DNA of 64,000 nt, taken from NCBI GenBank assembly GCA_963764805.1, contig CAVXUB010000002.1:769028-833027 (forward strand). Direction: 5' to 3'. Numbering within the stretch: position 1 is the first letter of the stretch; every line of letters begins with the position of its first letter. The DNA is from an uncultured Actinomycetota bacterium. GTDB taxonomy: Bacteria > Actinomycetota > Acidimicrobiia > Acidimicrobiales > Bog-793. The notes below the pieces were generated by a model. That model ran no database searches. It saw only the letters and a program-made list of their open reading frames with translations, and had not been told where the DNA came from. Positions 1-64,000 of this stretch are shown piece by piece. The translations under genes were made by a program, and so were the position numbers.

Positions 1-438
1 GGCGAGCGTCTAGGCCGGGCCCGTGTCGGCACCCTGTCGGGGGGCGAGTTGCAGCGCATCCTGATCGCCCAGGCGCTGATCGGCAGGCCGAACCTGCTGC
101 TGCTGGACGAGCCCCTCGCCAACCTCGACCTCAAGGCGGCGCAGGAGGTGGTGGCCCTGCTCGACCGCATCTCGCACCAGCACGGGATCGGCGTGCTCCT
201 GTCGGCGCACGAGATGAACCCGCTGCTGCCGGTGATGGACCGGATCGTCTACCTCGCCGGCGGCCGGGCTGCCAGCGGCACGACCGAGGAGGTGGTCCGC
301 TCGGAGGTGCTGAGCGCCCTCTACGGCTACGAGGTTCACGTCCATGTCCTGCACGGGCGGATCCTCGTGGTCGCCGGCCCGCAGGAGATGCAGGGCGGAG
401 AGAGCCTGCCGGCAGATCCTCGCCTGCAAGTGCTGTGA
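1..438 (+). CDS. Metal (Mn/Zn/Fe-chelate type) ABC transporter ATP-binding protein, C-terminal part; 5-prime end lies outside the window
   Basis: Frame 1 is open from base 1. Translation shows the ABC signature LSGGELQRILIAQAL and Walker B LLLLDEP. Two cognate permease genes follow. Confidence 0.85.
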   Translation, partial: GERLGRARVGTLSGGELQRILIAQALIGRPNLLLLDEPLANLDLKAAQEVVALLDRISHQHGIGVLLSAHEMNPLLPVMDRIVYLAGGRAASGTTEEVVRSEVLSALYGYEVHVHVLHGRILVVAGPQEMQGGESLPADPRLQVL

Positions 439-454
439 GCGCCGGCGCCGTGCC

Positions 455-1377
455 ATGCACCTGATCTTCGAGCCGGGCTTCTTCTCCAGTCCCGAGGTTC
501 GCACGGCGATCGCCACCGGCGTCATCGTGGCGATCGTCTCGGCGGTCGTCGGGGTCCCCACCGTCATCCGCGGGCAGTCGTTCGCCGGACACTCGCTGAC
601 GGACGTGGCGGCCGCCGGCGGCTCAGGAGCGTTCCTGGCCGGGCTCAGCCCGGTCCTCGGGTTCGCGCTCGGCGCCGTCGTCGGTGCGGGCGCGATGGAG
701 GCCGTCACCGCCCGGCAGGGGCGTGCCAAGGCCCGAGATCTCGCCACGGGGATCGTCCTCAGCTCCGCCAGCGGACTTGCCGCGCTGTTCCTCTACCTCG
801 TCGCCACAAGCCAGAACGCCCCGAACACCAGCCAACTGGTGCTCTTCGGCTCGATCTTCGCCACGACCACCTCGACGCTCGGCCTGGTCGCAGTCCTGGG
901 CATAGTGTCGCTCGTGACGACGGCGGCGGTGCTGCGCCCGCTGCTGTTGAGCTCGCTGTCGCCCGAGGTGGCGATCGCCCGCGGCGTACCGGTGCGGGCG
1001 GTGGCGTTGGTCTCGATGATCGGCCTGGCGCTGGCCGTCGGTCTCTCGTCGGTGGCGGTGGGAGCGATCCTCTCCACGGCGCTCCTCATCGGGCCGGCGG
1101 CGACGGCCCTCCGGCTCACCCGCAGCACAGGGATGGCGATGCTCGTCGCCGCCGTCGTCGGCACGGTCGCAGTGGTCGTCGGGCTGCTGCTCGCCTACGA
1201 CAGCTATTACTGGTCCGCCAGCCACTCGGCATGGCCGGCGAGCTTCTTCGTGGTCGCCCTCGTCTTCGTCTCCTACCTCGGCAGCGGCTTCCGCGGCGCG
1301 CCGCGAGCGGCTTCCGCGGCAGTTCTTCCAGCGCCAGCGGCTCCCGTGCGCCCCGGCGGTCGGCAGGTCCCGGCTGA
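455..1377 (+). CDS. Metal ABC transporter permease 1 (TroC/ZnuB/MntB family), with an inferred indel near the 3-prime end
   Basis: ATG 455 lies 17 nt after the upstream stop. About 280 aa of multi-TM permease sequence follow. The same frame then runs on to 1819 as Arg/Pro-rich out-of-frame text. A frame-1 TGA at 1375-1377 overlaps the next ATG (TGATG), so a frame change in about 1290-1375 is inferred. Confidence 0.65.
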
Positions 1378-2241
1378 TGTTCGCCGGCTTCATGGCCAAC
1401 GCCTGGATCGTTGCGAGCACCGTGGCGGTCGTCTGCGGAGTGGCCGGGTTCTTCGTCGTCCTCCGAGGGTCCGCCTTCCCGGCCCACGCCATCCCCAACG
1501 GCGCCTTCGCAGGAGCCGCCGCCGCCTCACTCGTCGGCTCGAGCACGCTCCTCAGGCCTCGGCGTCGCCTCGGTGCTGGCGGCGCTCGGTATCGGGACGC
1601 TCGGACGGCGTGGTCGTCATGACGTGGCCACCGCCCTCGCTCTGGTGCTGCTGCTCGCCCTCGGATACCTGTTCCTCAGCCAGTCGACCGAGTACTCCCA
1701 GCAGATCTTCTCCCTGCTGTTCGGTGAGGTGCTTGGAGTGTCGGGCAATCGGATCGTCCCGGTGGCGGTGCTCGCAGCAATCTCGCTGGCAGCCGTCGTC
1801 GCCCTCTACCGCCCGCTGATGACAGTTTCGCTGCTACCCGAGGTCGGCGAGGCGAGGGGCGTGCGGCCCGGGACGATGGACATCGCCTTCCTGCTGGTCC
1901 TCGCGCTCGCCACGACGATGACCGTCCCCGTCGTCGGCTCGCTGCTGGTGTTCAGCCTGATGATCGGGCCCCCGGCAGCCGCCCGTTCGTTCACCGACAA
2001 GCCGTACGTGGCCATCGCGGTCTCGGTGGCTCTCTCGCTCAGCACGGTCTGGCTGGCGATCGGGCTCTCGTTCGAGACGAACTGGCCGGTGGGGTTCTTC
2101 GTCGGGACCGCCAGCGCTGTCTTCTACACGGCGGGACGGCTGTACGCCGCGTGGCGGAGAAGCCGATCGGCGGGGGCGGCCGTGTCCTCGCCGTGCGGCG
2201 GCGACAGCGTCATCCCGCTCCCGGTGCCGGCCACCGATTGA
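1377..2241 (+). CDS. Metal ABC transporter permease 2 (TroD/ZnuB family), frame broken near 1548
   Basis: The N-terminus in frame 0 (MFAGFMANAWIVAS...HAIPNGAFAGAAAASLVGSSTLL) continues seamlessly in frame 1 (GLGVASVLAALGIG... to stop 2241). The span length is 3n+1, consistent with one extra base. Confidence 0.75.
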
Positions 2242-2367
2242 GCCAACAGCCGACCCCTCGACCAGATGCGGTCGTCTAGGCCCGATGGTTCCGCCGGGCG
2301 GGCGGCGGGTATCTAAGGCCTGCCTTGCAGATGTTGTTAGGCATGCCATAGATTGCCTGGCCAACCG

Positions 2368-3387
2368 ATGAAAAGCCGCCTGCCACTCCTCATCGCGCTC
2401 ACCTTGTCCTGTACCGCCCTCGGCTCGGCAGGGTGCTCGGGCGGCCCGGGTGTCACGATCGAGCTCTACAACGGGCAGCACCTGCAGACCACGCAGGCGC
2501 TCGTCGACGCCTTCGAGCGCCAGAGCGGGATCAAGGTCGCCATCGAGAGCGACGACGAGCACGTCCTCGCAGACCAGATCGTGACCGAGGGACCCAACTC
2601 CCCCGCCGACGTGATCTTCACCGAGAACTCGCCGACGCTCGAGTTCCTGCAGTCCAAGGGCTTGCTGGCGGCAGTGGATCGATCGACGCTTGCGAACGTC
2701 CCGGGGCGTTTCGATTCGCCGAACGGCGACTGGGTGGGGGTGAGCGCCCGCGTCAGCGTCATCGTCTACAACACCTCGCTGATCTCGCCGGGAAACCTCC
2801 CGACCTCGATCATGCAGCTCTCGCAGCCCGCCTGGCGGGGGAAGATCGCGATCGCCCCGGCAGAGACCGACTTCCAGCCGATCGTCACCTCTGTCGTGCA
2901 TTCGTTCGGGCAGGGTGCTGCCCTCAGGTGGCTGGACGGCCTCAAGGCGAACGCTGCCGGTCACATCTACCCGGACAACGAGACGGTCACGAGCGAGGTC
3001 AACTCCGGGGCAGTCGAGCTCGGGGTGGTCGACCAGTACTACTGGTACAGGTTGCAAGCCGAGGTCGGCAAGAGTGCCACCCATTCGGCGATCGCCTACT
3101 TCGCAGCCGGCGATCCGGGCTACGTCATCGACGTGTCGGGCGCAGCCGTCCTCCGGTCGAGCAAGCACAAGGCCGACGCCGAGAGGTTCCTTGCCTTCCT
3201 GACCAGCCGGCAGGGCCAGCAGATCATCGCCGGCGGCTCCAGCTACGAGTACCCCCTTGCGGCAGGAGTCGCAGTCGCCAAGCCGGAGACGCCCTTCGAC
3301 CAGTTGCACCCGGACCCGATCGATGTGGCGGAGCTGGGCGACGGTTCGGTCGCAGTGGCGCTGCTCCGCCAGGTCCAGCTGCTGTGA
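2368..3387 (+). CDS. Fe(3+)-type ABC transporter substrate-binding lipoprotein (FbpA/AfuA-like)
   Basis: MKSRLPLLIALTLSCTALGSAGC is a signal peptide with a lipobox. The body looks like a periplasmic iron-binding protein. An upstream TTG at 2353 is also possible. Its stop overlaps the next gene's start (GTGA). Confidence 0.85.
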   Translation: MKSRLPLLIALTLSCTALGSAGCSGGPGVTIELYNGQHLQTTQALVDAFERQSGIKVAIESDDEHVLADQIVTEGPNSPADVIFTENSPTLEFLQSKGLLAAVDRSTLANVPGRFDSPNGDWVGVSARVSVIVYNTSLISPGNLPTSIMQLSQPAWRGKIAIAPAETDFQPIVTSVVHSFGQGAALRWLDGLKANAAGHIYPDNETVTSEVNSGAVELGVVDQYYWYRLQAEVGKSATHSAIAYFAAGDPGYVIDVSGAAVLRSSKHKADAERFLAFLTSRQGQQIIAGGSSYEYPLAAGVAVAKPETPFDQLHPDPIDVAELGDGSVAVALLRQVQLL

Positions 3388-4997
3388 CTGCGCTCGGTGA
3401 GGCGCCGGCAAAGGTGATCTCGACGAGCCAACGCCGGCACACGCGCCGGCCCCCGGCGCCGTACATCCTCGTCGGCGCCAGCATCCTCGTGGCGCTCGTA
3501 CTCCTGCTGCCGCTGGCCTTCCTGATCGACCAGGCGCGCCAGGTCGGTTGGTCGGAGCTGGCGCCGGTGCTGTTCCGCCGACTGACGCTCACGCTGATCT
3601 GGAACACAGCACGGCTGGCCGTGGCGGTGACAGTGCTCTGCGGGATCATCGGGACGCTGTCGGCATGGTGCGTGGAGCGAACGCACCTCCCGGGTCGGCG
3701 CCTGTGGGCCGTGCTGCTCGTGGTGCCGGTGGCGATGCCCGACTTCGTCACCGCCTTCGGCTGGGTGTCACTGACCCAACGGGTACAGGGCTTCGGCGGC
3801 GCCGTGCTCGTGATGACTCTTGCGCTGTACCCGCTCGTCTACCTGCCCGTCGCCGCCAGCTTTCGAAACGCCGACCCCGTCCAGGAGGAGGTAGCTCGCA
3901 GCCTCGGCCTCGGGCGTCTCCGCACGTTCTGGCGCGTGAGCCTCGGGCAGGCTCGCATCGCCATCGTCGGAGGTTGCCTGCTCGTCACGCTGATGCTGCT
4001 CGCCGAGTACGGAGCATTCGAGATACTCGGCTACCAGACCTTCACGACCGAGATCTTCACCGAGTTCCTGACGGGCTTCGACCAGGCGGCGGCATGCGCC
4101 CTCTCGATCGTGCTGGTGATCGGGAGCCTCTTCGTCCTCACCGGCGACGTGTTCTTGCGGGGAGGAAGGATGGGGCGCGGGGGCATCTCTCGCACCGGAC
4201 CACTGGCACGGCGCGTCGCCCGCCGACACGACCTGGGTCGGGCACGCATCCCCGTGATCATCGCCCTAGCCGTCCTCGTCGCCGGTGCGCTCGGAGTACC
4301 GCTCGGCGAGATCGTGCGCCTGATGATCGCCGGAGGGCAGTCGACCCTGCCGAGTGCTTCGATCGCAGCTGCGGCCGGCTGGACCGTTCTCTACAGCGGC
4401 ACCGCGGCGGCGATCTCGACGGCGATGGCGCTGCCGGTGGCGCTCCTGACGATGCGCCACCCCACGCCCGCCCGGCTGATGCTCGAACGCAGCACCTACA
4501 TCGTGCTCGCCATCCCGGGACTCGTGATCGCGCTGGCGCTGACCTTCTTCTCGGAACGCGACCTCGGCGGATTCGCCTACCAGTCGAGCTACCTGCTCGT
4601 CGCCGCCTACGCCATCATGTTCTTCCCGCTCGCCCTGGTCGGGGTGCGGGCCTCGGTGGCGCAGTCACCCCTCTCGCTCGAGGAGGTGGCCCGATCCCTT
4701 GGCCAACGCAAGGCAGCCGTGCTCCGGCGCGTCGTGGTCCCTCTCGTCGGTCCCGGTTTGGCGGCGGCCTTCAGCCTGGTGTTCCTCTCGGCCGTGACCG
4801 AACTGACCGCCACCCTGATCCTTCGCCCGCCAGGCGTCGAGACCCTGGCGACCCAGTTCTGGGTCTTCCAGACGAACCTTTCCTACGGCCAGGCTGCTCC
4901 CTACGCTGCGATCATCGTCGGCATCGCCGCCGTGCCGAGCTACGTGCTCACGCGCTGGTTCGACAGGTTGCCGCGGCTCGCGGAGGCAACCCGATGA
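3384..4997 (+). CDS. Iron ABC transporter permease, duplicated two-module type (FbpB-like)
   Basis: GTG 3384 overlaps the upstream TGA. There are two tandem permease modules, each with an EAA-like loop (EEVARSLGLGRLRTFWRV and EEVARSLGQRKAAVLRRV). Confidence 0.85.
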   Translation: MTALGEAPAKVISTSQRRHTRRPPAPYILVGASILVALVLLLPLAFLIDQARQVGWSELAPVLFRRLTLTLIWNTARLAVAVTVLCGIIGTLSAWCVERTHLPGRRLWAVLLVVPVAMPDFVTAFGWVSLTQRVQGFGGAVLVMTLALYPLVYLPVAASFRNADPVQEEVARSLGLGRLRTFWRVSLGQARIAIVGGCLLVTLMLLAEYGAFEILGYQTFTTEIFTEFLTGFDQAAACALSIVLVIGSLFVLTGDVFLRGGRMGRGGISRTGPLARRVARRHDLGRARIPVIIALAVLVAGALGVPLGEIVRLMIAGGQSTLPSASIAAAAGWTVLYSGTAAAISTAMALPVALLTMRHPTPARLMLERSTYIVLAIPGLVIALALTFFSERDLGGFAYQSSYLLVAAYAIMFFPLALVGVRASVAQSPLSLEEVARSLGQRKAAVLRRVVVPLVGPGLAAAFSLVFLSAVTELTATLILRPPGVETLATQFWVFQTNLSYGQAAPYAAIIVGIAAVPSYVLTRWFDRLPRLAEATR

Positions 4998-6163
4998 CGA
5001 GCCTCGAGATCAGGGGTCTGCGCAAGTCGTTCGGTTCCCAGGTGGTCCTCGACGGGCTCGACCTGAGCGTCCGGCCCGGCTCGTTCACCGCCCTGCTAGG
5101 GCCCTCCGGCAGCGGCAAGACGACCCTGCTGCGAGTGGTGGCCGGCTTCGAGCGCGCCGACTCGGGGCTTGTTCGCCTCGGTGCGGCGCTGGTCGACGGC
5201 GATGGTGCCTTCGTGCCGCCAGAGAAGCGACGGATCGGATACGTACCGCAGGAGGGGAGCCTCTTCCCTCACCTCACCGTCGAGCGAAACATCTCCTTCG
5301 GCCTCCCCCGCCCCCGCCGCCCGGCCTCCGGCTCTCCCGGCGGCGCTTCGGCCACTGCTACACGAGTGGCCGAGCTGCTCGAGATGGTGGGCCTTGATGA
5401 GCTCGGCCGGCGCTACCCGCACCAGCTGTCCGGCGGGCAGCAGCAGCGCGTGGCGCTCGCCCGGGCGCTGGCGACAAACCCCGAGGTGGTGCTCCTCGAC
5501 GAGCCGTTCTCCTCGCTGGATGCCTCTCTTCGCGCCTCGGTGCGATCCGACGTGCGGTCGGTGCTCCGCGAGGCGGGGACGACCGCGCTGCTCGTGACTC
5601 ACGACCAGGACGAGGCGCTGTCGCTTGCGGACGAGGTGGCGATCATCCACGAGGGCCGGATCGACCAGCACGCCACGCCGCAGGAGCTCTACCGGCGTCC
5701 GGTCGCCCCGGCGCTGGCGAGCGCTCTCGGCGAGTCCAACCTGCTGGCGGGCGCCGTCGAGGCAGGCGCCGCTCGCGTCACGACCGCCGTCGGAGACGCG
5801 GCACTCGATGCCGGCTCGACAGCTCGCTTCGGCTCCGGCAGCTGCCACTCCGCCGTCGTCCTCGTCAGGCCGGAACAGCTGGATGTCCGGCCGCTCGAGG
5901 CGCCAGGCGTGGCCGGACGGGTCGTGGCCTACGAGTTCTACGGCCACGACGCCGTGATCCGGATCCTGGTCGACGACGTCGGCACGGTGGTGGCACGTCT
6001 CGAGGGGGACGACGAGCCCCTCGCCCCCGGGCGCCTCGTGCGGCTCGGCGTCAGGGGCCCGGTCGTCGCTTGGCCGGCGGCCGAGGTGGCAACGGAAGCG
6101 GCCGAGGCGGCAACGGAAGCGGCCGAGGCGGCAACGGAAGCGGCCGAGGCGGCAAAGGAATAA
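4994..6163 (+). CDS. Iron ABC transporter ATP-binding protein (FbpC-like) with a C-terminal ATEAAEA heptad repeat
   Basis: ATGA overlap with the permease stop. Walker A GPSGSGKTT, signature LSGGQQQR, Walker B VVLLDEP and a TOBE-like C-terminal region are present. Confidence 0.9.
   Translation: MTSLEIRGLRKSFGSQVVLDGLDLSVRPGSFTALLGPSGSGKTTLLRVVAGFERADSGLVRLGAALVDGDGAFVPPEKRRIGYVPQEGSLFPHLTVERNISFGLPRPRRPASGSPGGASATATRVAELLEMVGLDELGRRYPHQLSGGQQQRVALARALATNPEVVLLDEPFSSLDASLRASVRSDVRSVLREAGTTALLVTHDQDEALSLADEVAIIHEGRIDQHATPQELYRRPVAPALASALGESNLLAGAVEAGAARVTTAVGDAALDAGSTARFGSGSCHSAVVLVRPEQLDVRPLEAPGVAGRVVAYEFYGHDAVIRILVDDVGTVVARLEGDDEPLAPGRLVRLGVRGPVVAWPAAEVATEAAEAATEAAEAATEAAEAAKE
6080..6157. repeat. 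In-frame 21-bp tandem repeat (3.7 copies of gccgaggYggcaacggaagcg) at the 3-prime end of the ATPase gene
   Basis: Read directly from the sequence: units at 6080, 6101 and 6122, with a partial unit at 6143. They encode (A)EAATEA x3. Confidence 0.9.
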
Positions 6164-6178
6164 GAGGGAGGGCTGAGC

Positions 6179-6898
6179 ATGGCCGGCACCTATCACCCAC
6201 CGCTCGAGGAGTACCTGGAGATCATCTACGCGCTGGAGGAAGAAGGCGTCCCGGTGATCCAGGCGCGCCTCGCCGAGCGGTTGGGGCACTCCGCTCCGTC
6301 GGTCTCCGAGACCGTGAGGCGCCTGCGTGACGAGGGCTGGGTGGACATCGACAGGCGATCGGTCACGTTCACCAACCGGGGACGCGCCAGAGCAGAGAGC
6401 GTGGTGCGCCGCCACCGCCTGGCCGAGCGGTTGCTGACGGACGTGATCGGGCTCCCCTGGGAGGACGCGCACCGCGAGGCCGGCAGGTGGGAGCACGTGA
6501 TATCGGACGCCGTCGAGGAGCGGCTGGTCGACCTGCTCGGGCATCCGACCACCTGTCCGCACGGGAACCCCATCCCGATGGCGCACGCCGGCGGCGAAGG
6601 CAGCGGCGAAAGCGGCGGCGAAGGCAGCGGGGGCGTGGCGGCCCGGATCGCGGCGCAGGTCGCAGTCGGCGAGGTGGCTCCCGGCGAGACCGTCCGCATC
6701 GAGCGGGTGACGGAGGCGGTCGAGGCGGACGGCGAGGCGATGCAGTACCTGGCATGCCATGGGGCCGTGCCGGGGAAAGCGGCAGTGGTCGCCTCGCGAG
6801 CTCCCGACGGAACGGTGATTCTCGACGTGGCGGGAACCGCGGTCGCTCTCGGCGCCCGACTTGCCACACAGGTCTTCGTCACGCGAAGCCCGTCGTAG
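6179..6898 (+). CDS. DtxR/IdeR/MntR-family metal-dependent transcriptional regulator with a C-terminal SH3/FeoA-like domain
   Basis: The N-terminal wHTH (YLEIIYALEEEGVPVIQARLAERLGHSAPSVSETVRRL), the metal-site region (RRHRLAERLL...WEDAHREAGRWEH) and a C-terminal domain are recognisable. A GGEGSGESGGEGSGG linker is encoded by a small DNA repeat. Confidence 0.9.
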   Translation: MAGTYHPPLEEYLEIIYALEEEGVPVIQARLAERLGHSAPSVSETVRRLRDEGWVDIDRRSVTFTNRGRARAESVVRRHRLAERLLTDVIGLPWEDAHREAGRWEHVISDAVEERLVDLLGHPTTCPHGNPIPMAHAGGEGSGESGGEGSGGVAARIAAQVAVGEVAPGETVRIERVTEAVEADGEAMQYLACHGAVPGKAAVVASRAPDGTVILDVAGTAVALGARLATQVFVTRSPS

Positions 6899-6935
6899 CA
6901 GGGCGCGTCCTAGCAAGGCGCGTCCTAGCAGGGGC
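6896..6935. repeat. 15-bp tandem repeat TAGCA(G/A)GGCGCGTCC (2.6 copies) starting exactly at the regulator's stop codon
   Basis: Read directly: tagcagggcgcgtcc, tagcaaggcgcgtcc, tagcaggggc. Confidence 0.8.
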
Positions 6936-6994
6936 CGGACGGCCATGTCGGAAATCCGCCAGCCTTCTGGTCGCCCACCTGTCAAGCTTGCGAG

Positions 6995-8530
6995 GTGCAC
7001 GAGGACTTCGAACGTTGCTACCGGGCTGTGCAGTCGAAGGACGCCCGCTTCGACGGCTGGTTCGTCACCGCGGTCCTGACCACGAGGATCTACTGCCGGC
7101 CGAGCTGCCCGGCGCGTCCCCCTTACGCCCGCAACGTCACGTTCTACCCGACCGCCGCCGCCGCTCAGGCAGCCGGGTTCCGGGCCTGCAAGCGCTGCCG
7201 CCCGGACGCCTCGCCGGGTTCCCCCGAGTGGAACGTGAGGGGCGATCTTCTCGGTCGCGCCATGCGTCTGATAGCCGACGGCGTGGTGGACCGCGAAGGA
7301 GTAGGCGGACTCGCTTCACGCCTTGCCTACAGCACCCGCCAGCTGGAGCGTCACCTGCTCGCAGAAGTCGGCGCCGGACCCTTGGCCCTCGCCAGGGCGC
7401 AGCGGGCGCAGACTGCCCGGATCCTCATCGAGACGACCGAGATGCCGTTCGGTGCGGTGGCCTTCGCCGCCGGCTTCACCAGCATCCGTCAGTTCAACGA
7501 CACGGTGAAGCTCGTGTTCGACACCAATCCCTCGGACCTGCGCAAGAAGGCCGTGTCCCGGGCAAGAGGACAGAGCGCTTTCCGACCCGAGTTGAGGGGC
7601 GTGGCGGACGCGCCGGCGCACGGGTCGCTGAGCCTGCGCCTCCCCTACCGCGCCCCGTTCTTCCCGGACTCGCTGTTCGGTCACCTCGCCGCCTGCGCGA
7701 TCCCCGGCTGCGAGGAAGTCCGGCAAGGCGCCTTTCGACGGACCCTGCGCCTGCCGAGTGGCAGCGGCATCGTCTCGCTCACCCCGACGCCGGAGTACGT
7801 CGCCTGCCAGATGGTCCTGGAGAACGTGCGCGACCTGCCGACGGCGATCGCCCGCTGCCGCCGGCTGCTCGATCTCGATGCCGATCCCGAGGCGGTGGAC
7901 GAAGCGCTCGGCGGGGATCCCATCCTCGCTCCGTTGGTCGCCAAGACCCCGGGGCGCCGCATCCCCCGCACGGTCGACGAAACAGAGCTGGCGCTTCGCG
8001 TCGTCCTCGGGCAACAGGTATCGGTCGTTGCCGCCCGCACGGTCTCAGGTCGGCTCGTCGAGCAGTTCGGCGCGCCTGTCACCGACTCAGGCGGCGGGCT
8101 GACGCACCTGTTCCCGGCGATCGAGGACCTCGCTGCAGCCAACCCGCAGGATCTGCCGCTGCCGATGCCACTGGCACGGCGGCGGACAGTCGGCCTGCTC
8201 ATCGAGGCGCTGGCCGAGGGCAGCCTCGTGCTCGACGCGGGCGCGGACTGGGAACGGGCCCGCCGCCAGCTCGCGGCCCTGCCCGGCGTCGGACCATGGA
8301 CCACGGAGCTGATAGCGATGAGAGGTCTCGGCGATCCCGACGCCTTCCCGGCGACAGACCTCGGCGTGAGGAGGGGTGCAGCCGGTCTCGGCCTCCCCCG
8401 CAGTCCCTCGTCGCTCGTGGCGCATGCCGAGCGGTGGAGGCCGTGGCGGGCGTACGCGGTGCAGCACATCTGGGCGGCGCTGGACCACTCGATCAACAAC
8501 TGGCCACCGAAAGGATCATCTGACCAATGA
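6995..8530 (+). CDS. alkA: Ada regulatory domain (Zn-Cys4 methyl-acceptor plus AraC HTH) fused to DNA-3-methyladenine glycosylase II (AlkA)
   Basis: GTG start. The Ada N-terminal motif is ERCYRAVQSKDARFDGWF...CRPSCPAR...CKRCRP, followed by an AraC-type HTH. The C-terminal half looks like an AlkA HhH-GPD glycosylase (ALPGVGPWTTELIAMRGLGDPDAFP). The same fusion is known from Mycobacterium alkA. Confidence 0.85.
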   Translation: MHEDFERCYRAVQSKDARFDGWFVTAVLTTRIYCRPSCPARPPYARNVTFYPTAAAAQAAGFRACKRCRPDASPGSPEWNVRGDLLGRAMRLIADGVVDREGVGGLASRLAYSTRQLERHLLAEVGAGPLALARAQRAQTARILIETTEMPFGAVAFAAGFTSIRQFNDTVKLVFDTNPSDLRKKAVSRARGQSAFRPELRGVADAPAHGSLSLRLPYRAPFFPDSLFGHLAACAIPGCEEVRQGAFRRTLRLPSGSGIVSLTPTPEYVACQMVLENVRDLPTAIARCRRLLDLDADPEAVDEALGGDPILAPLVAKTPGRRIPRTVDETELALRVVLGQQVSVVAARTVSGRLVEQFGAPVTDSGGGLTHLFPAIEDLAAANPQDLPLPMPLARRRTVGLLIEALAEGSLVLDAGADWERARRQLAALPGVGPWTTELIAMRGLGDPDAFPATDLGVRRGAAGLGLPRSPSSLVAHAERWRPWRAYAVQHIWAALDHSINNWPPKGSSDQ

Positions 8531-8607
8531 CAACTGCCTCTACCGCCTCTACCACGATGCTTGCAACTGCGGTGCACTGCGCCTGCAACTGCGCCTGAAG
8601 GACAACC

Positions 8608-9096
8608 ACGAGGATCATCTTCCGGGTCGTCTCCAGCCCCGTCGGGCCGCTCACGCTCGCCGGTGGCGAGGACGAGGTGCTCACCAACCTCCGGATGGAG
8701 GACCAGACCCATCCTCCCGCCGGGCGGGATCTCTGGGCCGAGGACCGGTCGTCGTTCCAGAAGGTCGGCGATCAGCTCGAGGCCTACTTCGCCGGCGAGC
8801 TGACCGAGTTCGACGTCCCCCTTCGGCTGGAGGGATCGACCTTCCAGCGCCAGGTATGGGAAGGGCTTCGAGCGATTCCTTACGGCACGACATGCTCCTA
8901 CGGCCAGCTGGCGGATCGGATCGGCAAGCCCGGCGCGGCTCGCGCCGTCGGCCTGGCCAACGGCCGCAACCCGATCGGGATCATCGTCCCCTGCCACCGC
9001 GTGATCGGTGCCGGCGGCGGTCTGACCGGATACGGAGGCGGACTGGATCGCAAGAAGCTGCTGCTCGACTTGGAACGGGCGACGCTCAGAGGCTGA
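8608..9096 (+). CDS. ogt: Methylated-DNA--protein-cysteine methyltransferase (Ogt/MGMT); start codon unresolved
   Basis: Active site IVPCHRVI, and a conserved N-terminus IFRVVSSPVGPLTLAG. The frame opens only at 8599, and the first canonical starts (GTG about 8665, ATG 8695) lie inside the conserved region. Confidence 0.85.
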   Translation, partial: TRIIFRVVSSPVGPLTLAGGEDEVLTNLRMEDQTHPPAGRDLWAEDRSSFQKVGDQLEAYFAGELTEFDVPLRLEGSTFQRQVWEGLRAIPYGTTCSYGQLADRIGKPGAARAVGLANGRNPIGIIVPCHRVIGAGGGLTGYGGGLDRKKLLLDLERATLRG

Positions 9097-9188
9097 AGCC
9101 GGGTTGCAGCCCGGCCGGCAGCTGGCTGAAGCCGGCCGGCAGCTGGGCTGAAGCCGGCCGGCAGCTGGCCTGAAGCCGGCCAGCAACT
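9091..9188. repeat. Tandem array (4 units of 21-33 bp) of GGCTGAAGCCGGCCGGCAGCT beginning at the ogt stop codon
   Basis: Units at 9091 (33 bp, with an insertion), 9124, 9145 and 9167. Each contains the palindromic core GCCGGCCGGC. Confidence 0.9.
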
Positions 9189-9284
9189 GTGGGCAGCGCG
9201 GCACGGACCCAGCCGCGAAACCAGCCCTCCCCCCTCGAGCCCACCGGCAAGGCCCCGTAGTGCCAGCAGGTAGCGTCTTCGCCT

Positions 9285-11230
9285 ATGGCGCCGCTCAGCA
9301 CACGAGAGATCCGTCAGGCCTATTTCGACCATTTCACGAGGCGGGGACACACGATCATCCCTCGCGCTCTCCTCGTCCCCGCGAGGACCCGACAACGCTG
9401 TTCACCGGCTCGGGGATGCAGCCACTCATCCCGTATCTGCTGGGCGCACCGCACCCGGCCGGCGACCGGCTCGTCGACTCGCAGACGTGCTTCCGCGCCG
9501 AGGATATCGACGAGGTGGGAGACACGCGCCACACCACCTTCTTCGAGATGCTCGGCAACTGGGGCCTCGGGTCCTACTTCAAGGCGGAGCAGCTCCCCTG
9601 GTTCTTTGCGTTCCTGACGGAGGTGCTCGGACTCGATCCGAGCCGGCTCTACCCGACCGTGTTCTCCGGCGACGATCGCTTCGGGATCCCTCGCGACGAG
9701 GAGTCTGCTGAGATCTGGACCCGACTGCTGAGCGAAGCGGGCGTGGATGCCAGGAGCGTCGAGCTCGGGACGGCGGAGAACGCCTCCAAGGTCGGCATAG
9801 GCGATGCCAGGATCTCGTTCTTCGACGCCTCCAAGTGTTGGTGGAGCAGGTCCGCCTCCCCGGAGGCGATGCCCGTCGGAGAGCCCGGCGGCCCGGACTC
9901 CGAGGTCTTCTACTGCTTCGACCAGGTGAGCCACGATCCCGCCTATGGCGAGCACTGCCACCCGCACTGCGACTGCGGTCGCTTCATCGAGATCGGCAAC
10001 TCGGTCTTCATGCAGTACCGGCGGACCGAAGACGGCTTCGAGGAGCTGCCGCAACGCAACGTCGACTTCGGTGGAGGCTTGGAACGCTTGGCGATGGCGG
10101 CGATGGGCTCGCCCGACGCCTTCCGGATCGATCTGCTGGCTCCGCTCGTCGAGCATGTCGAGAAGCGAGCCGGCGTGGGCTACGACGAACACGTCGCCTC
10201 CGTGCGCATCATCGCCGACCACGCCCGCGCGCTCGTGTTCCTGGCAGCTGACGGCGTGGTGCCCTCCAACACGATGCAGGGCTATGTGATGCGGCGTTTC
10301 GCACGTAGGGCGATGCGCCAGGGCCACTCCCTCGGGATTACCAGCCAGCTGCTCGCCCCATTGGTAGAGGTGGTCGTCGCCGCCTACGGCGACGCCTACC
10401 CCGAACTGGCGGGGCGTGAGAAGGAGATCACCGAGGTCCTCGACAACGAGGAGCAGATGTTCAGGCAGACCCTGACGCGGGGCGTTCGCGAGTTCCGCAA
10501 ACTGGCAGGCGACAAGCTGACCGGTGACACGATCTTCACCCTCTTCGACACCTACGGGTTCCCACCCGAGCTCTCGCTCGAGGAAGCCGCTTCGTCGGGG
10601 CTTCCCGTGGCGCCGGATTGGCGCGCCCGCTACGACGAGCGAATGGCTCAGCAGCGCCAGCAGTCCTCCATCGCTCAGGGCGTCTTCAAGGGCGGCCTCG
10701 CCGACCAGTCCGAGGCCACGACAGAACTGCATACAGCCACCCACCTCCTCTACAAAGCTCTGCGCCTGGTCCTCGGAGAACATGTCGTGCAGCGGGGAAG
10801 CAACGTGACAGCGGAACGCCTGCGCTTCGACTTCTCGCACCCGGCGAAGATGACGAAGGAGGAGCTGGCGGAGGTCGAACGCATCGTCAACGAGGCAATC
10901 GAGCGAGACTGGCCGATGTCGTGGCGGGAGATCCCGACCGAGGCCGCCTTCGGCGAGGGTGCACTCGGCGCCTTCGGCGACAAGTACGGCGAGACCGTCA
11001 AGGTCTACACGGCAGGCGATCCGCATGGCGAGTGGTACAGCAAGGAGATCTGCGGAGGACCCCATGTCGAGCACACAGGAGTCCTCGGCCGCTTCAAGAT
11101 CGTCAAGGAAGAGTCCTCGAGCGCCGGGGTGCGACGGATAAAGGCGATAGTCGAGAACCAGGAACGCCGGACAGGTGGCGGCCAGCGCCTGAGGCTTGTG
11201 CCGGTACGCGCGCATCATCGGGGGCCGTAG
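9285..11230 (+). CDS. alaS: Alanine--tRNA ligase, short form (catalytic, tRNA-recognition and editing domains, no C-Ala domain); 1-bp frame break at 9377-9380
   Basis: Frame 0 gives MAPLSTREIRQAYFDHFTRRGHTIIPRALLVP, then frame 2 gives REDPTTLFTGSGMQP... Editing-domain motifs HTATHLL and CGGPHV are present. The ORF ends about 20 aa after SAGVRRIKAIV. Confidence 0.8.
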
Positions 11231-11300
11231 CGCCCGGGCGCGCCGCCATGGCGCGTCCTAAGAGCGCTCGATTCGAGATCCCTCGGCTTCGCGGCCTTCA

Positions 11301-12782
11301 TCACCCGGCGACATCGAACAATGTGGGTGGGTCCTTTCCGCCGCGGACCTCGCCCTCGGCGGCAGACCGAGCCCGCTCCTCGCCTTGCGGACTCTCGTAG
11401 GGCTCTCCAAGCTCGTCATCAGGGTCCGCTTGCCCCGGCGGCACCCAGCGCCACCTACCGGGCCCGCCCCGTAGCTTGAATCCGCCTGATGTCGCCATGC
11501 GGTGGTGCGGCACGCAGACGTTGGCGAGATTGGCGAGCTCCGTTGGGCCGAACTGGTGGAAGTCGATGCGGTAGTGGTGCGCCTGCAATCCTCGGGTCAT
11601 CTCGCATCCGGGCACCACGCAACGGGGGTCGCGCTCGTCAAGAGCGCGCCTGAGAGCGAGCGGGATGTAGCGGCCGAGATGGGTGACGGACATCACGTCG
11701 ACGCCACGCTTGATGACGAGCTCGCAGACGGCGTCTCCCAAGACGGAGCGGGCCACAGAAAGAGGCACCGGCCCTACGCCGGGGATCTCACAGATCTCGC
11801 CCTCTCGAACCTCCCCGCGGAAGAACGCCTCCCAATCGACGATGAACCGCACTGTTGCCCGGGTAGAACGGTGGACGCTCCGCGAGACCGGAACGGCCCC
11901 GCCAGAGGGCGGCGCGGGCGGCGGATCGCTCCCCGGGCGGCTCGGCGGCTGCCCGGAATCCGGACGCTCCGGTGCTTGAGCGGTCGATCCGTTTGACCAC
12001 TGCCCCCGCACGATCTCGATCAGCGCGTCCGCCATCAGAGCCTGGGACGGTTCGTCCCGGCCCTCCCGGCGAGCCTCACGATAGAGCCGCTCACGCACCG
12101 CCTCGACCGCCACCTTCAAGAGCGCGAACTCGTCTGGCACAAGACGCCCGTCGATCCGCCCGGCCCCATCAGCGTCCTTGTAGAAGCGAAGGTAGCGGCG
12201 GCGGCGGATGGACTCGATGCGCTCTTGCTCGGACTTCTCCGACGCCTTCTCCCGCTTGCGCTGTTCGACCTTGCGGCGGAGATCGGCCGCCGAGTCCTTC
12301 TTGGCCTCGTCGACGAGATCGTCCGCCTTGGCTGGATCCAAGTCCGCCAACTGGCCAAGCTGGCCGCCCTTGGATTGCGAGAGGTCGCCGGATCTCAGCG
12401 CTTCATCCAGCTTGCCGGACTGCTTGGCGCCCTTACCGGCCTCCAGAGCGGAGATCGCCTGCGAGATGGTGTCCCCTGTCTCGCCGGCGAGCCAGTCCGC
12501 CGCCGTCCTGTCGCCGGTCCTCCTATGGGCACCAGCCTCGGAGCAGCGATTCGCGCAGAGAGCCTTGCCGGCGGCGGCCAGGCGCTCGACTCGGGCGAAG
12601 AAGCGCACGAGCCTCACAGCATCATCGAGCGAGAGCGAGTCCGGCTCGAGCTCCTTGAGCTCGCGCTCCAGCCCCTCTCGATCATGGCCCGCCGTCTCGA
12701 CACCGCACCTCCCCGCGTGACCTCGATGGATCCGTGGTGCGCATGCGCACGAGAGCGTCCGGCGGAGCCACTCGAGGCTCAT
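11301..12782 (-). CDS. DUF222 domain / HNH endonuclease (actinobacterial 13E12-repeat type)
   Basis: The C-terminal HNH is CVVPGCEMTRGLQAHHYRIDF...NLANVCVPHH. The N-terminal alpha-helical region is typical of the DUF222-HNH family. Confidence 0.85.
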   Translation of the reverse strand: MSLEWLRRTLSCACAPRIHRGHAGRCGVETAGHDREGLERELKELEPDSLSLDDAVRLVRFFARVERLAAAGKALCANRCSEAGAHRRTGDRTAADWLAGETGDTISQAISALEAGKGAKQSGKLDEALRSGDLSQSKGGQLGQLADLDPAKADDLVDEAKKDSAADLRRKVEQRKREKASEKSEQERIESIRRRRYLRFYKDADGAGRIDGRLVPDEFALLKVAVEAVRERLYREARREGRDEPSQALMADALIEIVRGQWSNGSTAQAPERPDSGQPPSRPGSDPPPAPPSGGAVPVSRSVHRSTRATVRFIVDWEAFFRGEVREGEICEIPGVGPVPLSVARSVLGDAVCELVIKRGVDVMSVTHLGRYIPLALRRALDERDPRCVVPGCEMTRGLQAHHYRIDFHQFGPTELANLANVCVPHHRMATSGGFKLRGGPGRWRWVPPGQADPDDELGEPYESPQGEERARSAAEGEVRGGKDPPTLFDVAG

Positions 12783-12845
12783 CCAGTACGTGTGTTCGAT
12801 GATAGCAAGTCGGTGCGCGCGACCGAGCGCTGTGGCGAAACTTTC

Positions 12846-13691
12846 TCAGCGGTTGCGTTTGAAGAGGCTGCCGAAACGACTCTTGGGAGGACCCTCATCG
12901 TCCTCGGCATCGTCGGCATCGTCGGCATCGTCGGCGTCCTCGGCGTCCGCGGCGTCCGCGGCGTCCGCGGCGTCCTCGCCGCCATAATCGTCCTCGTCGT
13001 CCTCGTCGTCCGCGAGATCGCCTTCCTCGGCGTCGCCGTCGCCTTGGTCGTCCTCTTCGCCAACTTCGTCCTCTTCGTCCTCGTCGACGTCCTCGTCGTC
13101 CGCGTCGTCCACCTCGTCGTCGTCCTCGTCGTACTCCTCATCGTCCTCGAAGTCTTCGTCGTCCTCGAAGTCCTCGTCGTCCTCAGCCACGTCGCCCATG
13201 TAGCTGCGATCGCTCAGCGCGGCGCGGATGTCCTCCTCGCTCGGGGCCGGGTCGCTACCGTCGCCGAGGTCGCTGGCGGGGATCCGCCGCAGCAGGGAGG
13301 TGATCTTCCCGGGTCGGCTGATGTCGAACGGCAAGCCCGCCTTGCGCAGCAGCCTGCGACCGGTCGGCGTCAACCCGATCCTGTACGTGACGAATTCGAT
13401 GAGGCGGGCGTCCACGAGCAACCCGAGCGCACGGCTGAATTCGAGCGGGTCGGGTGAGGTGTGCGTCAGTTGCTTGTAGGCGCCGATGATCTCGCCGAGC
13501 ATCGCCAGCTCGCCCCCGTTGGCGATCTCGATGGCGAGCAGCGCATTGGTCTCGTCCCGGCTGAACTGCGACTCGATCGGCACGGACGGGACGCTATCAG
13601 CGGCCCTGGCAGCCACCCGGACGGGACCCTCGAGGGAACTGCGAGGGAACCCGGCGGAGAGTTTCGAGGTGGCAGAGGTCTGCTCGCGCAC
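12846..13691 (-). CDS. Hypothetical protein: about 150-aa N-terminal (possible wHTH) domain plus a poly-Asp/Glu C-terminal tail of about 120 aa
   Basis: The ORF starts 10 nt after the ATPase stop on the same strand. The tail reads AEDDEDFEDDEDFEDDEEYDEDDDEVDDADDEDVDEDEEDE... and ends in a basic PPKSRFGSLFKRNR. The exact start is uncertain. Confidence 0.7.
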   Translation of the reverse strand: MREQTSATSKLSAGFPRSSLEGPVRVAARAADSVPSVPIESQFSRDETNALLAIEIANGGELAMLGEIIGAYKQLTHTSPDPLEFSRALGLLVDARLIEFVTYRIGLTPTGRRLLRKAGLPFDISRPGKITSLLRRIPASDLGDGSDPAPSEEDIRAALSDRSYMGDVAEDDEDFEDDEDFEDDEEYDEDDDEVDDADDEDVDEDEEDEVGEEDDQGDGDAEEGDLADDEDDEDDYGGEDAADAADAADAEDADDADDADDAEDDEGPPKSRFGSLFKRNR

Positions 13692-13700
13692 CGCAGGCGA

Positions 13701-14888
13701 TCAGAGATCGGTCGCCGCATCTCCGCGGCGCCTCACATAATCGCCGAAACGAGGAACGGCGAACTCCACCACGTTGTGCGCCGGCGAATAGATGATGCCT
13801 TTCGAGATCAGGCGATCACGCTGAGTGGAGACCTGTTGGGGGGTACGCCCGAGGCGCCTCGCCACCTCACCGGAGGGGATCCGGTCGTCGCCGATCGAGG
13901 CCATCGCCACGAGGTACTCGCGTTCGGCAACCGAAGCCTTCTCGAAACGGATGCGGTACAAGCCGTCGTCGAGCCTGCGCTCGGCGGTGCCGACCGCCGC
14001 CTGAACATCGGCCAGGGTGATCACCGTGCCGGGTCGATCGGACGGGGTGCCGGCCGCTGCCCACGCCTCTTGCCCATAGAGCTGCGTGAAGTACGGGTAG
14101 CCCGCCGCCAGCCGGACGATCTCGCTGAGCGCCGTGTCTTCGTAGGTCACGTCGAACTCGGCGGCCGGATCGACGATCGCCTCGACGGCATCCCGATCAG
14201 ACAGCCAGTCGACCCGGTCGAAGAAGAGCCTCTCGGAGTAGCTGCCGGCCGCGGCCACCTGGTTCGGCAGATCCGGCAGACCGGCGGCGATGAACGCCAC
14301 CGGCAATCCCTCCGCCGCACCCGCAGCATGCAAGAGCGCCGAGAGATCGTGGGGCGCCATCAACTGCAGCTCGTCGAGGAGGAACACCGCCCCCACGCCG
14401 GCGTCGGCGGCGGCCGAGCCGAGCCGGACGAACAGGTCATCGAGAGCGTCTTCGGGTAGTTGCGAGCCGGCGGGTGCCGTGAGGCCGAGCTCGAGGGTGA
14501 CAACGCCCACGGCCGCCGTGAGGCTCGAGTTCCCGATCAGGTCGCGCAACCATGTCAGCGCCCGCGCCAACTTGCCGCGCCCGAGTACGGCGTGTCCCTG
14601 GACGAGGATCGAGGCGACCGAAGCGCCGATCCCGGCCGAGCGCCGCACTTCCTGGTATCCGGCCAGCCATCCCCGGTCCCGAAGCCGATCCAATGCCTCC
14701 CGGAGAAGCACGGTCTTGCCCATCCCGCGAAGCCCGTGCCAGACGATGCTCTCCGCATGAGCCCGCCCCTCGAACTGGCCCGCCATGTAGTCGACCATCG
14801 CCAGCTGTCGGGCCCGCCCGGCGAGCAGCGGCGGCCGGGATCCCGCCCCCGGGGCGTAAGGATTGATCATCCCATGGCGCTCTGGCAT
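13701..14888 (-). CDS. AAA+/ORC-Cdc6-like ATP-binding protein with a C-terminal winged-helix domain
   Basis: Walker A GLRGMGKT and Walker B VFLLDELQ are present. The C-terminal wHTH-like segment is EREYLVAMASIGDDRIPSGEVARRLGRTPQQVSTQRDRLISKGII. Confidence 0.8.
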   Translation of the reverse strand: MPERHGMINPYAPGAGSRPPLLAGRARQLAMVDYMAGQFEGRAHAESIVWHGLRGMGKTVLLREALDRLRDRGWLAGYQEVRRSAGIGASVASILVQGHAVLGRGKLARALTWLRDLIGNSSLTAAVGVVTLELGLTAPAGSQLPEDALDDLFVRLGSAAADAGVGAVFLLDELQLMAPHDLSALLHAAGAAEGLPVAFIAAGLPDLPNQVAAAGSYSERLFFDRVDWLSDRDAVEAIVDPAAEFDVTYEDTALSEIVRLAAGYPYFTQLYGQEAWAAAGTPSDRPGTVITLADVQAAVGTAERRLDDGLYRIRFEKASVAEREYLVAMASIGDDRIPSGEVARRLGRTPQQVSTQRDRLISKGIIYSPAHNVVEFAVPRFGDYVRRRGDAATDL

Positions 14889-14993
14889 ACTCCGAAGAGT
14901 ATAGCAACGCTGCTACACGAAGACCCGCCAACCCGATCGCTCCGACAGCCATGCAGCCGTCGTGCGCTGCTTCCAGTCAGGGCCCCGAGACCC

Positions 14994-15968
14994 TTAGCCC
15001 TTCGTGACGCACTTCCCGGCAGTGTTCGACCAGAGACCCTGGACGTCGAACTTGTCGCTGCCGATCGTCAGGTAGGCGTCGAGGTTCACGCAGAGATCGC
15101 CGATCTCGTTGCCACCACTCAGCCAGCCGCGCGACGGCCACAGGTCCGTGACCGATTCCGCGTACTCGTGAGTCTCAGTGGACTCGTAGCCGTCGATCAG
15201 GCGGGCGGGCGAGAGCGTCGTGCAGGCGCCGGTGCCAAGGTCAGGGACATAGGGCAGGTTCGTGTAGGCGATCCGGCCGTCGACCGACGAGGTCGAGTCG
15301 TGCCAGCCGCAGAAGCCGGAGTTCGGGAAACCGTCCGGATGCGTGCCGGTGGGAGAGGCGATCACGTACTGAGTGTCGTCGTTGGAAGCTTGCGTCGTGT
15401 TCCCGAAGTGAGTCGCCGCCTTCACCGCCTCTGCGGCGATCTGGGCTGCAGTGGCCTTGCTCGGCTCTGCCGACGCCTTGTCGAACCACACCCCCGCCAG
15501 GATCGACGAAGTCGGGTGAACGACGTGGATCCCCCTGGTGCCGCATTGCGTCGTCCCCTTGGGCAGGCCCTCGCAATACTGATCCAGGATCGTTCCCCAC
15601 GTGTCGGGTGTGCCATGCAGGTCCGTGAACAACGCCTGCAGCGCGGTGGCGGCGCCAGCAGGATCCTTCGACCATTGCGAGCCCCAGAAGACGAGGTACA
15701 CCGTCGGATGTGGCGAGATCGGTCCGTTCTTCGCCGTACTGTGCAGCGAGACAAGGGTCTTCGACGGGATGTCGAGCTTGTCCGGACGAATCGGCTTCAG
15801 GCCGAACCTCTGAAAGGAGTCCGCGGCCTTCGAGGTGCTGGCCAATGCCGGCGCGGCCTTCGCCGGCGACGAATTGGCCGAGGCGGACGTGGCGCTCGGA
15901 ACCGCCAGAGCCGTTGCTGCGCCGGCGGCGAGCACCACCATCGCGACGAGACGCTTACGAGACTTCAA
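14994..15968 (-). CDS. Secreted hypothetical protein
   Basis: TTG 15968 lies 7 nt after a GGAGG. The signal peptide is LKSRKRLVAMVVLAAGAATALAVPSATSASA. The rest of the 454-aa ORF upstream is non-coding-looking text. Confidence 0.75.
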   Translation of the reverse strand: MKSRKRLVAMVVLAAGAATALAVPSATSASANSSPAKAAPALASTSKAADSFQRFGLKPIRPDKLDIPSKTLVSLHSTAKNGPISPHPTVYLVFWGSQWSKDPAGAATALQALFTDLHGTPDTWGTILDQYCEGLPKGTTQCGTRGIHVVHPTSSILAGVWFDKASAEPSKATAAQIAAEAVKAATHFGNTTQASNDDTQYVIASPTGTHPDGFPNSGFCGWHDSTSSVDGRIAYTNLPYVPDLGTGACTTLSPARLIDGYESTETHEYAESVTDLWPSRGWLSGGNEIGDLCVNLDAYLTIGSDKFDVQGLWSNTAGKCVTKG

Positions 15969-16110
15969 GTCTTGACCTCCCCAGCACCGGCGGCCGCATG
16001 GGCCGCAGCGAAATTCTCCTATACCGCCGACCCCAGTCGGGCGGTGCCCGAACAGTAGCGGAAAGCCCTTTCGATCACCATCCTGAACGGCGACGGGGAG
16101 GGGCTCATCT

Positions 16111-16741
16111 TCACCATGGTGCGAGATCGACGAGAGGCGGGCCGGCACGGCGACCGGACAGCCAGGCGACAAGCTCGGCGCGGTCCTGCGCAGTTGCCAA
16201 CCGTGCCGGCAGCGTGCCGAGGAGCTGCGGCAGCTCCCATTCGACGTACGGGTCCGGCCAGTCGGACGGCGCGTAGCCGAGGCCCAGATCGACGTGGTGC
16301 ATCTCCACCTCCCGGAGCCTGCGAACCGGGCTGGCCGTGGTCGGCCAATGGTCGCCACCCATGAAGTCGGAATGCGGCCATCCGGCGGACAGGCACTTGT
16401 CCCAGGCGCGCTCGATCGCCCGGTTCATCTCCTTCAAATCGGAGGCGATGGCTCGTGCCGACCGTGTGGCGCCGGCGGCGATGCCCGCGTCCCGCTCCGC
16501 AGTGCCTCCCGGGTATCTCGGGATGTCTTCACCTCGGAGGGCCCCCTCGAGGCGGCGGACGTGACCTTCGGCGTTGCGCGCCAGATGGCTGAGGACGTGC
16601 CCGAGCGTCCAGTCCGGCAAGCTGCTGGGCCGCCGGACGGCGTCGTCGTCCAGTTGGGAGACCGTCGCCTCGATCCGCGCATGGGAGGCGTGCGCCAGCT
16701 CGATTGCCAGGGTGGGGTTGTCGTCGAGAACGCTCGCCCAT
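16111..16741 (-). CDS. Mycothiol-dependent maleylpyruvate-isomerase-like / DinB-fold protein; probable extra G just after the ATG
   Basis: DinB/MDMPI N-terminal motifs are seen (LPDWTLGHVLSHLARNAEGH). ATG 16741 directly abuts the upstream TGA. Removing one G of the GGG run gives MASVLDDNPTLAIELAH in frame. Confidence 0.75.
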
Positions 16742-17332
16742 TCAGCGAGCCTGCCGCACGAAGGCGGTGATTCGTTCGAGGGGCGGGTCGTAACCGTCCC
16801 TGGTGTCAACGACGAGAGTTCGCAGTTCTCCCACGTCCACTTCATAGCTGGCCCAGTCGAACGTCCCGTCACTCATCTGAGCGACGACGAGCTCGTCAGG
16901 ATGCGCGAAACGCCGCACGTCCCCGCTCGCAGCCCTCTGCGCGTAGCGCTTGGCGGCAACCGAGTGCGGCACCCGGCAGAAGATGAGGGAACAGTCCGCT
17001 ATTGGAAGGAAGGCCGCGATCTCCTTCCCGAACCACTGTCGATGGAACGCCGCCTCGGCCACCACTGTGCATCCATGCCGGAGCAGCACGTCGATACATC
17101 CGTACAGGGCTTGGAAGGTTCGCTGGGCGATCGGACCTCCATAGATTCTTCTCACCCCTGCGGCTAGAGCGATTCCTTCCTTGATGTGGTCCTTGAACAG
17201 CGTCGGCGCCGGGAGAGCGTCACCGAGGAGTGCGGCGAGCGTCGTCTTTCCCGCACCTGGAACACCGGCCACCAGCACAAGCTTCGGTCTGGGTTGCAAG
17301 AGCTCCTCTGCGGGGGCGGCCGGCCGCATCAT
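16742..17332 (-). CDS. P-loop kinase-like ATPase (AAA_33 / zeta-toxin-like fold)
   Basis: Walker A VAGVPGAGKTT near the N-terminus; about 195 aa. Confidence 0.75.
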   Translation of the reverse strand: MMRPAAPAEELLQPRPKLVLVAGVPGAGKTTLAALLGDALPAPTLFKDHIKEGIALAAGVRRIYGGPIAQRTFQALYGCIDVLLRHGCTVVAEAAFHRQWFGKEIAAFLPIADCSLIFCRVPHSVAAKRYAQRAASGDVRRFAHPDELVVAQMSDGTFDWASYEVDVGELRTLVVDTRDGYDPPLERITAFVRQAR

Positions 17333-17531
17333 CCAACCATATGACCTGTCTCGGCAGCCCGCTCACGCACTGTAGTCACCGCGCTCACGCACTGTAGCGA
17401 CTCGGCTGCGTACAGGCATTCTCGTTGCACTTGGCCGATGCCGGCGTTAGACAGTGCCTCAGCGGGGCCACCGCTGGGTCGCCTCGCCTACCTGCAATCT
17501 GTCTCTCGTCGAGGGAGGAAGAACCTTGCGA

Positions 17532-18719
17532 ATGCGCACGCCTAAAGCCGTATTGGCCGCCAGCGCCGCGGTCGTCGTGGGCTTCGGGGTCGGGCTGGCG
17601 GTCCCGGCACTCGCGACCGGCAACTCCGTGGTCCCTGCGGTGCACCAGGCGCCGGAGTCCTCGTTTCCCCACATGAACCACGTCTTCGTGTTCATGATGG
17701 AGAACTCGTCCTACAACGACCTGCTGTCGGCCACCAACAGGAACACGACCTTCATCCAGCAGATGGCGAAGCAGTACGGCCTTGCCACCTACTACTACGG
17801 CGTGACCCACACCAGCTTGCCCAACTACGTGGCTGCGCTCAGCGGCAGCAACTGGGGGTCGAACACGGACGACGAGGCCCAGGCCGATGACGGCTACTTC
17901 AACCACACGAACCTCGTCGACGAGCTGCAACAAGCCGGGGTCAGTTGGCGGGGCTACATGCAGTCGATGCCGTCGGTCGGGTACACCGGCGACTACGGCG
18001 ACTGCACGAGCCCGGCGCCCGATCCGAACTGCACTTCCGACCCGACGAGCAGCGCGATGTACGTGCGCAAGCACAATCCGTTCATGCAGTTCCCCGACAT
18101 CTACAACAACCCGCAGCTCGCCGACAACGTCGTTCCGCTCAAGGAATTGGGTGATGCGCTGAAGACGGGAGATGTCGCCGCCTTCAACTGGATCAGCCCC
18201 AACATCTGCAACGACATGCACGGAGGGGCGCCGGCGTGCCCGTACCCGAGCTCGCCGACTGACCCCCTTCAGGCGAGGCTCTACCAGGACGGCAACAACT
18301 TCCTCAAGCTCTGGGTGAACGCGATCATGAGCTCCCCTGCCTGGACGGGCAACTCGGCGATCTTCATCACCTGGGACGAGAGCGACTACAGCGACTCGTC
18401 GCCCTACGGGCCCGAGGACGACAGCGGTTGCTGCGACTCGCCGATACTCCCTGCCACTCCGGTCAATCCGACCACCGGCAGCGGTGGCGACCTCGTCGGC
18501 GGCACGCTCTACGGCGGCGGCCACGTCCCGATGATCGTCATCTCTCGGGAGGGGGCACGCGGTACCGCCGACGCGACGCCGTCCAACCACTACTCGTTGC
18601 TGCGGACGATCGAGCTCAACTGGGGACTGCCGTTCATCGGTTTCGCCAGCGACAAGGCTCAGGTCCATTCGTTGGCTCCGTTGCTCATGCCTCCGGGCGC
18701 CACGAGCAAGACCCACTAA
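17532..18719 (+). CDS. Secreted phosphoesterase-family protein (acid phosphatase / phospholipase C type)
   Basis: A signal peptide (MRTPKAVLAASAAVVVGFGVGLAVPALA) is followed by the family motifs HVFVFMMENSSY, SLPNYVAALSG and RKHNPF. An alternative TTG start lies at 17526. Confidence 0.85.
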   Translation: MRTPKAVLAASAAVVVGFGVGLAVPALATGNSVVPAVHQAPESSFPHMNHVFVFMMENSSYNDLLSATNRNTTFIQQMAKQYGLATYYYGVTHTSLPNYVAALSGSNWGSNTDDEAQADDGYFNHTNLVDELQQAGVSWRGYMQSMPSVGYTGDYGDCTSPAPDPNCTSDPTSSAMYVRKHNPFMQFPDIYNNPQLADNVVPLKELGDALKTGDVAAFNWISPNICNDMHGGAPACPYPSSPTDPLQARLYQDGNNFLKLWVNAIMSSPAWTGNSAIFITWDESDYSDSSPYGPEDDSGCCDSPILPATPVNPTTGSGGDLVGGTLYGGGHVPMIVISREGARGTADATPSNHYSLLRTIELNWGLPFIGFASDKAQVHSLAPLLMPPGATSKTH

Positions 18720-18871
18720 GCAGCCCGACAGCTGTCATCTGACGCGCCCGGCGTCCCGGTCACCCCGGGGTGCCGGGCCGTCTCGCGCCCGGCGACGGGT
18801 CGGTGGCGGCCTGGCAGCAGCGGCACGGAGGAGGCGGCGCGAAGGCGGCGGCATCGAGGAAGGCGGGGATA

Positions 18872-19897
18872 ATGTCGCCCGCGATGACCGGTTCTGATTC
18901 CGTGATCGTGTGGCTGCTCGACTCGGACCCCTCCGTCCGTTGGCAGGTGATGCGGGACCTTCTGGATGCTCCCGAACCGGAGTGGACCGCCGAGCGGGCG
19001 CGGGTGGAGACCGAGGGCTGGGGCGGGGCGCTCTTGTCGTACGAGGACGAGGACGGGCAGTGGGCTGGCGGCGCGTTCGTCCCGAGCGGTTTCGACTTCA
19101 GCGAGTGGGAGGAGGTGGGGCAGCCGTGGACGGCCACCACCTTCACCCTGTCGCAGCTGCGGGAGTACGGGATCGATCCCTCCTCGCGACGCATCAGGCG
19201 GTCGATCGATCTGATCGGGGCCAATTCGCGCTGGGACCATGACGGTCAGCCGTATTGGGAGGGCGAGGTCGAAGAGTGCATCAACGGCCGGGTAGTTGCG
19301 CAGGGTGCCTACTTCGGCGTCGACGTGTCGCCGATCGTCGAGCGTTTGGTGGGCGAACGCCTGCCGGACGGCGGCTGGAACTGTGAGCGCCCGAACGGCT
19401 CGGTCCGCTCCTCGTTCGCCACCACAATCAACGTCCTGGAGGGCCTGCTCGAGCACGAACGGGCCACAGGGGGCACGCCCGAGTCCCTGGCGGCCCGCAA
19501 GTCAGGAGAGGAATACCTGCTCGAGCGCCACCTGTACCGTCGCCTCAGCACAGGCGAACCCGCAGACGAGCTGTTCCTGAAGTTCCTGCACCCCTACCGC
19601 TGGCGGTACGACGTGCTGCGGGCACTCGACTACTTCCGCGAGGCTGCCGTGTTTCGGCAGGTGCCACCCGATCCGAGACTCGCAGAGGCGGTCGACCATG
19701 TGCGCTCGAAGCGACTCGAGGACGGCACCTGGCTCCTCGATTGGTGCCTGCCGGGACGCGTCTGGTTCGACATGGGCGAGCGGGAGGGAGAACCCTCCCG
19801 TTGGGTGACGCTTCGCGCCCTGCGAGTACTCCGCTGGTGGGACAGCTGGCAAGATGGCTCTCGATCGCCTGCTTCGCACCTCTGGGAGGGAACGTGA
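18872..19897 (+). CDS. Prenyltransferase / squalene-cyclase-like alpha-alpha toroid repeat protein
   Basis: Repeated DGGW/DGTW-type motifs (RLPDGGWNCERP, RLEDGTWLLDW, DEDGQWAGG). An internal ATG is preceded by GAGGAAGG. Confidence 0.7.
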   Translation: MSPAMTGSDSVIVWLLDSDPSVRWQVMRDLLDAPEPEWTAERARVETEGWGGALLSYEDEDGQWAGGAFVPSGFDFSEWEEVGQPWTATTFTLSQLREYGIDPSSRRIRRSIDLIGANSRWDHDGQPYWEGEVEECINGRVVAQGAYFGVDVSPIVERLVGERLPDGGWNCERPNGSVRSSFATTINVLEGLLEHERATGGTPESLAARKSGEEYLLERHLYRRLSTGEPADELFLKFLHPYRWRYDVLRALDYFREAAVFRQVPPDPRLAEAVDHVRSKRLEDGTWLLDWCLPGRVWFDMGEREGEPSRWVTLRALRVLRWWDSWQDGSRSPASHLWEGT

Positions 19898-20086
19898 CAG
19901 AGCCGCGAGAGGAACCGACCAAGCCCGCACCGCGCAAAGGTTTCGTCGAGATTCCCACGGAGTGGGATCAGATGAGCCGAGGCCGAACAGGACGAAGCCC
20001 TCGAGCGCATGGTGGATGCGATCTACGACTCCCTCGGCATCAACCCCGAGTCGGGGACGCCGGATCGTCAGCCTCCGCCGGACTGA
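19894..20086 (+). CDS. Possible small acidic protein (about 63 aa), reconstructed across a 1-bp insertion
   Basis: GTGA overlap with the upstream stop. VTEPREEPTKPAPRKGFVEIPTEWDQMS continues as EAEQDEALERMVDAIYDSLGINPESGTPDRQPPPD if one C near 19988 is removed. Confidence 0.3.
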
Positions 20087-20112
20087 AGCCCACCTTTGGC
20101 GGATTGATCCCG

Positions 20113-21508
20113 TCAGCGCGTCGCCGTCTCCACCAAGTCGAGAGCCAATCGGGTGTCCACTTGCAGACGGAACCTACCTCGCCCCGTCTTGTGGATCCGG
20201 ATGGCGGCTTGGCTCTCGTCGAGGCGTCGCTTCAGCAGCACCAGCCGGTTCTCGAAGTTGTCGCGAAACTCAGGCAGCTCCAACGACGGGTCCAGCCTGA
20301 CCTCCCGGTTGGTGAAGTCGACACGGCCCTCGTCTCGGTGCTGGCGGAGCAGTGACCAGAGCAACCGCCCGGCCACACCTCTGATGAGGTAGTCACCGTC
20401 GAGGAAGGTGCTCCCGTCCACTGGGAAGAAGCGGACGTGCGTCGTGCTTCCTGTGGCCGGGAGCGGATCCGCCGTCTGGTCGACACCGGCGGGAGACGCA
20501 TCCGTGGCTCGATCGCGGACCCGCTCGATCTCGATCGCGTTCCCCACCAGGGAGGCCACCACAGTGAGGAGTGACTCGTCCTCCTCGTTGAAAGCCAGGG
20601 CATCGGTACTCTCGACGACGAGAACCCCGACGAGCTGGCCGAGGGCCATCGTGGGAACCGCCAGACGGCTCCCAGCGTTGGGGAGGCCGGGCAGCGGGAC
20701 GTCCTGCCCAGGGCCGATCTCTCCGTGCTCCTCGTACGTCCGGCGCAACCCTCTCGCGTACTTGCCCATCTGGTTCAGGTTGCCAAGGCGGATCGGATGG
20801 CAGCGGGCCGCGGCCATCCCGACGATCCCCTCGCCGACCGATAGCTCCGAGCCCACCCCTTCGGCCTCGTACCCGCGGCTGGCGATGGTATAGAGGCGGG
20901 TGCCGGCCTCGTCGAGCAGCATCAGCGCACAATTCCGGTAGCCGAACAGGTCGGCCAGGCCGTCGACGGTGGAACTCACGAGCGTGTTCAGATCGGGGCA
21001 CCGCCCCAATCGGGAACTGAGCTCGGCCAGTCGCGCAGGGACGTCCGTCGTGGCAAGCGCGGTTCCGGACCGGGATCTCCGCGCTTTCGGCGCGGGACGG
21101 AACCGCCTCGATGTGCAGGACGCGATAGATGTCGGCTCCTCGGAGCTTGAACACGCCTTGCATTCCCTGCAGCGCTGCCACCGCCTCCACGTCCTCGTGC
21201 AGCAGCTCGAAGACCTTTCCCCGCCGGTCTGTCCGCTCGTAGACCAGAGACAGCCGGTACTGCCGGAAGCTGGAGGGATCGAGGAGGACGACACTGGCCC
21301 GCGGGTTCTCAGCCAGGTTCCGCGAGGTCTTGGAGAAGAACTGGTTTGACAGCGCGATGCGCTCGTCGTCGACCATTCGCACGCGAGACAGGTAGGTGAT
21401 GTTCGGCGTCCCGTCGGCTGAGGCTGTGGCCACCACGGCGGGCTTGACGCCCTCGAAGCACAAACGAAGCTCTCCCAGCGGGATTGTGGCGGACTGGTCC
21501 AGGGTCAT
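20113..21508 (-). CDS. PNPOx-like (FMN-binding split-barrel) / GAF / C-terminal putative DNA-binding sensor protein; frame break at about 21060-21085
   Basis: The N-terminal 150 aa are PNPOx-like (ADGTPNITYLSRVRMVDDERIALSNQFFSKT). A GAF domain follows (VDGLADLFGYRNCALMLLDE...GIVGMAA...LAVPTMALGQLVGVLVVES). The two parts lie in different frames, with no stop in the first frame. Confidence 0.75.
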
Positions 21509-22005
21509 GGCGATGAGGAGGTCATCGCTGCGCCGGCGCCAGGACCCGGCGTCTGGTCGAAGAGCTCCTCCACCTCGACGGTGCAAGCGATGAAGTCCTC
21601 GGGTGCCAGAAGTTCGAGGAGCCGGCGCTCCGTCCGGTCGGTGTCCTCGATAACCGAGAAGAACCCCTCTCTGTAGCGGTCCACTGCCTCTCGATCAGCC
21701 TCCGAGGGCGATTCGGGCAGCCCGGCCCATCCCTTCAGCTGGACTGCCCGCATGGCCCGCGGGTCGCCGGCGATCATGGCGACGCGACGCCGGCCCCGTT
21801 CCGTCACTAGCTGGGCCAAGTCGTCCGCCGGCAACACGAGCCGAACCTCGGCGGGGTCGTGGCAAAGGACGGTGAGTCCCCAGCCGCGGGTGGCATACGG
21901 AGCCCCATCTGGCTGAACGATCGCAGCGAACAGCACGTACCGGCCCGCCAGCAGGTCGGCCACCGAGCCTTCGATCCGAGCGCGTCGGCCTTCATTCGCC
22001 CGCAT
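21505..22005 (-). CDS. Pyridoxamine 5-prime-phosphate oxidase family protein
   Basis: Split-barrel-like sequence of 166 aa. An ATGA overlap with the downstream PNPOx-GAF gene implies translational coupling. Confidence 0.75.
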   Translation of the reverse strand: MRANEGRRARIEGSVADLLAGRYVLFAAIVQPDGAPYATRGWGLTVLCHDPAEVRLVLPADDLAQLVTERGRRRVAMIAGDPRAMRAVQLKGWAGLPESPSEADREAVDRYREGFFSVIEDTDRTERRLLELLAPEDFIACTVEVEELFDQTPGPGAGAAMTSSSP

Positions 22006-22125
22006 AAGACGTTTTTAGCATCCACCTATGCAACTTTGGGGAGCGGCAGCTCACCCACCTGCTCATGATGGTCTCGACACCGCGGCGCTGCCCGCAGAGC
22101 GGCCGCCACAGCCAGGAGGACCTCC

Positions 22126-22821
22126 ATGACCCTCAGCCATGCGACCGATATCGACATCTCGACTGTCGACATCTTGCGCGACATCCACAAGGGCCTACGC
22201 GCCGAGCTCTTCTCGGTCACGGGCGCGGCGGGGAGGATCGACCCTGCATCGGCCGCTGCTCGGCAAGAGCTGGCAGCCCATGTCCGCCAGCTCGTCGGGG
22301 TCCTCGAAAGCCACGCCGCCCACGAGGACACCACCCTGCAGCCAGTCCTCCGCGAGCAACTACCGGACCTGTTCTCGCGGATCGAGACCGATCACGAAGT
22401 TCTGGACCGGCGCACCTCCCGGTTGGCCGTCTTGGCCGACGAGACCGCCGAAAGCGGTCCGCAGACGGCCGGTGCTGCCATGCGCAACCTCTACCTGGAG
22501 CTGGCATCCTTCACCGGTGCCTACCTGATCCACCAGGACCTCGAGGAGACAACAGTTCTGCCCGCGCTGGCGGCCGCCGTGGGGCCCGAGGCGATGCGCG
22601 AGATCCACGCCAGCATCCTTGCCGCTCTACCGCCAGAAGAGAAGGCACGCTCCCTGGCGTTCATGCTTCCAGCGATGAACATCGACAACCGGGAGGAGTT
22701 GCTCTCCGAGATTCGCTCCTCGGCGCCTCCCCCGGCCTTCGAGGGAGTCCTCGGCTTGGCCAACGCCGTCCTTGACGCTGACGAATATGCCGCTCTCGCC
22801 GTTCGGCTGGGTGTCGCGTGA
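22126..22821 (+). CDS. Hemerythrin (HHE cation-binding) domain protein
   Basis: Spacing is typical of hemerythrin-like His/Glu ligand motifs (DILRDIHKGLRAEL, ESHAAHEDTTL, YLIHQDLEE). Confidence 0.8.
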   Translation: MTLSHATDIDISTVDILRDIHKGLRAELFSVTGAAGRIDPASAAARQELAAHVRQLVGVLESHAAHEDTTLQPVLREQLPDLFSRIETDHEVLDRRTSRLAVLADETAESGPQTAGAAMRNLYLELASFTGAYLIHQDLEETTVLPALAAAVGPEAMREIHASILAALPPEEKARSLAFMLPAMNIDNREELLSEIRSSAPPPAFEGVLGLANAVLDADEYAALAVRLGVA

Positions 22822-22828
22822 CGCATCG

Positions 22829-23380
22829 ATGACGACCTCCATCAGATCTTCGGCAGCGGTTCTGCGCCAGCATCGGGGTCCAAACCGAATGGCACGAACC
22901 CTGAACCGGCTGACGTCCCCCGACAACGGTCCAGGCTTCACCCTGAGGCTCCATCGATGGCTCTACCGGGCAACTGACGGTCGCCTCGGTCACGGCCTCA
23001 TCGGCGCGCCAACGCTCCTGTTGTGCACGACCGGCAGGCGGAGCGGCCAGCCTCGAGTCACGCCGGTCGTCTACGTCCAGGCTCACGGGCAGATGGTGAT
23101 CGGAGCTACCAATGGTGGCAAAGGAAGGCCGGCCTGGTTCTACAACCTCCTGGCCGATCCTCACGTCGAGATCCAGATCGGACGCCAGCGCCTGGGCGCC
23201 ACCGCCAGCGTGCTCGACCCCATGCATCCCGAATACAAAGGTGCCTGGCACCAACTGGACCGGGTCACCAACGGACGCTTCACCGCATATCGGTCCCGCT
23301 CGCCTGGCAGGTACATCCCTCTAGTCTTCCTAGCTGTCGACGGTGCCGTCGGTCCCGACGAACGGTGTGATGGCGCTTAG
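22829..23380 (+). CDS. Deazaflavin (F420)-dependent nitroreductase family protein (DDN-like)
   Basis: Family motifs LLLCTTGRRSGQPRVTPVVY, GATNGGKGRPAWFYNLLADPHVEIQ and IPLVFL. An alternative start lies at 22889. Confidence 0.8.
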   Translation: MTTSIRSSAAVLRQHRGPNRMARTLNRLTSPDNGPGFTLRLHRWLYRATDGRLGHGLIGAPTLLLCTTGRRSGQPRVTPVVYVQAHGQMVIGATNGGKGRPAWFYNLLADPHVEIQIGRQRLGATASVLDPMHPEYKGAWHQLDRVTNGRFTAYRSRSPGRYIPLVFLAVDGAVGPDERCDGA

Positions 23381-23657
23381 CCTGTCGGCGTGATCTATCA
23401 CTTGCTTCCGAGGCGGGACTGGGAGGGCGCGGCGCGACGCGGACGAGGTCGCTACGCCGGGGGGAGAGGGCTTTGTCCACTGCTGCGACGAGCACCAGGT
23501 GGGTCCCGTCCGCTCGCAGTGGTTCGACCGCGACATCGATGTAGTAGCACTTCGTCTGGATCCGAGGACGCTCGCCGCCGAGACGCGCTACGAGCCGGAT
23601 TCGTTGGGCGAAGACGAGCGCTTCCCGCACGTCTACGGCAATGTTCGATCCGCGGAT
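23374..23657 (+). repeat. Direct repeat, copy A (about 284 bp, roughly 95 percent identical to 27504-27787)
   Basis: Aligned by eye base by base. The offset is 4129 bp. Weaker similarity extends about 25 bp further upstream, into the DDN gene's 3-prime end. Confidence 0.85.
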
Positions 23658-23726
23658 CGGCGGGATCGCGAATCAAGGACAATCCGTGGTCTCTTGCGCT
23701 CCAGCTCCCCTAGCCACGACGGGTAG
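23390..23726 (+). pseudogene. DUF952 gene copy A, frameshifted and with a divergent 3-prime end
   Basis: Near-identical to the intact copy at 27519-27818, except for an extra G at about 23427 and loss of similarity after about 23657. Confidence 0.75.
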
Positions 23727-23903
23727 ACGGCCGGTCGATGAGGCCTGGTAGAGACCGCAGTTTTCGCCGCCTATGCAGGCTGCGCGTCGGACCGACGCTC
23801 TTCGCATTCCTGATTTCGCGACCTCGAGGAAGCGCATATCTTCTCTGGCGTAAAGTTGCATTGCCCGGCCGGTGATACCCGCTGGGGATCAATCGGAGGT
23901 GTC

Positions 23904-25872
23904 GTGTTGCGTCGACCGAGGAGCACGAGTCGAGCTCTTGTGGGTGCACTGGTTGTCGGCGCCATCCTCGCCAGCACCGGCGGACGCGGAGCCGCCGACG
24001 TGACTGCGGGCGTGAGGCTTTCCAACGGACGGCGCCGTGAAGTCGCCCACCCCGGTCGGCGCCACCTGGACGACCGACCACGTGCCGGCCGGGATCACGG
24101 CGGTAGGAGAGCCGGTCTGCCCGACCGTCCTCGACTGCTGGGCGCTCGCATCCGGCGCATCAGGCGTCGAGGGCATCCTGGCCACCACCGACGGCGGCGC
24201 GTCGTGGAGCCTGCAATCGGCACCAAACGCGTCCGACCTCGGGGCGCTGTCCTGTGCGCCCGGGACCTCGGATTGCTGGGCTGTCGGAACGATCGGAGCC
24301 TGGGACGGCGCCGTGATCGATGCGCAGGATGACGACCAGGGGTGGAGTTCCCAACAAGTACCGGGCGGCGTCGGCGCGCTGGTGTCGATCTCGTGCCCGA
24401 CGGCCCTCGAGTGTGTGGCCGGGGGTGCCATCTTCGCCGGAGGAAACGCTGACGACGGAGCCGACGTCGTGGTCACAACCGACGGAGGTTCGTCATGGAC
24501 CGCCAACCCTTTGGCGAACACGTTCAACGGCAATGTCAATGGGATCTCCTGCCCCAGCACCTCGGACTGCGTCGCCACTATCAACGAGCACACCTCGTCT
24601 TCCATCATGATCAGCACGAATGGCGGTGAGACCTGGACATACCAGTTCGAAGTCGACAGTCTGAGCAGCGCCGGATTGACCGGAATCTCGTGCCCCACGA
24701 CAAGTACCTGCTACGTGGTCGGTCAGAGCCAGCATGTCTCGAAGTTCGGGGCGGTGATTGCGGTGACCACCGATGGCGGCGTGCACTGGTCCGGGGAAAC
24801 GCCGCCCGCGGGCGCCAGCACGATCGGGCTCGACGGGATCTCCTGCCCGACAATCTCGAACTGCTGGACGAGCGACGGCGGCTCGCTCTTCAAGACCACG
24901 ACCAGTTCCTTCTTCGAAACAACCGACGGCGGCTCGACGTGGTCAGCCGCCGGACCATCCGTACCGGACGGAAACTTCTCGGCCCCGACGTGTCCGGATG
25001 GATCGACCTGCGTCGCCGGCGGCACATTGCCAGGCAGCTCCCAGAGGGGGCTCGTCGCCTCCACCCTCGACGCTGAGGGACTCGGCTGTGACGGGACGCT
25101 TCCTGTCGGCGAGGCTGCCGGTCTGGCAGCCGACCCCGACGGAGGGGGCTACTGGCTCGCCTCGACCGGCGGTGGCGTGGTGGCCTGCGGCACGTCCACG
25201 TTCTACGGTTCTCTCCCCGTTGAGCAGAAGACGCCGAGCGCTCCCATCGTCGCCATCACGGCGGCGACGGGCGGGAACGGCTATTACCTCCTCGCCCGGG
25301 ATGGCGCCGTCTACGGGTTCGGACCGGGAGCAACCGTCTCCGGTTCGGGACCCCCCGCTGCAGCGCCTTACGTGGGGATGGCGGTAGACGGCGGCTACTG
25401 GCTCGTCTCTGCCGACGGCGGGGTGTTCAGCTTCGGCGTGCCCTATCGGGGCTCATTGCCAGGGCTCGGTATTCGTGTCCACGACATCGTTGGCATCGCG
25501 GCCGACACGACCACTGAGGGGTACTGGCTGGTCGGGGCGGACGGCGGGGTCTTCAGCTTCCGTGCTCCCTTTCGCGGCTCGTTGCCAGGCCTCGGGGTGC
25601 ACGTGGACGACATCACGGCGATGACCGGCGGCCCAGGGGACGTCCAGGACTACTACCTTTTCGGATCTGATGGCGGGGTGTTCGCATTCGGTTCGGGGCT
25701 CACGTTTTGTGGGTCGGCGGCGGGGCGGATCTCCTCACCGGTAGTCGCAGCGGCGGTCTACCCCCTCGGTGGCTACTGGCTGATCGGGCGCGATGGCGCG
25801 ATCTATGGGTTCGACTCCCCTGACGACGGCAGCGCCTGGTCACCGTCCGGGCTTCATACCCCAATCTGCTAG
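23904..25872 (+). CDS. Secreted BNR/Asp-box repeat plus GYWLV-DGGVFSFG beta-propeller-like repeat protein; frame break at about 24000-24016
   Basis: GGAGG precedes GTG 23904, and the signal peptide VLRRPRSTSRALVGALVVGAILAS lies in frame 0. The body lies in frame 1: six T(T/S)DGGxxW BNR motifs, each followed by ISCP..x.C, then five or more GYWL(V/A)..DGG(V/I)F.FG repeats. Confidence 0.75.
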
Positions 25873-25989
25873 GGGTCCTCGCGAGGGCTACCGCGCTGCG
25901 CGCTGCCCCGGGGAGTAGACGCGACCTCCAACGTCCGCTTGCCACGGACGCGGCCGGCTGTCACGATCTGTCAGAAGGGGGCCCCCACC

Positions 25990-27018
25990 ATGAGATTCGG
26001 CCACAGCATTGGATTCGCAGCGTCCGTCGCTGCCGCGCTCGTCATCGCCACACCGTCGCTTGCCGGAGCGACCAACGCCGCCCATCCGGTGAGAACATCG
26101 GCACCGCACAATACGAGCACGACCTATGTTCTCGACGACGGCAGCTCGGTCACCGTCGACAAGAGCCCGTGGGTCATGTCGGTCGGTTACGACTCGCTCT
26201 CCGCGCCCAACGCGGTGACGATCGGTCTCGAACGGGTGATGACGTCGACCCAGTTCGAGACCCATGTCTGGTACTTTCCTGCCAGCAAGACGAGCCCTTT
26301 CAGTTTCGATACCAAGACTGACGGCGCGACCCTCAAGGCGACGAACGCGATCGCATCGGTCAGCCTGACCTTCAAAGAGACGAGCTCCAAGAAGGGGAGC
26401 TGCTCCAGCGGCAGCGAGACGCTCTACACGGGCACGCTGAGCGGCACGGTGAAGCTCAACACCGAGCTGAAGCCTGCTGGCACCGTGACCGCGACCACCT
26501 GGACCGCCAAGGGGAGCACCCCCACGGTCACCGTCGATGCCGGCTGCATCCCCCCGGCAGCCGATGACTGCCTGCCGGCGACAGTGGTGTCGTCAGGTAC
26601 CACAGGCGTCGATGCCGAGGGCGTCGAGGGGACCGCCGACGGCGTGAAGGCGGACGAGGTCTCTGTTATCCAGGTGGCATCAGTCCCGCAAGTGTCAGGT
26701 ACTAAGCGGGATGACGGTGCGCTCCTCGACGGTCCGACGATCAAGCCCAATGCGACCGGCACGTCGGTCTCGCTCACGGCCGGGACGTCCGGCTCCGTGA
26801 CAGGTTCGGCTACGGCAAGCGACAGCAAGCCGATGTCCTTTACAGAGAAGTGCACCTACGCCGGCAAGACCTACAACCTCAAGCTCATCGTTGGCTCGCC
26901 GGCCAAGTGGACGAGTCCATCGGGAAAGCAGCTCGTCGGCCATACCGTGCTCACCGGGAACCTGACCGTCCCGGCGAGCACCAACTCCGGCCTGTACGAG
27001 GTCGTGACGGTCACCTGA
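25990..27018 (+). CDS. Secreted hypothetical Thr/Ser/Gly-rich protein
   Basis: AGAAGGGGG precedes ATG 25990. The signal peptide is MRFGHSIGFAASVAAALVIATPSLAGA. Confidence 0.7.
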   Translation: MRFGHSIGFAASVAAALVIATPSLAGATNAAHPVRTSAPHNTSTTYVLDDGSSVTVDKSPWVMSVGYDSLSAPNAVTIGLERVMTSTQFETHVWYFPASKTSPFSFDTKTDGATLKATNAIASVSLTFKETSSKKGSCSSGSETLYTGTLSGTVKLNTELKPAGTVTATTWTAKGSTPTVTVDAGCIPPAADDCLPATVVSSGTTGVDAEGVEGTADGVKADEVSVIQVASVPQVSGTKRDDGALLDGPTIKPNATGTSVSLTAGTSGSVTGSATASDSKPMSFTEKCTYAGKTYNLKLIVGSPAKWTSPSGKQLVGHTVLTGNLTVPASTNSGLYEVVTVT

Positions 27019-27053
27019 CGGCAGGGGCGGGCACAGGAAGGAAGGTGCTAACA

Positions 27054-27302
27054 ATGCAACGACAATCTGCCCGTCGCCGCTTCAGCAGTCCTACCGGTCT
27101 CGCCGAGTCGAGCGGCGATCTCTGGGTGACCAACTTCGGCGGCCCCAGCGTCACGGAGATCAACTCCTCCACCGGTGCCTTCGTGCAGGTCATCAAGGGC
27201 AGCAAGTACCAGTTCCTCGGTCCGGAGTTCATCGCCGCCGACTCGGCGCACATCTGGGTGCCGAACGGTGAGCGGGAGTCCGTTTCCGAGATCACCACGT
27301 AA
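27054..27302 (+). CDS. Short NHL/beta-propeller-like fragment (82 aa), possibly a gene remnant
   Basis: GGAAGGAAGG precedes the ATG. The single-blade-like sequence is SSGDLWVTNFGGPSVTEINSSTGAFV...AHIWVPNG. There is no signal peptide. Confidence 0.35.
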   Translation: MQRQSARRRFSSPTGLAESSGDLWVTNFGGPSVTEINSSTGAFVQVIKGSKYQFLGPEFIAADSAHIWVPNGERESVSEITT

Positions 27303-27503
27303 TCAGCGGGATCGACGCCCGCCCGCTCGCTCAGCAGCTTTTCCAGCCTTCCGTTTCGTCTTCAAGCACCTGAACGGGCCGGCGGTTGGTCTCGCCGCCA
27401 CTCCGGCCCGCCGCGGATACGTGCCGAGTCAGGACTTCACCAGCTCCCCGACCGGGCGAGAAGCCTGCCCGACTTCGACGGGGCGACGAACTGAGCGAGC
27501 GCG

Positions 27504-27787
27504 GCTTAGCCTCTCGGCGTGATCTACCACTTGCTTACGAAGAAGGAGTGGGAGGCGCGGCGCGACGCGGACGAGGTCGCTACGCCGGGGGCAGAGGGCT
27601 TTGTCCACTGCTGCGACGAGCACCAGGTGGGTCCCGTCCGCTCGCAGTGGTTCGACCGCGACATCGATGTAGTAGCACTTCGTCTGGATCCGACGACGCT
27701 CGCCGCCGAGACGCGCTACGAGCCGGGTTCGTTGGGCGAAGACGAGCGCTTCCCGCACGTCTACGGCAATGTTCGGTCCGCGGATGT
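27504..27787 (+). repeat. Direct repeat, copy B (partner of 23374-23657)
   Basis: See copy A. Confidence 0.85.
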
Positions 27788-27818
27788 GCTCAGCGTCATC
27801 GACCTCGAGGTTCACTAG
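27519..27818 (+). CDS. DUF952 domain protein (intact copy)
   Basis: GTG start. The full 99-aa sequence is IYHLLTKKEWEARRDADEVATPGAEGFVHCCDEHQVGPVRSQWF...ERFPHVYG. Confidence 0.85.
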   Translation: MIYHLLTKKEWEARRDADEVATPGAEGFVHCCDEHQVGPVRSQWFDRDIDVVALRLDPTTLAAETRYEPGSLGEDERFPHVYGNVRSADVLSVIDLEVH

Positions 27819-27941
27819 GCGGCTGATGACGGTCTCATCGCGGAGGCGTGGAGACAATCATGCTCGCTGAAGGTCCCCCGATCGCCGGCCCTCGAGCCGC
27901 CGAAGCCAAGAGGAAGCCTTCCTGACAAGAGGAGATCGACG

Positions 27942-28247
27942 ATGCCGGCAGCCCTGAAGGTGACGCACAAGGCAATCGGGGCGGAGGTCCGTCGCCGCGC
28001 TTACGAAGTCGTGGTTGATGGTCGCGGTGCCGGGTCCGTCGAGATGAACGGCACGATCGAGATACCAATCGAACCTGGACGTCACACCGTGCAGGTTCGC
28101 GTCGGCCGGGACTCCAGCCGCAGCGAGGCTTTCGAGGCTGCCGACGGCGAGACCGTCTCCTTCCGATGCACCGGGAAGCGGTTCTTGCCGATCTTCCTTG
28201 CGTCTTTCGTCGTTCCCAGCTTGGCGCTCAAGCTCAAGCGGGAGTAG
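27942..28247 (+). CDS. Small hypothetical protein with a C-terminal hydrophobic anchor
   Basis: GAGGAG precedes ATG 27942. 101 aa, ending in FLPIFLASFVVPSLAL. Confidence 0.45.
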   Translation: MPAALKVTHKAIGAEVRRRAYEVVVDGRGAGSVEMNGTIEIPIEPGRHTVQVRVGRDSSRSEAFEAADGETVSFRCTGKRFLPIFLASFVVPSLALKLKRE

Positions 28248-28280
28248 TCACGTCCGATCAACCTGGGAGGGTCGTCGGAT

Positions 28281-28363
28281 TGTGACGTTGGGACCAAATT
28301 ACGAGGGAGCTATGTGTGCAATTGCGTCCAAGTGTCATTCCAAGATTGCGTCCAAGTGTCACA
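28281..28363. repeat. About 83-bp inverted-repeat unit: one forward and two reverse copies of the TGTGAC..GGAC(G/C)CAAT motif
   Basis: Forward copy TGTGACGTTGGGACCAAAT at 28281. Reverse copies ATTGCGTCCAAGTGTCA at 28321 and 28345. The termini read TGTGAC...GTCACA. Confidence 0.7.
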
Positions 28364-28511
28364 TCGAACGACGGTTCGAAGTGCTACGCCGAACGGCAAC
28401 CGCACGAGCTCCGGGCGGGAGCATCGTCACGGTTCCGTGTGCACCGATTGGCGACTGCAAGGCTGAACGGCCTCTCGCCGGCCGATACCCACCAGAGAGC
28501 CGGCGTTGGCG

Positions 28512-29453
28512 TCAGAACCGGACCGCCAGGTCTCGTGCTCGGTGGCAGACATCCTCAAAGGATGGTCGGATCGCCTCCGGGTAGCAGACTGCGTCGAGCA
28601 TCCGCAGGTACCCCTCATCGATACGCCCTGCCAAGTCGGGATCTCTGAAGCAAGCCGAGTTGGCAAACCCCCCATCAGGCACGACAGCACCGCCGTACCA
28701 GCGAGCTGATACCTCAAGGCAGTCAGCGACCACCTCGTCGCGGTTCGTTCCCTCGTCGAGCCACCGCAGTGCCGGCGAGATGTCCTCGTCCCATAGGAAG
28801 TACAGGTCGTAGAAGTGCCTGGCCTCCGTGTCACTGAGCTTCCGCCGCTCATCGTCGAGGAGCTTGGTGCCGATGCCGTCGACTGCGAACAACTTCTCGA
28901 CCATCGTCCGCGCCGGATGCAGCACGGCAATCTCGAATGACGTCAGGTCCTCGTAGGCACTCTCGCCGAGGACACCGCCCATGAGCGAGACGATCGTCTT
29001 GCGCTCGGAAGGCTTCGGCCCACCCCGTATGCCTGGTTCGACAACAATCTGCCGCCGCATGCCCTTCGCTCTCGGCAGGTCGGGCAGCAGCATGTACTCG
29101 ACGAACATCCGCCTGGAGAGCCCGACGTTCTGGACGTCGACGTCAGCAGGGCCGTTGAGAACCTCAGACGCCACGCCCTCGACGTCGTCGAGAAGTGCCT
29201 CGGTCTCGTCGCCCTCCTCGCTCAGGAGCAACAGGTCGATGTCCTCGGAGAAGCGCTCGACGAGCCGGTAGGCCTTCGACAGACTCGTGCCCCCCTTGAA
29301 GAGGAACATCCCGTCGAGGCGGCCCACCAGCTCGCGGAGCACTTCGGTGACCCAGTAGTCCTTCTCGACCTGGCGCTCGGCGATGCCGAGCTCAGCGGCC
29401 GCAGCGATGACGCCGGCTCGGAAGTCCTTGAGTGCACTACGGAGGAGCGTCAC
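28512..29453 (-). CDS. AbiEii/AbiGii-family nucleotidyltransferase toxin (DUF1814)
   Basis: GTG 29453 overlaps the AbiEi stop (TAGTG). Family-typical N-terminus KDYWVTEVLRELVG...FLFKGGTSLSKAY...RFSEDIDL. Confidence 0.85.
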   Translation of the reverse strand: MTLLRSALKDFRAGVIAAAAELGIAERQVEKDYWVTEVLRELVGRLDGMFLFKGGTSLSKAYRLVERFSEDIDLLLLSEEGDETEALLDDVEGVASEVLNGPADVDVQNVGLSRRMFVEYMLLPDLPRAKGMRRQIVVEPGIRGGPKPSERKTIVSLMGGVLGESAYEDLTSFEIAVLHPARTMVEKLFAVDGIGTKLLDDERRKLSDTEARHFYDLYFLWDEDISPALRWLDEGTNRDEVVADCLEVSARWYGGAVVPDGGFANSACFRDPDLAGRIDEGYLRMLDAVCYPEAIRPSFEDVCHRARDLAVRF

Positions 29454-30142
29454 TAGACCGACCCCGCCGTCATCCCGAACGCGACGGGCGACCGCGGCGC
29501 CCACACCCGCGCCGCGGCATCGTGCTCGCCGGCCGCCTCGAGAACTCCCCGGAGGCGCCCGCGCACGGCGGCGGGCTCGTAACGGGCAGCTCGCACGAGT
29601 CGGTCGACGCGCACGGCCCCCGAGCTCACCAGCTCGATGACGCGACGCTGAGCCGAGTCGTCGTCGAGCTCGACTACGCGGTCCCAGTCGCCGAGCACTT
29701 CCAGCAACGCCACTTCGACCGGCAGCAGCCCAGCAGCAATCCGGCCGCGCCTTCCGGACCGGTCGACGAAACGGACCTGAGACACCGGGCGGGGAACACG
29801 ATGAGGCACGGCGACGATGTCGCGCGCCGGGACTTGAGTTGTGAGGCCCAGGTCGTTGGCGGCACTCAGCCCCGCCGGCCCGACGCCTTTGCCGCCGACC
29901 ACAGCCCTCACGATCGCCGATGTCGGCGGCCGGGACATCCCGAAAGGCGTCTGCCTGCCTCGCCAGTACAGCCCGCGCCTGACCCTTCGCAGGTCACCCT
30001 TGTTGGCAAGCTGAGCGAGCGCGCGGTCGACCTGAATCGGATCACCAAAGTCATCGAGGTCGCGTGCTGTCCAGAAGCGGTCGGCCGACCCCTTCGCCAC
30101 CTTGGCCCGAACCCTGCCCGTCACTCCGATCGTCTTCGCCAT
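29453..30142 (-). CDS. AbiEi-family type IV antitoxin / transcriptional regulator
   Basis: The N-terminal wHTH-like segment is FWTARDLDDFGDPIQVDRALAQLANKGDLRRVRRGLY. It lies immediately upstream of, and is coupled to, the AbiEii gene. Confidence 0.8.
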   Translation of the reverse strand: MAKTIGVTGRVRAKVAKGSADRFWTARDLDDFGDPIQVDRALAQLANKGDLRRVRRGLYWRGRQTPFGMSRPPTSAIVRAVVGGKGVGPAGLSAANDLGLTTQVPARDIVAVPHRVPRPVSQVRFVDRSGRRGRIAAGLLPVEVALLEVLGDWDRVVELDDDSAQRRVIELVSSGAVRVDRLVRAARYEPAAVRGRLRGVLEAAGEHDAAARVWAPRSPVAFGMTAGSV

Positions 30143-30697
30143 CCTTCACTCCCAGCTACATGATACCCGAGCCGAATAACGCGCCACGCGAACTGTGGCC
30201 GGTGCGGTGTCGACGCTATCGTCGGCCGACCCCTGCCGCCGCCTGCGACACCAAGAACATAAGTGCAGCAGCCGACGGGAAGGGGACCTCAAGATGGGCG
30301 AGAAGGTCTACGTGCTGGTCGAGCCGGCATACAGCCCGAGTTGTCGGGACCTTACGCGACCGTCTCGGAGTTCGAGACAGCCTTCCTCCGCGGTATTTGT
30401 GGCCACGGTAGGTGCCGACGGCGGCCTCGAGGTCTATTCGGTGTCCGGGCCTTTCGCCGAGGATCTCGAGACCTTGGGGACGGGCCGCGTTGTCGCCTCT
30501 CTAGCTATCTCGCCGGGGGGCACGCCCGGATCGCCAGCGTCGTCAACCCTGGCGAGACAGACCGGATCTGTGTGTTCTGCTGGCACGATCGTCTCGCATG
30601 ACGCAGGTCGGGGCGGCGCGACGCGCAGCGGAGCTGCGGGACCAGGAGGGTGGACGGCACGCTCAGCTGGTCGAGGTCAGCGCCCGTATCGCGTTCG

Positions 30698-31495
30698 TCA
30701 CAGACCCTTGGGCTTCAACCCGTTGGCCATGCAGTAGGCGACGATGGCGTTGTCGAGCAGCTTGCTCGAGGATGTCCGCCATCCGCCACCGACCAGCCGG
30801 GAGGGCTTGGCGGCGCGGGCGAGGTAGGCGAACGACCCATACGCCGTCGTCAGGATCTTTGTCTGCCGATCCTGCGGATCGATGGGCCACCACCCGAAGA
30901 ACGCTCCCGTAAAGCGCCGGTCCATGGGTGGGACAAGATCGGGCAGGAGGTGGTGCAGCGTCTTGGTGCCCGGGACGATCAGCGACTTGTTGTCGACGAT
31001 GCCCAGTCCGCTGATGAGTCGGTCGATCTTGCTGACGACGTCGGTGATGTCGAGCGAGTCCTCTTCGATGCTCAGACCGGCCAGAGCTGCTACTTCCGGC
31101 TCGCAAGCTTGCAGGCGCTGGCGAAATAGCTCGATCGGAACGAGTCTCGACGCTCTCCGTCCGATCCCCCAGAGCCCGAGGGTCTCGTACAAGTAGCCAA
31201 TGAAGACCGGGTCCGCGATGGCAAGAGACACCGAACCCAGTTCCCGGCGACGGTCGATCGTCCGGCGATGGGACTCATACTGACCGTCACGACGGAATGG
31301 CACCTGTGCGTCGTACTCACCGACCAGGGCGTCGAAGCTGTCGATCACCTCCTCGACTCTCTGACGGAGGGAAACCTGTGGTTGGTCCTCTCTGGGCCGT
31401 CGGGTAGCCCGATGCGGGATCGCGGGTCTCTCCGCTCGAACCGCCTCGCGCTCTTCGTCGCTGAGGAGCCGGTACCAACCGTGCTCGGTTCGCAT
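30698..31495 (-). CDS. Hypothetical protein (265 aa), no family recognised
   Basis: An internal ATG at 31495 in the 833-aa composite ORF. The sequence from MRTEHGWYRLLSDEEREAV to ...NAIVAYCMANGLKPKGL has ordinary protein-like composition. The text upstream of it is out-of-frame over an IS remnant. Confidence 0.6.
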   Translation of the reverse strand: MRTEHGWYRLLSDEEREAVRAERPAIPHRATRRPREDQPQVSLRQRVEEVIDSFDALVGEYDAQVPFRRDGQYESHRRTIDRRRELGSVSLAIADPVFIGYLYETLGLWGIGRRASRLVPIELFRQRLQACEPEVAALAGLSIEEDSLDITDVVSKIDRLISGLGIVDNKSLIVPGTKTLHHLLPDLVPPMDRRFTGAFFGWWPIDPQDRQTKILTTAYGSFAYLARAAKPSRLVGGGWRTSSSKLLDNAIVAYCMANGLKPKGL

Positions 31496-31569
31496 GAGCA
31501 CCTTGCCGTGGGGCTGGCAGGCCCACGACCTGCGTTTAGTGTCATCCCTTGGACTACCGGCTGAATCGA

Positions 31570-31929
31570 GCTTCGGTACATCGTCGAGATCGAGCAGAGG
31601 TAGGTGCCGTCGTCGAGCAGCCGGGCCCAGATCTGCGCCGGGGCGAGGTCGCAGTACTCCTCCGAACGCAGCAGCGAGAGGACGTGCTGGCGCTCGACCT
31701 CGCTGAGCGCGTTGGGAGGAGCTGGCCGCGGCACCGGCGGGCCGAGCACGGGCGGCCGGCGCCGGCGGTAGCGCGTCGCCCGCGAGGCGCCGAGCAGCTC
31801 GCAGGCTTGCTTGGTCGAGGTCACCGCCTCGAGGCCGGTGAAGTGCTTGTCGGTCACGGCTTGTGCTTCGGGTCCGTCCGCCGCCAAGATCTCCAAAGAC
31901 CCGATCCCCGGCTGGCAGAACCACCGCAC
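31570..31929 (-). mobile_element. N-terminal fragment of an rve-type (IS3/IS481 superfamily) transposase, truncated after ...LCSISTMYR
   Basis: An HTH (KQACELLGASRATRYRRRR) and the conserved LSEVERQHVLSLLRSEEYCDLAPAQIWARLLDDGTYLCSISTMYR block are present. No DDE catalytic core follows. Confidence 0.7.
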
Positions 31930-32785
31930 CGACCTGGGACTCCATGTCGGCCGCGATCAGACGGCCGAGCTCCTGCGCCGAGGTCGGCCCCGGCTGGCTC
32001 CCATGCTTGCGCTGGAGTCGGCGCACTGCAGCTGGACCGACCTTGAAGAACGATCGGAGGGTCGCCAGGTCCTTGGCGACAGCGCGCGACAGCACGGCAT
32101 CCGAGGCCGTCCGTTCGCTAATGATGCTGTCGAGCTGGCTGAGGAGCCGGCTGCTGGCGCCCGAGAGGAACGAGTGGAGGGATCGGCGCACCTCCTCCGC
32201 GAGCACGACCTCGGTCCCGGCGCCCTTGATGACGCTGGCGGGCACGGTCAGCCGCATACCAGCCCGTCGTCCTGGCCCGATCGGCTGGGCGAGCACCAGG
32301 AGCCGGATCAAGGCCCTGAAGGCGTCGGGTGTCGACGCCGCGAAAGGGTAGGCGTACATGATCTCGACAACATGGTCCGGGCTGGACGCGAGGCGCACCC
32401 GGGTCTTGGTCCCACGATCAACCAGAGCGATGGCGAGGTGCTCGCTCGGCGCGGCATGGGTGAAGTTGAAGGGCGGGCGGAGGCCACGCAACAGCTCGGT
32501 CTCTCGGTCGATGGCATGGGCTTCGCTCGGGTGCTCCTCCCATCGGATGGCAACCACCTGGTTGAGCATGTCGAGCAGCCGCTGGTCATCGCCCGGCCCG
32601 ATCCGGGCGTAGGACCGGAGCCGGGTCCGAAGGTTCTTAGCCTTGCCGACGTACAACAGGACACCATCAGGGCCGAGCATGAGGTAGACGCCGGGGCCGG
32701 CTGGGACCTTGCCGAAGAAATCGGCCCCCAGGCGTTCGGTCAGGGGCGCGGCCGCCGCCGGCGTCCCGTCTGCTGATCGCCCCAT
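31930..32785 (-). pseudogene. GIY-YIG nuclease-domain protein, 3-prime end apparently lost at the IS fragment
   Basis: ATG 32785. The GIY-YIG motif is GPGVYLMLGPDGVLLYVGKAKNLRTRLRSY...E. Protein-like sequence stops where the transposase fragment begins. Confidence 0.65.
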
Positions 32786-32874
32786 CGGTCCAACGCTAAC
32801 GACCCAGAACCAGCCCGGGCAGGGCGGGCGCCGGCGCGCGAAGGTGATGGGAACAACGCGATTGGGGGAGCACC

Positions 32875-33727
32875 ATGGCTGTCGAGGTACGCAACGACGT
32901 CCAGTTCGGAACTGGTGGGGGTCGACCGCTTCGGGCCGACCTGTACCTGCCGACTCCGCGGTCGGAGGGCGCTGCGCTGGTGATCCTGCTCCACGGCGGC
33001 GGCTGGCGGGGAGGCAGCCGGGGGATGGTCGAGGGCTACGGCCGGCGCCTGGCCGAGGCTGGCCTGGTCTGTATGGCCCCCGAGTACCGCCTGACCCCCG
33101 AGTCACCCTGGCCGGCCCAGATCCACGACACCAAGGCCGCCATCCGCTGGGCCCGCCGGCATGCCCCCGAGCTGGGCGCCGACACGACCAAACTGGCAAT
33201 CCTGGGTCGGTCAGCCGGCGGTCACCTGGCCCTGCTGGCGGCAGGGACCCCGGGGTTGGACGAGTACGAGGGCGACGGCGGTGAGCCGGGAGTCGACACC
33301 TCGGTGGCGGCCGCCATCGGCATCTTTCCGCCGACCCTCATGTACTCAGGTGCTCGCCCCCGGGGCGGAACCCCGGCATCGGCTCTGATGGGCGACGCCG
33401 CCACGGAAGAGTCGGCTCGTCTGGCCAGCCCGGTGGCCCACGTCGACGATGTGTACCCGCCCACCTTCCTGCTGCACGGGACCGAGGACCGCGTCGGTAC
33501 CGCCGTCGGCCAGCATGGTCATGTACGACGCCCTGGTGGCGGCCGGCCGCCCAGTGGAGCTGCACATGTACGCCGGCCAGCCCCATGGATTTGCCGGAGG
33601 GCCGGACTTCATCGACCTCTGTGCAGCCGAGATCATCCACTTCCTCGGCCGGGTCTTCGCCGGCCTGGGCCAGGCGGAAGAGCCATCTGTGGTCCGGGAC
33701 TCGGCGTGGCCCTTGGTCGGGCGATAG
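32875..33727 (+). CDS. Alpha/beta hydrolase (esterase/lipase, HGGGW type); 1-bp insertion at about 33496
   Basis: Oxyanion motif LHGGGW and nucleophile elbow GRSAGG. The C-terminal part (VPPSASMVMYDALVAAGRPVELHMYAGQPHGF) lies in the +1 frame. The span length is 3n+1. Confidence 0.8.
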
Positions 33728-34140
33728 CACGGCTGCCAGGGCCCGCCACCGACTTGGCCAGCGGCACCACCTAACCGACGTGGACACGGGTGTCGCAATT
33801 AGCGGACTGAACACCAGCCCCGAGACCCACCCGGTAGCCGTCGATCTGCGCTTCTCGGCGGTCTCGGTCGCGTCGGCCGTAGCGTGTACCAGATCAGTAG
33901 GTCTGAGCGCGTTAAGACCCACATCTTGGCGGCCGACCGCCCGGGTCGAACCGGCCTCATGCGTGCACGAGGGTTTCGAGAGCAACTTGAGCGCGACCTG
34001 GTAGCGCTCCCTTCGAGGGCCCACCGGCGTCGAGCATGATCCGGCGGAGCTTGCGGAGGTTCTCGATGGAAAGACCGCCGACCAATACAATCAGAGTCGC
34101 AGATGTTCACCCCGGTTTCTGCCTTGCGAATGCTGACTTG

Positions 34141-36597
34141 TCAGCGACGGAGGAGGTCGGCGACTGCGGTGAGCGGGTCGAGTTGGGAAGCGTCCGCGAC
34201 GCCGGCGCGGTACTCGCCCTCCTCGCGCAGCGCAGGGGTGAGGGTGCGCTCGTAGCGGACACGTTCGGCGTGCAGCATCCTGAAGCCGATCTGCTGCTCG
34301 ATCCGCTCGGCGAGTGTCCACAGCCGGCCCGCTGTGGTCGCGTCGTCGTTCTGTGCCGCCACGCAGGCGAGGCCGGCGAGGCAGTATGCCTGCAGCCGCA
34401 CGTCGTCCTCTTCTGGCGCGAGTGCGAGTGCCTCGTGGTAGTAGCGCTCCGCGGATGGCAGGTCCCCCTTGTCGAGGTAGAGGTCACCGAGACTGTGGAG
34501 CAGGGCGGAGACACTGCCGAGACCGTGCTCGCGCCGGCTCTCGATGGAACGTTGATACAGCTCGGCCGATCGCTCGAACTCGCCGGTGTCTCGGAGTCCC
34601 TCGGCGAGGTAGAAGACCGCACGGGCGATCCCGTCTACGTCGTCGAGTCGCTCGTAGATGTCCAGTGCCTGTTCTGACCATTTGAGGGTCTCCGCGGGGG
34701 AGCCGGCGACAAACTCGACGCCACCGAGGCGCAAGAGCACGTCTGCCTCCTTGCGCTCGTCCCCGACTTCTCGATAGAGCGTCAGCGCCTCGGTCAGCGC
34801 AGTCCGCGCCGGGGCGGGCGTGTCGGTGTAAACGAGGGTGATGCCGAGACCGGCGAGCACGTCGGCTCGCTGGCTGGGTGAGAACACGCTCGGATCCGCC
34901 AGCGCGCGCTCGTACCAGCGCCTGAGCTCGCTGTTACGGCCGGCTCCCAACCAGGTGTAGAACACTGAGTCCGCGAGCGGCAAGCCCGCCGCGACGTCGT
35001 GCTCGAGCGCCCAAGCGAGAGCGAGGCTGACATTGCCAGCGTCCTGCCGCAGGCGGGTCAGAGCGTCCGCCCGCCCCGCGCCTTGGTGGCCGGCGGCGAT
35101 GCCAAGCGCGAAGTACCAGCGGGCGTGCCGACCCCGGACGTCGTCTTGGTCTTCGCTCGCGTCGAGTTGCTCGAGCGCGTATTCGCGGGTTGTCTCCAAG
35201 AGGAAGAAGCGGCCGCTATCACCCTCGCGGAGCAGGCTCTTATCGACGAGCGACTGCAAGTCGTCAAGCTTCGCGTCACAGATCCGTTCGGCGGCCTCGA
35301 GCTCAAAACTGCCGACGAAGACCCCCAGCCTGGCGAACAAACGCTGCTCGGGCTCGCTCAACAGGTCATAGCTCCAGGCGATCGTGGCGCGCATCGTCGC
35401 CTGACGCGCGGGAAGGTCGCGCCCGCCGCCCGCCAGCAGCGGCAGCCGCTGCTCCAGCCTGGTCAGGAGCTGGCCCTCGGAGAGAACTTTGACGCGCGTC
35501 GCTGCGAGCTCGAGCGCCAGCGGCAGACGATCGAGGCGAGCACAGATCGCATCGACGGCCGCGCCCGGCTCAAAGCCCGGTTTGACCTGTCGCGCGCGGG
35601 CGGTGAACAACTCGACAGCGCCCGCATGTGATAGAGGCGGAACGGGGTACTCTTGTTCACCCGAGATCGCAAGCCTCTCGCGGCTGGTGGCGATCGCCGC
35701 ACACCCGGGCGCAGACGCGAGCAACTCGCCGACCAGGGGAGCGGCATCGATCACCTGCTCCAGGTTGTCAAGGACCAGCAGCAGCGACCGATGGCCTAGA
35801 TAAGTCGCGAGATCCTCACCTGCACCCACCGCGTTTGCGATCGTCGGCACCACGACCGCTGGGTCGGTAGCCACCGCCAGAGGTACCCACCACACCCCGT
35901 CGGCATAACGGTCCGCGAGCTCCGCTGCGAGCGCGAGCGCCAGCCGCGTCTTCCCTGTACCCCCCGTCCCGGTCAACGTCACGAGGCGGTGACTGTCGGC
36001 CAGCTCTAGCAGCTCCGCGAGTTCTTGCTCACGACCGAGCAGTGGAGTTGCCTGCACCGGCAGATGAACATGGCGCAGGGTCCTCAGCGGCGGGAACGTC
36101 GCGTCACCCAGCTGAAACAGGCGCTCCGGCGCGGCCAGGTCCTTGAGCCGGTGCTCCCCGAGGTCCTGCAGCGCGACGTCCGCAAGCGCCCGGGTCTGCG
36201 CCGAGACGAGGATCTGCCCGCCGTGCGCAGCCGAGGAGATCCGCGCCGCCTTGTGAACGGCCATCCCGAAATAGTCGCCTCCGACGAGAAGGACCTCACC
36301 CGAATGGACCCCCATGCGAACGCGCAACGGCCCATCCGCGAGCGCCGACTGCATCTCCCCTGCAGCCGCCAGACCTTCGCCTGCGCTCTGGAACACGAAG
36401 AAGAACGCATCGCCCTCCGTCCCCATCTCCACCCCGCCGTGGGCATCCGCGACAAAACGAAGCCGTTCACGATGCGCCATCAATACGCTGGCATATCGCT
36501 CGGGACCGAGCTCGTCCAACAAGCGCGTCGACCCCTCCACGTCGGTGAACAGCATCGTGACCGTGCCACTCGGAAGATGTCGCACCCCGGACTCCAC
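34141..36597 (-). CDS. Class III adenylate/guanylate cyclase domain / NB-ARC (STAND) ATPase / TPR protein
   Basis: The N-terminal cyclase is VTMLFTDVEGSTRL...GTEGDAFFFVF...VRMGVHSGEV. The Walker A is LTGTGGTGKTRLAL and Walker B LLLVLDN. TPR-like repeats occupy the C-terminal 300 aa. Confidence 0.9.
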   Translation of the reverse strand: MESGVRHLPSGTVTMLFTDVEGSTRLLDELGPERYASVLMAHRERLRFVADAHGGVEMGTEGDAFFFVFQSAGEGLAAAGEMQSALADGPLRVRMGVHSGEVLLVGGDYFGMAVHKAARISSAAHGGQILVSAQTRALADVALQDLGEHRLKDLAAPERLFQLGDATFPPLRTLRHVHLPVQATPLLGREQELAELLELADSHRLVTLTGTGGTGKTRLALALAAELADRYADGVWWVPLAVATDPAVVVPTIANAVGAGEDLATYLGHRSLLLVLDNLEQVIDAAPLVGELLASAPGCAAIATSRERLAISGEQEYPVPPLSHAGAVELFTARARQVKPGFEPGAAVDAICARLDRLPLALELAATRVKVLSEGQLLTRLEQRLPLLAGGGRDLPARQATMRATIAWSYDLLSEPEQRLFARLGVFVGSFELEAAERICDAKLDDLQSLVDKSLLREGDSGRFFLLETTREYALEQLDASEDQDDVRGRHARWYFALGIAAGHQGAGRADALTRLRQDAGNVSLALAWALEHDVAAGLPLADSVFYTWLGAGRNSELRRWYERALADPSVFSPSQRADVLAGLGITLVYTDTPAPARTALTEALTLYREVGDERKEADVLLRLGGVEFVAGSPAETLKWSEQALDIYERLDDVDGIARAVFYLAEGLRDTGEFERSAELYQRSIESRREHGLGSVSALLHSLGDLYLDKGDLPSAERYYHEALALAPEEDDVRLQAYCLAGLACVAAQNDDATTAGRLWTLAERIEQQIGFRMLHAERVRYERTLTPALREEGEYRAGVADASQLDPLTAVADLLRR

Positions 36598-37127
36598 GAC
36601 CCAGACGCTATCCCGCCCACGCCCGCAGGCTCAGCGCCGATGCTCTCACACCACTCAACCCAGGGGACGAGCACTCCCCCGCCGTGTGAACCCCGGCCAC
36701 CGCGGCTGGGTAGTGCTGGTTCACGTCGGGCTCGGTCATTGGTCCTCTGTTCGCGCCGCCTCGTTCCATTCCGATTCCATTCGCGGGAGAAGTGTCCATC
36801 GGCGCATAGTGTTCCATCTTGCGCTCAGGCGGGTGGCTCCAGGCCGTGAACTCCCTCCGCCCGAGTCGGCAGGGAGGATGTAGGTAGAGCTGGTTGGGGC
36901 ATCCACCATGACGGTTGTGGTGGGGGCGTACGGTCAGCTTCGCCGAGGTCCTGGTCTGACTTGGAAAGAAGGTTGACGCTGGCTGTCTGAAAGGAACTTG
37001 GTCGGCCAGGTCCTCGGTGGTGGCACTGCCGGTTGAGATGCGGCGGATCGCCCTGCGGGAACAGGACGATCCACCGTGCCGCACGAGGCGGCGGTGCCAT
37101 CCCGAACCGATGACATCAAAGGTAGGG

Positions 37128-37367
37128 ATGGCAGTGACAATCGTAGATACCTCGCGCCCGATCACCGGCGGCGTCGACACTCACCTCGATGTGCACGTGG
37201 CCACCGCGCTGGATGGCATCGGCGGCCTGTTGGGGGTGGAGCAGTTCAAGACCACCCCGGCGGGCAACAAGGCGCTGCTGGTGTGGCTGCGCAGCTTCGG
37301 CGACCCGGTCCGGGTCGGTGTGGAGGGGACCGGCTCGTATGGGGCCGGCCTGGCAGCCCGAAGATGA
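37128..37367 (+). mobile_element. IS110-family transposase, N-terminal 79-aa fragment
   Basis: ITGGVDTHLDVHVATALD...FKTTPAGNKALLVWLRSFGDPVRVGVEGTGSYGAGLA matches the DEDD N-terminal domain. The ORF stops right after it and no C-terminal domain follows. Confidence 0.8.
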
Positions 37368-37371
37368 GAGG

Positions 37372-37474
37372 CCGCCGCATCGGCGATGGTGGACTTGCCA
37401 GTGCACTGGAGGCCCGTGACGAGCACTAGTACCCGGCGGACAGGGCCGTCTCCATGGTCGGTCGGTTCGCCCAT
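37372..37474 (-). pseudogene. About 35-codon remnant of a P-loop kinase-like gene abutting the IS110 fragment
   Basis: MGEPTDHGDGPVRRVLVLVTGLQCTGKSTIADAAA (Walker A), after which the sequence runs into the IS110 remnant. Confidence 0.4.
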
Positions 37475-37712
37475 CCGGGGCAACCTACCGATGTCTGTCG
37501 AGGCGTGCTCCGAACAACAGCGCATCAGGTTCTCCTCGGTTGTCGTGCGAGGACGCGAAATCGGCGATCCGCGCTAAACGCTGGCGATGCCTAGTGAGAG
37601 CAATCTCAGCCAACGCTCGCAGAGCCTCGTCTCAACAACGCGCGTCTGGGCCGGGGGTCGCCTTCAGAACCCTTCAGTCGGGGGTACACACGGCCGTCCC
37701 AACCAACGACAG

Positions 37713-37976
37713 TCAGGCTGAGCCGATGACCGAACCGAACTGGAGGGTATCTAACGTCACGCCGGGCGCCTCGGCACCCTCGGGAGGCGCGACCGCTCGG
37801 GCCTGCTCCTCGGTCTCAAACACCGCGATCGAGACCCCGTGGGCGTCATCGACGGCGACGAAATAGGCGCCGACGAATCCGGGGGCTCCCTTCATCATTG
37901 GTATGACCTCCTCAGCGAGGCCCCGCTCCGCCTCGGCCAGGTCAGTGATATTGGCGTGGATCACAGTGGCGTGCAT
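37713..37976 (-). CDS. Small ABM/Dabb-like (antibiotic biosynthesis monooxygenase fold) protein
   Basis: AAGGAG precedes ATG 37976. 87 aa, with the pattern GFVGAYFVAVDDAHGVSIAVFETEEQA. Confidence 0.6.
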   Translation of the reverse strand: MHATVIHANITDLAEAERGLAEEVIPMMKGAPGFVGAYFVAVDDAHGVSIAVFETEEQARAVAPPEGAEAPGVTLDTLQFGSVIGSA

Positions 37977-38212
37977 GCCCAATCTCCTTGGTGCGCTGTC
38001 GACCTTGCGACGTTGGCCGGGGTTCAACCTGACGATTGCGGCTGGGGTGTAGCGCGACAGATTATTCCATCTCGCGCATATGCCGGGCGATCCGCAAGGT
38101 GCGGCCTGGGCGCGGAGTCGGCGATTCGAGCGATGCGCCGGCTTTGTGCTGGCTCAGCTCATTCGAGCACAACACCGTCTGGGGTTGGTCTCACCGGTGA
38201 TACGCTCATGTC

Positions 38213-38449
38213 ATGAGTGAGGTATCCATCCGGGACTTGCGCAACCACGGGGGCGAGGTCATCAAGCGCGTGGAACGCGGCGAGCGGCTCACAGTCACAC
38301 GCGACGGCCGCCAGGTGGCGGAACTGCGGCCCCTCGGTCCGCTCCCCGTCAAGGCCGCAGTCCTCATCGAACGCTGGTCCCGACTGCCTCGACTCGATCC
38401 CGCATGCCTACGCCGAGACCTCGACCAGGTCATCGACTCAAGCCCGTGA
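38213..38449 (+). CDS. Phd/YefM-type (VapB-like) antitoxin
   Basis: The typical N-terminus is MSEVSIRDLRNHGGEVIKRVERGERLTVTRDGRQVAEL. There is a GTGA overlap with the following PIN fragment. Confidence 0.8.
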   Translation: MSEVSIRDLRNHGGEVIKRVERGERLTVTRDGRQVAELRPLGPLPVKAAVLIERWSRLPRLDPACLRRDLDQVIDSSP

Positions 38450-38562
38450 CCGCGCTCGGGTTGCTGGATACATCGACCGTCGTTCTACTGGGCCGCCTCC
38501 AGGCAGAGGACCTGCCCGAAGAACCTCTGATCAGCGCAGTCACCCTGGCGGAGCTGTTCTGA
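38446..38562 (+). pseudogene. VapC (PIN-domain) toxin, truncated after 38 codons
   Basis: VTALGLLDTSTVVLLGRLQAEDLPEEPLISAVTLAELF is a PIN N-terminus with the first acidic residue. A stop follows and no further PIN sequence is seen downstream. Confidence 0.7.
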
Positions 38563-38847
38563 CACCGAGCAGTCCGACGAGGCGGCCGGCTGTGAGATCG
38601 CAATCCTGGTGCATCGAAACGAGCTCAACGAGGTCTACGTCGGCATCCGCATCACAGGGCCGGTGGCGTACGACGTCACCGCTCTAATCCTCGACTGCGT
38701 CCCTGCTGTCGCCGACCGGAGCGGTTGGGGCCTCGACTCGATGCCCGATCGCTCAGCGGCGGCCGGCGAGTTGGTCTGGTCGAACCTGCTCGACGGAGCG
38801 GTCCTCGATGGTCTCCTCGGCGAAGGCTGACTAGTAGCCGGGAGCTC

Positions 38848-39676
38848 GTGTTCGGAAAAGCCGTCGGACCTGCAAGGATTGAACGGGTGGTCGAAAACGC
38901 GTGGGATCAGGTCGGCCGGGCGCTCGAGGTGCTCGCCGCCGGCTTAGCACCGTTTGTCGGGCAGCGGATGTCCGACGTCGAGAGGCGGGCTCTCAAAGAC
39001 CCGAGGTTCCAGCTGAAAGTCATGATCGAGGCGTGGAACGCCTTCAGCCCTCCGCTGACGAAGATGGAGCGCAACCTGGTTTTTGAGCTACGCGAGACCG
39101 GCAACCGGTGGGCCCACTACGAGCCGCTTACCGATGACGACGTCGATCGAGCGCTGGACTCCGTCGAACGACTGCTGGCCGCGGCCGGCGCTCCGGAGGC
39201 CGCCGTGGTTCGGGAGGCCAAAGCCGAGCTGCGCCGTAGCCGTTACGTACACGACAGTCAACACGGGGACAGCGGTGCCCCTCCCGATCCGCACTCCTCA
39301 CCGTCGCGGGGCCAACCTCACGACGCCGAGGGACATGAAGCGGCCGTCGCCTCAAGGGCAGGCAGTTTCTCGCCCGGAGGGTCTGCTGCGCCGTCTCGGC
39401 GTAGTGGCGGAATGGCGCTGGGCAGAGAGAACTGGCGGCTGATCCTTGCGGCCGCGCGAAGCGCTGACCGCGGCAGGCCAGACCCCGTTCACCCGCATCG
39501 GCGTCTATGAGTGGATCTGGCGGCGTTATCCACGCGAGGAGCATGACCGACCCAGCCTCGATCCGACCTTTCAAGGCATGGTCAGGAACGCCACCGGCGG
39601 GCCGAGGAGTGCCGGAGGGACACCGCTGCTTCGGGTTGACCGAGGACTCTACGTGCTGGCTGACGGCCAGCGGTGA
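38848..39676 (+). pseudogene. Swt1-like HEPN domain protein with a C-terminal wHTH-like region, disrupted by a frame change and an in-frame TGA at 39443-39445
   Basis: The HEPN block is FELRETGNRWAHYEPLTDDDVDRALDSVERLLAAAGAPEAA (R-x4-H motif). The C-terminal protein-like text (FTRIGVYEWIWRRYPREEHDRP...LLRVDRGLYVLADGQR) lies in another frame, beyond a TGA. Confidence 0.65.
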
Positions 39677-39720
39677 CGACCACCGGTCCGTGCCCTGCCG
39701 ACGACGCGAGGCGTAACCAC

Positions 39721-40221
39721 TCAAGGCGAGAGGTCCGGCGACGATGAAGGGAGGTCGGGAAGAGGAACGGGCTGTTCCGCTGACATCTCATTCTCCGCTG
39801 CAATTCTGAGAAAGTCCTTCGTCAACTCTTCGGCCGGGTGAGTCCCACTCTCCACTTGCGCCAATCGATAGAGAAGCTGGCGACAGGCCAGAGCGAGGAA
39901 CAGGACCTCTCGCCGATGAAGAGGAGCATCTGTCAAGGAGCCGACGACCTTGCGCCCCTCGTGCCAGTCCTGGCGAGCTGTCAGGGCCCCGATCTCATTC
40001 CACACATTTCGTGAGACGTTGAGTGTCGCCTGGGCCGCCGCACTTCCGCCGAAATGGGCTTCGAGAACCTCACGCTCCCAATATGCAAGGGTCGTAATCG
40101 GTTCTCTTCTAAGCAGACCACGACTGAGACGAAGCCGCACCTGACGCACGATTTCGCTGGACGTCGGGGTCGCTCCCGCCGTCGGCGAGATTCGCTCAAC
40201 TGGCGGTGGGCCGCCGTGCAT
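39721..40221 (-). CDS. Hypothetical protein Y (140-166 aa), no family recognised
   Basis: An ORF with protein-like composition (LAYWEREVLEAHFGGSAAAQATLNVSRNVWNEIGALTARQDWHEG...). The start is either ATG 40221 or GTG about 40149. Confidence 0.45.
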   Translation of the reverse strand: MHGGPPPVERISPTAGATPTSSEIVRQVRLRLSRGLLRREPITTLAYWEREVLEAHFGGSAAAQATLNVSRNVWNEIGALTARQDWHEGRKVVGSLTDAPLHRREVLFLALACRQLLYRLAQVESGTHPAEELTKDFLRIAAENEMSAEQPVPLPDLPSSSPDLSP

Positions 40222-40889
40222 CCTGATCGGATCCGAGCGGGGTGTCGGGATCGATCTGCCACAGGGCGCCGCCGGGAGCGCCGGTGCACTGAGAACGCCG
40301 GTATTGCAAACCGAAACCGTATCCGCCCAGGGTCTCGGCCTCGAATCGCCACGCTGCTGCTTCCTCCTCGAACCGCGGACCGGGCAGCCCGGACGTCGTC
40401 GAACTCGACTTCGGGCCGGGCGACTACGGCCCTACCCGAAATCTCACAACTGAAAGTCGGCAGGGCGACGGACTGGGTTGGCAGCACCTCGGACAGCCGA
40501 CGGGGGGACGGTACGTCGAGAATCGCATAGTGCAGCTCGTCGACCCTGTACTGCGTCGGCTCGGTGTGGAGCAGGGCTGGCGAAGTCGCCGCCAGTTCGC
40601 CGAGTCCGTACGTCCGGTAACAGCGGCTGAACAGGAACGGGAAGTCATAGTCCTGGACCACGGCCTTCTGGGCCTCGTCCGTCTCCAGACCGTTCTCCGT
40701 ACCGGGCCAGGTCACCCACGTAGCGCCTCCGTCGTCGCTGTACTCGATGACAACCCGGTTCGCGATGTAGAGCACTCTGTGAGGCACATGGCCAGCGACA
40801 ATCAAAGGTCTCCCGGCATACTCGCTACGCGCGTGCATCCCTCGGAGATGATCGATACGACGCCACTCCAGGGCGTCTTCGTCCGTCAT
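40197..40889 (-). CDS. Hypothetical protein X (about 230 aa), reconstructed across a frame change near 40375
   Basis: MTDEDALEWRRIDHLRGMHARSEYAGRPLIVAGH...EVEFDDVRAARSA continues as protein-like text in another frame (FEEEAAAWRFEAETLGGYGFGLQYRRSQCTGAPGGALWQIDPDTPLGSDQDARRPTAS, TGA at 40197-40199). The listed frame turns Arg-rich beyond that point. Confidence 0.5.
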
Positions 40890-41131
40890 GGTCTTCACCC
40901 CAGAGATCACTGACCGGTGTACCTCTGCTGTCACGTGGTCTCCTGCGCGATGGATCGAAATCGGGCAAACGTTGCCGGTGGCGGCACTGCCAGTCTCCTC
41001 GAGTCGGCCGACGGCGGATATCGGGGAGGTCGGTCGGGTGTGCGAGCTGGTTCGCTCGGTAACCCGACCTCACCTCACGTCACCCAAGCGGCGCCGCCCT
41101 GTCGCTCGCGGCCCGGATTCCCGCGTCGGCT

Positions 41132-41218
41132 TGTGACATTTCGACACAACCATGTGACATTGGGCGCAATCTTTGTGACATTTCGACGCAACCGTTGTGA
41201 CATTCGGACGCAATTTCC
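41132..41218. repeat. Four head-to-tail 21-22 bp repeats TGTGACATT(n3-4)G(A/C)(C/G)(A/G)CAA(C/T)
   Basis: TGTGACAT occurs at 41132, 41153, 41174 and 41196. The array lies between the nrdJ stop (41245) and the start of gene X (40889). Confidence 0.85.
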
Positions 41219-41244
41219 TGGGACACGCTGGTGCAACTGCACAG

Positions 41245-44200
41245 CTATGAGCACCCGCTAGTGGCGCCACAGCTGGGACAGGCGTAGCAGGAGCCGGCCC
41301 GCTGCATGAGGTTGCCGCAGGCGTAGCAGAACGGCGCATCCCTCGCCTCGGTCCGAGCCAGCGGCTCGTGCGGTCGCGACTGAGCGGCCTCCGTGGAATC
41401 GCCGCCGTGGCCGAAGTGCTCGGTCTCCCGACGGGCGGCCTCCGCAACGTCAGCCTCGTCCAGACCGGGCAGCGTCGGTTGGGTGCGCTCGTGGGTCGAC
41501 AGCACGCCGAGCTCCAACCTCTCGTCGAAGGAGAGGTACTCGAGAGCCAGGCGCCGGAAGATGTAGTCGACCAGGCTGGACGCCAGCCTCAACTCGGCGT
41601 CGTCGGTGATCCCAGCCGGCTCGAAGCGCATGTTCGTGTACTTCCGCACGAACGTCGACAGCGGGACCCCGTGCTGCAGCCCGAGGCTCACCGAGATCGA
41701 GAAGGCATCCATCACGCCCGACAGCGTCGAGCCCTGCTTGGAGACCTTCATGAACACCTCGCCGGGGTGCCCGTCCTCGTACTCGCCGACCGTGACGTAC
41801 CCTTCGCAATCGGCGACGCGGAAGGCGAAGGTCTTCGAGTTCCGGCGGCGAGGAAGGCGCTTGCGGGTTGTGGCGGCCGGCGCATCGACGCCCTTCGCCT
41901 GCAATGCAGCCTCCAGCTCGACGACCTTTGCGGCGAGCTCTGCCTCGCTGGGCGACGGGACGTGGGCGGCGCCCTCAGTCGATCCACCGCCTGCGTCGGC
42001 ACCGGCCCTCTTGGTGGTCGAGAGCGGCTGCGCCACCTTGCAGTTGTCGCGGTAGATGGCGACCGCCTTCAGACCGAGACGCCACGCATCGATGTGCAGT
42101 TGCTCGACCTCGTCGACCGTCAGCTCCTCCGGCACGTTCACCGTCTTGCTGATGGCACCGGAGATGAACGGCTGGGCCGCGCCCATCATCATGATGTGGC
42201 CCTTGTAGTGGATCGTGTTGTCGCCCATCGAGCAGGCGAAGACAGGGAGGTGCTCAGCGCTGAGGTGCGGCGCACCGACGATCGACTTGTGCTCGTCGAT
42301 GTAGGCGACGATCTCGGCGACCTGCTCCTCGTCGTAACCGAGCTTGCGCAGCGCACGAGGCACCGTCTGGTTGACGATCGACATCGTCCCGCCGCCGACC
42401 AGCTTCTTCGTCTTCACCAGCCCGAGATCCGGCTCGATGCCGGTCGTGTCACAGTCCATGAGGAAAGATATGGTTCCGGTCGGCGCCAACACGGTGGCCT
42501 GCGAATTGCGCACGCCGTGGGCCTCGGCGAGCTCGACTGCCGTGTCCCACGACTCCTGTGCCGCCGAGAGCAGAGCCGTCGGGACCTTCTCCTCGTCGAT
42601 GCTGGCGACAGCCGCACGATGCATGCGAAGGACCTCGACCATCGGCTCGGCGTTCTCGTGGAACCCGGCGAAGGCACCCATGCGGGCGGCGGTGCGTGCG
42701 GACGTCGCATAGGCGTGGCCGGTCATCAGGGCCGTGATGGCGGCCGCCCAGGCACGGCCCTCGTCTGAGTCGTAGGGAAGGCCCTCCGCCATCAACAACG
42801 CGCCGAGGTTGGCGTAGCCCAAGCCGAGCTGCCGGAAGCGGCGCGTCGTCTCGGCGAGCTTCTCGGTCGGGTAGTCGGCGTTCCCGACGATGATCTCCTG
42901 AGCCGTGAACACGACCTCCACCGCCGCCTTGAAGCCGTCGACGTCGAACTCGCCCGACTCGTCGAGGAACTTCAGGAGATTCAGGGAGGCGAGATTACAG
43001 GACGAGTTGTCGAGGTGAACGTACTCGGAGCAGTTACGGACGACGATGCCGTCGACGACGTAAGAGTGGTTCCGCGGCTCGGTCAGGTTGAATGTGAGTT
43101 CCACACCGTCGTCGACCCGCTCGACGAGCCGAGCCGTGGTGGCCACCTTGTAGAAACCGAAGCGCCGATCGAGGATCGCTTCGCTCAACAGCGCCGCTTT
43201 GCGGGACAACGAGAAACCGACGTGCTCCGCGAACCTCAGCATCGATGACGAGGTGATCCGCAGGTCGTAGGAAGCAGACCTTCCGTAGGTGACGGACTCA
43301 CCAGTCTTGTTGACGTATGGGAGATGGCCGGAGGCGCTGCCTCCGTGGACTCGATAGACGCGGCTCGCGATCCCGAACGTCGTGAGCAGCCGCTGCACGC
43401 CTTGTAGGAGCTCGCGAGATGTCGATCCGAGACCGACATAGCAGCCCTTGTCGTGGTTCACGACCGCGCAACCGTCGGCGTCGAAGAGCCCCTGCAGGAA
43501 GGACCCGACTATGTCCGCCGGCGCCTGCTCGATGGCCCATGGCACGGTCTTCTCGGGCCCCTTCACCGACTTGATGCCTAGCGCCTCGAGGAACAGCTTG
43601 AACGGCCGGCGCCCCAACCGGAGCTGCGCTGTCCCGTTCCCCTGTTCCGAGATCTTGAGCGGCCGGTCACCATTGATCCACTCCACCAACTCGGCGTGTC
43701 GCGGGAGGATCTCCACACGATCCTCGGCGGAGCCGTAGATGGTCGTCGCGGTGCTGCCGGAGGTGGTCCCGTCGCCGACCAGCCATCCCAGGTAGTGCGC
43801 GAACTCAGGCGTCCACTCCTCGGGTAGACGAACCAGTTCCCCCTTGTCACCTTTGCTGTGGTACTCCGCGACATCCGTGCTGACCGGGATAGTCATGTCG
43901 GCGCGCACAGCGGGCGCCGGCAGATCGAGGACCTTCACCTCGTCGCTCGCCACGAGGTCCCGCGCCTCCACGTAGCCGCGGTTGACCGTGAAGAGCCGGT
44001 GGCCGGGCGTACACCGTAACTGCATGCCGTTGTCGAAGGTCAGGCGGACGATCTCGTTGTAGCCCGTGATCATGAACGCCTCGGGTGACGTCAGGAGAAC
44101 TTGATCGGCGGGATCTTCCACATTGGTGACATCGTGCGTGTACACCGCGAACTCCTCGCCCCCATGGACGCGGGTGAAGAGCTCGCCGAACGCCACCAGG

Positions 44201-46368
44201 CCCTTGTCCGTGTGGACCCGAGCAGAAGCGGGGAAGCACGGGTTACTCGCATTGATCCGGCCGGTATTAGGGGCGGTGTGCCACTTGTTTATCGTGGTGT
44301 CGAATTGCAACCCCGGGTCGGCGCATTCCCATGCCGCCTCAGCGATCTGCCGGAAGATGTCGCGAGCCTTGACGGTCTCGAGCACTCGCCCGTCCGTGCG
44401 TGCCGTGAGACTCCAGTCGCGGTCGTCGAGAACCGCCTGCATGAACTCATCGCTCGCCCGAACGGAGTTGTTGGCGTTCTGGTACTGAGTCGAGTGGCTG
44501 TCAGCGCCGTCGAGATCCATGTCGAAGCCCGCCTGTGAGAGCACTCGGGCCTTGCGCTCCTCACGCGCCTTGCACCAGATGAACTCCGCGATGTCTGGAT
44601 GGTCGGCGTCGAGGATCACCATCTTCGCCGCCCGGCGCGTCTTGCCACCGGACTTGATGGTGCCTGCCGAGGCGTCGGCCCCCCTCATGAAGCTCACAGG
44701 GCCCGAGGCCGTCCCTCCCCCCGCCAGCAGCTCCTTCGAGCTGCGAATGCGCGACAGGTTCGTCCCCGCTCCGGAGCCGCCCTTGAAGATGTTGCCCTCC
44801 TCGACGTACCAGTTGAGGATGGAGTCCATCGTGTCGTCGACGGCGAGGATGAAACAGTTGTGCACACGAAGTGCACCCGAGAGATACTCGCCCGACTCGG
44901 TCTGGATGTCGAAGACGTCCATTTGGCCCAGCGATTCGATCGACTGAACCTCGAGCCTCTTCGAGACCCGCTCGGGGCGACCGGGAAGATCGAGAGAGCT
45001 CAACAGCTTGCTCGTCTTGTCTGGACCGATGAAGCCGATCTCGTCGGCAAATGCCTTCCGGTCCACCAGCGGGCGGATCGAGATGTTCCACGTTCCCTGG
45101 CGATCCGGGCGGGGATCTCGCTTCTGGCGGACCCGCGAGAAGATCCCGAAGCGACTGAGTAGGGCCTGCAGGCCCATGACCAGATCACGGCTGACCATGT
45201 CGAGGCCGATGACCGCCGAGCGCTCACGGACGCTTACGGAGCCCTCTGCCTGGAACACGCTCCGCAGGTAAGCCGCGACGACCGGGAGGGACGCCTCGAA
45301 CAGCTGTGGAGGCACGGTCATCGCCGTCCCACGTGCACGTAGACCCCAACGGTCGACGAAGTCTTCCAACCCGCGCCCGTAAAGTCGATTGCGGCGGCAA
45401 TCAAGGTCGGCGCCGATCGTGGGCACCGTGCGCTCGTGTCTATGCACATCTGGGAACACGAGGTCGATCGCTTTCAACACCCAAGCGCGCTCCGCCTCAT
45501 TGACCGTCATCGCCTCGATCGTCAGGGAACGGTTGGTGCCCGAGTACTGACCGACGAAGCCGTCGCTCTGCAGCCATCCCGCGAGCGCAGCCTCGGCGAC
45601 CGCGTGCTCGCTGATCTCTCCATTGCCCCAGGATTCCGTCCGGTGCCAGGCGAGCTGGTCGCCGGGGCGGAGGCGGGCCGCCTCGATGAACTGGCCGCAC
45701 CCGTCGCCCGTCGCCCTCCACACCAGATGGTCGCCGGTCACTTCGAGCTCGTGGCCGGACTTGGTGCGAATCCGCATCACTTCCTTGCGACCATTGCGTT
45801 TGACGGCGACGATCTGCGTCACACCGCTCGCGTCGAAGACCTTCCGCCCCACTGCGCTCTCTTCGACGAGGCGTCCGATCGGCACCAGGCCCTCCGGCGT
45901 GCTCACAAGGGCTCCATACGGCTGGCATGCCGACCCTTGCTGTGGCACGCCTTTGACGCCGATGTTGAACCACACCGGCGAGTTGAAGGCAGCCTTCTGA
46001 TGGACGATCAGATGCTTCAGCTCGTCCGAGAATGCCGCCTGCTCCTCCTTGTCGACGAAGTAGCCGTCCTTGGCTCCCCAGGCGGTGATGGTGTCGACCA
46101 CGCGGTCGACCACCTGCTTCAGCGAGGTCTCGCGCGCCTTGGATCCGAGCGTTCCGCGGAAGTACTTCTGGGCGAGGATGTTGGTCGCGTTCATCGACCA
46201 GGTCGACGGCACCTCCACGCCGATCTGCTCGAAGGCGACGGAGCCGTCGCGGTAGTCGGTGATACGGGAGTCGCGCCTGTCCCACGCCACCTCTTCGTAC
46301 GGATGGCGGCCGGCGGTCGTGAACCTGCGGCGGATCCCAATGCTCAGGCGATCTCCGGCGACAGCCAT
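41245..46368 (-). CDS. nrdJ: Class II (adenosylcobalamin-dependent) ribonucleotide reductase NrdJ, interrupted by two inteins (1707-aa precursor, 948-aa extein)
   Basis: A single uninterrupted ORF. The N-terminus is long-NrdJ-like (RRFTTAGRHPYEEVAWDRRDSRI...NILAQKYFRG). The active-site NPC|SEY is split by intein 2. The C-terminal tail is Cys-rich (CYACGNLMQRAGSCYACPSCG). Confidence 0.95.
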   Translation of the reverse strand: MAVAGDRLSIGIRRRFTTAGRHPYEEVAWDRRDSRITDYRDGSVAFEQIGVEVPSTWSMNATNILAQKYFRGTLGSKARETSLKQVVDRVVDTITAWGAKDGYFVDKEEQAAFSDELKHLIVHQKAAFNSPVWFNIGVKGVPQQGSACQPYGALVSTPEGLVPIGRLVEESAVGRKVFDASGVTQIVAVKRNGRKEVMRIRTKSGHELEVTGDHLVWRATGDGCGQFIEAARLRPGDQLAWHRTESWGNGEISEHAVAEAALAGWLQSDGFVGQYSGTNRSLTIEAMTVNEAERAWVLKAIDLVFPDVHRHERTVPTIGADLDCRRNRLYGRGLEDFVDRWGLRARGTAMTVPPQLFEASLPVVAAYLRSVFQAEGSVSVRERSAVIGLDMVSRDLVMGLQALLSRFGIFSRVRQKRDPRPDRQGTWNISIRPLVDRKAFADEIGFIGPDKTSKLLSSLDLPGRPERVSKRLEVQSIESLGQMDVFDIQTESGEYLSGALRVHNCFILAVDDTMDSILNWYVEEGNIFKGGSGAGTNLSRIRSSKELLAGGGTASGPVSFMRGADASAGTIKSGGKTRRAAKMVILDADHPDIAEFIWCKAREERKARVLSQAGFDMDLDGADSHSTQYQNANNSVRASDEFMQAVLDDRDWSLTARTDGRVLETVKARDIFRQIAEAAWECADPGLQFDTTINKWHTAPNTGRINASNPCFPASARVHTDKGLVAFGELFTRVHGGEEFAVYTHDVTNVEDPADQVLLTSPEAFMITGYNEIVRLTFDNGMQLRCTPGHRLFTVNRGYVEARDLVASDEVKVLDLPAPAVRADMTIPVSTDVAEYHSKGDKGELVRLPEEWTPEFAHYLGWLVGDGTTSGSTATTIYGSAEDRVEILPRHAELVEWINGDRPLKISEQGNGTAQLRLGRRPFKLFLEALGIKSVKGPEKTVPWAIEQAPADIVGSFLQGLFDADGCAVVNHDKGCYVGLGSTSRELLQGVQRLLTTFGIASRVYRVHGGSASGHLPYVNKTGESVTYGRSASYDLRITSSSMLRFAEHVGFSLSRKAALLSEAILDRRFGFYKVATTARLVERVDDGVELTFNLTEPRNHSYVVDGIVVRNCSEYVHLDNSSCNLASLNLLKFLDESGEFDVDGFKAAVEVVFTAQEIIVGNADYPTEKLAETTRRFRQLGLGYANLGALLMAEGLPYDSDEGRAWAAAITALMTGHAYATSARTAARMGAFAGFHENAEPMVEVLRMHRAAVASIDEEKVPTALLSAAQESWDTAVELAEAHGVRNSQATVLAPTGTISFLMDCDTTGIEPDLGLVKTKKLVGGGTMSIVNQTVPRALRKLGYDEEQVAEIVAYIDEHKSIVGAPHLSAEHLPVFACSMGDNTIHYKGHIMMMGAAQPFISGAISKTVNVPEELTVDEVEQLHIDAWRLGLKAVAIYRDNCKVAQPLSTTKRAGADAGGGSTEGAAHVPSPSEAELAAKVVELEAALQAKGVDAPAATTRKRLPRRRNSKTFAFRVADCEGYVTVGEYEDGHPGEVFMKVSKQGSTLSGVMDAFSISVSLGLQHGVPLSTFVRKYTNMRFEPAGITDDAELRLASSLVDYIFRRLALEYLSFDERLELGVLSTHERTQPTLPGLDEADVAEAARRETEHFGHGGDSTEAAQSRPHEPLARTEARDAPFCYACGNLMQRAGSCYACPSCGATSGCS
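43033..44238 (-). mobile_element. Intein 2 (402 aa) with a LAGLIDADG homing-endonuclease domain, inserted in the NPC|SEY active-site loop
   Basis: It starts CFPASARVHTDKG directly after ...INASNP and ends ...VDGIVVRN, followed by +1 Cys (CSEYVHLDNSSCNL). The LAGLIDADG motifs are LGWLVGDGT and FLQGLFDADGC. Confidence 0.9.
44857..45927 (-). mobile_element. Intein 1 (357 aa) with a LAGLIDADG homing-endonuclease domain, inserted at ...VPQQGSA|CFILAVDD...
   Basis: It starts at Cys148 (CQPYGALVSTPEG) and ends ...GALRVHN, followed by +1 Cys. The LAGLIDADG motifs are LAGWLQSDGF and AAYLRSVFQAEGS. The codon boundaries were verified on the sequence. Confidence 0.9.
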
Positions 46369-46402
46369 TCTTCGTCTCCCTCCTGGAGTCCAAACGCTTC
46401 AA

Positions 46403-46484
46403 ACCACTACATCTTGTGGTGCCCGTCCGAACGGCCACCAGATGATGCGGTCGGGGCGTTCATTACACCACTGTAACTACAGAC
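46403..46484 (-). promoter_or_regulatory. Three phased NrdR-box-like palindromes upstream of nrdJ
   Basis: ACCACTACATCTTGTGGT (46403), GCCACCAGATGATGCGGT (46434) and ACCACTGTAACTACAGAC (46467) are spaced 31 and 33 bp apart, 35-115 nt upstream of the ATG. The first matches 13/16 positions of the remembered consensus acaCwAtATaTwGtgt. Confidence 0.45.
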
Positions 46485-46583
46485 ACGCAAGCACGGAACG
46501 CCGCGGTAGTTCCTGGTCAGGGGCTGCTCGCGAAGGTTCGCAGTAGTTCGTCCGTGCACGAGCAGCCGTGCCGGGGAGGGGCG

Positions 46584-47885
46584 TCATCCGAACACCCTCG
46601 ACCAGGCGGCCGGTGCGCTCTCAGGCAGGGCGTCCGTGCCCATCTCCACCTCTGCGCAGCCGCAGAAGCGGGCCAGCTCATGGGCCTCCCGCAGGTACGC
46701 CTGCAACCGCCTCACCCCGGCGGGCGCTGACGCCTCGGGGTGAACCGCCTCGATCCGCAGGACTCCCCGCCGGCGATCCGTCCGAGCATCGATCCGTGCT
46801 ACCAGCGTCTCCCCGTCGAGCAACGGCAACACGTAGTAGCCGTACCGGCGAAGGTGCTTGGGGACGTAGATCTCCATCTTGAAGTCGAAGCCAAATAGCT
46901 GCGCTGCGCGTGCCCTGTTTATGAGCAGGTTGTCGAACGGCGAGAGCAGGACCGCTCGCCCGGCGAACTCACCCTCTTGCATCCGCTGCAGGAGGCCGAG
47001 GTCCAGCCGGTGGACGAACCATCGACCGCGAAGGGGGTCGCCGGCCGCGTCCACCACCTGGACCTGCTCGACATCGCCCGCCTTGGCGAGCATCTCGAGC
47101 ACCCGCTCGTAACCCGGGTAGTAGCCGGCCGTGTAGTTCTGCATGATCTGGCGATCCGTAGCGATGCCGAGCGAGCGGAGAGACCGCACGACTGCCCGCG
47201 TGACTATCTCCTCGTCGTCGAGCTCGGCTCTCGGCGTCCACGGAGGAAGCCAGCGTTCGGCAAGGTCGTAGAGACGCCCGGTGCCTGACCTGCCGCTTAT
47301 CACGACCAGACCCTGCACCCAGAGGAAGGTCAGCATCCTGTCGACGTCGCGGCCGCCGGTCCAACCCGAGGATTGCCAGCGCACCGAGTCCACGGATGAG
47401 AAGGCCCTCGATCCGAGCGGCCCTTCCTCCGCCAGCCGGCTCAGGATGGCATCGCGCAGCGGCTCGTTCGCAACGATCCACTCGTGGACCCTCTCGTGCC
47501 CCATGTGATCCTCACGTGCGTACCGGCGCATCCGGAGGCGGTGGATCTCGTAGTCGGCAACCGGCACCACGGCGGCCGCGTGCGCCCAGTACTCGAACAG
47601 CAGGCGGTTGCCGAAGATCGCCTGGTCGAGCGCTTCACGCTCGAACGAGCCGAGCCGGCTGCGAAGCACCAGCAGCGGGCTCCTCTCGACGACGGCGATC
47701 GGGTCGACCTGCACGTAGCCGAGAGCATGAACGGTGTCGGCGATCCTGCCGACAACCCCGCCCAGAGCGTCCGGCGCGCCGATCGGGACCATCGCGTCGC
47801 CTCGCCGCAGTCCCTCGCCCGTCGCATCCAGGCCTTGGGCGACGACGGCGAGCCTGCGTGCCGCCCGAAGGCTCACGATACGCAT
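46584..47885 (-). CDS. Winged-helix DNA glycosylase-like protein (YcaQ/AlkZ, DUF1006 family)
   Basis: An internal ATG at 47885 in a 654-aa composite ORF. Family-like blocks are YVQVDPIAVVERS, LFEYWAHAAA and KHLRRYGYYVLPLL. Confidence 0.8.
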   Translation of the reverse strand: MRIVSLRAARRLAVVAQGLDATGEGLRRGDAMVPIGAPDALGGVVGRIADTVHALGYVQVDPIAVVERSPLLVLRSRLGSFEREALDQAIFGNRLLFEYWAHAAAVVPVADYEIHRLRMRRYAREDHMGHERVHEWIVANEPLRDAILSRLAEEGPLGSRAFSSVDSVRWQSSGWTGGRDVDRMLTFLWVQGLVVISGRSGTGRLYDLAERWLPPWTPRAELDDEEIVTRAVVRSLRSLGIATDRQIMQNYTAGYYPGYERVLEMLAKAGDVEQVQVVDAAGDPLRGRWFVHRLDLGLLQRMQEGEFAGRAVLLSPFDNLLINRARAAQLFGFDFKMEIYVPKHLRRYGYYVLPLLDGETLVARIDARTDRRRGVLRIEAVHPEASAPAGVRRLQAYLREAHELARFCGCAEVEMGTDALPESAPAAWSRVFG

Positions 47886-47975
47886 CGCTGCTCCGCTGGC
47901 CACGGCGAACGACACTACCGATCGGGTGCGCGCGGGCCTTCCTGGCCACTCTGGCAGCGGCGATTCTCTGCCACG

Positions 47976-49514
47976 ATGTCCGCCGTGAAGCCCGCGCCTC
48001 CCCGACCGACGAGAGGACGTACCGAGGTCCTGGTCGCCATCGATGCCGGCACGACAGGAGTGCGCTCGCTGGCGTTCGAGCTCGATGGCTCCGTGGCAGC
48101 CGTCTCCTACCGTGAGCTGACGCAGCACTACCCGCGGCCGGGCTGGGTCGAGCACGACCCTGCCGAGATCTGGAACCTCGTGCAGGAGACTCTCGGGGAG
48201 CTCATCACGACTCTGCAGGCGGCGGGCAGGACCCCGCTGGCGATCGGCATCACGAACCAGCGCGAGACGGCAGTCGCCTGGGACAGGCGTTCCGGTCGGG
48301 CGATCACGGCGGCGATCGTTTGGCAGGACCGCCGCACGGCCGACCGCTGCGCCGAGCTGCAACAGCAGGGGCTGCTTCGAACCGTGCGGGAGCAGACGGG
48401 GCTGGTGCTCGATCCGTACTTCACGGCCACCAAATGGGAGTGGATGCTGCGCCATGGTGGCGTGCAGCTGGGCAGCGACTTGGCGCTCGGCACTGTCGAC
48501 TCCTGGGTCCTCTGGAACTTGACCGGCGGGGTGTCGGGGGGCGTGCATGCCACTGACCCGTCCAACGCCAGCCGGACGCTCCTCTACGACATCGGGCGGG
48601 GCAGCTGGTCGTCCGAGCTCTGCGAGATCTTCGGGTTGCCGGTCGGTGCATTGGCAGAGGTACGGCCGTCGGCGCGCCCCTTCGGCGTGGTCGGGTCGGC
48701 ACCGGCGAGAGGTCTACCGGTCACGGGGATCGCCGGCGATCAGCAGGCGTCGCTGTTCGGTCACGGCTGCAGATCTGTCGGGGATACGAAGGTGACGTAC
48801 GGGACGGGGAGTTTCGTGCTGTCGAACATCGGCACGGAGTTGCCGGCGCCCACTGAGGGCCTGCTGACAACCATCGCCTGGGACCTCGGGGACGGGACAG
48901 GTCCGGTGTATGCGCTGGAGGGCGCAGTCTTCGCGTCCGGTGCAGCGATCCAATGGATGCGGGACGGGCTCGGGCTGATCGGGGAGGCAAGCGAGATCGG
49001 CCCACTCGCTGGAACGGTGCCCGACGCCGGTGGCTGCTACATGGTGCCGGCCTTCTCCGGTCTCGGCAGTCCCTGGTGGGACCCGCATGCCCGAGCGGCG
49101 ATCGTCGGCCTGACGAGAGGCGTCGGGCGTGCCCACCTGGCGCGGGCGATCATCGAGTCGATCGCCTTCCAGACACGCGACGTGGTCGACGCGATGGCGA
49201 CAGCCGCAGGTCGCGCTCCCGGCAGGTTGTTGGCGGACGGCGGCGCATCGGCGATGGACCTCCTGCTGCAGCTGCAGGCCGATCAGTGTGGTGTACCAGT
49301 GACCCGTCAAGCCTCCACAGAGGTGACGGCACTCGGTGCCGCGGCGCTCGCCGGGCTCGGGGCCGGCATCTGGGACAGCGCCGAGGAGCTCGGGAGCCTG
49401 GCGAGGCAGGCGGGGACGTTCTCGCCGGTCCGCACTCGGTCGGCGGCCGATGCCGATCACCAGGGTTGGCTGAAGGCGCTCGATCGCTCCCGCGAATGGG
49501 AGCTCTCCAGCTGA
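47976..49514 (+). CDS. glpK: Glycerol kinase
   Basis: FGGY-family motifs VAIDAGTTGVRS, GITNQRETAVAWD, GDQQASLFG and ADGGAS, with full-length collinearity to GlpK. Confidence 0.95.
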   Translation: MSAVKPAPPRPTRGRTEVLVAIDAGTTGVRSLAFELDGSVAAVSYRELTQHYPRPGWVEHDPAEIWNLVQETLGELITTLQAAGRTPLAIGITNQRETAVAWDRRSGRAITAAIVWQDRRTADRCAELQQQGLLRTVREQTGLVLDPYFTATKWEWMLRHGGVQLGSDLALGTVDSWVLWNLTGGVSGGVHATDPSNASRTLLYDIGRGSWSSELCEIFGLPVGALAEVRPSARPFGVVGSAPARGLPVTGIAGDQQASLFGHGCRSVGDTKVTYGTGSFVLSNIGTELPAPTEGLLTTIAWDLGDGTGPVYALEGAVFASGAAIQWMRDGLGLIGEASEIGPLAGTVPDAGGCYMVPAFSGLGSPWWDPHARAAIVGLTRGVGRAHLARAIIESIAFQTRDVVDAMATAAGRAPGRLLADGGASAMDLLLQLQADQCGVPVTRQASTEVTALGAAALAGLGAGIWDSAEELGSLARQAGTFSPVRTRSAADADHQGWLKALDRSREWELSS

Positions 49515-50209
49515 ACAGCTGATCCCTGCGCCGCGGATCCCTGGCCGGCGGCGCGGTGCCCCGACCTCGATGCGTAGGCGTCCACATACTCCTGGCCGGA
49601 CAACTCCCGGATCTCGAACATCACCTCGTCGGTGATCTGCCGCAACACGAGCGGGTCGGAGGCGGCGGCTCCGTAGCGCCGGGGCACGTCGATCGCCGGT
49701 CCAAAACGCAGCGTGACCGTCTTGAACGGCCGCAGCATCCGCTTGCCGATCGGTTGAACCGCACGTGTGCCGATGATCCCCACCGGCACCACCGGGCAGC
49801 CGGCGGCCAGGGCCAACCTCGCCACTCCCGTACGACCCTTGTGCAGGCGCTCGTCGGCGGGACGCGTTCCCTCGGGGTAGATGCCGAGAATGCCGCCGCC
49901 CGTCAGGAGATCGAGCGCCTCGCCGAGCGCCTGCGCCGACTTGTCCCCGCCTTCGCGGTTCATCGGGATCTGCCCGACGGCGCGGAAGAACCAGGCTGTT
50001 TTCCTTTGCTGGAAGTATTCGGCCTTGGCGACGAAGGTCACCCGCCGCCTCACGCTCGCCGGCAGGAATAGCGAGTCGCAGAACGCCTGATGGTTGGCGG
50101 CGAGGATCACACCACCGGCCGCCGGCACATTCTCTGCACCCTCGACACGGATGCGGAAGAACACCTTCAACAGCGAGCCGATCACGACTTTGAGGATCGT
50201 GTAGACCAC
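49457..50209 (-). CDS. 1-acyl-sn-glycerol-3-phosphate acyltransferase family protein (PlsC-like)
   Basis: Catalytic motif NHQAFCD, plus FVAKAE and IYPEGTR. The start is placed at GTG 50209, but the ORF extends to 50314. Its 3-prime end overlaps the glpK end by 58 bp. Confidence 0.8.
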   Translation of the reverse strand: MVYTILKVVIGSLLKVFFRIRVEGAENVPAAGGVILAANHQAFCDSLFLPASVRRRVTFVAKAEYFQQRKTAWFFRAVGQIPMNREGGDKSAQALGEALDLLTGGGILGIYPEGTRPADERLHKGRTGVARLALAAGCPVVPVGIIGTRAVQPIGKRMLRPFKTVTLRFGPAIDVPRRYGAAASDPLVLRQITDEVMFEIRELSGQEYVDAYASRSGHRAAGQGSAAQGSAVQLESSHSRERSSAFSQPW

Positions 50210-50382
50210 GAGCGAGCCTATCGTGCGGGATCCAGCCGGCCCGATGTCGGGATGAAGGTGGCCGGCGCGGCCGGGCGGAATCGTCAGGCTGACGGCGCCG
50301 CTACGAACCCACAAGCACGAGTGGGCTCGGCCGCGGGCGCAGCGCTACGAGCCGCTCGCTCGCAGCGCCCGCCCCGCACCGA

Positions 50383-51207
50383 CTACGTCGATGTGACCGT
50401 GGCGCCTTGCGGGATCTGGAAGAGGCTCGCCGCCGGGCTGGAGCTGTAGCTCTGGATCTCGAACCCCCCGTTGGTTCCCCCGCCAGAGGTCTTCACGTAG
50501 CCGAGCACTCCCTGATCGGTGACGCACCATTGAGCCGACTCCTGCTGCCCGCTCTTGGTGGCTGACCACGTGACGCAGGTCAGGTTGATCCCGTTGAGCG
50601 ACATCGTGGAGTTGGAGACATGCACGCCCGCAAGAGCCGCTTCGGAGCTTTCGATGGCGCGGAGCTCGGTGATCCAATACTTGCCGGAGTAGAACTCGTC
50701 GGCGGTGGAGAGACTCGCCGCCTCCGAAGCCGGGTACTTGATGCAGTTCCAGCTGCTTGATCCGGGGCTCTCGCTGCAGACGTAGGCGGTCGTGCTGCTG
50801 GAGCCGATCAAGTCGGTCTTCGAGCCGTCGGTGTCGGTGGAGCCGAAATATGTCTGCGAGCCGGACTGGGCAATCGTCAGCATGCTGGTCGTGCTCGACC
50901 CCGAAAGGACCTTGTAGGTCGCCTCGAAGGTCGAGTTCTCGCCTGCCTGGATCTTGCTCTGGAGAGCGGACAGCCCGCTACCACTGGTGCTGCCGCCGGT
51001 GGTGGGAGTCCCCCCACCACTTGGCGACGTGGTGCCCCCCGGAGAGGCGGTAGTGGTAGACGACGTCCCCCCTCCCGGCAAAGTCCCCCCGTTGCCGCTG
51101 TTGCTGCCACATGCCGCCAGGGCGCCAGCCGATACCAGGCAGGCGGCGAGTACCGCCGCTTGGCTGGCGTGCCGCGCCAAGGCGTTGCGCAGATCGATTG
51201 TGGTCAT
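50383..51207 (-). CDS. Lipoprotein, hypothetical, with a Gly/Ser/Thr-rich linker
   Basis: GGAGG precedes ATG 51207. The signal peptide with lipobox is AAVLAACLVSAGALAAC. Confidence 0.75.
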   Translation of the reverse strand: MTTIDLRNALARHASQAAVLAACLVSAGALAACGSNSGNGGTLPGGGTSSTTTASPGGTTSPSGGGTPTTGGSTSGSGLSALQSKIQAGENSTFEATYKVLSGSSTTSMLTIAQSGSQTYFGSTDTDGSKTDLIGSSSTTAYVCSESPGSSSWNCIKYPASEAASLSTADEFYSGKYWITELRAIESSEAALAGVHVSNSTMSLNGINLTCVTWSATKSGQQESAQWCVTDQGVLGYVKTSGGGTNGGFEIQSYSSSPAASLFQIPQGATVTST

Positions 51208-51360
51208 ATTGCCTCCCCCTCGAGGGAGCGAACGCCATCGCCAGTGACGCGCGCGATTGCGCTATTTGCGCACGGCGTGCAGCTTACTTTGTTGATTGCT
51301 GCCCTGCGAGTGTTTTTCCCGCGTCACCCTGCGCCGACGCCGAGCGCCCTCCGGGGACCG

Positions 51361-52559
51361 CTACAGCTTGGTCAGCGCCCGCTTCAACGAGCGCACTCCC
51401 TGAGCTATCCGCTGCTCGTTCTCGATCAGGGCGAAGCGGACGAACCCGTCACCACCCTGCCCGAAGCCGACTCCCGGCGAGGTCGCCACCTTCGCCTCCT
51501 CGACCAGGAACTTGGAGAACTCGAGCGAGCCCATCTCCTCGTAAGGCTCCGGGATCTGCGCCCAGACGAACATCGTGCCCCTCGGCCTCGGAACGTCCCA
51601 GCCGATGCGCGACAGCCCGTCGCACAAGGCGTCCCGGCGCGACCTGTATACGGCGTTGACCTGCAAGGATAGTCGGGCGCCTCGTTCATCGCCACGATGG
51701 CGGCGATCTGGATGGGTTGGAAGGTCCCGTAGTCGAGGTAGGACTTGAGCTTCGTCAGCGCCTGCACGATCTCCCGGTTCCCGACGAGAAAGGCGACCCG
51801 CCATCCCGCCATTGAGAACGACTTGGTCAGCGTGTAGAGCTCGACCGCCACCTCCTTGGCCCCTTCGACCTGGAGTATCGATGGCGGCACGTAGCCGTCG
51901 AAGTAGGTGTCCGAGTAGGCGAAGTCGTGGACCAGCACCACTCCGTGCTCGTGGGCGAACTCCACCAGCCGGGTCATCGTGGCGAGGTCGATGCAGGTGG
52001 TGGTGGGGTTGTGGGGGAACGAGAGAACGACGACACGGGGCTTTGGCCATGCCGACTCCCACGCCTCGACGAGGTTCTCGAAGAAGGCTTCACCGGCACC
52101 CGCCGCGTCGGCTGTACCGAGGCCGCCGAGCCGCACCGTGCGAATGTCGGCGCCTGCGAAGAGCGGGGCGTAGATGTGGATCGGATAGGACGGCGAGGGC
52201 ACGATGGCCGTGTCACCCGGCTCTACGAGCGTCCACATCAGGTGCGAGAGGCCTTCCTTGGCGCCGATCGTGGTGACGACCTCGGTGTCCGGATCGATCG
52301 CCACGCCGAAGCGACGCTCGTAGAGCGCCGAGATCGCCTCCCGCAGGTGGGGGATACCTCGCGAGGCCGAGTAGCGGTGGTTTCGGGGGTTGCGTGCCGC
52401 CTCGACGAGCTTGTCCACAGCGACATCAGGTGACGGGATGTCCGGGTTGCCGAACCCGAGGTCGATCACGTCCTCGCCGGCGCGGCGGGCCGCGAGCTTG
52501 AGATCGTTGATCGCCGCGAAGACGTACGGCGGCAGCCCGTTGATCCTTCGAAACTCCAT
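51361..52559 (-). CDS. Class I/II PLP-dependent aminotransferase (AlaT/AspC-like); 1-bp deletion at about 51667
   Basis: [13 protein letters not shown]...GFGNPD...SASRGIP...SFPHNPT...KSFSMAGWR. The C-terminal part ([15 protein letters not shown]...[12 protein letters not shown]) lies in another frame. The span length is 3n+2. Confidence 0.85.
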
Positions 52560-52568
52560 CCGCGAACC

Positions 52569-53309
52569 CTACAGGCGCTCCCCCGTCGCCTCGCCAGACG
52601 TTCCCGGCTCGAAGACCCCGGCGGCGTCGCGGATCCGCAGCAGCCGCTCGATCGATCCAGGCGCGCCGACGACCGCCCAGCTGGCGCCGGCCTGAGAGAG
52701 AGCCGACAAACGAGCAGCCGCCGCCCCGGGATCGTCCGGCAGCGGGCCGCCCCAGGTCACCTCCCTGGCCCCCGCCGCCAGCACGGCGGCGACGGCCTCA
52801 GGCGAGGCATCCCAGAGGTTGACGACCGCGCCGATATCGATGCCGGCCTGGTTCGTGGCCATCGATCCGCCACCGACCCACACCTCCAGCCCGGCGGCCC
52901 AAAGTGCACTCCCGACCTCGCGCAACTCGCTCCGGCGCTCCCCTGCCGGTGCCATCTCGATCCCCGTACGCACGTGCTCGTCGCCGCTCTTGCTGTCACC
53001 GACCCCGAGCCCCGCGATCAGCCTCCCCGCGCTCTCCAACTCCACTGCCAGCAGTTCGGCGACCAGGGCGCCCGCAGGAAGCAAGCCCACTCTCGAGACG
53101 AGCGTCCCCAGCCGGATCCGCTCGGTCCGAACCGCCACGGCACTCAGCACGAGGCGTGCGGCCAGAGCTGGGCGGTTGGGGGAACCCATCGGCCAGAGGT
53201 GATCGAAGACGAAGACCCCGTCGATCCCCCTCTCCTCTGCCGCACATGCCATCTCGAGCGCCTTGCGGGCGTCGGCCCTGAAGGTCGGCAGCATGCACCC
53301 GAGCTTCAC
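52569..53309 (-). CDS. Luciferase-like monooxygenase (LLM) class, probably an F420-dependent oxidoreductase
   Basis: There is a GTGA overlap with the upstream glucokinase stop. Pattern GIDGVFVFDHLW...LGTLVSRVGL...GLGVG. Confidence 0.8.
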   Translation of the reverse strand: MKLGCMLPTFRADARKALEMACAAEERGIDGVFVFDHLWPMGSPNRPALAARLVLSAVAVRTERIRLGTLVSRVGLLPAGALVAELLAVELESAGRLIAGLGVGDSKSGDEHVRTGIEMAPAGERRSELREVGSALWAAGLEVWVGGGSMATNQAGIDIGAVVNLWDASPEAVAAVLAAGAREVTWGGPLPDDPGAAAARLSALSQAGASWAVVGAPGSIERLLRIRDAAGVFEPGTSGEATGERL

Positions 53310-54298
53310 GGGGCTCGGTCCCGCACCGCCCGGTCGAGCTGGATCAGCGCCAGCGCCGCCGCCCCGATCGCCCCGGCCATCTCGCCGTGCACGGCAGGCA
53401 CGATCGAGATCGCGGGGCGGAACTCGGTCCCCTCGACGAGCCGGTTGAAGGCATCGGCCGCCGGCCCGAGCAGCACGTCCCCGGCCTCCACGAGTCCCCC
53501 GCCGAGCACGATCAGCTGCGGATCGAGGAGGTTGGCGAGATTGGCCAATCCGAGAGCCAGCCAGAAGGCGAGCTCCTCCAGCACTCGACGGGCGTCGTCG
53601 TCGCCTTCCAGCGCTGCTGACACGACGTGCTCGCCCCGCACGCTGTCCGCGTTCCCTCCGGCAAGCTCGAGGATCCGCCGCGCCTCGCCCCTGAGCGCCG
53701 CCTCCCGGGCGAGCCGGCCGAGCGCCGATCCCGAGGCGTAGCGCTCCCAGCACCCCCTCCGGCCGCAGGCGCACTGCTCGCCCTGCGGATCGACCGACAT
53801 GTGGCCGATCTCGCCGGCGAAGTTGTTCGCTCCGCGGAACATCTCGCCCTCGCTGACGATCCCGCCCCCGATGCCCGTGCCGAGCGTCACCACCAGCGCC
53901 TCCCCGGTCCCGCGGGCGGCGCCGAAGCTGTGCTCGGCAGCGCAGGCGCAGTTGGCGTCGTTGTCGACGACGCATGCCAGGTCGCAGAGCGCCGTGCCGG
54001 CGAGGCGTCCCCTGATCCCGCCGGCGACGTCGAGACCGATCGCCGTAGGGAGATTGGGCGAGAAGCGGATGACGCCGTCCTTGTCGACGAGGCCCGGCAC
54101 CCCGATGCCGAGAGCCTTCGGGGGAGCCGAGGCGGCAGCCAGGTCGAGCACCACACCGACCACCGCGTCGAGGATCTCCCCGCCGCCGACCGGGGTCGGG
54201 ACCCGGCGTGAGTCGAGCACCGAGCCCTCGCCGGAGACGAGCATCCCGAGGATCTTCGTGCCGCCGACGTCGACACCGACGGCGGTCGGCACGGTCAC
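53306..54298 (-). CDS. ROK-family glucokinase
   Basis: The ATP-binding N-terminus is VGVDVGGTKI, and the ROK Zn motif is GHMSVDPQGEQCACGRRGCWE. Confidence 0.9.
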   Translation of the reverse strand: MTVPTAVGVDVGGTKILGMLVSGEGSVLDSRRVPTPVGGGEILDAVVGVVLDLAAASAPPKALGIGVPGLVDKDGVIRFSPNLPTAIGLDVAGGIRGRLAGTALCDLACVVDNDANCACAAEHSFGAARGTGEALVVTLGTGIGGGIVSEGEMFRGANNFAGEIGHMSVDPQGEQCACGRRGCWERYASGSALGRLAREAALRGEARRILELAGGNADSVRGEHVVSAALEGDDDARRVLEELAFWLALGLANLANLLDPQLIVLGGGLVEAGDVLLGPAADAFNRLVEGTEFRPAISIVPAVHGEMAGAIGAAALALIQLDRAVRDRAP

Positions 54299-54738
54299 TG
54301 ACCGGACTCCACCCTCTTCTTCAGGTCGCGGATGGCGGCGTGCAGGATGTAGCCCTCTGCACGGCGCTTCACGAAGCCGGGGATCGGAACCTTGAGCTCG
54401 ACCGTCAGCTCGTAGAAGACCTCCGTCTCGCCCTCGCCGGCCGCCACGAAACGGTACGAACCGTCCAATCGAGCGGTCACGTCCCCGTCACGCTGCACCC
54501 AGGAGACCGCTTGGGGAGCCTTGCTGTAGTCATAGGCAAGCGTGTAGCTCGTGCTCCGCCCGAAGGCGGCGGCGCGGAACGCCACGAGCGAAGCCCTCCC
54601 CTCGGCGTCGCGCTCGCGCACCTCGACCTGCTTCAGGCCGGCGACCCATTCGGGGTAGCGCTCGAGATCGGTGACCACGGCGAAACAGCGCTCGGGAGAG
54701 CCGCTGATGACCATGCGCTCGGTGGTCTGTTCGGCCAC
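54295..54738 (-). CDS. SRPBCC (START/polyketide-cyclase-like) family protein
   Basis: AAGGAGG precedes GTG 54738. 147 aa, with the family-typical motif VTDLERYPEWV. Confidence 0.8.
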   Translation of the reverse strand: MAEQTTERMVISGSPERCFAVVTDLERYPEWVAGLKQVEVRERDAEGRASLVAFRAAAFGRSTSYTLAYDYSKAPQAVSWVQRDGDVTARLDGSYRFVAAGEGETEVFYELTVELKVPIPGFVKRRAEGYILHAAIRDLKKRVESGQ

Positions 54739-54800
54739 ACGTCCTCCTTTGATCCCTTAGGTGACCAGCCTTACACTTTCCGCGGCTGCCACGCAGCCCA

Positions 54801-55988
54801 TCAAGCCCGCGCCATTCCGACTTCCGCGCCGACTGCCGCGCTGGCTGCCTCGCGGATCCCCGCGACGAGCCGCCCAGCGAGTATGTCGTAGTCGAACTCG
54901 GCGACCGCGCGCCTCCTCGCCGCCTCCCCCATCGCATTGCGCAGGCCGACGTCGTCGAGCAGGGTGCCGATGGCGTCCGCCGCCACGAAGGGATCCGACG
55001 GTTCGGCCACCACCAGGCCCGTCAAGCCGTGCTGCACGGCATCGCTCGCGCCGCCGCTGTCTCCCGCCACCTGTGCGACCCCCGCCGCGGCAGCTTCCAT
55101 GAAGACGATGCCGAAGCCCTCCTGCTCGAGACCGCCCCAGCGATCGCGGCAGAGCATCACCGAGAGGTCCCCGCAGGCATGCAGAGCAGGCAGGTCCGCA
55201 TCCGGGACACGTCCCAAGAGGCGCACGGGCGCCCGGTAACGCTCGACGATCCTCCGCAGGCGAGCCTCGTCGCGCCCTGCGCCGCCGATAGCAACGGTGA
55301 GCTCTGGTCTCGTGCGCCGGAGGATGACCGACGCCTCGATCAGCGTGTCCATCCCTTTCCTCGGGACCAGGCGGGAGACGCTGACGAGAAGCGGCCCCCT
55401 GGCGGGCAGCCCGAGGTGCGCCCGAGCATCCGCCCGCTCGGCAGCCGGGAACGGGCGGAAGCGGTGCGTGTCGACGCCAGGAGGCACGACGAGCGAGCGC
55501 GGCCCCCGCTCCTCGTGATCGGTCCTTGCGCCCAACACCCGCAGGGCCTGACGCTCGGGATAGGAGCCCGCCGCCACCAGGAGGGAGGCGCCGGCGAGGA
55601 CCCGAGCCAGCAGCGAGCGGGCCCCGGGGAGCCGGCCGGGCACGGTGACCTCCGCGCCGTGGAGCACGATCGCGTAGGGCCTGCCGAGGTCCGGGCCGAT
55701 GAGCCCGAGCGGCAGGGCCGGGTCCAGCAGGACGAGTGAGGCGTCGATCTCGTCCGCCAGCTCCCGCACCCGCCGGGCCAAGGAGGGCGTCGGGAGCAGC
55801 ACAGCCTCCGGAGCACGCACGATCCGGTACGGCTCACCCTCGTCGAAACTCTCCGTGGCCGCAGCTCCTGATCCCCTCCCTGTCATCACGACCGCTTCTC
55901 CGGGCGGCATGCGCCTCCACAGCTCCCACAGATACGACTGGATGCCGCCGTGCTTGGGCGGGTAGTCGTTCGTGACGAGGAGGTGCAT
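54801..55988 (-). CDS. GT4-family glycosyltransferase (PimB/mannosyltransferase-like)
   Basis: The N-terminus is LLVTNDYPPKHGGIQSY and the C-terminal E-x7-E region is EQEGFGIVFMEAAAAGV. Confidence 0.85.
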   Translation of the reverse strand: MHLLVTNDYPPKHGGIQSYLWELWRRMPPGEAVVMTGRGSGAAATESFDEGEPYRIVRAPEAVLLPTPSLARRVRELADEIDASLVLLDPALPLGLIGPDLGRPYAIVLHGAEVTVPGRLPGARSLLARVLAGASLLVAAGSYPERQALRVLGARTDHEERGPRSLVVPPGVDTHRFRPFPAAERADARAHLGLPARGPLLVSVSRLVPRKGMDTLIEASVILRRTRPELTVAIGGAGRDEARLRRIVERYRAPVRLLGRVPDADLPALHACGDLSVMLCRDRWGGLEQEGFGIVFMEAAAAGVAQVAGDSGGASDAVQHGLTGLVVAEPSDPFVAADAIGTLLDDVGLRNAMGEAARRRAVAEFDYDILAGRLVAGIREAASAAVGAEVGMARA

Positions 55989-57175
55989 CAGGCGGCACCG
56001 GGACGAGCTTCGGGGAGCCGGCGGACCTCTTGGCGGACCATCTCGCTGTCGTCGGCCGCACAGGCCTCGACGGCCAGGTCGTGCAGGCCAAGCCGGCCGG
56101 CGGCCCAGACCGTGTGGGACCGCACCAGCTCGTCCGGCGAGCGAAGGCCGAGAGCGACCCCCTCACGCACGGCGGGGTCCACCGCCCGGCCCACGTTGCC
56201 GAGAGCGACGAGCGCGTTCCGCCGCAGCAGCGCCGCTCGGCGCCCGGCCAGGTAGAAGTGTCCAAAGCGCGACAAGAGGTCTTCGTCGGACGCACCGACC
56301 ATCCAGACGAGATCGGCTGGCGGGGCCGCGGATTGGCGGCGCCTCAGCTCGACAGGCTGGGGTGACCCCGGCGCGAGCCTGGCTTGCCTGCTGTCAGCCA
56401 CCCGGTTCGGCGGGCACACCTCCTGGCACGCGTCGCATCCGTAGATGCGATCGCCGACGGCCTCACGCAGCTCATGAGGAATCGGGTCTGCCGCCTCCAG
56501 CAGCCAGGAGAGGCAACGCCGGGCGTCGAGCACCCCGGGCGCCACGATCGCTCCCGTCGGGCAGGCGGCTGCGCAACGGAAGCACGACCCGCAGTGATCG
56601 GCGACAGGCCCCTCGTCGGCTGGCAGCTCGGCGTCGGTCAGCACCGAACCGATGACGAACCACGAGCCGATGCCAGGGATCAGGATCAGCGTGTTCTTGC
56701 CCCACCAGCCGATGCCGGCGCGGTGAGCGGCGGCACGGTCGACCAGCGCATTGTCGTCCGCCAGGACGCGGGCGCGATGGCCGGACTCCTTCAGCTGCAG
56801 GCTGATCGCGGCCAGACCCGAGCGCAAGATGGCGTACTCGTCACACTGGGCCGATCTGGCGACGCGACCGGTCGGCGAACGCCCAGCCTGCCCGGCGCTC
56901 GCCCCGTCGGCGCCGGCAGTGTCGCCGGCCCCCCGGCCGTAGGACAAGGCGCCGACGACCAGGGACCGAGCTCCCGGCAGGGCGACTGCGGGATCTGTCG
57001 ACCGCTCGGGCCGCCGGTACGTGAAGTTCATCCCTCCGTGAAGCCCCGCCGCTCGCCGCTCGAACAAGTGCCGGCGGGTCTCCAGGAACGGTGAGGCGTC
57101 CGTGATCCTCACCATGTCGAGGCCCGCCCTCTTGCCGGCCTCCAGCAACTGGCGGCGCAGGTCAGCGGGGGCCAT
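55988..57175 (-). CDS. queG: tRNA epoxyqueuosine reductase
   Basis: Two 4Fe-4S motifs (CGSCFRCAAACP and CDACQEVCP), the block GIGWWGKNTLILIPG, and a HEAT-like C-terminus. Confidence 0.85.
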   Translation of the reverse strand: MAPADLRRQLLEAGKRAGLDMVRITDASPFLETRRHLFERRAAGLHGGMNFTYRRPERSTDPAVALPGARSLVVGALSYGRGAGDTAGADGASAGQAGRSPTGRVARSAQCDEYAILRSGLAAISLQLKESGHRARVLADDNALVDRAAAHRAGIGWWGKNTLILIPGIGSWFVIGSVLTDAELPADEGPVADHCGSCFRCAAACPTGAIVAPGVLDARRCLSWLLEAADPIPHELREAVGDRIYGCDACQEVCPPNRVADSRQARLAPGSPQPVELRRRQSAAPPADLVWMVGASDEDLLSRFGHFYLAGRRAALLRRNALVALGNVGRAVDPAVREGVALGLRSPDELVRSHTVWAAGRLGLHDLAVEACAADDSEMVRQEVRRLPEARPGAA

Positions 57176-57209
57176 CACCGCTCCCCCACCGCAGGCCTTC
57201 GAAGCCGGC

Positions 57210-57425
57210 TCAGCCCGCCTTCCTCGAGTAGCGCAGCCGAGGGACGAGACCGGCTCCCACCAGCATCCTGACGGCGCGGTACTCGTCGGCGGCGATGACA
57301 ACAGGTCCCCTCGCCATCTCGTCGCGCTCGACGATGAAGGTCACCAGACAGTCCTCGCAAGCCGGCCCCCGCCCGAGGGCGCAGTCGTCGCAGCTGATCG
57401 TGATGGCGGTGTCGCTCGCCTCCAT
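57210..57425 (-). CDS. Small Cys-rich hypothetical protein (71 aa)
   Basis: An internal ATG at 57425. It carries a CDDC...CEDC pair (MEASDTAITISCDDCALGRGPACEDCLVTFIV). Confidence 0.5.
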   Translation of the reverse strand: MEASDTAITISCDDCALGRGPACEDCLVTFIVERDEMARGPVVIAADEYRAVRMLVGAGLVPRLRYSRKAG

Positions 57426-57611
57426 GTCCGATGCCGGCGCGTGTCGCCGGCAGTGTCGCCAGGATTGCCACTTCGCACCTCCTCGTCGGGCGTCGCCATC
57501 GCGTCGCGCTCGGGGACCATCATGACGAGCGGGTGTATCACAGCTCTCACGGCTCTCCCGACCACGGCCGCACGGTACTCGCGGCCGCACCGCCAACTAG
57601 GTTCTCGCAGC

Positions 57612-59147
57612 ATGACGTCGCGAAGACTGCAGGCCGTCTGGGAGGCGTGCATCCCCGAGGTACGGGAGTACGCCGGCCGGCACGAGTACGACGGGCGCGT
57701 GCAGGACCTGTCTCCCTCCGGCGTGGCCGCACTGCTCGCCCGCCTCGGCGAGGGTGCCCCGCTGCCAGACCTACACGACGAGGCCCACCTCTCGGCGATC
57801 GAGGCCGGGTACCGCGTCTACTTCGGCGTGACCGAGGAACACCGCTGGAACCCCTTGCCGCACCTGGGCAATCTCGACCTCGCTTGCTACGACCGGGAGT
57901 ATGCGCCCGCCGGCGAGCGCAGGGCGGCCAAGCTGTCGCATCTCCAGCAGTGGCCCGACGCCGTCGCCGGCTCGATCAGCTCCCTCGACTCGGTCACGGC
58001 GCCTGTCGCCAAGGCTCTCCTCCCAGCTGCCCGAGGGTTGGCCACGGTCGCGACGCAGGCTGCGGACGAGGAGATGACATCACAACAGCGCTCGGCGCTG
58101 GCGAGCGCACTGCCCGCCCAGGCAAGACTGGTCGACCATCTCGAGCGGGCCGTGGAGGCGGCAACCCCCTTCGAGCCGGTCGGATCCCGGAACCTCGCGC
58201 TGATGCTCGGCTCGACGCAGGGGATGGCGATCGAGCTCGGCAGGCTGGAGCTCGCCGCCGATCGCGAAGAGGGATCGCCTGCGCGCCCTCCTCGGCGATG
58301 CATGCGCTCGGCTGCGCGAGCACGCCGCTCCCGCCGAGCTGCTGAAGGAGCTCAGCGCCGACCACCCCGACGCCGAAGGCATCTACGCCTCTGCCCGTGA
58401 GCTGATCGACGAGGTGACCGCCTTCACCCTGCGAACGGCGGCTGTTGCCCCCGCTCGGCGGCAGCTGCCTGGTCGGTCCGGCCCCGCCGTCACGGCGTTG
58501 GGCGACGGCGATGATGTCCTGGGCGGCGCCCGGCGAGCCGGAGGCACCGGCCTGGTACTACGTCAACCCACCGGACCCGGAGTGGTCGCAGGAAGAGCAG
58601 CACCAGTGGTTGGCGACGTTCAGCAACACGACCCTGCCGGCGATCACGGCCCACGAGGTCACGCCGGGGCACTTCGCCCACGGGCAGATGCTCTCGCGGG
58701 CGCGGGGGAGGTCAGGCGGACGCTCTTCTCGGAGGCCTTCGTCGAGGGGTGGGCGCACTATGCCGAGGAGCTGATGGTGGAGGAGGGGTTCAGGGCGAAT
58801 GACCCGGTTTCGCGATCGGCGTCTACGTCGAGGCCCTGATCCGCGTGACACGCTTCGCTGTGGCGCTCGGGGTCCAGGGCGGATCGATGTCGTTGGCGGA
58901 GGCGACGCGGCGTTTCGAGGAGGATGCTTTCTTGGAGGGGCCGGCGGCGAGCAGCGAGGCGAATCGCGCCCTCTACGACCCCACCTACGGTCGCTACACC
59001 TGGGGCAAGTTGGAGATCATGGCGCTTCGCGACGAGGCGATGGCCCTCTGGGGAAGCAAGTACAGCCATCTGCGCTTCCACGAAGCACTGCTGTCGCTGG
59101 GGGCGCCCCCGCTCGGCACCATGGGCGACGCGATCGGCGACGCCTGA
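57612..59147 (+). pseudogene. DUF885-family (metallopeptidase-like) protein, reading frame broken four times
   Basis: Collinear protein-like segments lie in frames 0, 1, 2, 1 and 0, with switches near 58270, 58440, 58700 and 58805. The motif is HEVTPGHFAHGQ, followed by FSEAFVEGWAHYAEELM. Confidence 0.75.
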
Positions 59148-59155
59148 GCCCGTCG

Positions 59156-59726
59156 ATGGACGTCGACTGGAACGCCGAGCTGATCGATCAGCTGGAAGCG
59201 CACTGGAGGGAACAGTTCGGCCCCGGCTGGAGGGACTGACGGATGACGAGTACTTCTGGCAGCCGGTCCCGGGCTGCTGGACGCTCGCCGCCGCGGCGAG
59301 AGCAGGGCGCCCCTGTCGCTGGGCGCCGGCGAGTTCACGATGGACTACGCCGAGCCCCCGCACGAGCGCCAACCGGTCACCACCATCGCCTGGCGGATGG
59401 CTCATATGATTGAAGTGTTCGGGCCACCGGGAGCGCCACATTTCAGAGAGAAGCCGCCCCATCGGCCGCCTCTCGAATTCGTGGGCACCGCGGCGGGTGC
59501 CCTGCGCCAGCTCGACGAGGGGCACGACTCCTGGATCGAAGACGTGCGCGATCTCGGCGCTACAGGGCTGGCCAGACCGCAGGGAGCCATCTCTCCGCCC
59601 GTCTTCGCCGACGAGCCGATGGCCAAGCTCGTGTTGTACACGAACGTCGAGATCGTCCATCACGGGGCAGAGGTGTGCCTGCTACGAGACCTCTACCTCT
59701 GGAGGGACGAGCAAGTGGACCGATGA
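59156..59726 (+). pseudogene. DinB-family protein, reading frame broken twice
   Basis: Segments MDVDWNAELIDQLEAHWREQF, then LEGLTDDEYFWQPVPGCWTL, then TTIAWRMAHMIEVFG...IVHHGAEVCLLRDL lie in three frames, with switches at about 59215 and about 59320. Confidence 0.7.
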
Positions 59727-59768
59727 GGTGCGCTCAAGCGCCGGGCGGGCGCTTCCGATAACACTCCC

Positions 59769-61430
59769 GTGCGAGACAAGAATCGTCTGAGCCGTGGTGC
59801 GGGGGCTACGCTGGTGGCGGTTGCCATGGGGACCGCCCTGCTCGCCTTCGGGTCGTCTACGGCTTCGGCGACGTCGGCCTGCTCGGCCGTGCACGGCACC
59901 GCCGTGCTTGGCGCGGCCGACCAGGTGACGGCAGCCCGCTTCACACTCGGAGAGCCGGTCAAGCTCGAAACAGAGCGACACCGTTCACGGGGATCGTCCC
60001 GCCGCACAATCCGAGCCACGACATCTGGCCCCCCAACCCCAACTTCATGGCCGACTGCAACGGCGGCTCGCTCGACAACAGCAGTCGGTGCATCAGCACG
60101 ACCCAGGCAGCCATCACCAACGCCCGCCTGACGGAACCCGTGGGAGCGCTGAACTTCTCCCTTTCGGGCTTCGAGAGCCTGCCGGAGGCCGAACAGCTCT
60201 TCGCCATCGCAGACCTCGAGCGAGTCGCCCGTGGGCTTCCTCCGATGGTCGCCCTCACCGAACAGCTCGACAAGGCTGCCGCTTACGGCGCCGACCACGA
60301 CACCGACCCCACCTCTCCGGCTCCATCACCGGCGGCGGCTGGTGGGAGGCCTGGGGCTCGAACTGGGCCGGAGGAACGATCAACGCCATCGCCTCGGACT
60401 ACTTCTGGATGTACGACGACGGCTACGGCAGCAGCAACCTGGACTGCACGTCGCCGAGCGCTCCCGGATGTTGGGGGCACCGCGACAACATCCTCGGGAC
60501 GTACATCAACCCTTCTTTCGATTGTCCGGACACCCAGCTCATCATGGGTGCCGCCGACAACCCGACAGCGGAGGCGGCCGGCCGTCGTCGCCAGATCTTC
60601 GTCGGCGACTGTGGACCCCTCCCACCGGACGTCGTCTACACCTGGGCGGAAGCCGAGACCGTCCTCGGGCTGGCGCATCAACCGCCTCCCGTCGTCATCG
60701 CCGGCATTGCTCCGACTCCGGACGGCAAGGGCTATTGGGTCGTCAACAGCGCGGGCAAGGTCTGGAACTTCGGCGACGCCCCCAACTTCGGCGACCTGTC
60801 CGGCATACCTGAACGCTCCGATCGTCGGCATCGCTGCCGATCCGCTGGCTGCCGGCTTCTGGCTCGTCGGCGCCAATGGCCGGATATTCACCTTCGGCGG
60901 CGCCAAGTTCTACGGCTCGGCAGGCTCGTTCCACCTCAACAACCCGATTGTCGGGATAGCCGCTACCACCTCGGGCGACGGCTACTGGATGGTGGCCGGC
61001 GACGGCGGCATCTTCTCCTTCGGGGCCGCCAGGTTCCACGGGTCGATGGGCGCCTCACACCTCAACGCCCCGATAGTCGGTATGGCGGCCGACCCTGCCA
61101 CTGATGGCTACTGGCTGGTGGCGGCCGACGGCGGCATCTTCTCGTTCGACGCCAGGTTCTACGGATCCGAGGGCAACACGCCACTCACCACGCCGGTCGT
61201 CTCGATGGAGGCCGCGGGCGGTGGCGTCGGGTACCGCCTCGTGACATCGGGTGGTTCGGTGTATTCCCTGAACGCCGTCGACTACGGATCACCGGCTTCC
61301 CAACCGGCAGCGATGACTGCCATCGCGGGCGATCCGGCGACCGGGGGCTACTGGGTCCTCGGTGCCAACGGGTACCTCGGCGCCTTCGACGCGCCCGGTT
61401 GGGGTCGCCTTGATCGCCGGCATGCGTTCC
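59769..61430 (+). CDS. Secreted protein: N-terminal Cys-containing domain plus GYW-DGG-F-FG beta-propeller-like repeats; at least three frame breaks, 3-prime end uncertain
   Basis: A signal peptide (GATLVAVAMGTALLAFGSSTASA) is followed by ...NFMADCNGGSLDN... and ...WWEAWGSNWAGG...CWGHRDNILG... Repeats follow, e.g. LNAPIVGIAADPLAAGFWLVGANGRIFTFGGAKFYGS. Frame switches occur near 59975, 60300 and 60805. Confidence 0.65.
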
Positions 61431-61858
61431 TAGGAGCGACTGGGCAGAACGGCCGTGGCGTCGGCCGCCACCTTCACCTCGCCGGCCTGATTGGTGAGGG
61501 TGCACTCGAGGTCGACCAGGTTCCCGAGGCCCTCGTTGCGCTTGGCGGTGACCACGACCCGTGTCACCAGCGTCTCTCCGGGCCACGTCTGCTTGGCGAA
61601 ACGTGCCTTGTAGCGCCTGAGCCGCCCAGCACCGACGTACGCCTCGACTGCCGATGCGAGGAAGCCCATCGAGAACATCCCGTGACCGAACACGGACGGC
61701 ATGCCGGCCGAGGTGGCGATGATCTCGTCGTGGTGCATCGGATTGAAGTCGCCGGAGGCGCCGGCGTAGACGACCAGATCGGTCCTCGACAGCAGGTGGC
61801 TCCGCTCGGGCGCGGCGGCGCCAACCTCCACGTCCTCGAAGTACAGCTGCCCGCTCAA
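61430..61858 (-). CDS. MaoC-family (R)-specific dehydratase, HadB-like
   Basis: The hotdog-fold motif is YAGASGDFNPMHHDEIIATSAGMPSVFGHGM. Confidence 0.85.
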   Translation of the reverse strand: MSGQLYFEDVEVGAAAPERSHLLSRTDLVVYAGASGDFNPMHHDEIIATSAGMPSVFGHGMFSMGFLASAVEAYVGAGRLRRYKARFAKQTWPGETLVTRVVVTAKRNEGLGNLVDLECTLTNQAGEVKVAADATAVLPSRS

Positions 61859-61872
61859 GAGCGTGTCCTCCC

Positions 61873-62384
61873 TTACGCGCGATGGATCAGGTTCGACCTT
61901 GCCACGACGACGGCATCGCCGGTCGAGTCGTCCGTCCAGGTCGTCTCGGTCACGAGGAAGGTCATCAGGTGGCCCTTGCTCTCCTTCTCGTAGACGTCGG
62001 CGACGACCGTCACGCCGCTCAGGCGGTCGCCGATCGACATCGGTCGCCGGTACTCGAACTCCTGCTCACCGTGGAGCAGGATGCCACCCTGCGCCAACCG
62101 GCCGCCGATCACCTCGGCGATCGCGTTGAGGTCGACGGGCTCGCTCGGCTGCAGCTCCGGGTAGCTGCCCCAGTGCTCCATCACGAACGGAAAGGTCACG
62201 GGCACCGGGATCGCCTCCAGGCCAGCCTCGGACGCGGACGAGGATCCCGGTAGACGGGATCCTCGTACTTCAGCGCCTTGGCGAAGTCGGCAACCGGCGC
62301 CCGCTCGACGACGACCCGGGAGCGGTGAGTGACCTTGCCGATGATGCTGCGATCGACGGCATGGCGCCCATCCCCTTGCATCAC
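61873..62384 (-). CDS. MaoC-N/hotdog dehydratase subunit, HadA-like; frame break at about 62243
   Basis: MMQGDGRHAVDRSIIGKVTHRSRVVVERAPVADFAKALKYEDPVYRD continues in another frame as SSASEAGLEAIPVPVTFPFVMEHWG... The span length is 3n+2. Confidence 0.75.
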
Positions 62385-62387
62385 AGC

Positions 62388-62461
62388 GGCCTACAGCGCC
62401 CCTGCGCCCAACGGTTACAGCGCCCCTGCGCCCGGTGGCCTACAGCACCTCTACGCCCCGG
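62388..62461. repeat. Three tandem 24-25 bp repeats (GGCCTACAGCGCCCCTGCGCCCaac type) immediately upstream of the HadA-like start
   Basis: Read directly: units at 62388, 62413 and 62437. The third is more diverged. Confidence 0.75.
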
Positions 62462-62524
62462 CCGGCGGTGCTCCTTTGGACCCCGGGCCGCCGGTCGACG
62501 TACCGCCCTTGAGGTCGAAGGCGA

Positions 62525-63125
62525 TCATTGCCTCGAAGGTTCCCGTAAGGCTTCCGCACCATCATGGCGTGCGCTCCCTTGGCGAGTCCGGATTCGGGTC
62601 ACCCGGAAGAAGCGAGTCGTCGGCGAGATCTTCGCCGAGACGTCCACTCCGTCCGGTCGCATGATCGTGATCGAGGTCGCGGAGATCGCCTGCACGGTCC
62701 CTCGGTCGATGTCGACGGTGACCCCAGCAGCCCTCCCCTTGCCCTTCACAGTCAACTCGGCGTGGATACTGCGACGCATCAGCCGGGCGAGAGCCCGCAG
62801 GCGAGGACCCGATTCGCCGCAAGCACCACCCCGCTTCGTGGTGCCGGACACTGCCAGCGACGCCGTCGCCGTCGCGCCCGACACGCCCGAGGTGCCGGCT
62901 GAGGTGCCCGAGGAGACGGCTGACGACCCTCCGTTGCTCCCGCACGGCGCTACCAGGGCCAGTCCGGCTGCCATCTGGTCAGACGCCGTCGTCGGGGCCT
63001 TGGCCGCAGGGGTGTCGAGACCTGACAGCGGTCCGGCCACGGCGAAGGCGCGCCGCCACAACCACCGCCGCCAACAATCCGACAACCGCGCCGCTGCGGG
63101 CGTGTGACTTGATCCAGTTCAACAA
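62525..63125 (-). CDS. Small membrane-anchored/secreted hypothetical protein; frame break at about 63058
   Basis: GGAGG precedes TTG 63125. LLNWIKSHARSGAVVGLLAAVVVAA (a TM/signal segment) continues in another frame as AFAVAGPLSGLDTPAAKAP...VTVDIDRGTVQAISATSITIMRPDG. Confidence 0.45.
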
Positions 63126-63170
63126 CTTGGTCCACCTCCGTTATCGGTGAGCCGAGGCTCTCGTCACCAG

Positions 63171-63856
63171 TCAACCGCGGCTGCGTGAGGCCGGCATGCG
63201 GGAATTGTTATGAAAGTGTGAGCCCCGGGAAGGACCTTCGGGGGCGGGGGGCATCGCGGCGAGCCTGGAGGCGAGGTCCCTGAAGGCGAGCGCCCGATGG
63301 GAGCGAGCGTCTGCGCCCAGGTCCATCTCGGCATCGGAGCGCCCGCCACCCCAGTCCGGGGCGAACACAGGGTCGTATCCGAACCCCTGGCTGCCGCGAG
63401 CTGCATCGAGGATCACGCCCCGCACCACACCTTCGCCGGCGACTTCCTGCCCGTCCGCCCAGACGGCCACGGCAACAGTCGCAAAAAACCGCCGCCCGCT
63501 CCCCCAGCCCCTCCATCTCTGCCAGCAGCTTCTCGAGCGTTCTAACGGTAGGTCGCCCCCTCCCCACGTAGCGAGCCGCGAAGATGCCGGGTCGCCCGTC
63601 GAGGGCGTCGACGAACAGTCCGGTGTCGTCGGCTATCGCCGGCAACCCAGTGGCGTCTGCAGTGCCGACGCTTTCAGGCGGGCGTTCTCCAGCAGCGTGC
63701 TGCCCGTCTCCGCGACTTCGGGAACGTCGGCGGGCCGCGCCACGAGCACGAGGTCGGGAAGCGCGGCGGCGAGGATCGTCTCGATCTCTACAACCTTGTC
63801 CGGGTTGGCGCTGGCGACAACGAATCTCCAGCCCGGCAGTTTGCCGCTGCTGTCAT
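63171..63856 (-). CDS. rdgB: Non-canonical purine NTP pyrophosphatase (RdgB/HAM1 family), frame broken two to three times
   Basis: Segments FVVASANPDKVVEIETIL..., ...PAIADDTGLFVDALDGRPGIFAARY... and ...GSQGFGYDPVF...SHRALAF lie in different frames. One switch is in a T6 run on the coding strand (about 63480). Confidence 0.75.
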
Positions 63857-64000
63857 GGCCGCGCCGGGGGGCGACAGCGAGAGTCGCTGCTTGAGCTGCG
63901 GTCAGCTCGGCCACGCCCTGACCGGCAAGCTCCAGCAAACGGTCGAGACCCCCCGGGAAAATGGAGCACCCTCCGCGGCGCCCTGCACCTCGATCAGCCT
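63853..64000 (-). CDS. rph: Ribonuclease PH, C-terminal end (partial; rest lies outside the window), with a frame change in a G-run
   Basis: RLIEVQGAAEGAPFSRG is followed, after a shift in the G-run at about 63941-63948, by LDRLLELAGQGVAELTAAQAA. The rph-rdgB gene order is widely conserved. Confidence 0.6.

Follow-up and report, generated by a model that had tools for sequence, protein, structure and literature searches.

The frame breaks in the window, the whole 64,000-nt stretch of DNA analysed here, are truly present in the deposited sequence. The pattern of the lesions makes it very probable that they are uncorrected single-base consensus indel errors of a noisy metagenome-assembled draft, which was probably built from single-molecule long reads. 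We conclude that the frame breaks are an artefact and not a biological feature, and that they have no bearing on the biology of the organism, whose real genes are most likely intact. The initial annotation had also preferred sequencing or consensus indel errors to pseudogenisation; that preference is supported here, on grounds other than those it gave.

Frameshift-like junctions across the assembly

The assembly is a seven-contig draft of 3.46 Mb and is 83% complete. A codon-usage frame tracker identified 710 frameshift-like junctions in it (20.4 per 100 kb), compared with 11 junctions in 350 kb of contigs from relatives analysed with the same code (3.1 per 100 kb; singly, 0 in 50 kb, 2 in 100 kb and 9 in 199 kb). 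The excess over relatives is far past chance level. Junctions were checked on a random sample, which replaced a ranking by flanking-segment length that had returned mostly ordinary gene boundaries with weak C-terminal tails. Among 20 random junctions outside the window, 10 had one Pfam domain running straight across and about one looked false. Searches of public collections, which may lack records of the genome analysed here, turned up no near-identical sequence in another assembly: the best match in a JGI metagenome scan, made with an intact neighbour gene, had 63% identity, an exact-protein look-up found no record, and a species-representative scan with AlaRS reached 62% at best, outside the family only.

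The lesions are indels only. Interruptions by same-frame stops numbered 22 in 3.46 Mb (0.64 per 100 kb) versus 1 in 150 kb of relatives, so that nonsense-type interruptions are no higher than in the control, a result that argues for consensus error. The gene fragments on either side of the breaks each stay open and homologous over their whole extent. Coding-state density is 88% compared with 92% in relatives, and assembly size and G+C content are on par with theirs. Only 25 repeat pairs at 90% identity or more are present, and the repeat survey of the assembly revealed no bloom or expansion of IS elements; the near-normal coding density and the lack of IS expansion likewise favor consensus error. 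The longest repeat pairs were ruled out as rRNA; tRNAs alone were found nearby. Additionally, the copies of repeats are separated by numerous 1-nt indels that lie outside homopolymers (127 gap openings and 568 mismatches). Net insertions at the 710 junctions outnumber net deletions by 487 to 223. Natural bacterial mutation has a deletional bias, and thus this insertion bias counts against a natural origin.

Breaks in essential genes

The rpoB gene is split at position 247946 of contig C6, with Rpb2_1 and the block Rpb2_2 to Rpb2_7 in different frames. In the alaS-type gene of the window, the sole copy in the assembly, the reading frame is +2 for the first 31 codons and +1 for the remainder (net -1). 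Intact copies of rpoB, alaS and thyX were looked for elsewhere and none exists in the assembly; all three genes are broken, and glyA and dxs are frame-broken as well. The loss of frame in single-copy rpoB, alaS and thyX is a further reason to favor consensus error.

These results bear directly on genuine mass pseudogenisation, in which hundreds of frameshifted genes would be real, carried by a mutator or by a lineage undergoing reductive decay. In reductive genomes such as those of Mycobacterium leprae and Sodalis-type symbionts, nonsense mutations, frameshifts, deletions and IS insertions are mixed, coding density is lowered and essential genes are spared. The present assembly is similar in the large share of genes interrupted, but it displays no such mixture of lesions and no lowered coding density, and here essential genes are hit. 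The breaks do stand in the deposited sequence, and two conserved regions appear clean, as mass pseudogenisation would allow: the ribosomal-protein cluster at 262-278 kb of C6 has 0 flagged junctions versus about 3 expected, with detection power reduced by its short genes, and the 23S rRNA region (7 kb with flanks, compared with three relatives) is free of private small indels in conserved context, a comparison of low power in which about 1-2 were expected. Against this reading stand the broken single-copy genes, the lack of any excess of nonsense interruptions, the absence of IS expansion, a coding density, size and G+C content close to those of relatives, the insertion bias, the enrichment of breaks at contig ends, and the presence of as many as four breaks in a single gene that lacks stops and is homologous over its full length. 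We therefore consider mass pseudogenisation very unlikely. That the indels are real, whether in a free-living high-G+C actinobacterium that survives hundreds of frameshifts, those in rpoB and alaS among them, by some genome-wide correction acting on RNA or at the ribosome, or in a very recent indel mutator near extinction, seems to us slightly less credible still.

Spatial distribution of the junctions

At least one junction occurs in 277 of 343 10-kb bins, and the counts are over-dispersed (variance-to-mean ratio 2.3). Contig ends carry 37 junctions per 100 kb versus 20 (P = 0.003). The window holds a hot-spot at the end of contig C2 in which consecutive genes are all broken. A background in most bins, combined with hot-spots and enrichment at contig ends, again fits consensus error. 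Under this explanation errors would occur everywhere, at about one detectable frameshift per 5 kb, and their rate would rise roughly ten-fold where few reads presumably built the consensus, as in the last 7 kb of C2.

Alternatively, the hot-spots may have more than low depth behind them and could derive from collapsed co-occurring strains or from a chimeric junction with a relative of low abundance. The over-dispersion of the counts is in keeping with this idea, as is contig C5, which opens with a second copy of the rplK-rpoB region that is 70-80% identical and itself full of frame changes. However, strain collapse would yield mainly substitutions, and the hot-spot in the window shares synteny with relatives and occurs only once in the assembly. 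We regard this origin as unlikely; it would still be an assembly artefact and is in that sense a variant of the main explanation.

Sequence context of the junctions

The initial annotation had placed many of the breaks at short homopolymer runs and had used this context as an argument for error. Neither the window nor the genome-wide counts support that argument. In the window, contact with a run of at least 4 is seen at only 4 of the 19 tightly bounded sites, as chance would give, and 9 of the 19 lack any run of 3 or more. Genome-wide, runs of at least 4, 5 and 6 lie within 10 nt of 14.5%, 3.9% and 0.6% of the 710 junctions, versus 13.2%, 3.3% and 0.4% of random coding positions, and no enrichment for runs of these lengths was detected within either 10 or 20 nt of the junctions. 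In a three-copy repeat the private indels also fall chiefly outside runs. Errors of homopolymer length, of the type made by pyrosequencing, Ion Torrent and classic nanopore chemistry, were rejected because indels are at chance level in homopolymers; the lack of a homopolymer link argues instead for random indels of the single-molecule type.

The same counts bear on programmed or tolerated recoding, in which ribosomal frameshifting or transcriptional slippage would restore the frames. A few sites do lie in short runs, and nothing else specific speaks for recoding, whereas some 700 sites share no common motif, the shifts go in both directions and long homopolymers are absent, no run in the window exceeding 6. 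The absence of any common sequence context effectively refutes recoding, which we judge to be the least probable of the readings considered.

Frame breaks in the window

The initial annotation had listed 27 break positions and assigned them to about 25 genes; they fall in about 17. Collinear homologues or Pfam profiles confirmed 20 of the 27, another 4 are plausible and none was refuted. The remaining 3 (19988, 39250-39330 and 63058) are candidates; a Pfam search of the ORFs around 19988, 39100-39700 and 62531-63109 returned no match. The features are collected in Table 1.

Table 1. Genes with frame breaks in the window, and the hot-spot at the end of contig C2
Feature	Position (nt)	Strand	Evidence
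ABC-3 permease gene 1, putative net -1 break	1291..1375	+	Stop and start logic
ABC-3 permease gene 2, +2 to +0, net +1	1550..1555	+	Homologues and Pfam
alaS-type gene, break within a C4 run	9377..9380	+	N-termini of G005 and G008 orthologues
MDMPI_N/DinB-type gene, net +1 (plausible), G3 run on coding strand	16736..16741	-	Frame reading
PNPOx-GAF fusion gene in two frames, net +1	21026..21063	-	Homologues
DUF952 copy (truncated), net +1 shift after codon 15	23424..23427	+	Paralogue
BNR/sortilin-like secreted protein (plausible)	24000..24016	+	Three-frame reading; Pfam on body
Alpha/beta hydrolase, +0 to +1, net +1	33494..33514	+	Profiles
Hypothetical 380-aa protein in three frames	40250..40376	-	Homologues P0001-P0007
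Class I/II aminotransferase, net -1	51660..51669	-	Relatives and Pfam
Hot-spot, about 20 frame changes	57400..64000		End of contig C2, last 7 kb of window
DUF885 gene, four breaks	57564..59144	+	Relative protein and Pfam
DinB_2-family gene, breaks 59227-33 and 59289-98	59156..59723	+	Homologues
Member of a multi-copy repeat-protein family, about 42 aa per repeat	59808..61450	+	Homologues and own paralogues
FAS1_DH_region (HadA-like) dehydratase gene, break 62244, net -1	61876..62390	-	Relative and Pfam
rdgB (Ham1 family), breaks 63477-85 and 63657-60	63252..63830	-	Profile and relatives
rph 3' part and rph/rdgB junction (plausible)	63830..64000	-	Frames by eye versus known RNase PH motifs

In the first ABC-3 permease gene, the own-frame tail is open to 1816, the +0 stop at 1375-1377 adjoins the ATG of the next gene, and relatives terminate about 22 aa past 1291; a net -1 break is thus plausible from the placement of stops and starts. 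The second permease gene is joined at residues 79|80 across two frames by four relatives, and the ABC-3 profile runs over 4-55 and then 62-251. The MDMPI_N/DinB-type gene has an ATG right after the upstream stop that is out of frame with the gene body, making a break at 16738 plausible; alternatively, translation could begin further upstream, at a TTG or ATG that lies in frame and would make the gene overlap with the kinase gene. The PNPOx-GAF gene occurs as single 460-aa ORFs in 9 genomes, with residues 5-464 in one frame (G092, G071, G138, G094 and others), and is found here as pieces 1-161 and 149-464.

The break near 23427 had been proposed by comparison with a paralogue at 27.5 kb, and tblastn and DNA alignment agree: at 23426 the DUF952 copy has a G3 run versus G2 in the copy at 27510-27815. 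In the BNR/sortilin-like gene, an N-terminus resembling a signal peptide is in frame +2 and the body in +0, so a frame break there is plausible. The BD-FAE match to the alpha/beta hydrolase (2-202/215) stops at 33496, and Peptidase_S9 (157-210/213) carries on in +1. Homologues of the 380-aa protein place residues 1-171, 172-214 and 205/227-373 in three frames, and reveal, besides the listed break near 40376, an extra one at about 40250-40275 that the initial list had lacked. Positions 31528 and 31921 are a candidate for a compensating pair.

Towards the contig end, the 399-401-aa aminotransferase ORFs of G004 and G008 divide between two frames here, and Aminotran_1_2 spans the junction in the joined product. 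The DUF885 gene has breaks at 58261-68 (+1), 58431-36 (+1), 58693-705 (-1) and 58803-07 (-1); one relative protein aligns to it as five collinear HSPs in frames 3, 1, 2, 1 and 3, and the joined product of this 1.5-kb gene matches DUF885 residues 1-530/532 in one stretch. That a gene with four breaks still matches its family end to end is further support for consensus error. Residues 3-181 of the DinB_2 protein form one open frame in G114, G023, G028 and G096 and three pieces here. Similarly, residues 49-331 of the repeat protein are in one frame in G143, G060 and G072 and in three pieces here, with breaks at 59975-78, 60310-22 and 60805-10; its own paralogues switch frame at 60805-60810, and its natural stop is missing near 61410-61450.

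In the dehydratase gene, residues 7-45 and 46-169 of the 175-aa G008 ORF fall in two frames, and once the pieces are joined the Pfam domain runs across the junction. The Ham1p_like profile matches rdgB over 2-55, 56-114 and 113-184 in three frames, in agreement with relatives, and the break at 63477-85 adjoins an A6 run of the + strand, which reads as T6 on the coding strand. By-eye reading makes breaks plausible in the rph region near 63945 and at about 63860, there being no stop between rph and rdgB in their shared frame. The same reading puts at least 2 further breaks beyond the window, before contig C2 ends 462 nt on.

Comparison with long-read assemblies

The assembly resembles long-read (ONT or PacBio CLR) MAGs in its few long contigs, its depressed marker-gene completeness, its genes split by 1-nt indels and the collinear realignment of homologous proteins across frames. 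Because few contigs with low completeness are the known signature of indel-laden long-read MAGs, this likeness also favors consensus error. In such MAGs the effect is stronger at low coverage; correcting frameshifts took the completeness of two of them from 85% up to 94-95%, with the largest effect at low coverage (Cusco et al. 2021, PMC8103633), and proovframe provides frameshift-aware correction of residual long-read indel errors (bioRxiv 10.1101/2021.08.23.457338). The usual nanopore error signature is deletions in homopolymers (PMC9262707). In contrast, the junctions here are not linked to homopolymers, and net insertions exceed net deletions by about 2 to 1, a pattern reminiscent of random insertion errors of the single-molecule type, or of a consensus that had not been polished.

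Without frameshift-aware handling, no trust can be placed in this assembly's gene calls, its counts of pseudogenes, its estimated completeness or any apparent "split genes" or "fusions". Error and decay can be separated without reads, by the ratio of frameshifts to nonsense interruptions, by hits in single-copy essential genes and by analysis of relatives under one codon model.

A possible minority of true pseudogenes

We see an even chance that the origin is mixed, with mostly artefacts and a minority of true pseudogenes in a variable island (about 19.5-41 kb) and in duplicated remnants. With about 7 breaks in 21 kb, the island is no more densely broken than the syntenic core near the end of the contig, and its breaks are indistinguishable from the genome-wide background. 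On the other side, the island has almost no counterpart in relatives, and the DUF952 copy at 23.4 kb is cut short at its 3' end, where the last codons are missing, and has also diverged at its 5' end; it could be a true remnant. True decay in this variable defence or mobile island and at the truncated duplicate (23426) is quite possible. Within the island, homology to a 189-aa ORF of a relative, where it follows a conserved 61-aa ORF, ends sharply at 38556, as a mixed origin would allow; our guess is that the two ORFs are a VapC/VapB-type pair.

Frame breaks in the window

Coding frames were followed with a seven-state Viterbi path (six frames plus non-coding), using a codon log-odds table trained on long open frames of the window's own genome (G000) with high third-position G+C. 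The frame switches of this tracker coincide with the break positions of the initial annotation, and lie at 1303/1554, 9382, 16749, 21061, 33513, 51669, 58260, 58692, 58806, 59226, 59294, 59975, 60312, 60804, 62243, 63049, 63477 and 63657. Switches fell within 8 nt of 10 of the 11 homologue-bounded sites.

ORFs of syntenic contigs from two relatives (G004:C94 and G008:C40) were mapped onto the window by tblastn, and joined products of genes lacking syntenic relatives were searched in 150 genomes of the order. When the pieces were joined, Pfam profiles ran unbroken across the joints for the aminotransferase (Aminotran_1_2, 2-346/361), the DUF885 gene (1-530/532) and the FAS1_DH_region gene (2-124/132). 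The first 31 codons of the alaS-type gene, in frame +2, match the N-termini of orthologues. The DinB_2, repeat-protein and PNPOx-GAF genes are single open frames in other genomes and separate pieces in G000. The frame change at about 23427 was borne out by the DUF952 paralogue at 27.5 kb, and realignment to relatives or profiles refuted none of the listed positions.

Genes and elements discussed, with positions in the window unless a contig is named
Feature	Position	Break	Evidence or description
Second ABC-3 permease		1550-1555	Alignments of four relatives divide there (residues 79/80, 104/105, 165/166); Pfam 4-55 then 62-251
alaS-type gene (AlaRS)	9285-11230 (+)	Inside C4 run	Codons 1-31 in +2, remainder in +1
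DUF952 direct repeats, ~284 bp	23375-23657, 27504-27787		Flank a 3.8-kb cassette
Upstream DUF952 copy	23.4 kb	After codon 15	Versus 27.5-kb copy (G3 vs G2); also 3'-truncated
AbiEii/AbiEi (island)	28515-30145
GIY-YIG ORF (island)	30698-33199
Hydrolase	33.5 kb	Where BD-FAE match ends (202/215)
Cyclase-STAND NTPase-TPR protein (island)	34144-36627
Swt1-like HEPN (island)	38767-39231
Conserved 380-aa hypothetical protein (island)	39766-40889	40376, confirmed	Full-length homologues map to three frames
Class II ribonucleotide reductase	41245-46368 (-)		Insertions versus relatives: 43033-44178, 44857-45924
Aminotransferase, ~400 aa		~51666	Relatives' protein divided between two frames (tblastn)
PNPOx-GAF protein			Pieces 1-161, 149-464
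DUF885 gene	57564-59144 (+)	58264-68, 58431-36, 58693-705, 58803-06	Five collinear pieces, frames 3, 1, 2, 1, 3 (tblastn)
DinB_2 gene			Pieces 1-28, 24-47, 44-188
Repeat protein	59808-61450 (+)	60805-10 (added by own paralogues)	Pieces 1-57, 56-171, 167-331
FAS1_DH_region gene		62244	175-aa relative protein divided there (tblastn)
rdgB		Two breaks	Homologue divided twice (tblastn); Ham1 profile 2-55, 56-114, 113-184 in three frames
1.49-kb element	C1:659106-660592, C2:509762-511252, C5:350450-351939		Three copies, at least two adjoining tRNA genes

The breaks are present and accurately placed, although the 27 positions fall in about 17 genes and not in the roughly 25 first counted. Among the housekeeping genes said to be affected, homology shows breaks in the aminotransferase, rdgB, alaS and the second ABC-3 permease, and reading by eye suggests them in rph. 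Less firm are the break at 1291-1375, read from a missing stop; 16738, where the ATG that immediately follows the upstream stop is in a different frame from the rest of the gene; 24000-24016, where a signal-peptide-like stretch sits in another frame; and 63860 and 63945, where RNase PH motifs were read by eye in three frames. Pfam gave no match for the ORFs around 19988, 39250-39330 and 63058, and these three listed breaks are only putative. Two places absent from the initial list were also seen: a further break at about 40250-40275 in the island gene at 39.7-40.9 kb, and a possible one near the start of ogt (Methyltransf_1N and DNA_binding_1), where the stretch from the preceding in-frame stop to the first conserved residues, at 8599-8620 (+), contains no ATG, GTG or TTG.

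Genome-wide frequency of frame junctions

The G000 assembly, in which the window is C2:769028-833027, comprises 3.46 Mb in 7 contigs (68% G+C, no N). The same tracker, counting a junction where the upstream frame stayed open at least 45 nt beyond the switch, gave 710 junctions. Their overall density is 20.4 per 100 kb and varies little among the five large contigs; relatives' contigs gave 0 in 50 kb, 2 in 100 kb and 9 in another 199 kb. The closest relatives compared share the family of G000 but not its genus, their conserved genes being about 67-79% identical in DNA, and no near-identical sequence was found in JGI metagenomes, by exact-protein look-up or among species representatives. In 10 of 20 junctions sampled at random outside the window one Pfam domain spans the junction, including ThyX, glyoxalase, MlaE, SHMT, acyl-CoA dehydrogenase, DXP synthase, sulfite/nitrite reductase, a glycosyltransferase and M24 peptidase; 9 were undecidable and about 1 was a gene boundary.

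At least one junction occurs in 277 of 343 10-kb bins, with over-dispersion (variance-to-mean ratio 2.3), and density rises to 37 per 100 kb in the 5 kb at contig ends, versus 20 (P=0.003). Contig C2 ends 462 nt beyond the window's right edge; the window's last 7 kb hold about 20 breaks across eight consecutive genes, mostly syntenic core, and its first 57 kb about one per 5 kb. The ribosomal-protein cluster had no flagged junction with about 3 expected, short genes reducing detection power, and the 23S rRNA had no private small indel with only 1-2 expected.

Consensus error or gene decay

Nonsense-type interruptions (same frame, gap of at most 12 nt) number 22 in 3.46 Mb, a density equal to that of relatives, so the excess is purely in indels. 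Single-copy essential rpoB is broken: a 273-aa open frame encodes Rpb2_1, and domains 2 to 7 are read in a different frame. Neither alaS nor thyX, both broken, has a second copy in the assembly; glyA and dxs are also broken, each with one other homologous match. Coding-state density is 88% versus 92% in relatives and only 25 repeat pairs reach at least 90% identity, which indicates neither erosion nor IS expansion. Natural bacterial mutation has a deletional bias, and the junctions show the opposite, 487 being net +1 and 223 net -1.

Alignments of repeat copies show 127 gap openings versus 568 mismatches. In the 1.49-kb element the odd copy carries private 1-nt insertions and deletions, mostly outside runs; about 25 substitutions and 9 small indels set the C1 copy apart. 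In published long-read MAGs, frameshift correction raised completeness from 85% to 94-95%, most at low coverage (PMC8103633; 10.1101/2021.08.23.457338). G000 resembles these in its few contigs and low completeness (83%; contamination 1.8%).

The initial annotation had favoured sequencing or consensus error over pseudogenisation, and this is supported by the indel-only excess, the hits in single-copy essential genes, the contig-end enrichment and the near-normal coding density. Based on these results, we conclude that the breaks are very probably consensus indel errors, an assembly artefact rather than a biological feature. Genuine lesions may nevertheless include some of those in the variable island (about 19.5-41 kb) and the one in the truncated DUF952 copy.

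The proposed homopolymer context did not hold. Within 10 nt, 14.5% of junctions have a run of at least 4, 3.9% one of at least 5 and 0.6% one of at least 6, versus 13.2%, 3.3% and 0.4% of random coding positions. Of 19 tightly bounded window sites (9 net +1, 10 net -1), 4 touch a run of at least 4 and 9 have no run of at least 3, which is also chance level. This argues against pyrosequencing-type errors and against classic nanopore errors, which are of the homopolymer type (PMC9262707), and points instead to random indels of single-molecule type or to a consensus that was left unpolished; the platform was probably a single-molecule long-read one.

Split matches also occur in other few-contig, low-completeness genomes of the order, the PNPOx-GAF protein being in three pieces in G126 and two in G088. 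G015, of the same order, has dense junctions (3 in 7 kb). Assembly errors like those of G000 are probably present in these genomes too.

Additional features of the genome

C5:1-8000 holds a second, divergent rplK-rplA-rplJ-rplL-rpoB region (70-80% nucleotide identity to C6:243-249 kb), in which the frame changes about six times over 7 kb. This copy may stem from a chimeric join or from contamination at the end of the contig. Within the open GIY-YIG ORF, the coding signal shifts frame for 393 nt (31528-31921, minus strand), reflecting either a compensating indel pair or a model artefact. The island between 28500 and 41000 has hardly any DNA match in family relatives. Identity between the DUF952 direct repeats is 87% and then 98%, the upstream copy being the broken one.

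The repeat-protein family is represented at 60630-61450 in the window and in at least 10 places in G000. Its C-terminal ~42-aa repeats (motif ..DGGIFSFG.A.F.GS....LN.PIVG[IM]A....GYW.V) have no Pfam match at E<=0.01. The 23S rRNA gene (L215, C2:470955-475045) measures 4.09 kb against a 2.9-kb model and is also enlarged in G003 (4.4 kb) and G015 (3.8 kb), indicating large insertions.

The assembly encodes a single AlaRS, which at ~646 aa (tRNA-synt_2c and tRNA_SAD) is short and has no C-terminal domain, as in family relatives; outside the family its best species-representative matches are Saccharimonadales/Patescibacteria MAGs (up to 62% identity). The class II (B12) ribonucleotide reductase is intact (1707 aa) and probably holds two inteins, since its two insertions come with LAGLIDADG_3 and Intein_splicing matches. 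Its G004 counterpart seems to have one intein, at another site.

Follow-up and report, generated by a model that had tools for sequence, protein, structure and literature searches.

Two loci within a 64,000-nucleotide stretch of DNA from an uncultured Actinomycetota bacterium (the window) share a ~19-bp repeat and enclose an island of accessory and decayed genes, which raises the question of what, if anything, the repeats delimit. An earlier note on this DNA likened them to the multi-site transposon ends of Tn7, Mu and Tn402, and set a single transposon aside on grounds of orientation. We report that the island is a 12,929-bp element (28315-41243) with proper inverted ends and a target-site duplication, inserted on the stop codon of a ribonucleotide reductase gene.

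Within the window, the motif is confined to 28.28-28.36 kb and 41.13-41.24 kb. A consensus search allowing up to 3 mismatches found 6 copies, against 0.07 expected from shuffles, and a position-weight scan of the 64 kb returned the seven copies listed previously, each in its place, and no others. Tandem Repeats Finder (TRF) describes the 41.13-kb array as 4 copies with a period of 21-22, and half-sites are spaced 10-11 bp apart within it. Four head-to-tail copies had been noted here; these stand, but a fifth, degenerate copy at 41219-41237 (TGGGACACGCTGGTGCAAC) had been overlooked. It is colinear with the terminal copy of the left end at 16/25 positions, a level reached by 4 of 127,950 window 25-mers, while by the weight matrix alone it is not significant. 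The homology of the two loci extends beyond the motif: 28321-28363, once reverse-complemented, can be aligned with copies 2-3 of the array, spacer TCTT(G)G included, and CGTCGGnT stands ahead of both 28281 and 41132. Seven sites inside the element and one relic outside it align as a single family. The earlier note is right that the repeats at the two edges of the island are of one family, and right to place them with the multi-site transposon ends of the Tn7/Mu/Tn402 type.

The tips lie just beyond the GCAAT side of the motif. The left terminus, 5'-TGTGCA (28315-28320, + strand), and the right terminus, TGCACA-3' (41238-41243, + strand), form an inverted repeat: TGTGCAATTGC at the left and TGTGCAGTTGC, the right end read in reverse complement, agree at 10/11 positions. 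This inverted repeat halts precisely where a direct repeat starts: GCTATG abuts the left terminus at 28309-28314 and recurs identically at 41244-41249, a flanking 6-mer match with a probability of about 7e-4 at random position pairs. Given TGT...ACA tips, the duplication is 6 bp long; a 5-bp reading breaks the tips. Motif searches and alignment place two sites at the left end, both read on the + strand: the terminal site 1, ATTGCGTCCAAGTGTCATT (28321-28339), and site 2, ATTGCGTCCAAGTGTCACA (28345-28363), 24 bp from it. The right end carries five contiguous sites on the - strand, inverted relative to the left: the terminal, degenerate site 1 (41219-41237; reverse complement GTTGCACCAGCGTGTCCCA), in phase at 23-24 bp from site 2, and sites 2 to 5 running inward as the head-to-tail copies at 41196, 41174, 41153 and 41132 (41132-41214). 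Over about 53 bp, the left end is colinear with the right end taken in reverse complement. The earlier objection to a single transposon was wrong because TGTGACA had been assumed to be the outer tip. Read inward from each tip, the motif (RTTGCGTCSRAWTGTCACA) is a predicted transposase-binding site.

The right copy of GCTATG holds the stop codon of nrdJ, CTA at 41245-41247 being TAG on the - strand. This gene (41245-46368, - strand) encodes a class II ribonucleotide reductase with two inteins and is intact, with conserved synteny. The element went into the last bases of nrdJ, where the duplicated hexamer restores the stop codon, so that the enzyme is unchanged. Gene order across nrdJ and everything to its right is kept in five relatives, so the array is not the start of an element running rightward. 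Removing the element in silico restores a compact convergent junction of the stop codon of a 101-aa open reading frame (ORF101), 61 bp and the nrdJ stop codon. In one relative (L006), the ORF101 homologue lies 6.4 kb downstream of nrdJ and is co-oriented with it. The flanks have the content described previously, with DUF952 and the 101-aa ORF to the left and nrdJ with its inteins to the right. We found no independent insertions in relatives.

One further copy of the motif lies outside the element and outside the GCTATG duplication. This solo site, CGTCGGAT followed by TGTGACGTTGGGACCAAAT (28272-28299, + strand), has the orientation of a right end and sits 10 bp from the original nrdJ stop codon. 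It aligns with the innermost right-end site and its inner flank, CGTCGGCT and TGTGACATTTCGACACAA, and no recognisable TGCACA tip follows it. Judging from this alignment, a previous insertion at the same site probably left the solo site at 28281 behind as a remnant of its right end. The locus holds one insertion on the nrdJ stop codon, with its many-site end proximal to the gene, and the solo site hints at a second event.

The island carries defense and toxin-antitoxin genes among decayed remnants, and domain searches largely bear out the gene content reported before. At its left lie AbiEii (28512-29504; Pfam E=2e-26) and AbiEi (29453-30142), both on the - strand and also detected by PADLOC (E=1.6e-55 and E=2.8e-75, respectively). 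The decayed stretch that follows (30698-34090) holds a GIY-YIG fragment within a long open frame, an IS3-like HTH_32 fragment (31348-31956, - strand) and an esterase fragment (32848-33771, + strand). Next comes an 818-aa protein with adenylate/guanylate cyclase, AAA/STAND and TPR domains (34141-36597, - strand), the cyclase-STAND protein of the earlier description. This protein also gives a weak PycC-like match. The segment 36960-37573 contains the N-terminal fragment of an IS110-type transposase (37017-37367, + strand) and a kinase-like P-loop fragment (37184-37573, - strand). A further cargo block on the + strand (38213-39510) comprises a Phd/YefM antitoxin (38213-38449), the VapB of the earlier note, and a Swt1-type HEPN gene (38725-39510). 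The truncated VapC reported in this block has no Pfam match and is recognised by eye only, as a truncated PIN-like N-terminal fragment. The first gene inward from the right end, here called gene X (39721-40934, - strand), is a single pseudogene of about 380 aa with two frameshifts: in a tblastn comparison with a 68%-identical homologue (P0122), the match is split over three frames. P0122, which itself carries an in-frame TAG, adjoins a T4SS/relaxase element in another genome (L149). Between gene X and the right-end sites lies a hairpin with 16-nt arms (41032-41069, - strand).

Open frames of at least 75 aa in 27900-41260 encode no rve or Mu-type transposase domain, and those of the island give no match to tnsA/B/C, tniQ, TniB, TniQ or TnsD. 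The island likewise contains no Phage_integrase or recombinase fragment and no Rep or regulator gene. With no transposase, integrase or Rep gene left, the element is a dead relic whose family membership can be read from its architecture only.

In our view, 28315-41243 probably represents one old DDE transposon of the Tn7/Tn5053-Tn402/Tn552 kind that is now non-autonomous, and the arrangement of the ends suggests a transposase of that type. In the active element, transposase protomers bound to the site arrays would have paired the two ends, and the TG/CA tips would have been cleaved and joined to target cuts staggered by 6 bp, producing the GCTATG duplication. The element would have hit the last bases of nrdJ with its many-site end facing the gene, as Tn7 does at glmS, bringing phage-defense and toxin-antitoxin cargo. 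Its transposition genes may have been lost afterwards, while IS insertions, deletions and frameshifts accumulated. Against this reading stand the lack of transposition genes, the 6-bp duplication, the degenerate terminal site of the right end, the relic without a tip, the fact that there is one insertion only, and the failure of scans of public collections to return a related end array.

Known systems resemble these ends to different degrees. A 5-bp duplication is the hallmark of Tn7, Tn5053 and Mu, and Tn552 duplicates 6-7 bp. Tn5053/Tn402 reportedly has two 19-bp repeats at one of its ends and four at the opposite end. The element shares with Tn5053/Tn402 (Tn5090) 19-bp repeats and tips beginning TGT, but that group makes 5-bp duplications, targets plasmid res sites and has an unrelated repeat sequence (GTGCAGYCGWCTTCTGAAA). 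Tn552 from Staphylococcus resembles the element in having TG tips, a 6-7-bp duplication and long ends in which transposase sites recur, but is a 6.5-kb Firmicute element with symmetric ends of two sites each and a res-site target. Mu and IS21 likewise have TG...CA tips, and each of their ends holds several ~20-bp transposase sites, but Mu is a 37-kb phage with a 5-bp duplication and IS21 is about 2 kb long without cargo. The defining feature of Tn7, Tn5090, Tn5053 and Tn552 is the presence of arrays of subterminal inverted repeats of ~20 bp, and end architecture led Benler et al. to place Tn5053/Tn402 and Tn552 with Tn7 (PMC8649781). Tn6171 starts with TGT, ends with ACA, has four overlapping sites versus three and lies just downstream of glmS (PMC8190619). 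The likeness to Tn7-like elements (Tn6171; the actinobacterial "clade 2" of Benler et al. 2021) includes the 5'-TGT...ACA-3' tips, the asymmetric arrays of ~20-bp sites with contiguous copies at the end adjoining the target gene, and insertion immediately beyond the 3' end of a conserved housekeeping gene that is left undamaged. It extends to the cargo, since accessory and defense genes are reported for Tn7-like transposons (PMC8649781) and AbiE, Phd, HEPN and cyclase-STAND genes are found here, and to the presence of a ribonucleotide reductase gene at the insertion point, nrdB and nrdD being recurrent Tn7-family attachment sites (bioRxiv 10.1101/2025.07.27.667033). An actinobacterial comparator (L152) has a TnsA/TnsB/TniB/TniQ element that starts with TGT 11 nt past a gene's stop codon. 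Unlike Tn7-like elements, the present one has a 6-bp rather than 5-bp duplication and lacks tnsABC/tniQ; it has 5 and 2 sites instead of 4 and 3, and it inserted on the stop codon and not about 25 bp downstream. The attachment sites named in the Tn7-like literature that we examined do not include nrdJ.

An element of a lambda-type tyrosine recombinase could produce a similar picture, with GCTATG as the crossover (overlap) region, TGCACA/TGTGCA as inverted core-type sites and the 19-bp repeats as arm-type Int/Xis sites, 2 copies in attL and 5 in attR. Joined ends would read GCAACTGCACA-GCTATG-TGTGCAATTGC, an 11-bp inverted repeat around a 6-bp spacer with the geometry of a tyrosine-recombinase core. 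The arm sites of lambda attP are inverted between the two arms and tandem on one side, and attL and attR likewise have tandem binding repeats just inside the edges, inverted between them, with a short direct repeat at the junctions. We nevertheless regard this explanation as unlikely: by hand comparison the reconstructed attB agrees with the core half-sites at 3/11 and 2/11 positions, which is no similarity, the first 19-bp site abuts and overlaps the "core" without spacing and is not distinct from it, the tips obey the TG...CA rule of DDE transposons, and the island has neither an integrase gene nor any fragment of one. Improbable, too, is a DDE transposon outside the TnsB/TniA type, for example one derived from an IS21- or IS481-like element that took up cargo. 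Ends of the IS21 family do repeat their transposase-binding motif several times and have TG...CA tips, with duplications of 4-8 bp; those of IS481 are 6 bp long, and an HTH_32 (IS3/IS481-type) fragment lies within the island. However, such elements measure 1-2.7 kb and rarely hold as much as 12 kb of cargo, the HTH_32 fragment, 3 kb from either end, has the look of a separate IS, and the strong asymmetry of two versus five contiguous sites, with the many-site end toward a conserved gene, is typical of Tn7-like elements.

Explanations that separate the two loci fare worse. The earlier note had allowed for two elements, or for a MITE plus an iteron/operator array. The loci would then be unrelated remnants, the one at 28.3 kb an 83-bp MITE with TGTGAC...GTCACA termini and the one at 41.1 kb a set of iterons or operators to which a Rep protein or regulator binds. 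The 21-22-bp period, the 10-11-bp half-sites and the placement of the array about 200 bp ahead of gene X, which is on the - strand, would suit such a set. We hold this very improbable, as the two loci share spacers and flanks by descent and are tied together by the inverted tips and the 6-bp duplication. The 83-bp unit has no flanking direct repeat (its flanks are GTCGGAT and TCGAACG), its forward copy falls outside the element, and no other copy of it occurs in the window or in public scans. Furthermore, the island encodes no Rep or regulator, no repeat array lies upstream of the gene X homologue in L149, and the 28.3-kb locus lies between convergent gene ends and not in a promoter. A dispersed REP/BIME-like or regulator-binding repeat of 3' intergenic regions, with the island boundaries a coincidence, would account for the position of both loci, each no more than about 30 bp from the stop codon of a gene. 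It seems to us highly unlikely, given that the 64 kb hold two loci only and about 135 kb of sequence from the nrdJ regions of relatives hold none, and given a unit that is not palindromic, and folding no better than that of shuffles (z = -0.3 and -1.6); it also leaves the tips and the duplication unexplained.

The probable relic of a Tn7-style transposon is an element of an ordinary kind; its site, the nrdJ stop codon, has not been reported before. With a single insertion at hand, its position and the solo site suggest that targeting of nrdJ may have been site-specific. It is conceivable, although we are doubtful, that the ends represent an Acidimicrobiia lineage of the Tn7 superfamily that uses the stop-codon region of nrdJ, a gene for a B12-dependent ribonucleotide reductase, as a dedicated attachment site, makes duplications of 6 bp in place of 5 bp and has hit this site at least twice. 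More remotely, gene X, conserved and lying by the many-site end, might belong to a new machinery for transposition or targeting. Neither exact-pattern scans of GTDB genomes, JGI metagenomes and IMG/VR nor BLAST searches of plasmids and phages gave a related end array, and the cognate transposase was not found.

Taken together, our findings resolve two seemingly puzzling repeat loci into one mobile element with clear limits and reveal a route by which a defense and toxin-antitoxin island came to lie beside an essential gene without harm. As the element is a dead relic, its main value is for annotation. If targeting of nrdJ is true, this gene would add a third ribonucleotide reductase class to the attachment sites that Tn7-type transposons have adopted independently, besides nrdB and nrdD, and the end sequences could be used to hunt for an active, as yet uncharacterised actinobacterial transposon, site-specific systems of this kind being of interest as insertion tools. 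If a dedicated lineage targets it, the 3' end of nrdJ would be a landing pad for defense islands.

The two repeat loci are best read as the two ends of a single decayed transposon of Tn7 style, which carries defence genes and sits on the stop codon of nrdJ. When the 64-kb window was searched with the consensus, six matches with at most three mismatches were returned against 0.07 expected, while a weight-matrix scan recovered seven copies of the motif and no others, and TRF gave the array at 41.13 kb a period of 21-22 bp. The motif described in the earlier note is real, and the window has it at two places only. Judging from their sequences, the two loci are related by descent beyond the motif alone: 28321-28363, taken in reverse complement, can be aligned with array copies 2-3, spacer included, and CGTCGGnT precedes the outermost copies at both 28281 and 41132. 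Readings as CRP sites, DnaA boxes or response-regulator sites, considered from the TGTGA/GAC spacing, were dropped, since descent accounts better than convergence for the 19-bp unit, the shared spacers and the junction structure. The window also carries tandem arrays that bear no relation to the transposon sites: GCGGCCGAGGCGGCAACGGAA at 6077-6160 (four copies, 96% identity) and CCGGCCGGCAGCTGGGCTGAAG at 9111-9189 (3.6 copies), with periods of 21 and 22 bp and each located inside a long open frame or at the end of one, and 32 copies of a 9-bp unit at 12893-13184.

Read inward, the left end runs GCTATG, TGTGCA, ATTGCGTCCAAGTGTCATT, ccaag, ATTGCGTCCAAGTGTCACA, and thus holds two sites. The right end holds five: in reverse complement, it runs from nrdJ (...TGC TCA TAG C, ending in CATAGC) through TGTGCA, GTTGCACCAGCGTGTCCCA, ggaa and ATTGCGTCCGAATGTCACA, then further inward through acg, GTTGCGTCGAAATGTCACA, aag, ATTGCGCCCAATGTCACA, tg and GTTGTGTCGAAATGTCACA. 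Written as patterns, the tip is TGTGCARTTGC and the site RTTGCGTCSRAWTGTCACA. The tips are inverted (5'-TGTGCA at 28315 and TGCACA-3' at 41243) and match at 10/11 nt. The right terminal site (41219-41237) is degenerate and was absent from both the earlier note's list and our first matrix; it agrees with the left terminal 25-mer at 16/25 positions, and 4 of the 127,950 25-mers in the window agree that well. Abutting both tips is GCTATG, a perfect 6-bp direct repeat (28309-28314 and 41244-41249) that begins precisely where the inverted repeat ends. The chance of such a repeat is about 7e-4 at random position pairs, and at most about 1e-2 if freedom of tip placement is allowed for. The duplication was recognised only once the tips had been located. 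The earlier note had argued against a single transposon on the ground that the array at 41 kb faces outward from the island, which rests on the TGTGACA side being the outer tip. Once the GCAAT side is taken as outer, the island ends resolve as one inverted pair; the earlier interpretation is thus supported in part, its objection from orientation giving way to tips and a duplication that point to one element.

TGT...ACA inverted tips, a short duplication and asymmetric arrays of ~20-bp sites together form the published signature of TnsB-type transposons. Arrays of ~20-bp sites are shared by Tn7, Tn5090, Tn5053 and Tn552 and were used to delimit 6,549 Tn7-like elements, whose diverse cargo includes defence and toxin-antitoxin genes and among which an uncharacterised TnsB clade is dominated by Actinobacteria (Benler et al., PMC8649781). 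Tn6171, located 25 bp past glmS, likewise starts with TGT and ends with ACA, with four overlapping sites at its tns end against three at the opposite one (PMC8190619), and the ribonucleotide reductase genes nrdB and nrdD have repeatedly been adopted as attachment sites by the Tn7 family (bioRxiv 10.1101/2025.07.27.667033). An actinobacterial example on S. clavuligerus pCLA1 encodes TnsA-like, TnsB, TniB and TniQ proteins, and its end starts with TGT 11 nt after the stop of the neighbouring gene. A Streptomyces clade-2 site consensus, GGTGACAACTAYSGCCGAAA, has only the GTGACA head in common with the window site (Benler et al., PMC8649781), which we regard as a lead, not as evidence. The island differs from Tn7-like elements in gene content, having no core genes left, and in its duplication: if the TGT/ACA tips are kept it has to be 6 bp long, whereas 5 bp is the Tn7-like hallmark. 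The duplication made by Tn552 is 6-7 bp.

An integrative element moved by a tyrosine recombinase would have the same geometry, with an 11-6-11 core and arm sites. We disfavour this reading: the attB half-site similarity it calls for is absent (3/11 and 2/11), the sites overlap the core, and the island contains no integrase fragment in its open frames of at least 75 aa. No att-type direct repeat of at least 8 bp was found at the island edges. The repeats could otherwise be two separate remnants, a MITE and an iteron array, or a dispersed REP-like repeat, but both proposals leave the tips and the duplication unaccounted for. Rfam matches and tRNA genes were not found, and a structural RNA was rejected, folding being no better than that of shuffled sequences.

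The right copy of GCTATG contains the stop codon of nrdJ (41245-46368, minus strand, two inteins), so that the C-terminus of NrdJ (...CGATSGCS) is identical to that of its relatives. Removing 28315-41249 leaves a compact junction at which ORF101, a 101-aa ORF left of the island (27942-28247, plus strand), converges on nrdJ across a gap of 61 bp, and we predict that the empty site would read ...TTACGAGGGAGCTATGAGCACCCGCTAG..., with the same convergent arrangement. An ORF101 homologue (50% identical) lies 6.4 kb downstream of nrdJ in another genome (L006), in opposite orientation. The host belongs to the Acidimicrobiales, and the closest NrdJ match is only 81% identical. On the 5' side of nrdJ, genes for an AlkZ-like glycosylase, an FGGY kinase, an acyltransferase, an aminotransferase and a ROK protein keep the same order in six relatives' loci, indicating that nrdJ is resident and that nothing mobile extends rightwards from the array. 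Downstream of nrdJ, all the relatives compared differ among themselves.

The nrdJ product has 1707 aa, its two inteins carrying LAGLIDADG homing-endonuclease domains; most close relatives have an intein-free nrdJ of about 950 aa, and the version at locus L151 is split and intein-bearing. Just upstream of the nrdJ start (46405-46455, minus strand), two NrdR-box-like imperfect palindromes, CGCATCATCTGGTGG and CACAAGATGTAGTGG, stand ~31 bp apart and are unrelated to the repeat family. That the repeats are themselves an NrdR operator was rejected, since the NrdR boxes sit upstream of nrdJ and look different. In L003, the closest relative, a hairpin directly after the nrdJ stop (12857-12910) holds the 11-mer TCCGAATGTCA, 13 bp past the stop and identical to part of right-end site 2 of the window; as a related end it was set aside, being part of a local hairpin with no partner end, and is taken as a chance match or at most a very old trace.

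One forward copy of the motif (28281-28299, its flank starting at 28272) falls outside the duplication, at a distance of 10 bp from the original nrdJ stop. It has right-end orientation and resembles the innermost right-end site together with its inner flank; no TGCACA tip follows it. The simplest reading is that it would be what is left of a right end that had inserted earlier at this site. One element inserting inside or beside another has been discussed as the likely source of multiple ends (Benler et al., PMC8649781).

Between the loci lie AbiEi/AbiEii, a GIY-YIG fragment, an IS3-like HTH fragment, an esterase fragment, a cyclase-STAND-TPR gene, an IS110 N-terminal fragment, a P-loop fragment, a Phd antitoxin, a Swt1-type HEPN gene and a frameshifted gene of ~380 aa without family match (gene X; 39721-40934, minus strand). 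A Pfam search of every open frame of at least 75 aa in 27900-41260 found no integrase, resolvase, Rep, rve, TniB or TniQ domain. The 833-aa open frame at 30698-33199 (minus strand) joins a UvrC-like GIY-YIG domain to ~270 aa of well-formed, unassignable sequence with no stop between, and is probably a fusion of gene remnants. Two genomes were found to carry gene X, and in each it is a pseudogene, with two frameshifts in the window and a TAG replacing a Trp codon in its homologue (L149, 10001-11140), which adjoins a T4SS/relaxase conjugative element; the AlphaFold model of gene X is unusable (pLDDT 41). A link between the array and gene X was rejected, the homologue locus sharing the coding region only.

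Exact-pattern scans of GTDB genomes, JGI metagenomes and IMG/VR, which diverged ends would escape, found no sister element. The two-copy pattern had two unrelated matches in GTDB genomes: a chance match in a coding region and the dnaA-dnaN origin region of an Armatimonadetes MAG. In the latter (L001, 2440-2680), dense TGTGAC(T/A)CA repeats in both orientations lie between the 3' end of a dnaA-like gene and the next ORF, taken from its position as dnaN; this cluster, presumably an oriC whose DnaA boxes are unusual, matches the motif pattern by chance. In JGI metagenomes the same pattern hit only chance singles and AT-rich 18-bp satellites, long arrays of AATGTGACACTTTGACAC in 25-50 copies (contigs L138, 4754-5696; L139, 615-1166; L143, 1-455) with a superficial likeness to the motif and a source unrelated to the window. 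A three-head pattern proved unspecific in IMG/VR, where single-copy matches were redundant coding regions and one unrelated palindrome. BLAST with the array as query gave no match among plasmids and phages, and a literature search for the repeat string nothing relevant.

We propose that the seven sites were occupied by transposase protomers, which brought the two ends together in a synapse and cut at the tips, and that the element would have been joined to nicks staggered by 6 bp at the end of nrdJ. Insertion was probably guided by a TniQ/TnsD-like selector that recognised the conserved 3' coding sequence of nrdJ, which would account for the harmless position and for the many-site end facing the gene. 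Core genes would later have been lost while the cargo decayed; two truncated IS fragments are the trace of this, together with several pseudogenes and orphan frames. The interest of the island lies in a possible new attachment site at nrdJ and in the transposase lineage behind its ends.
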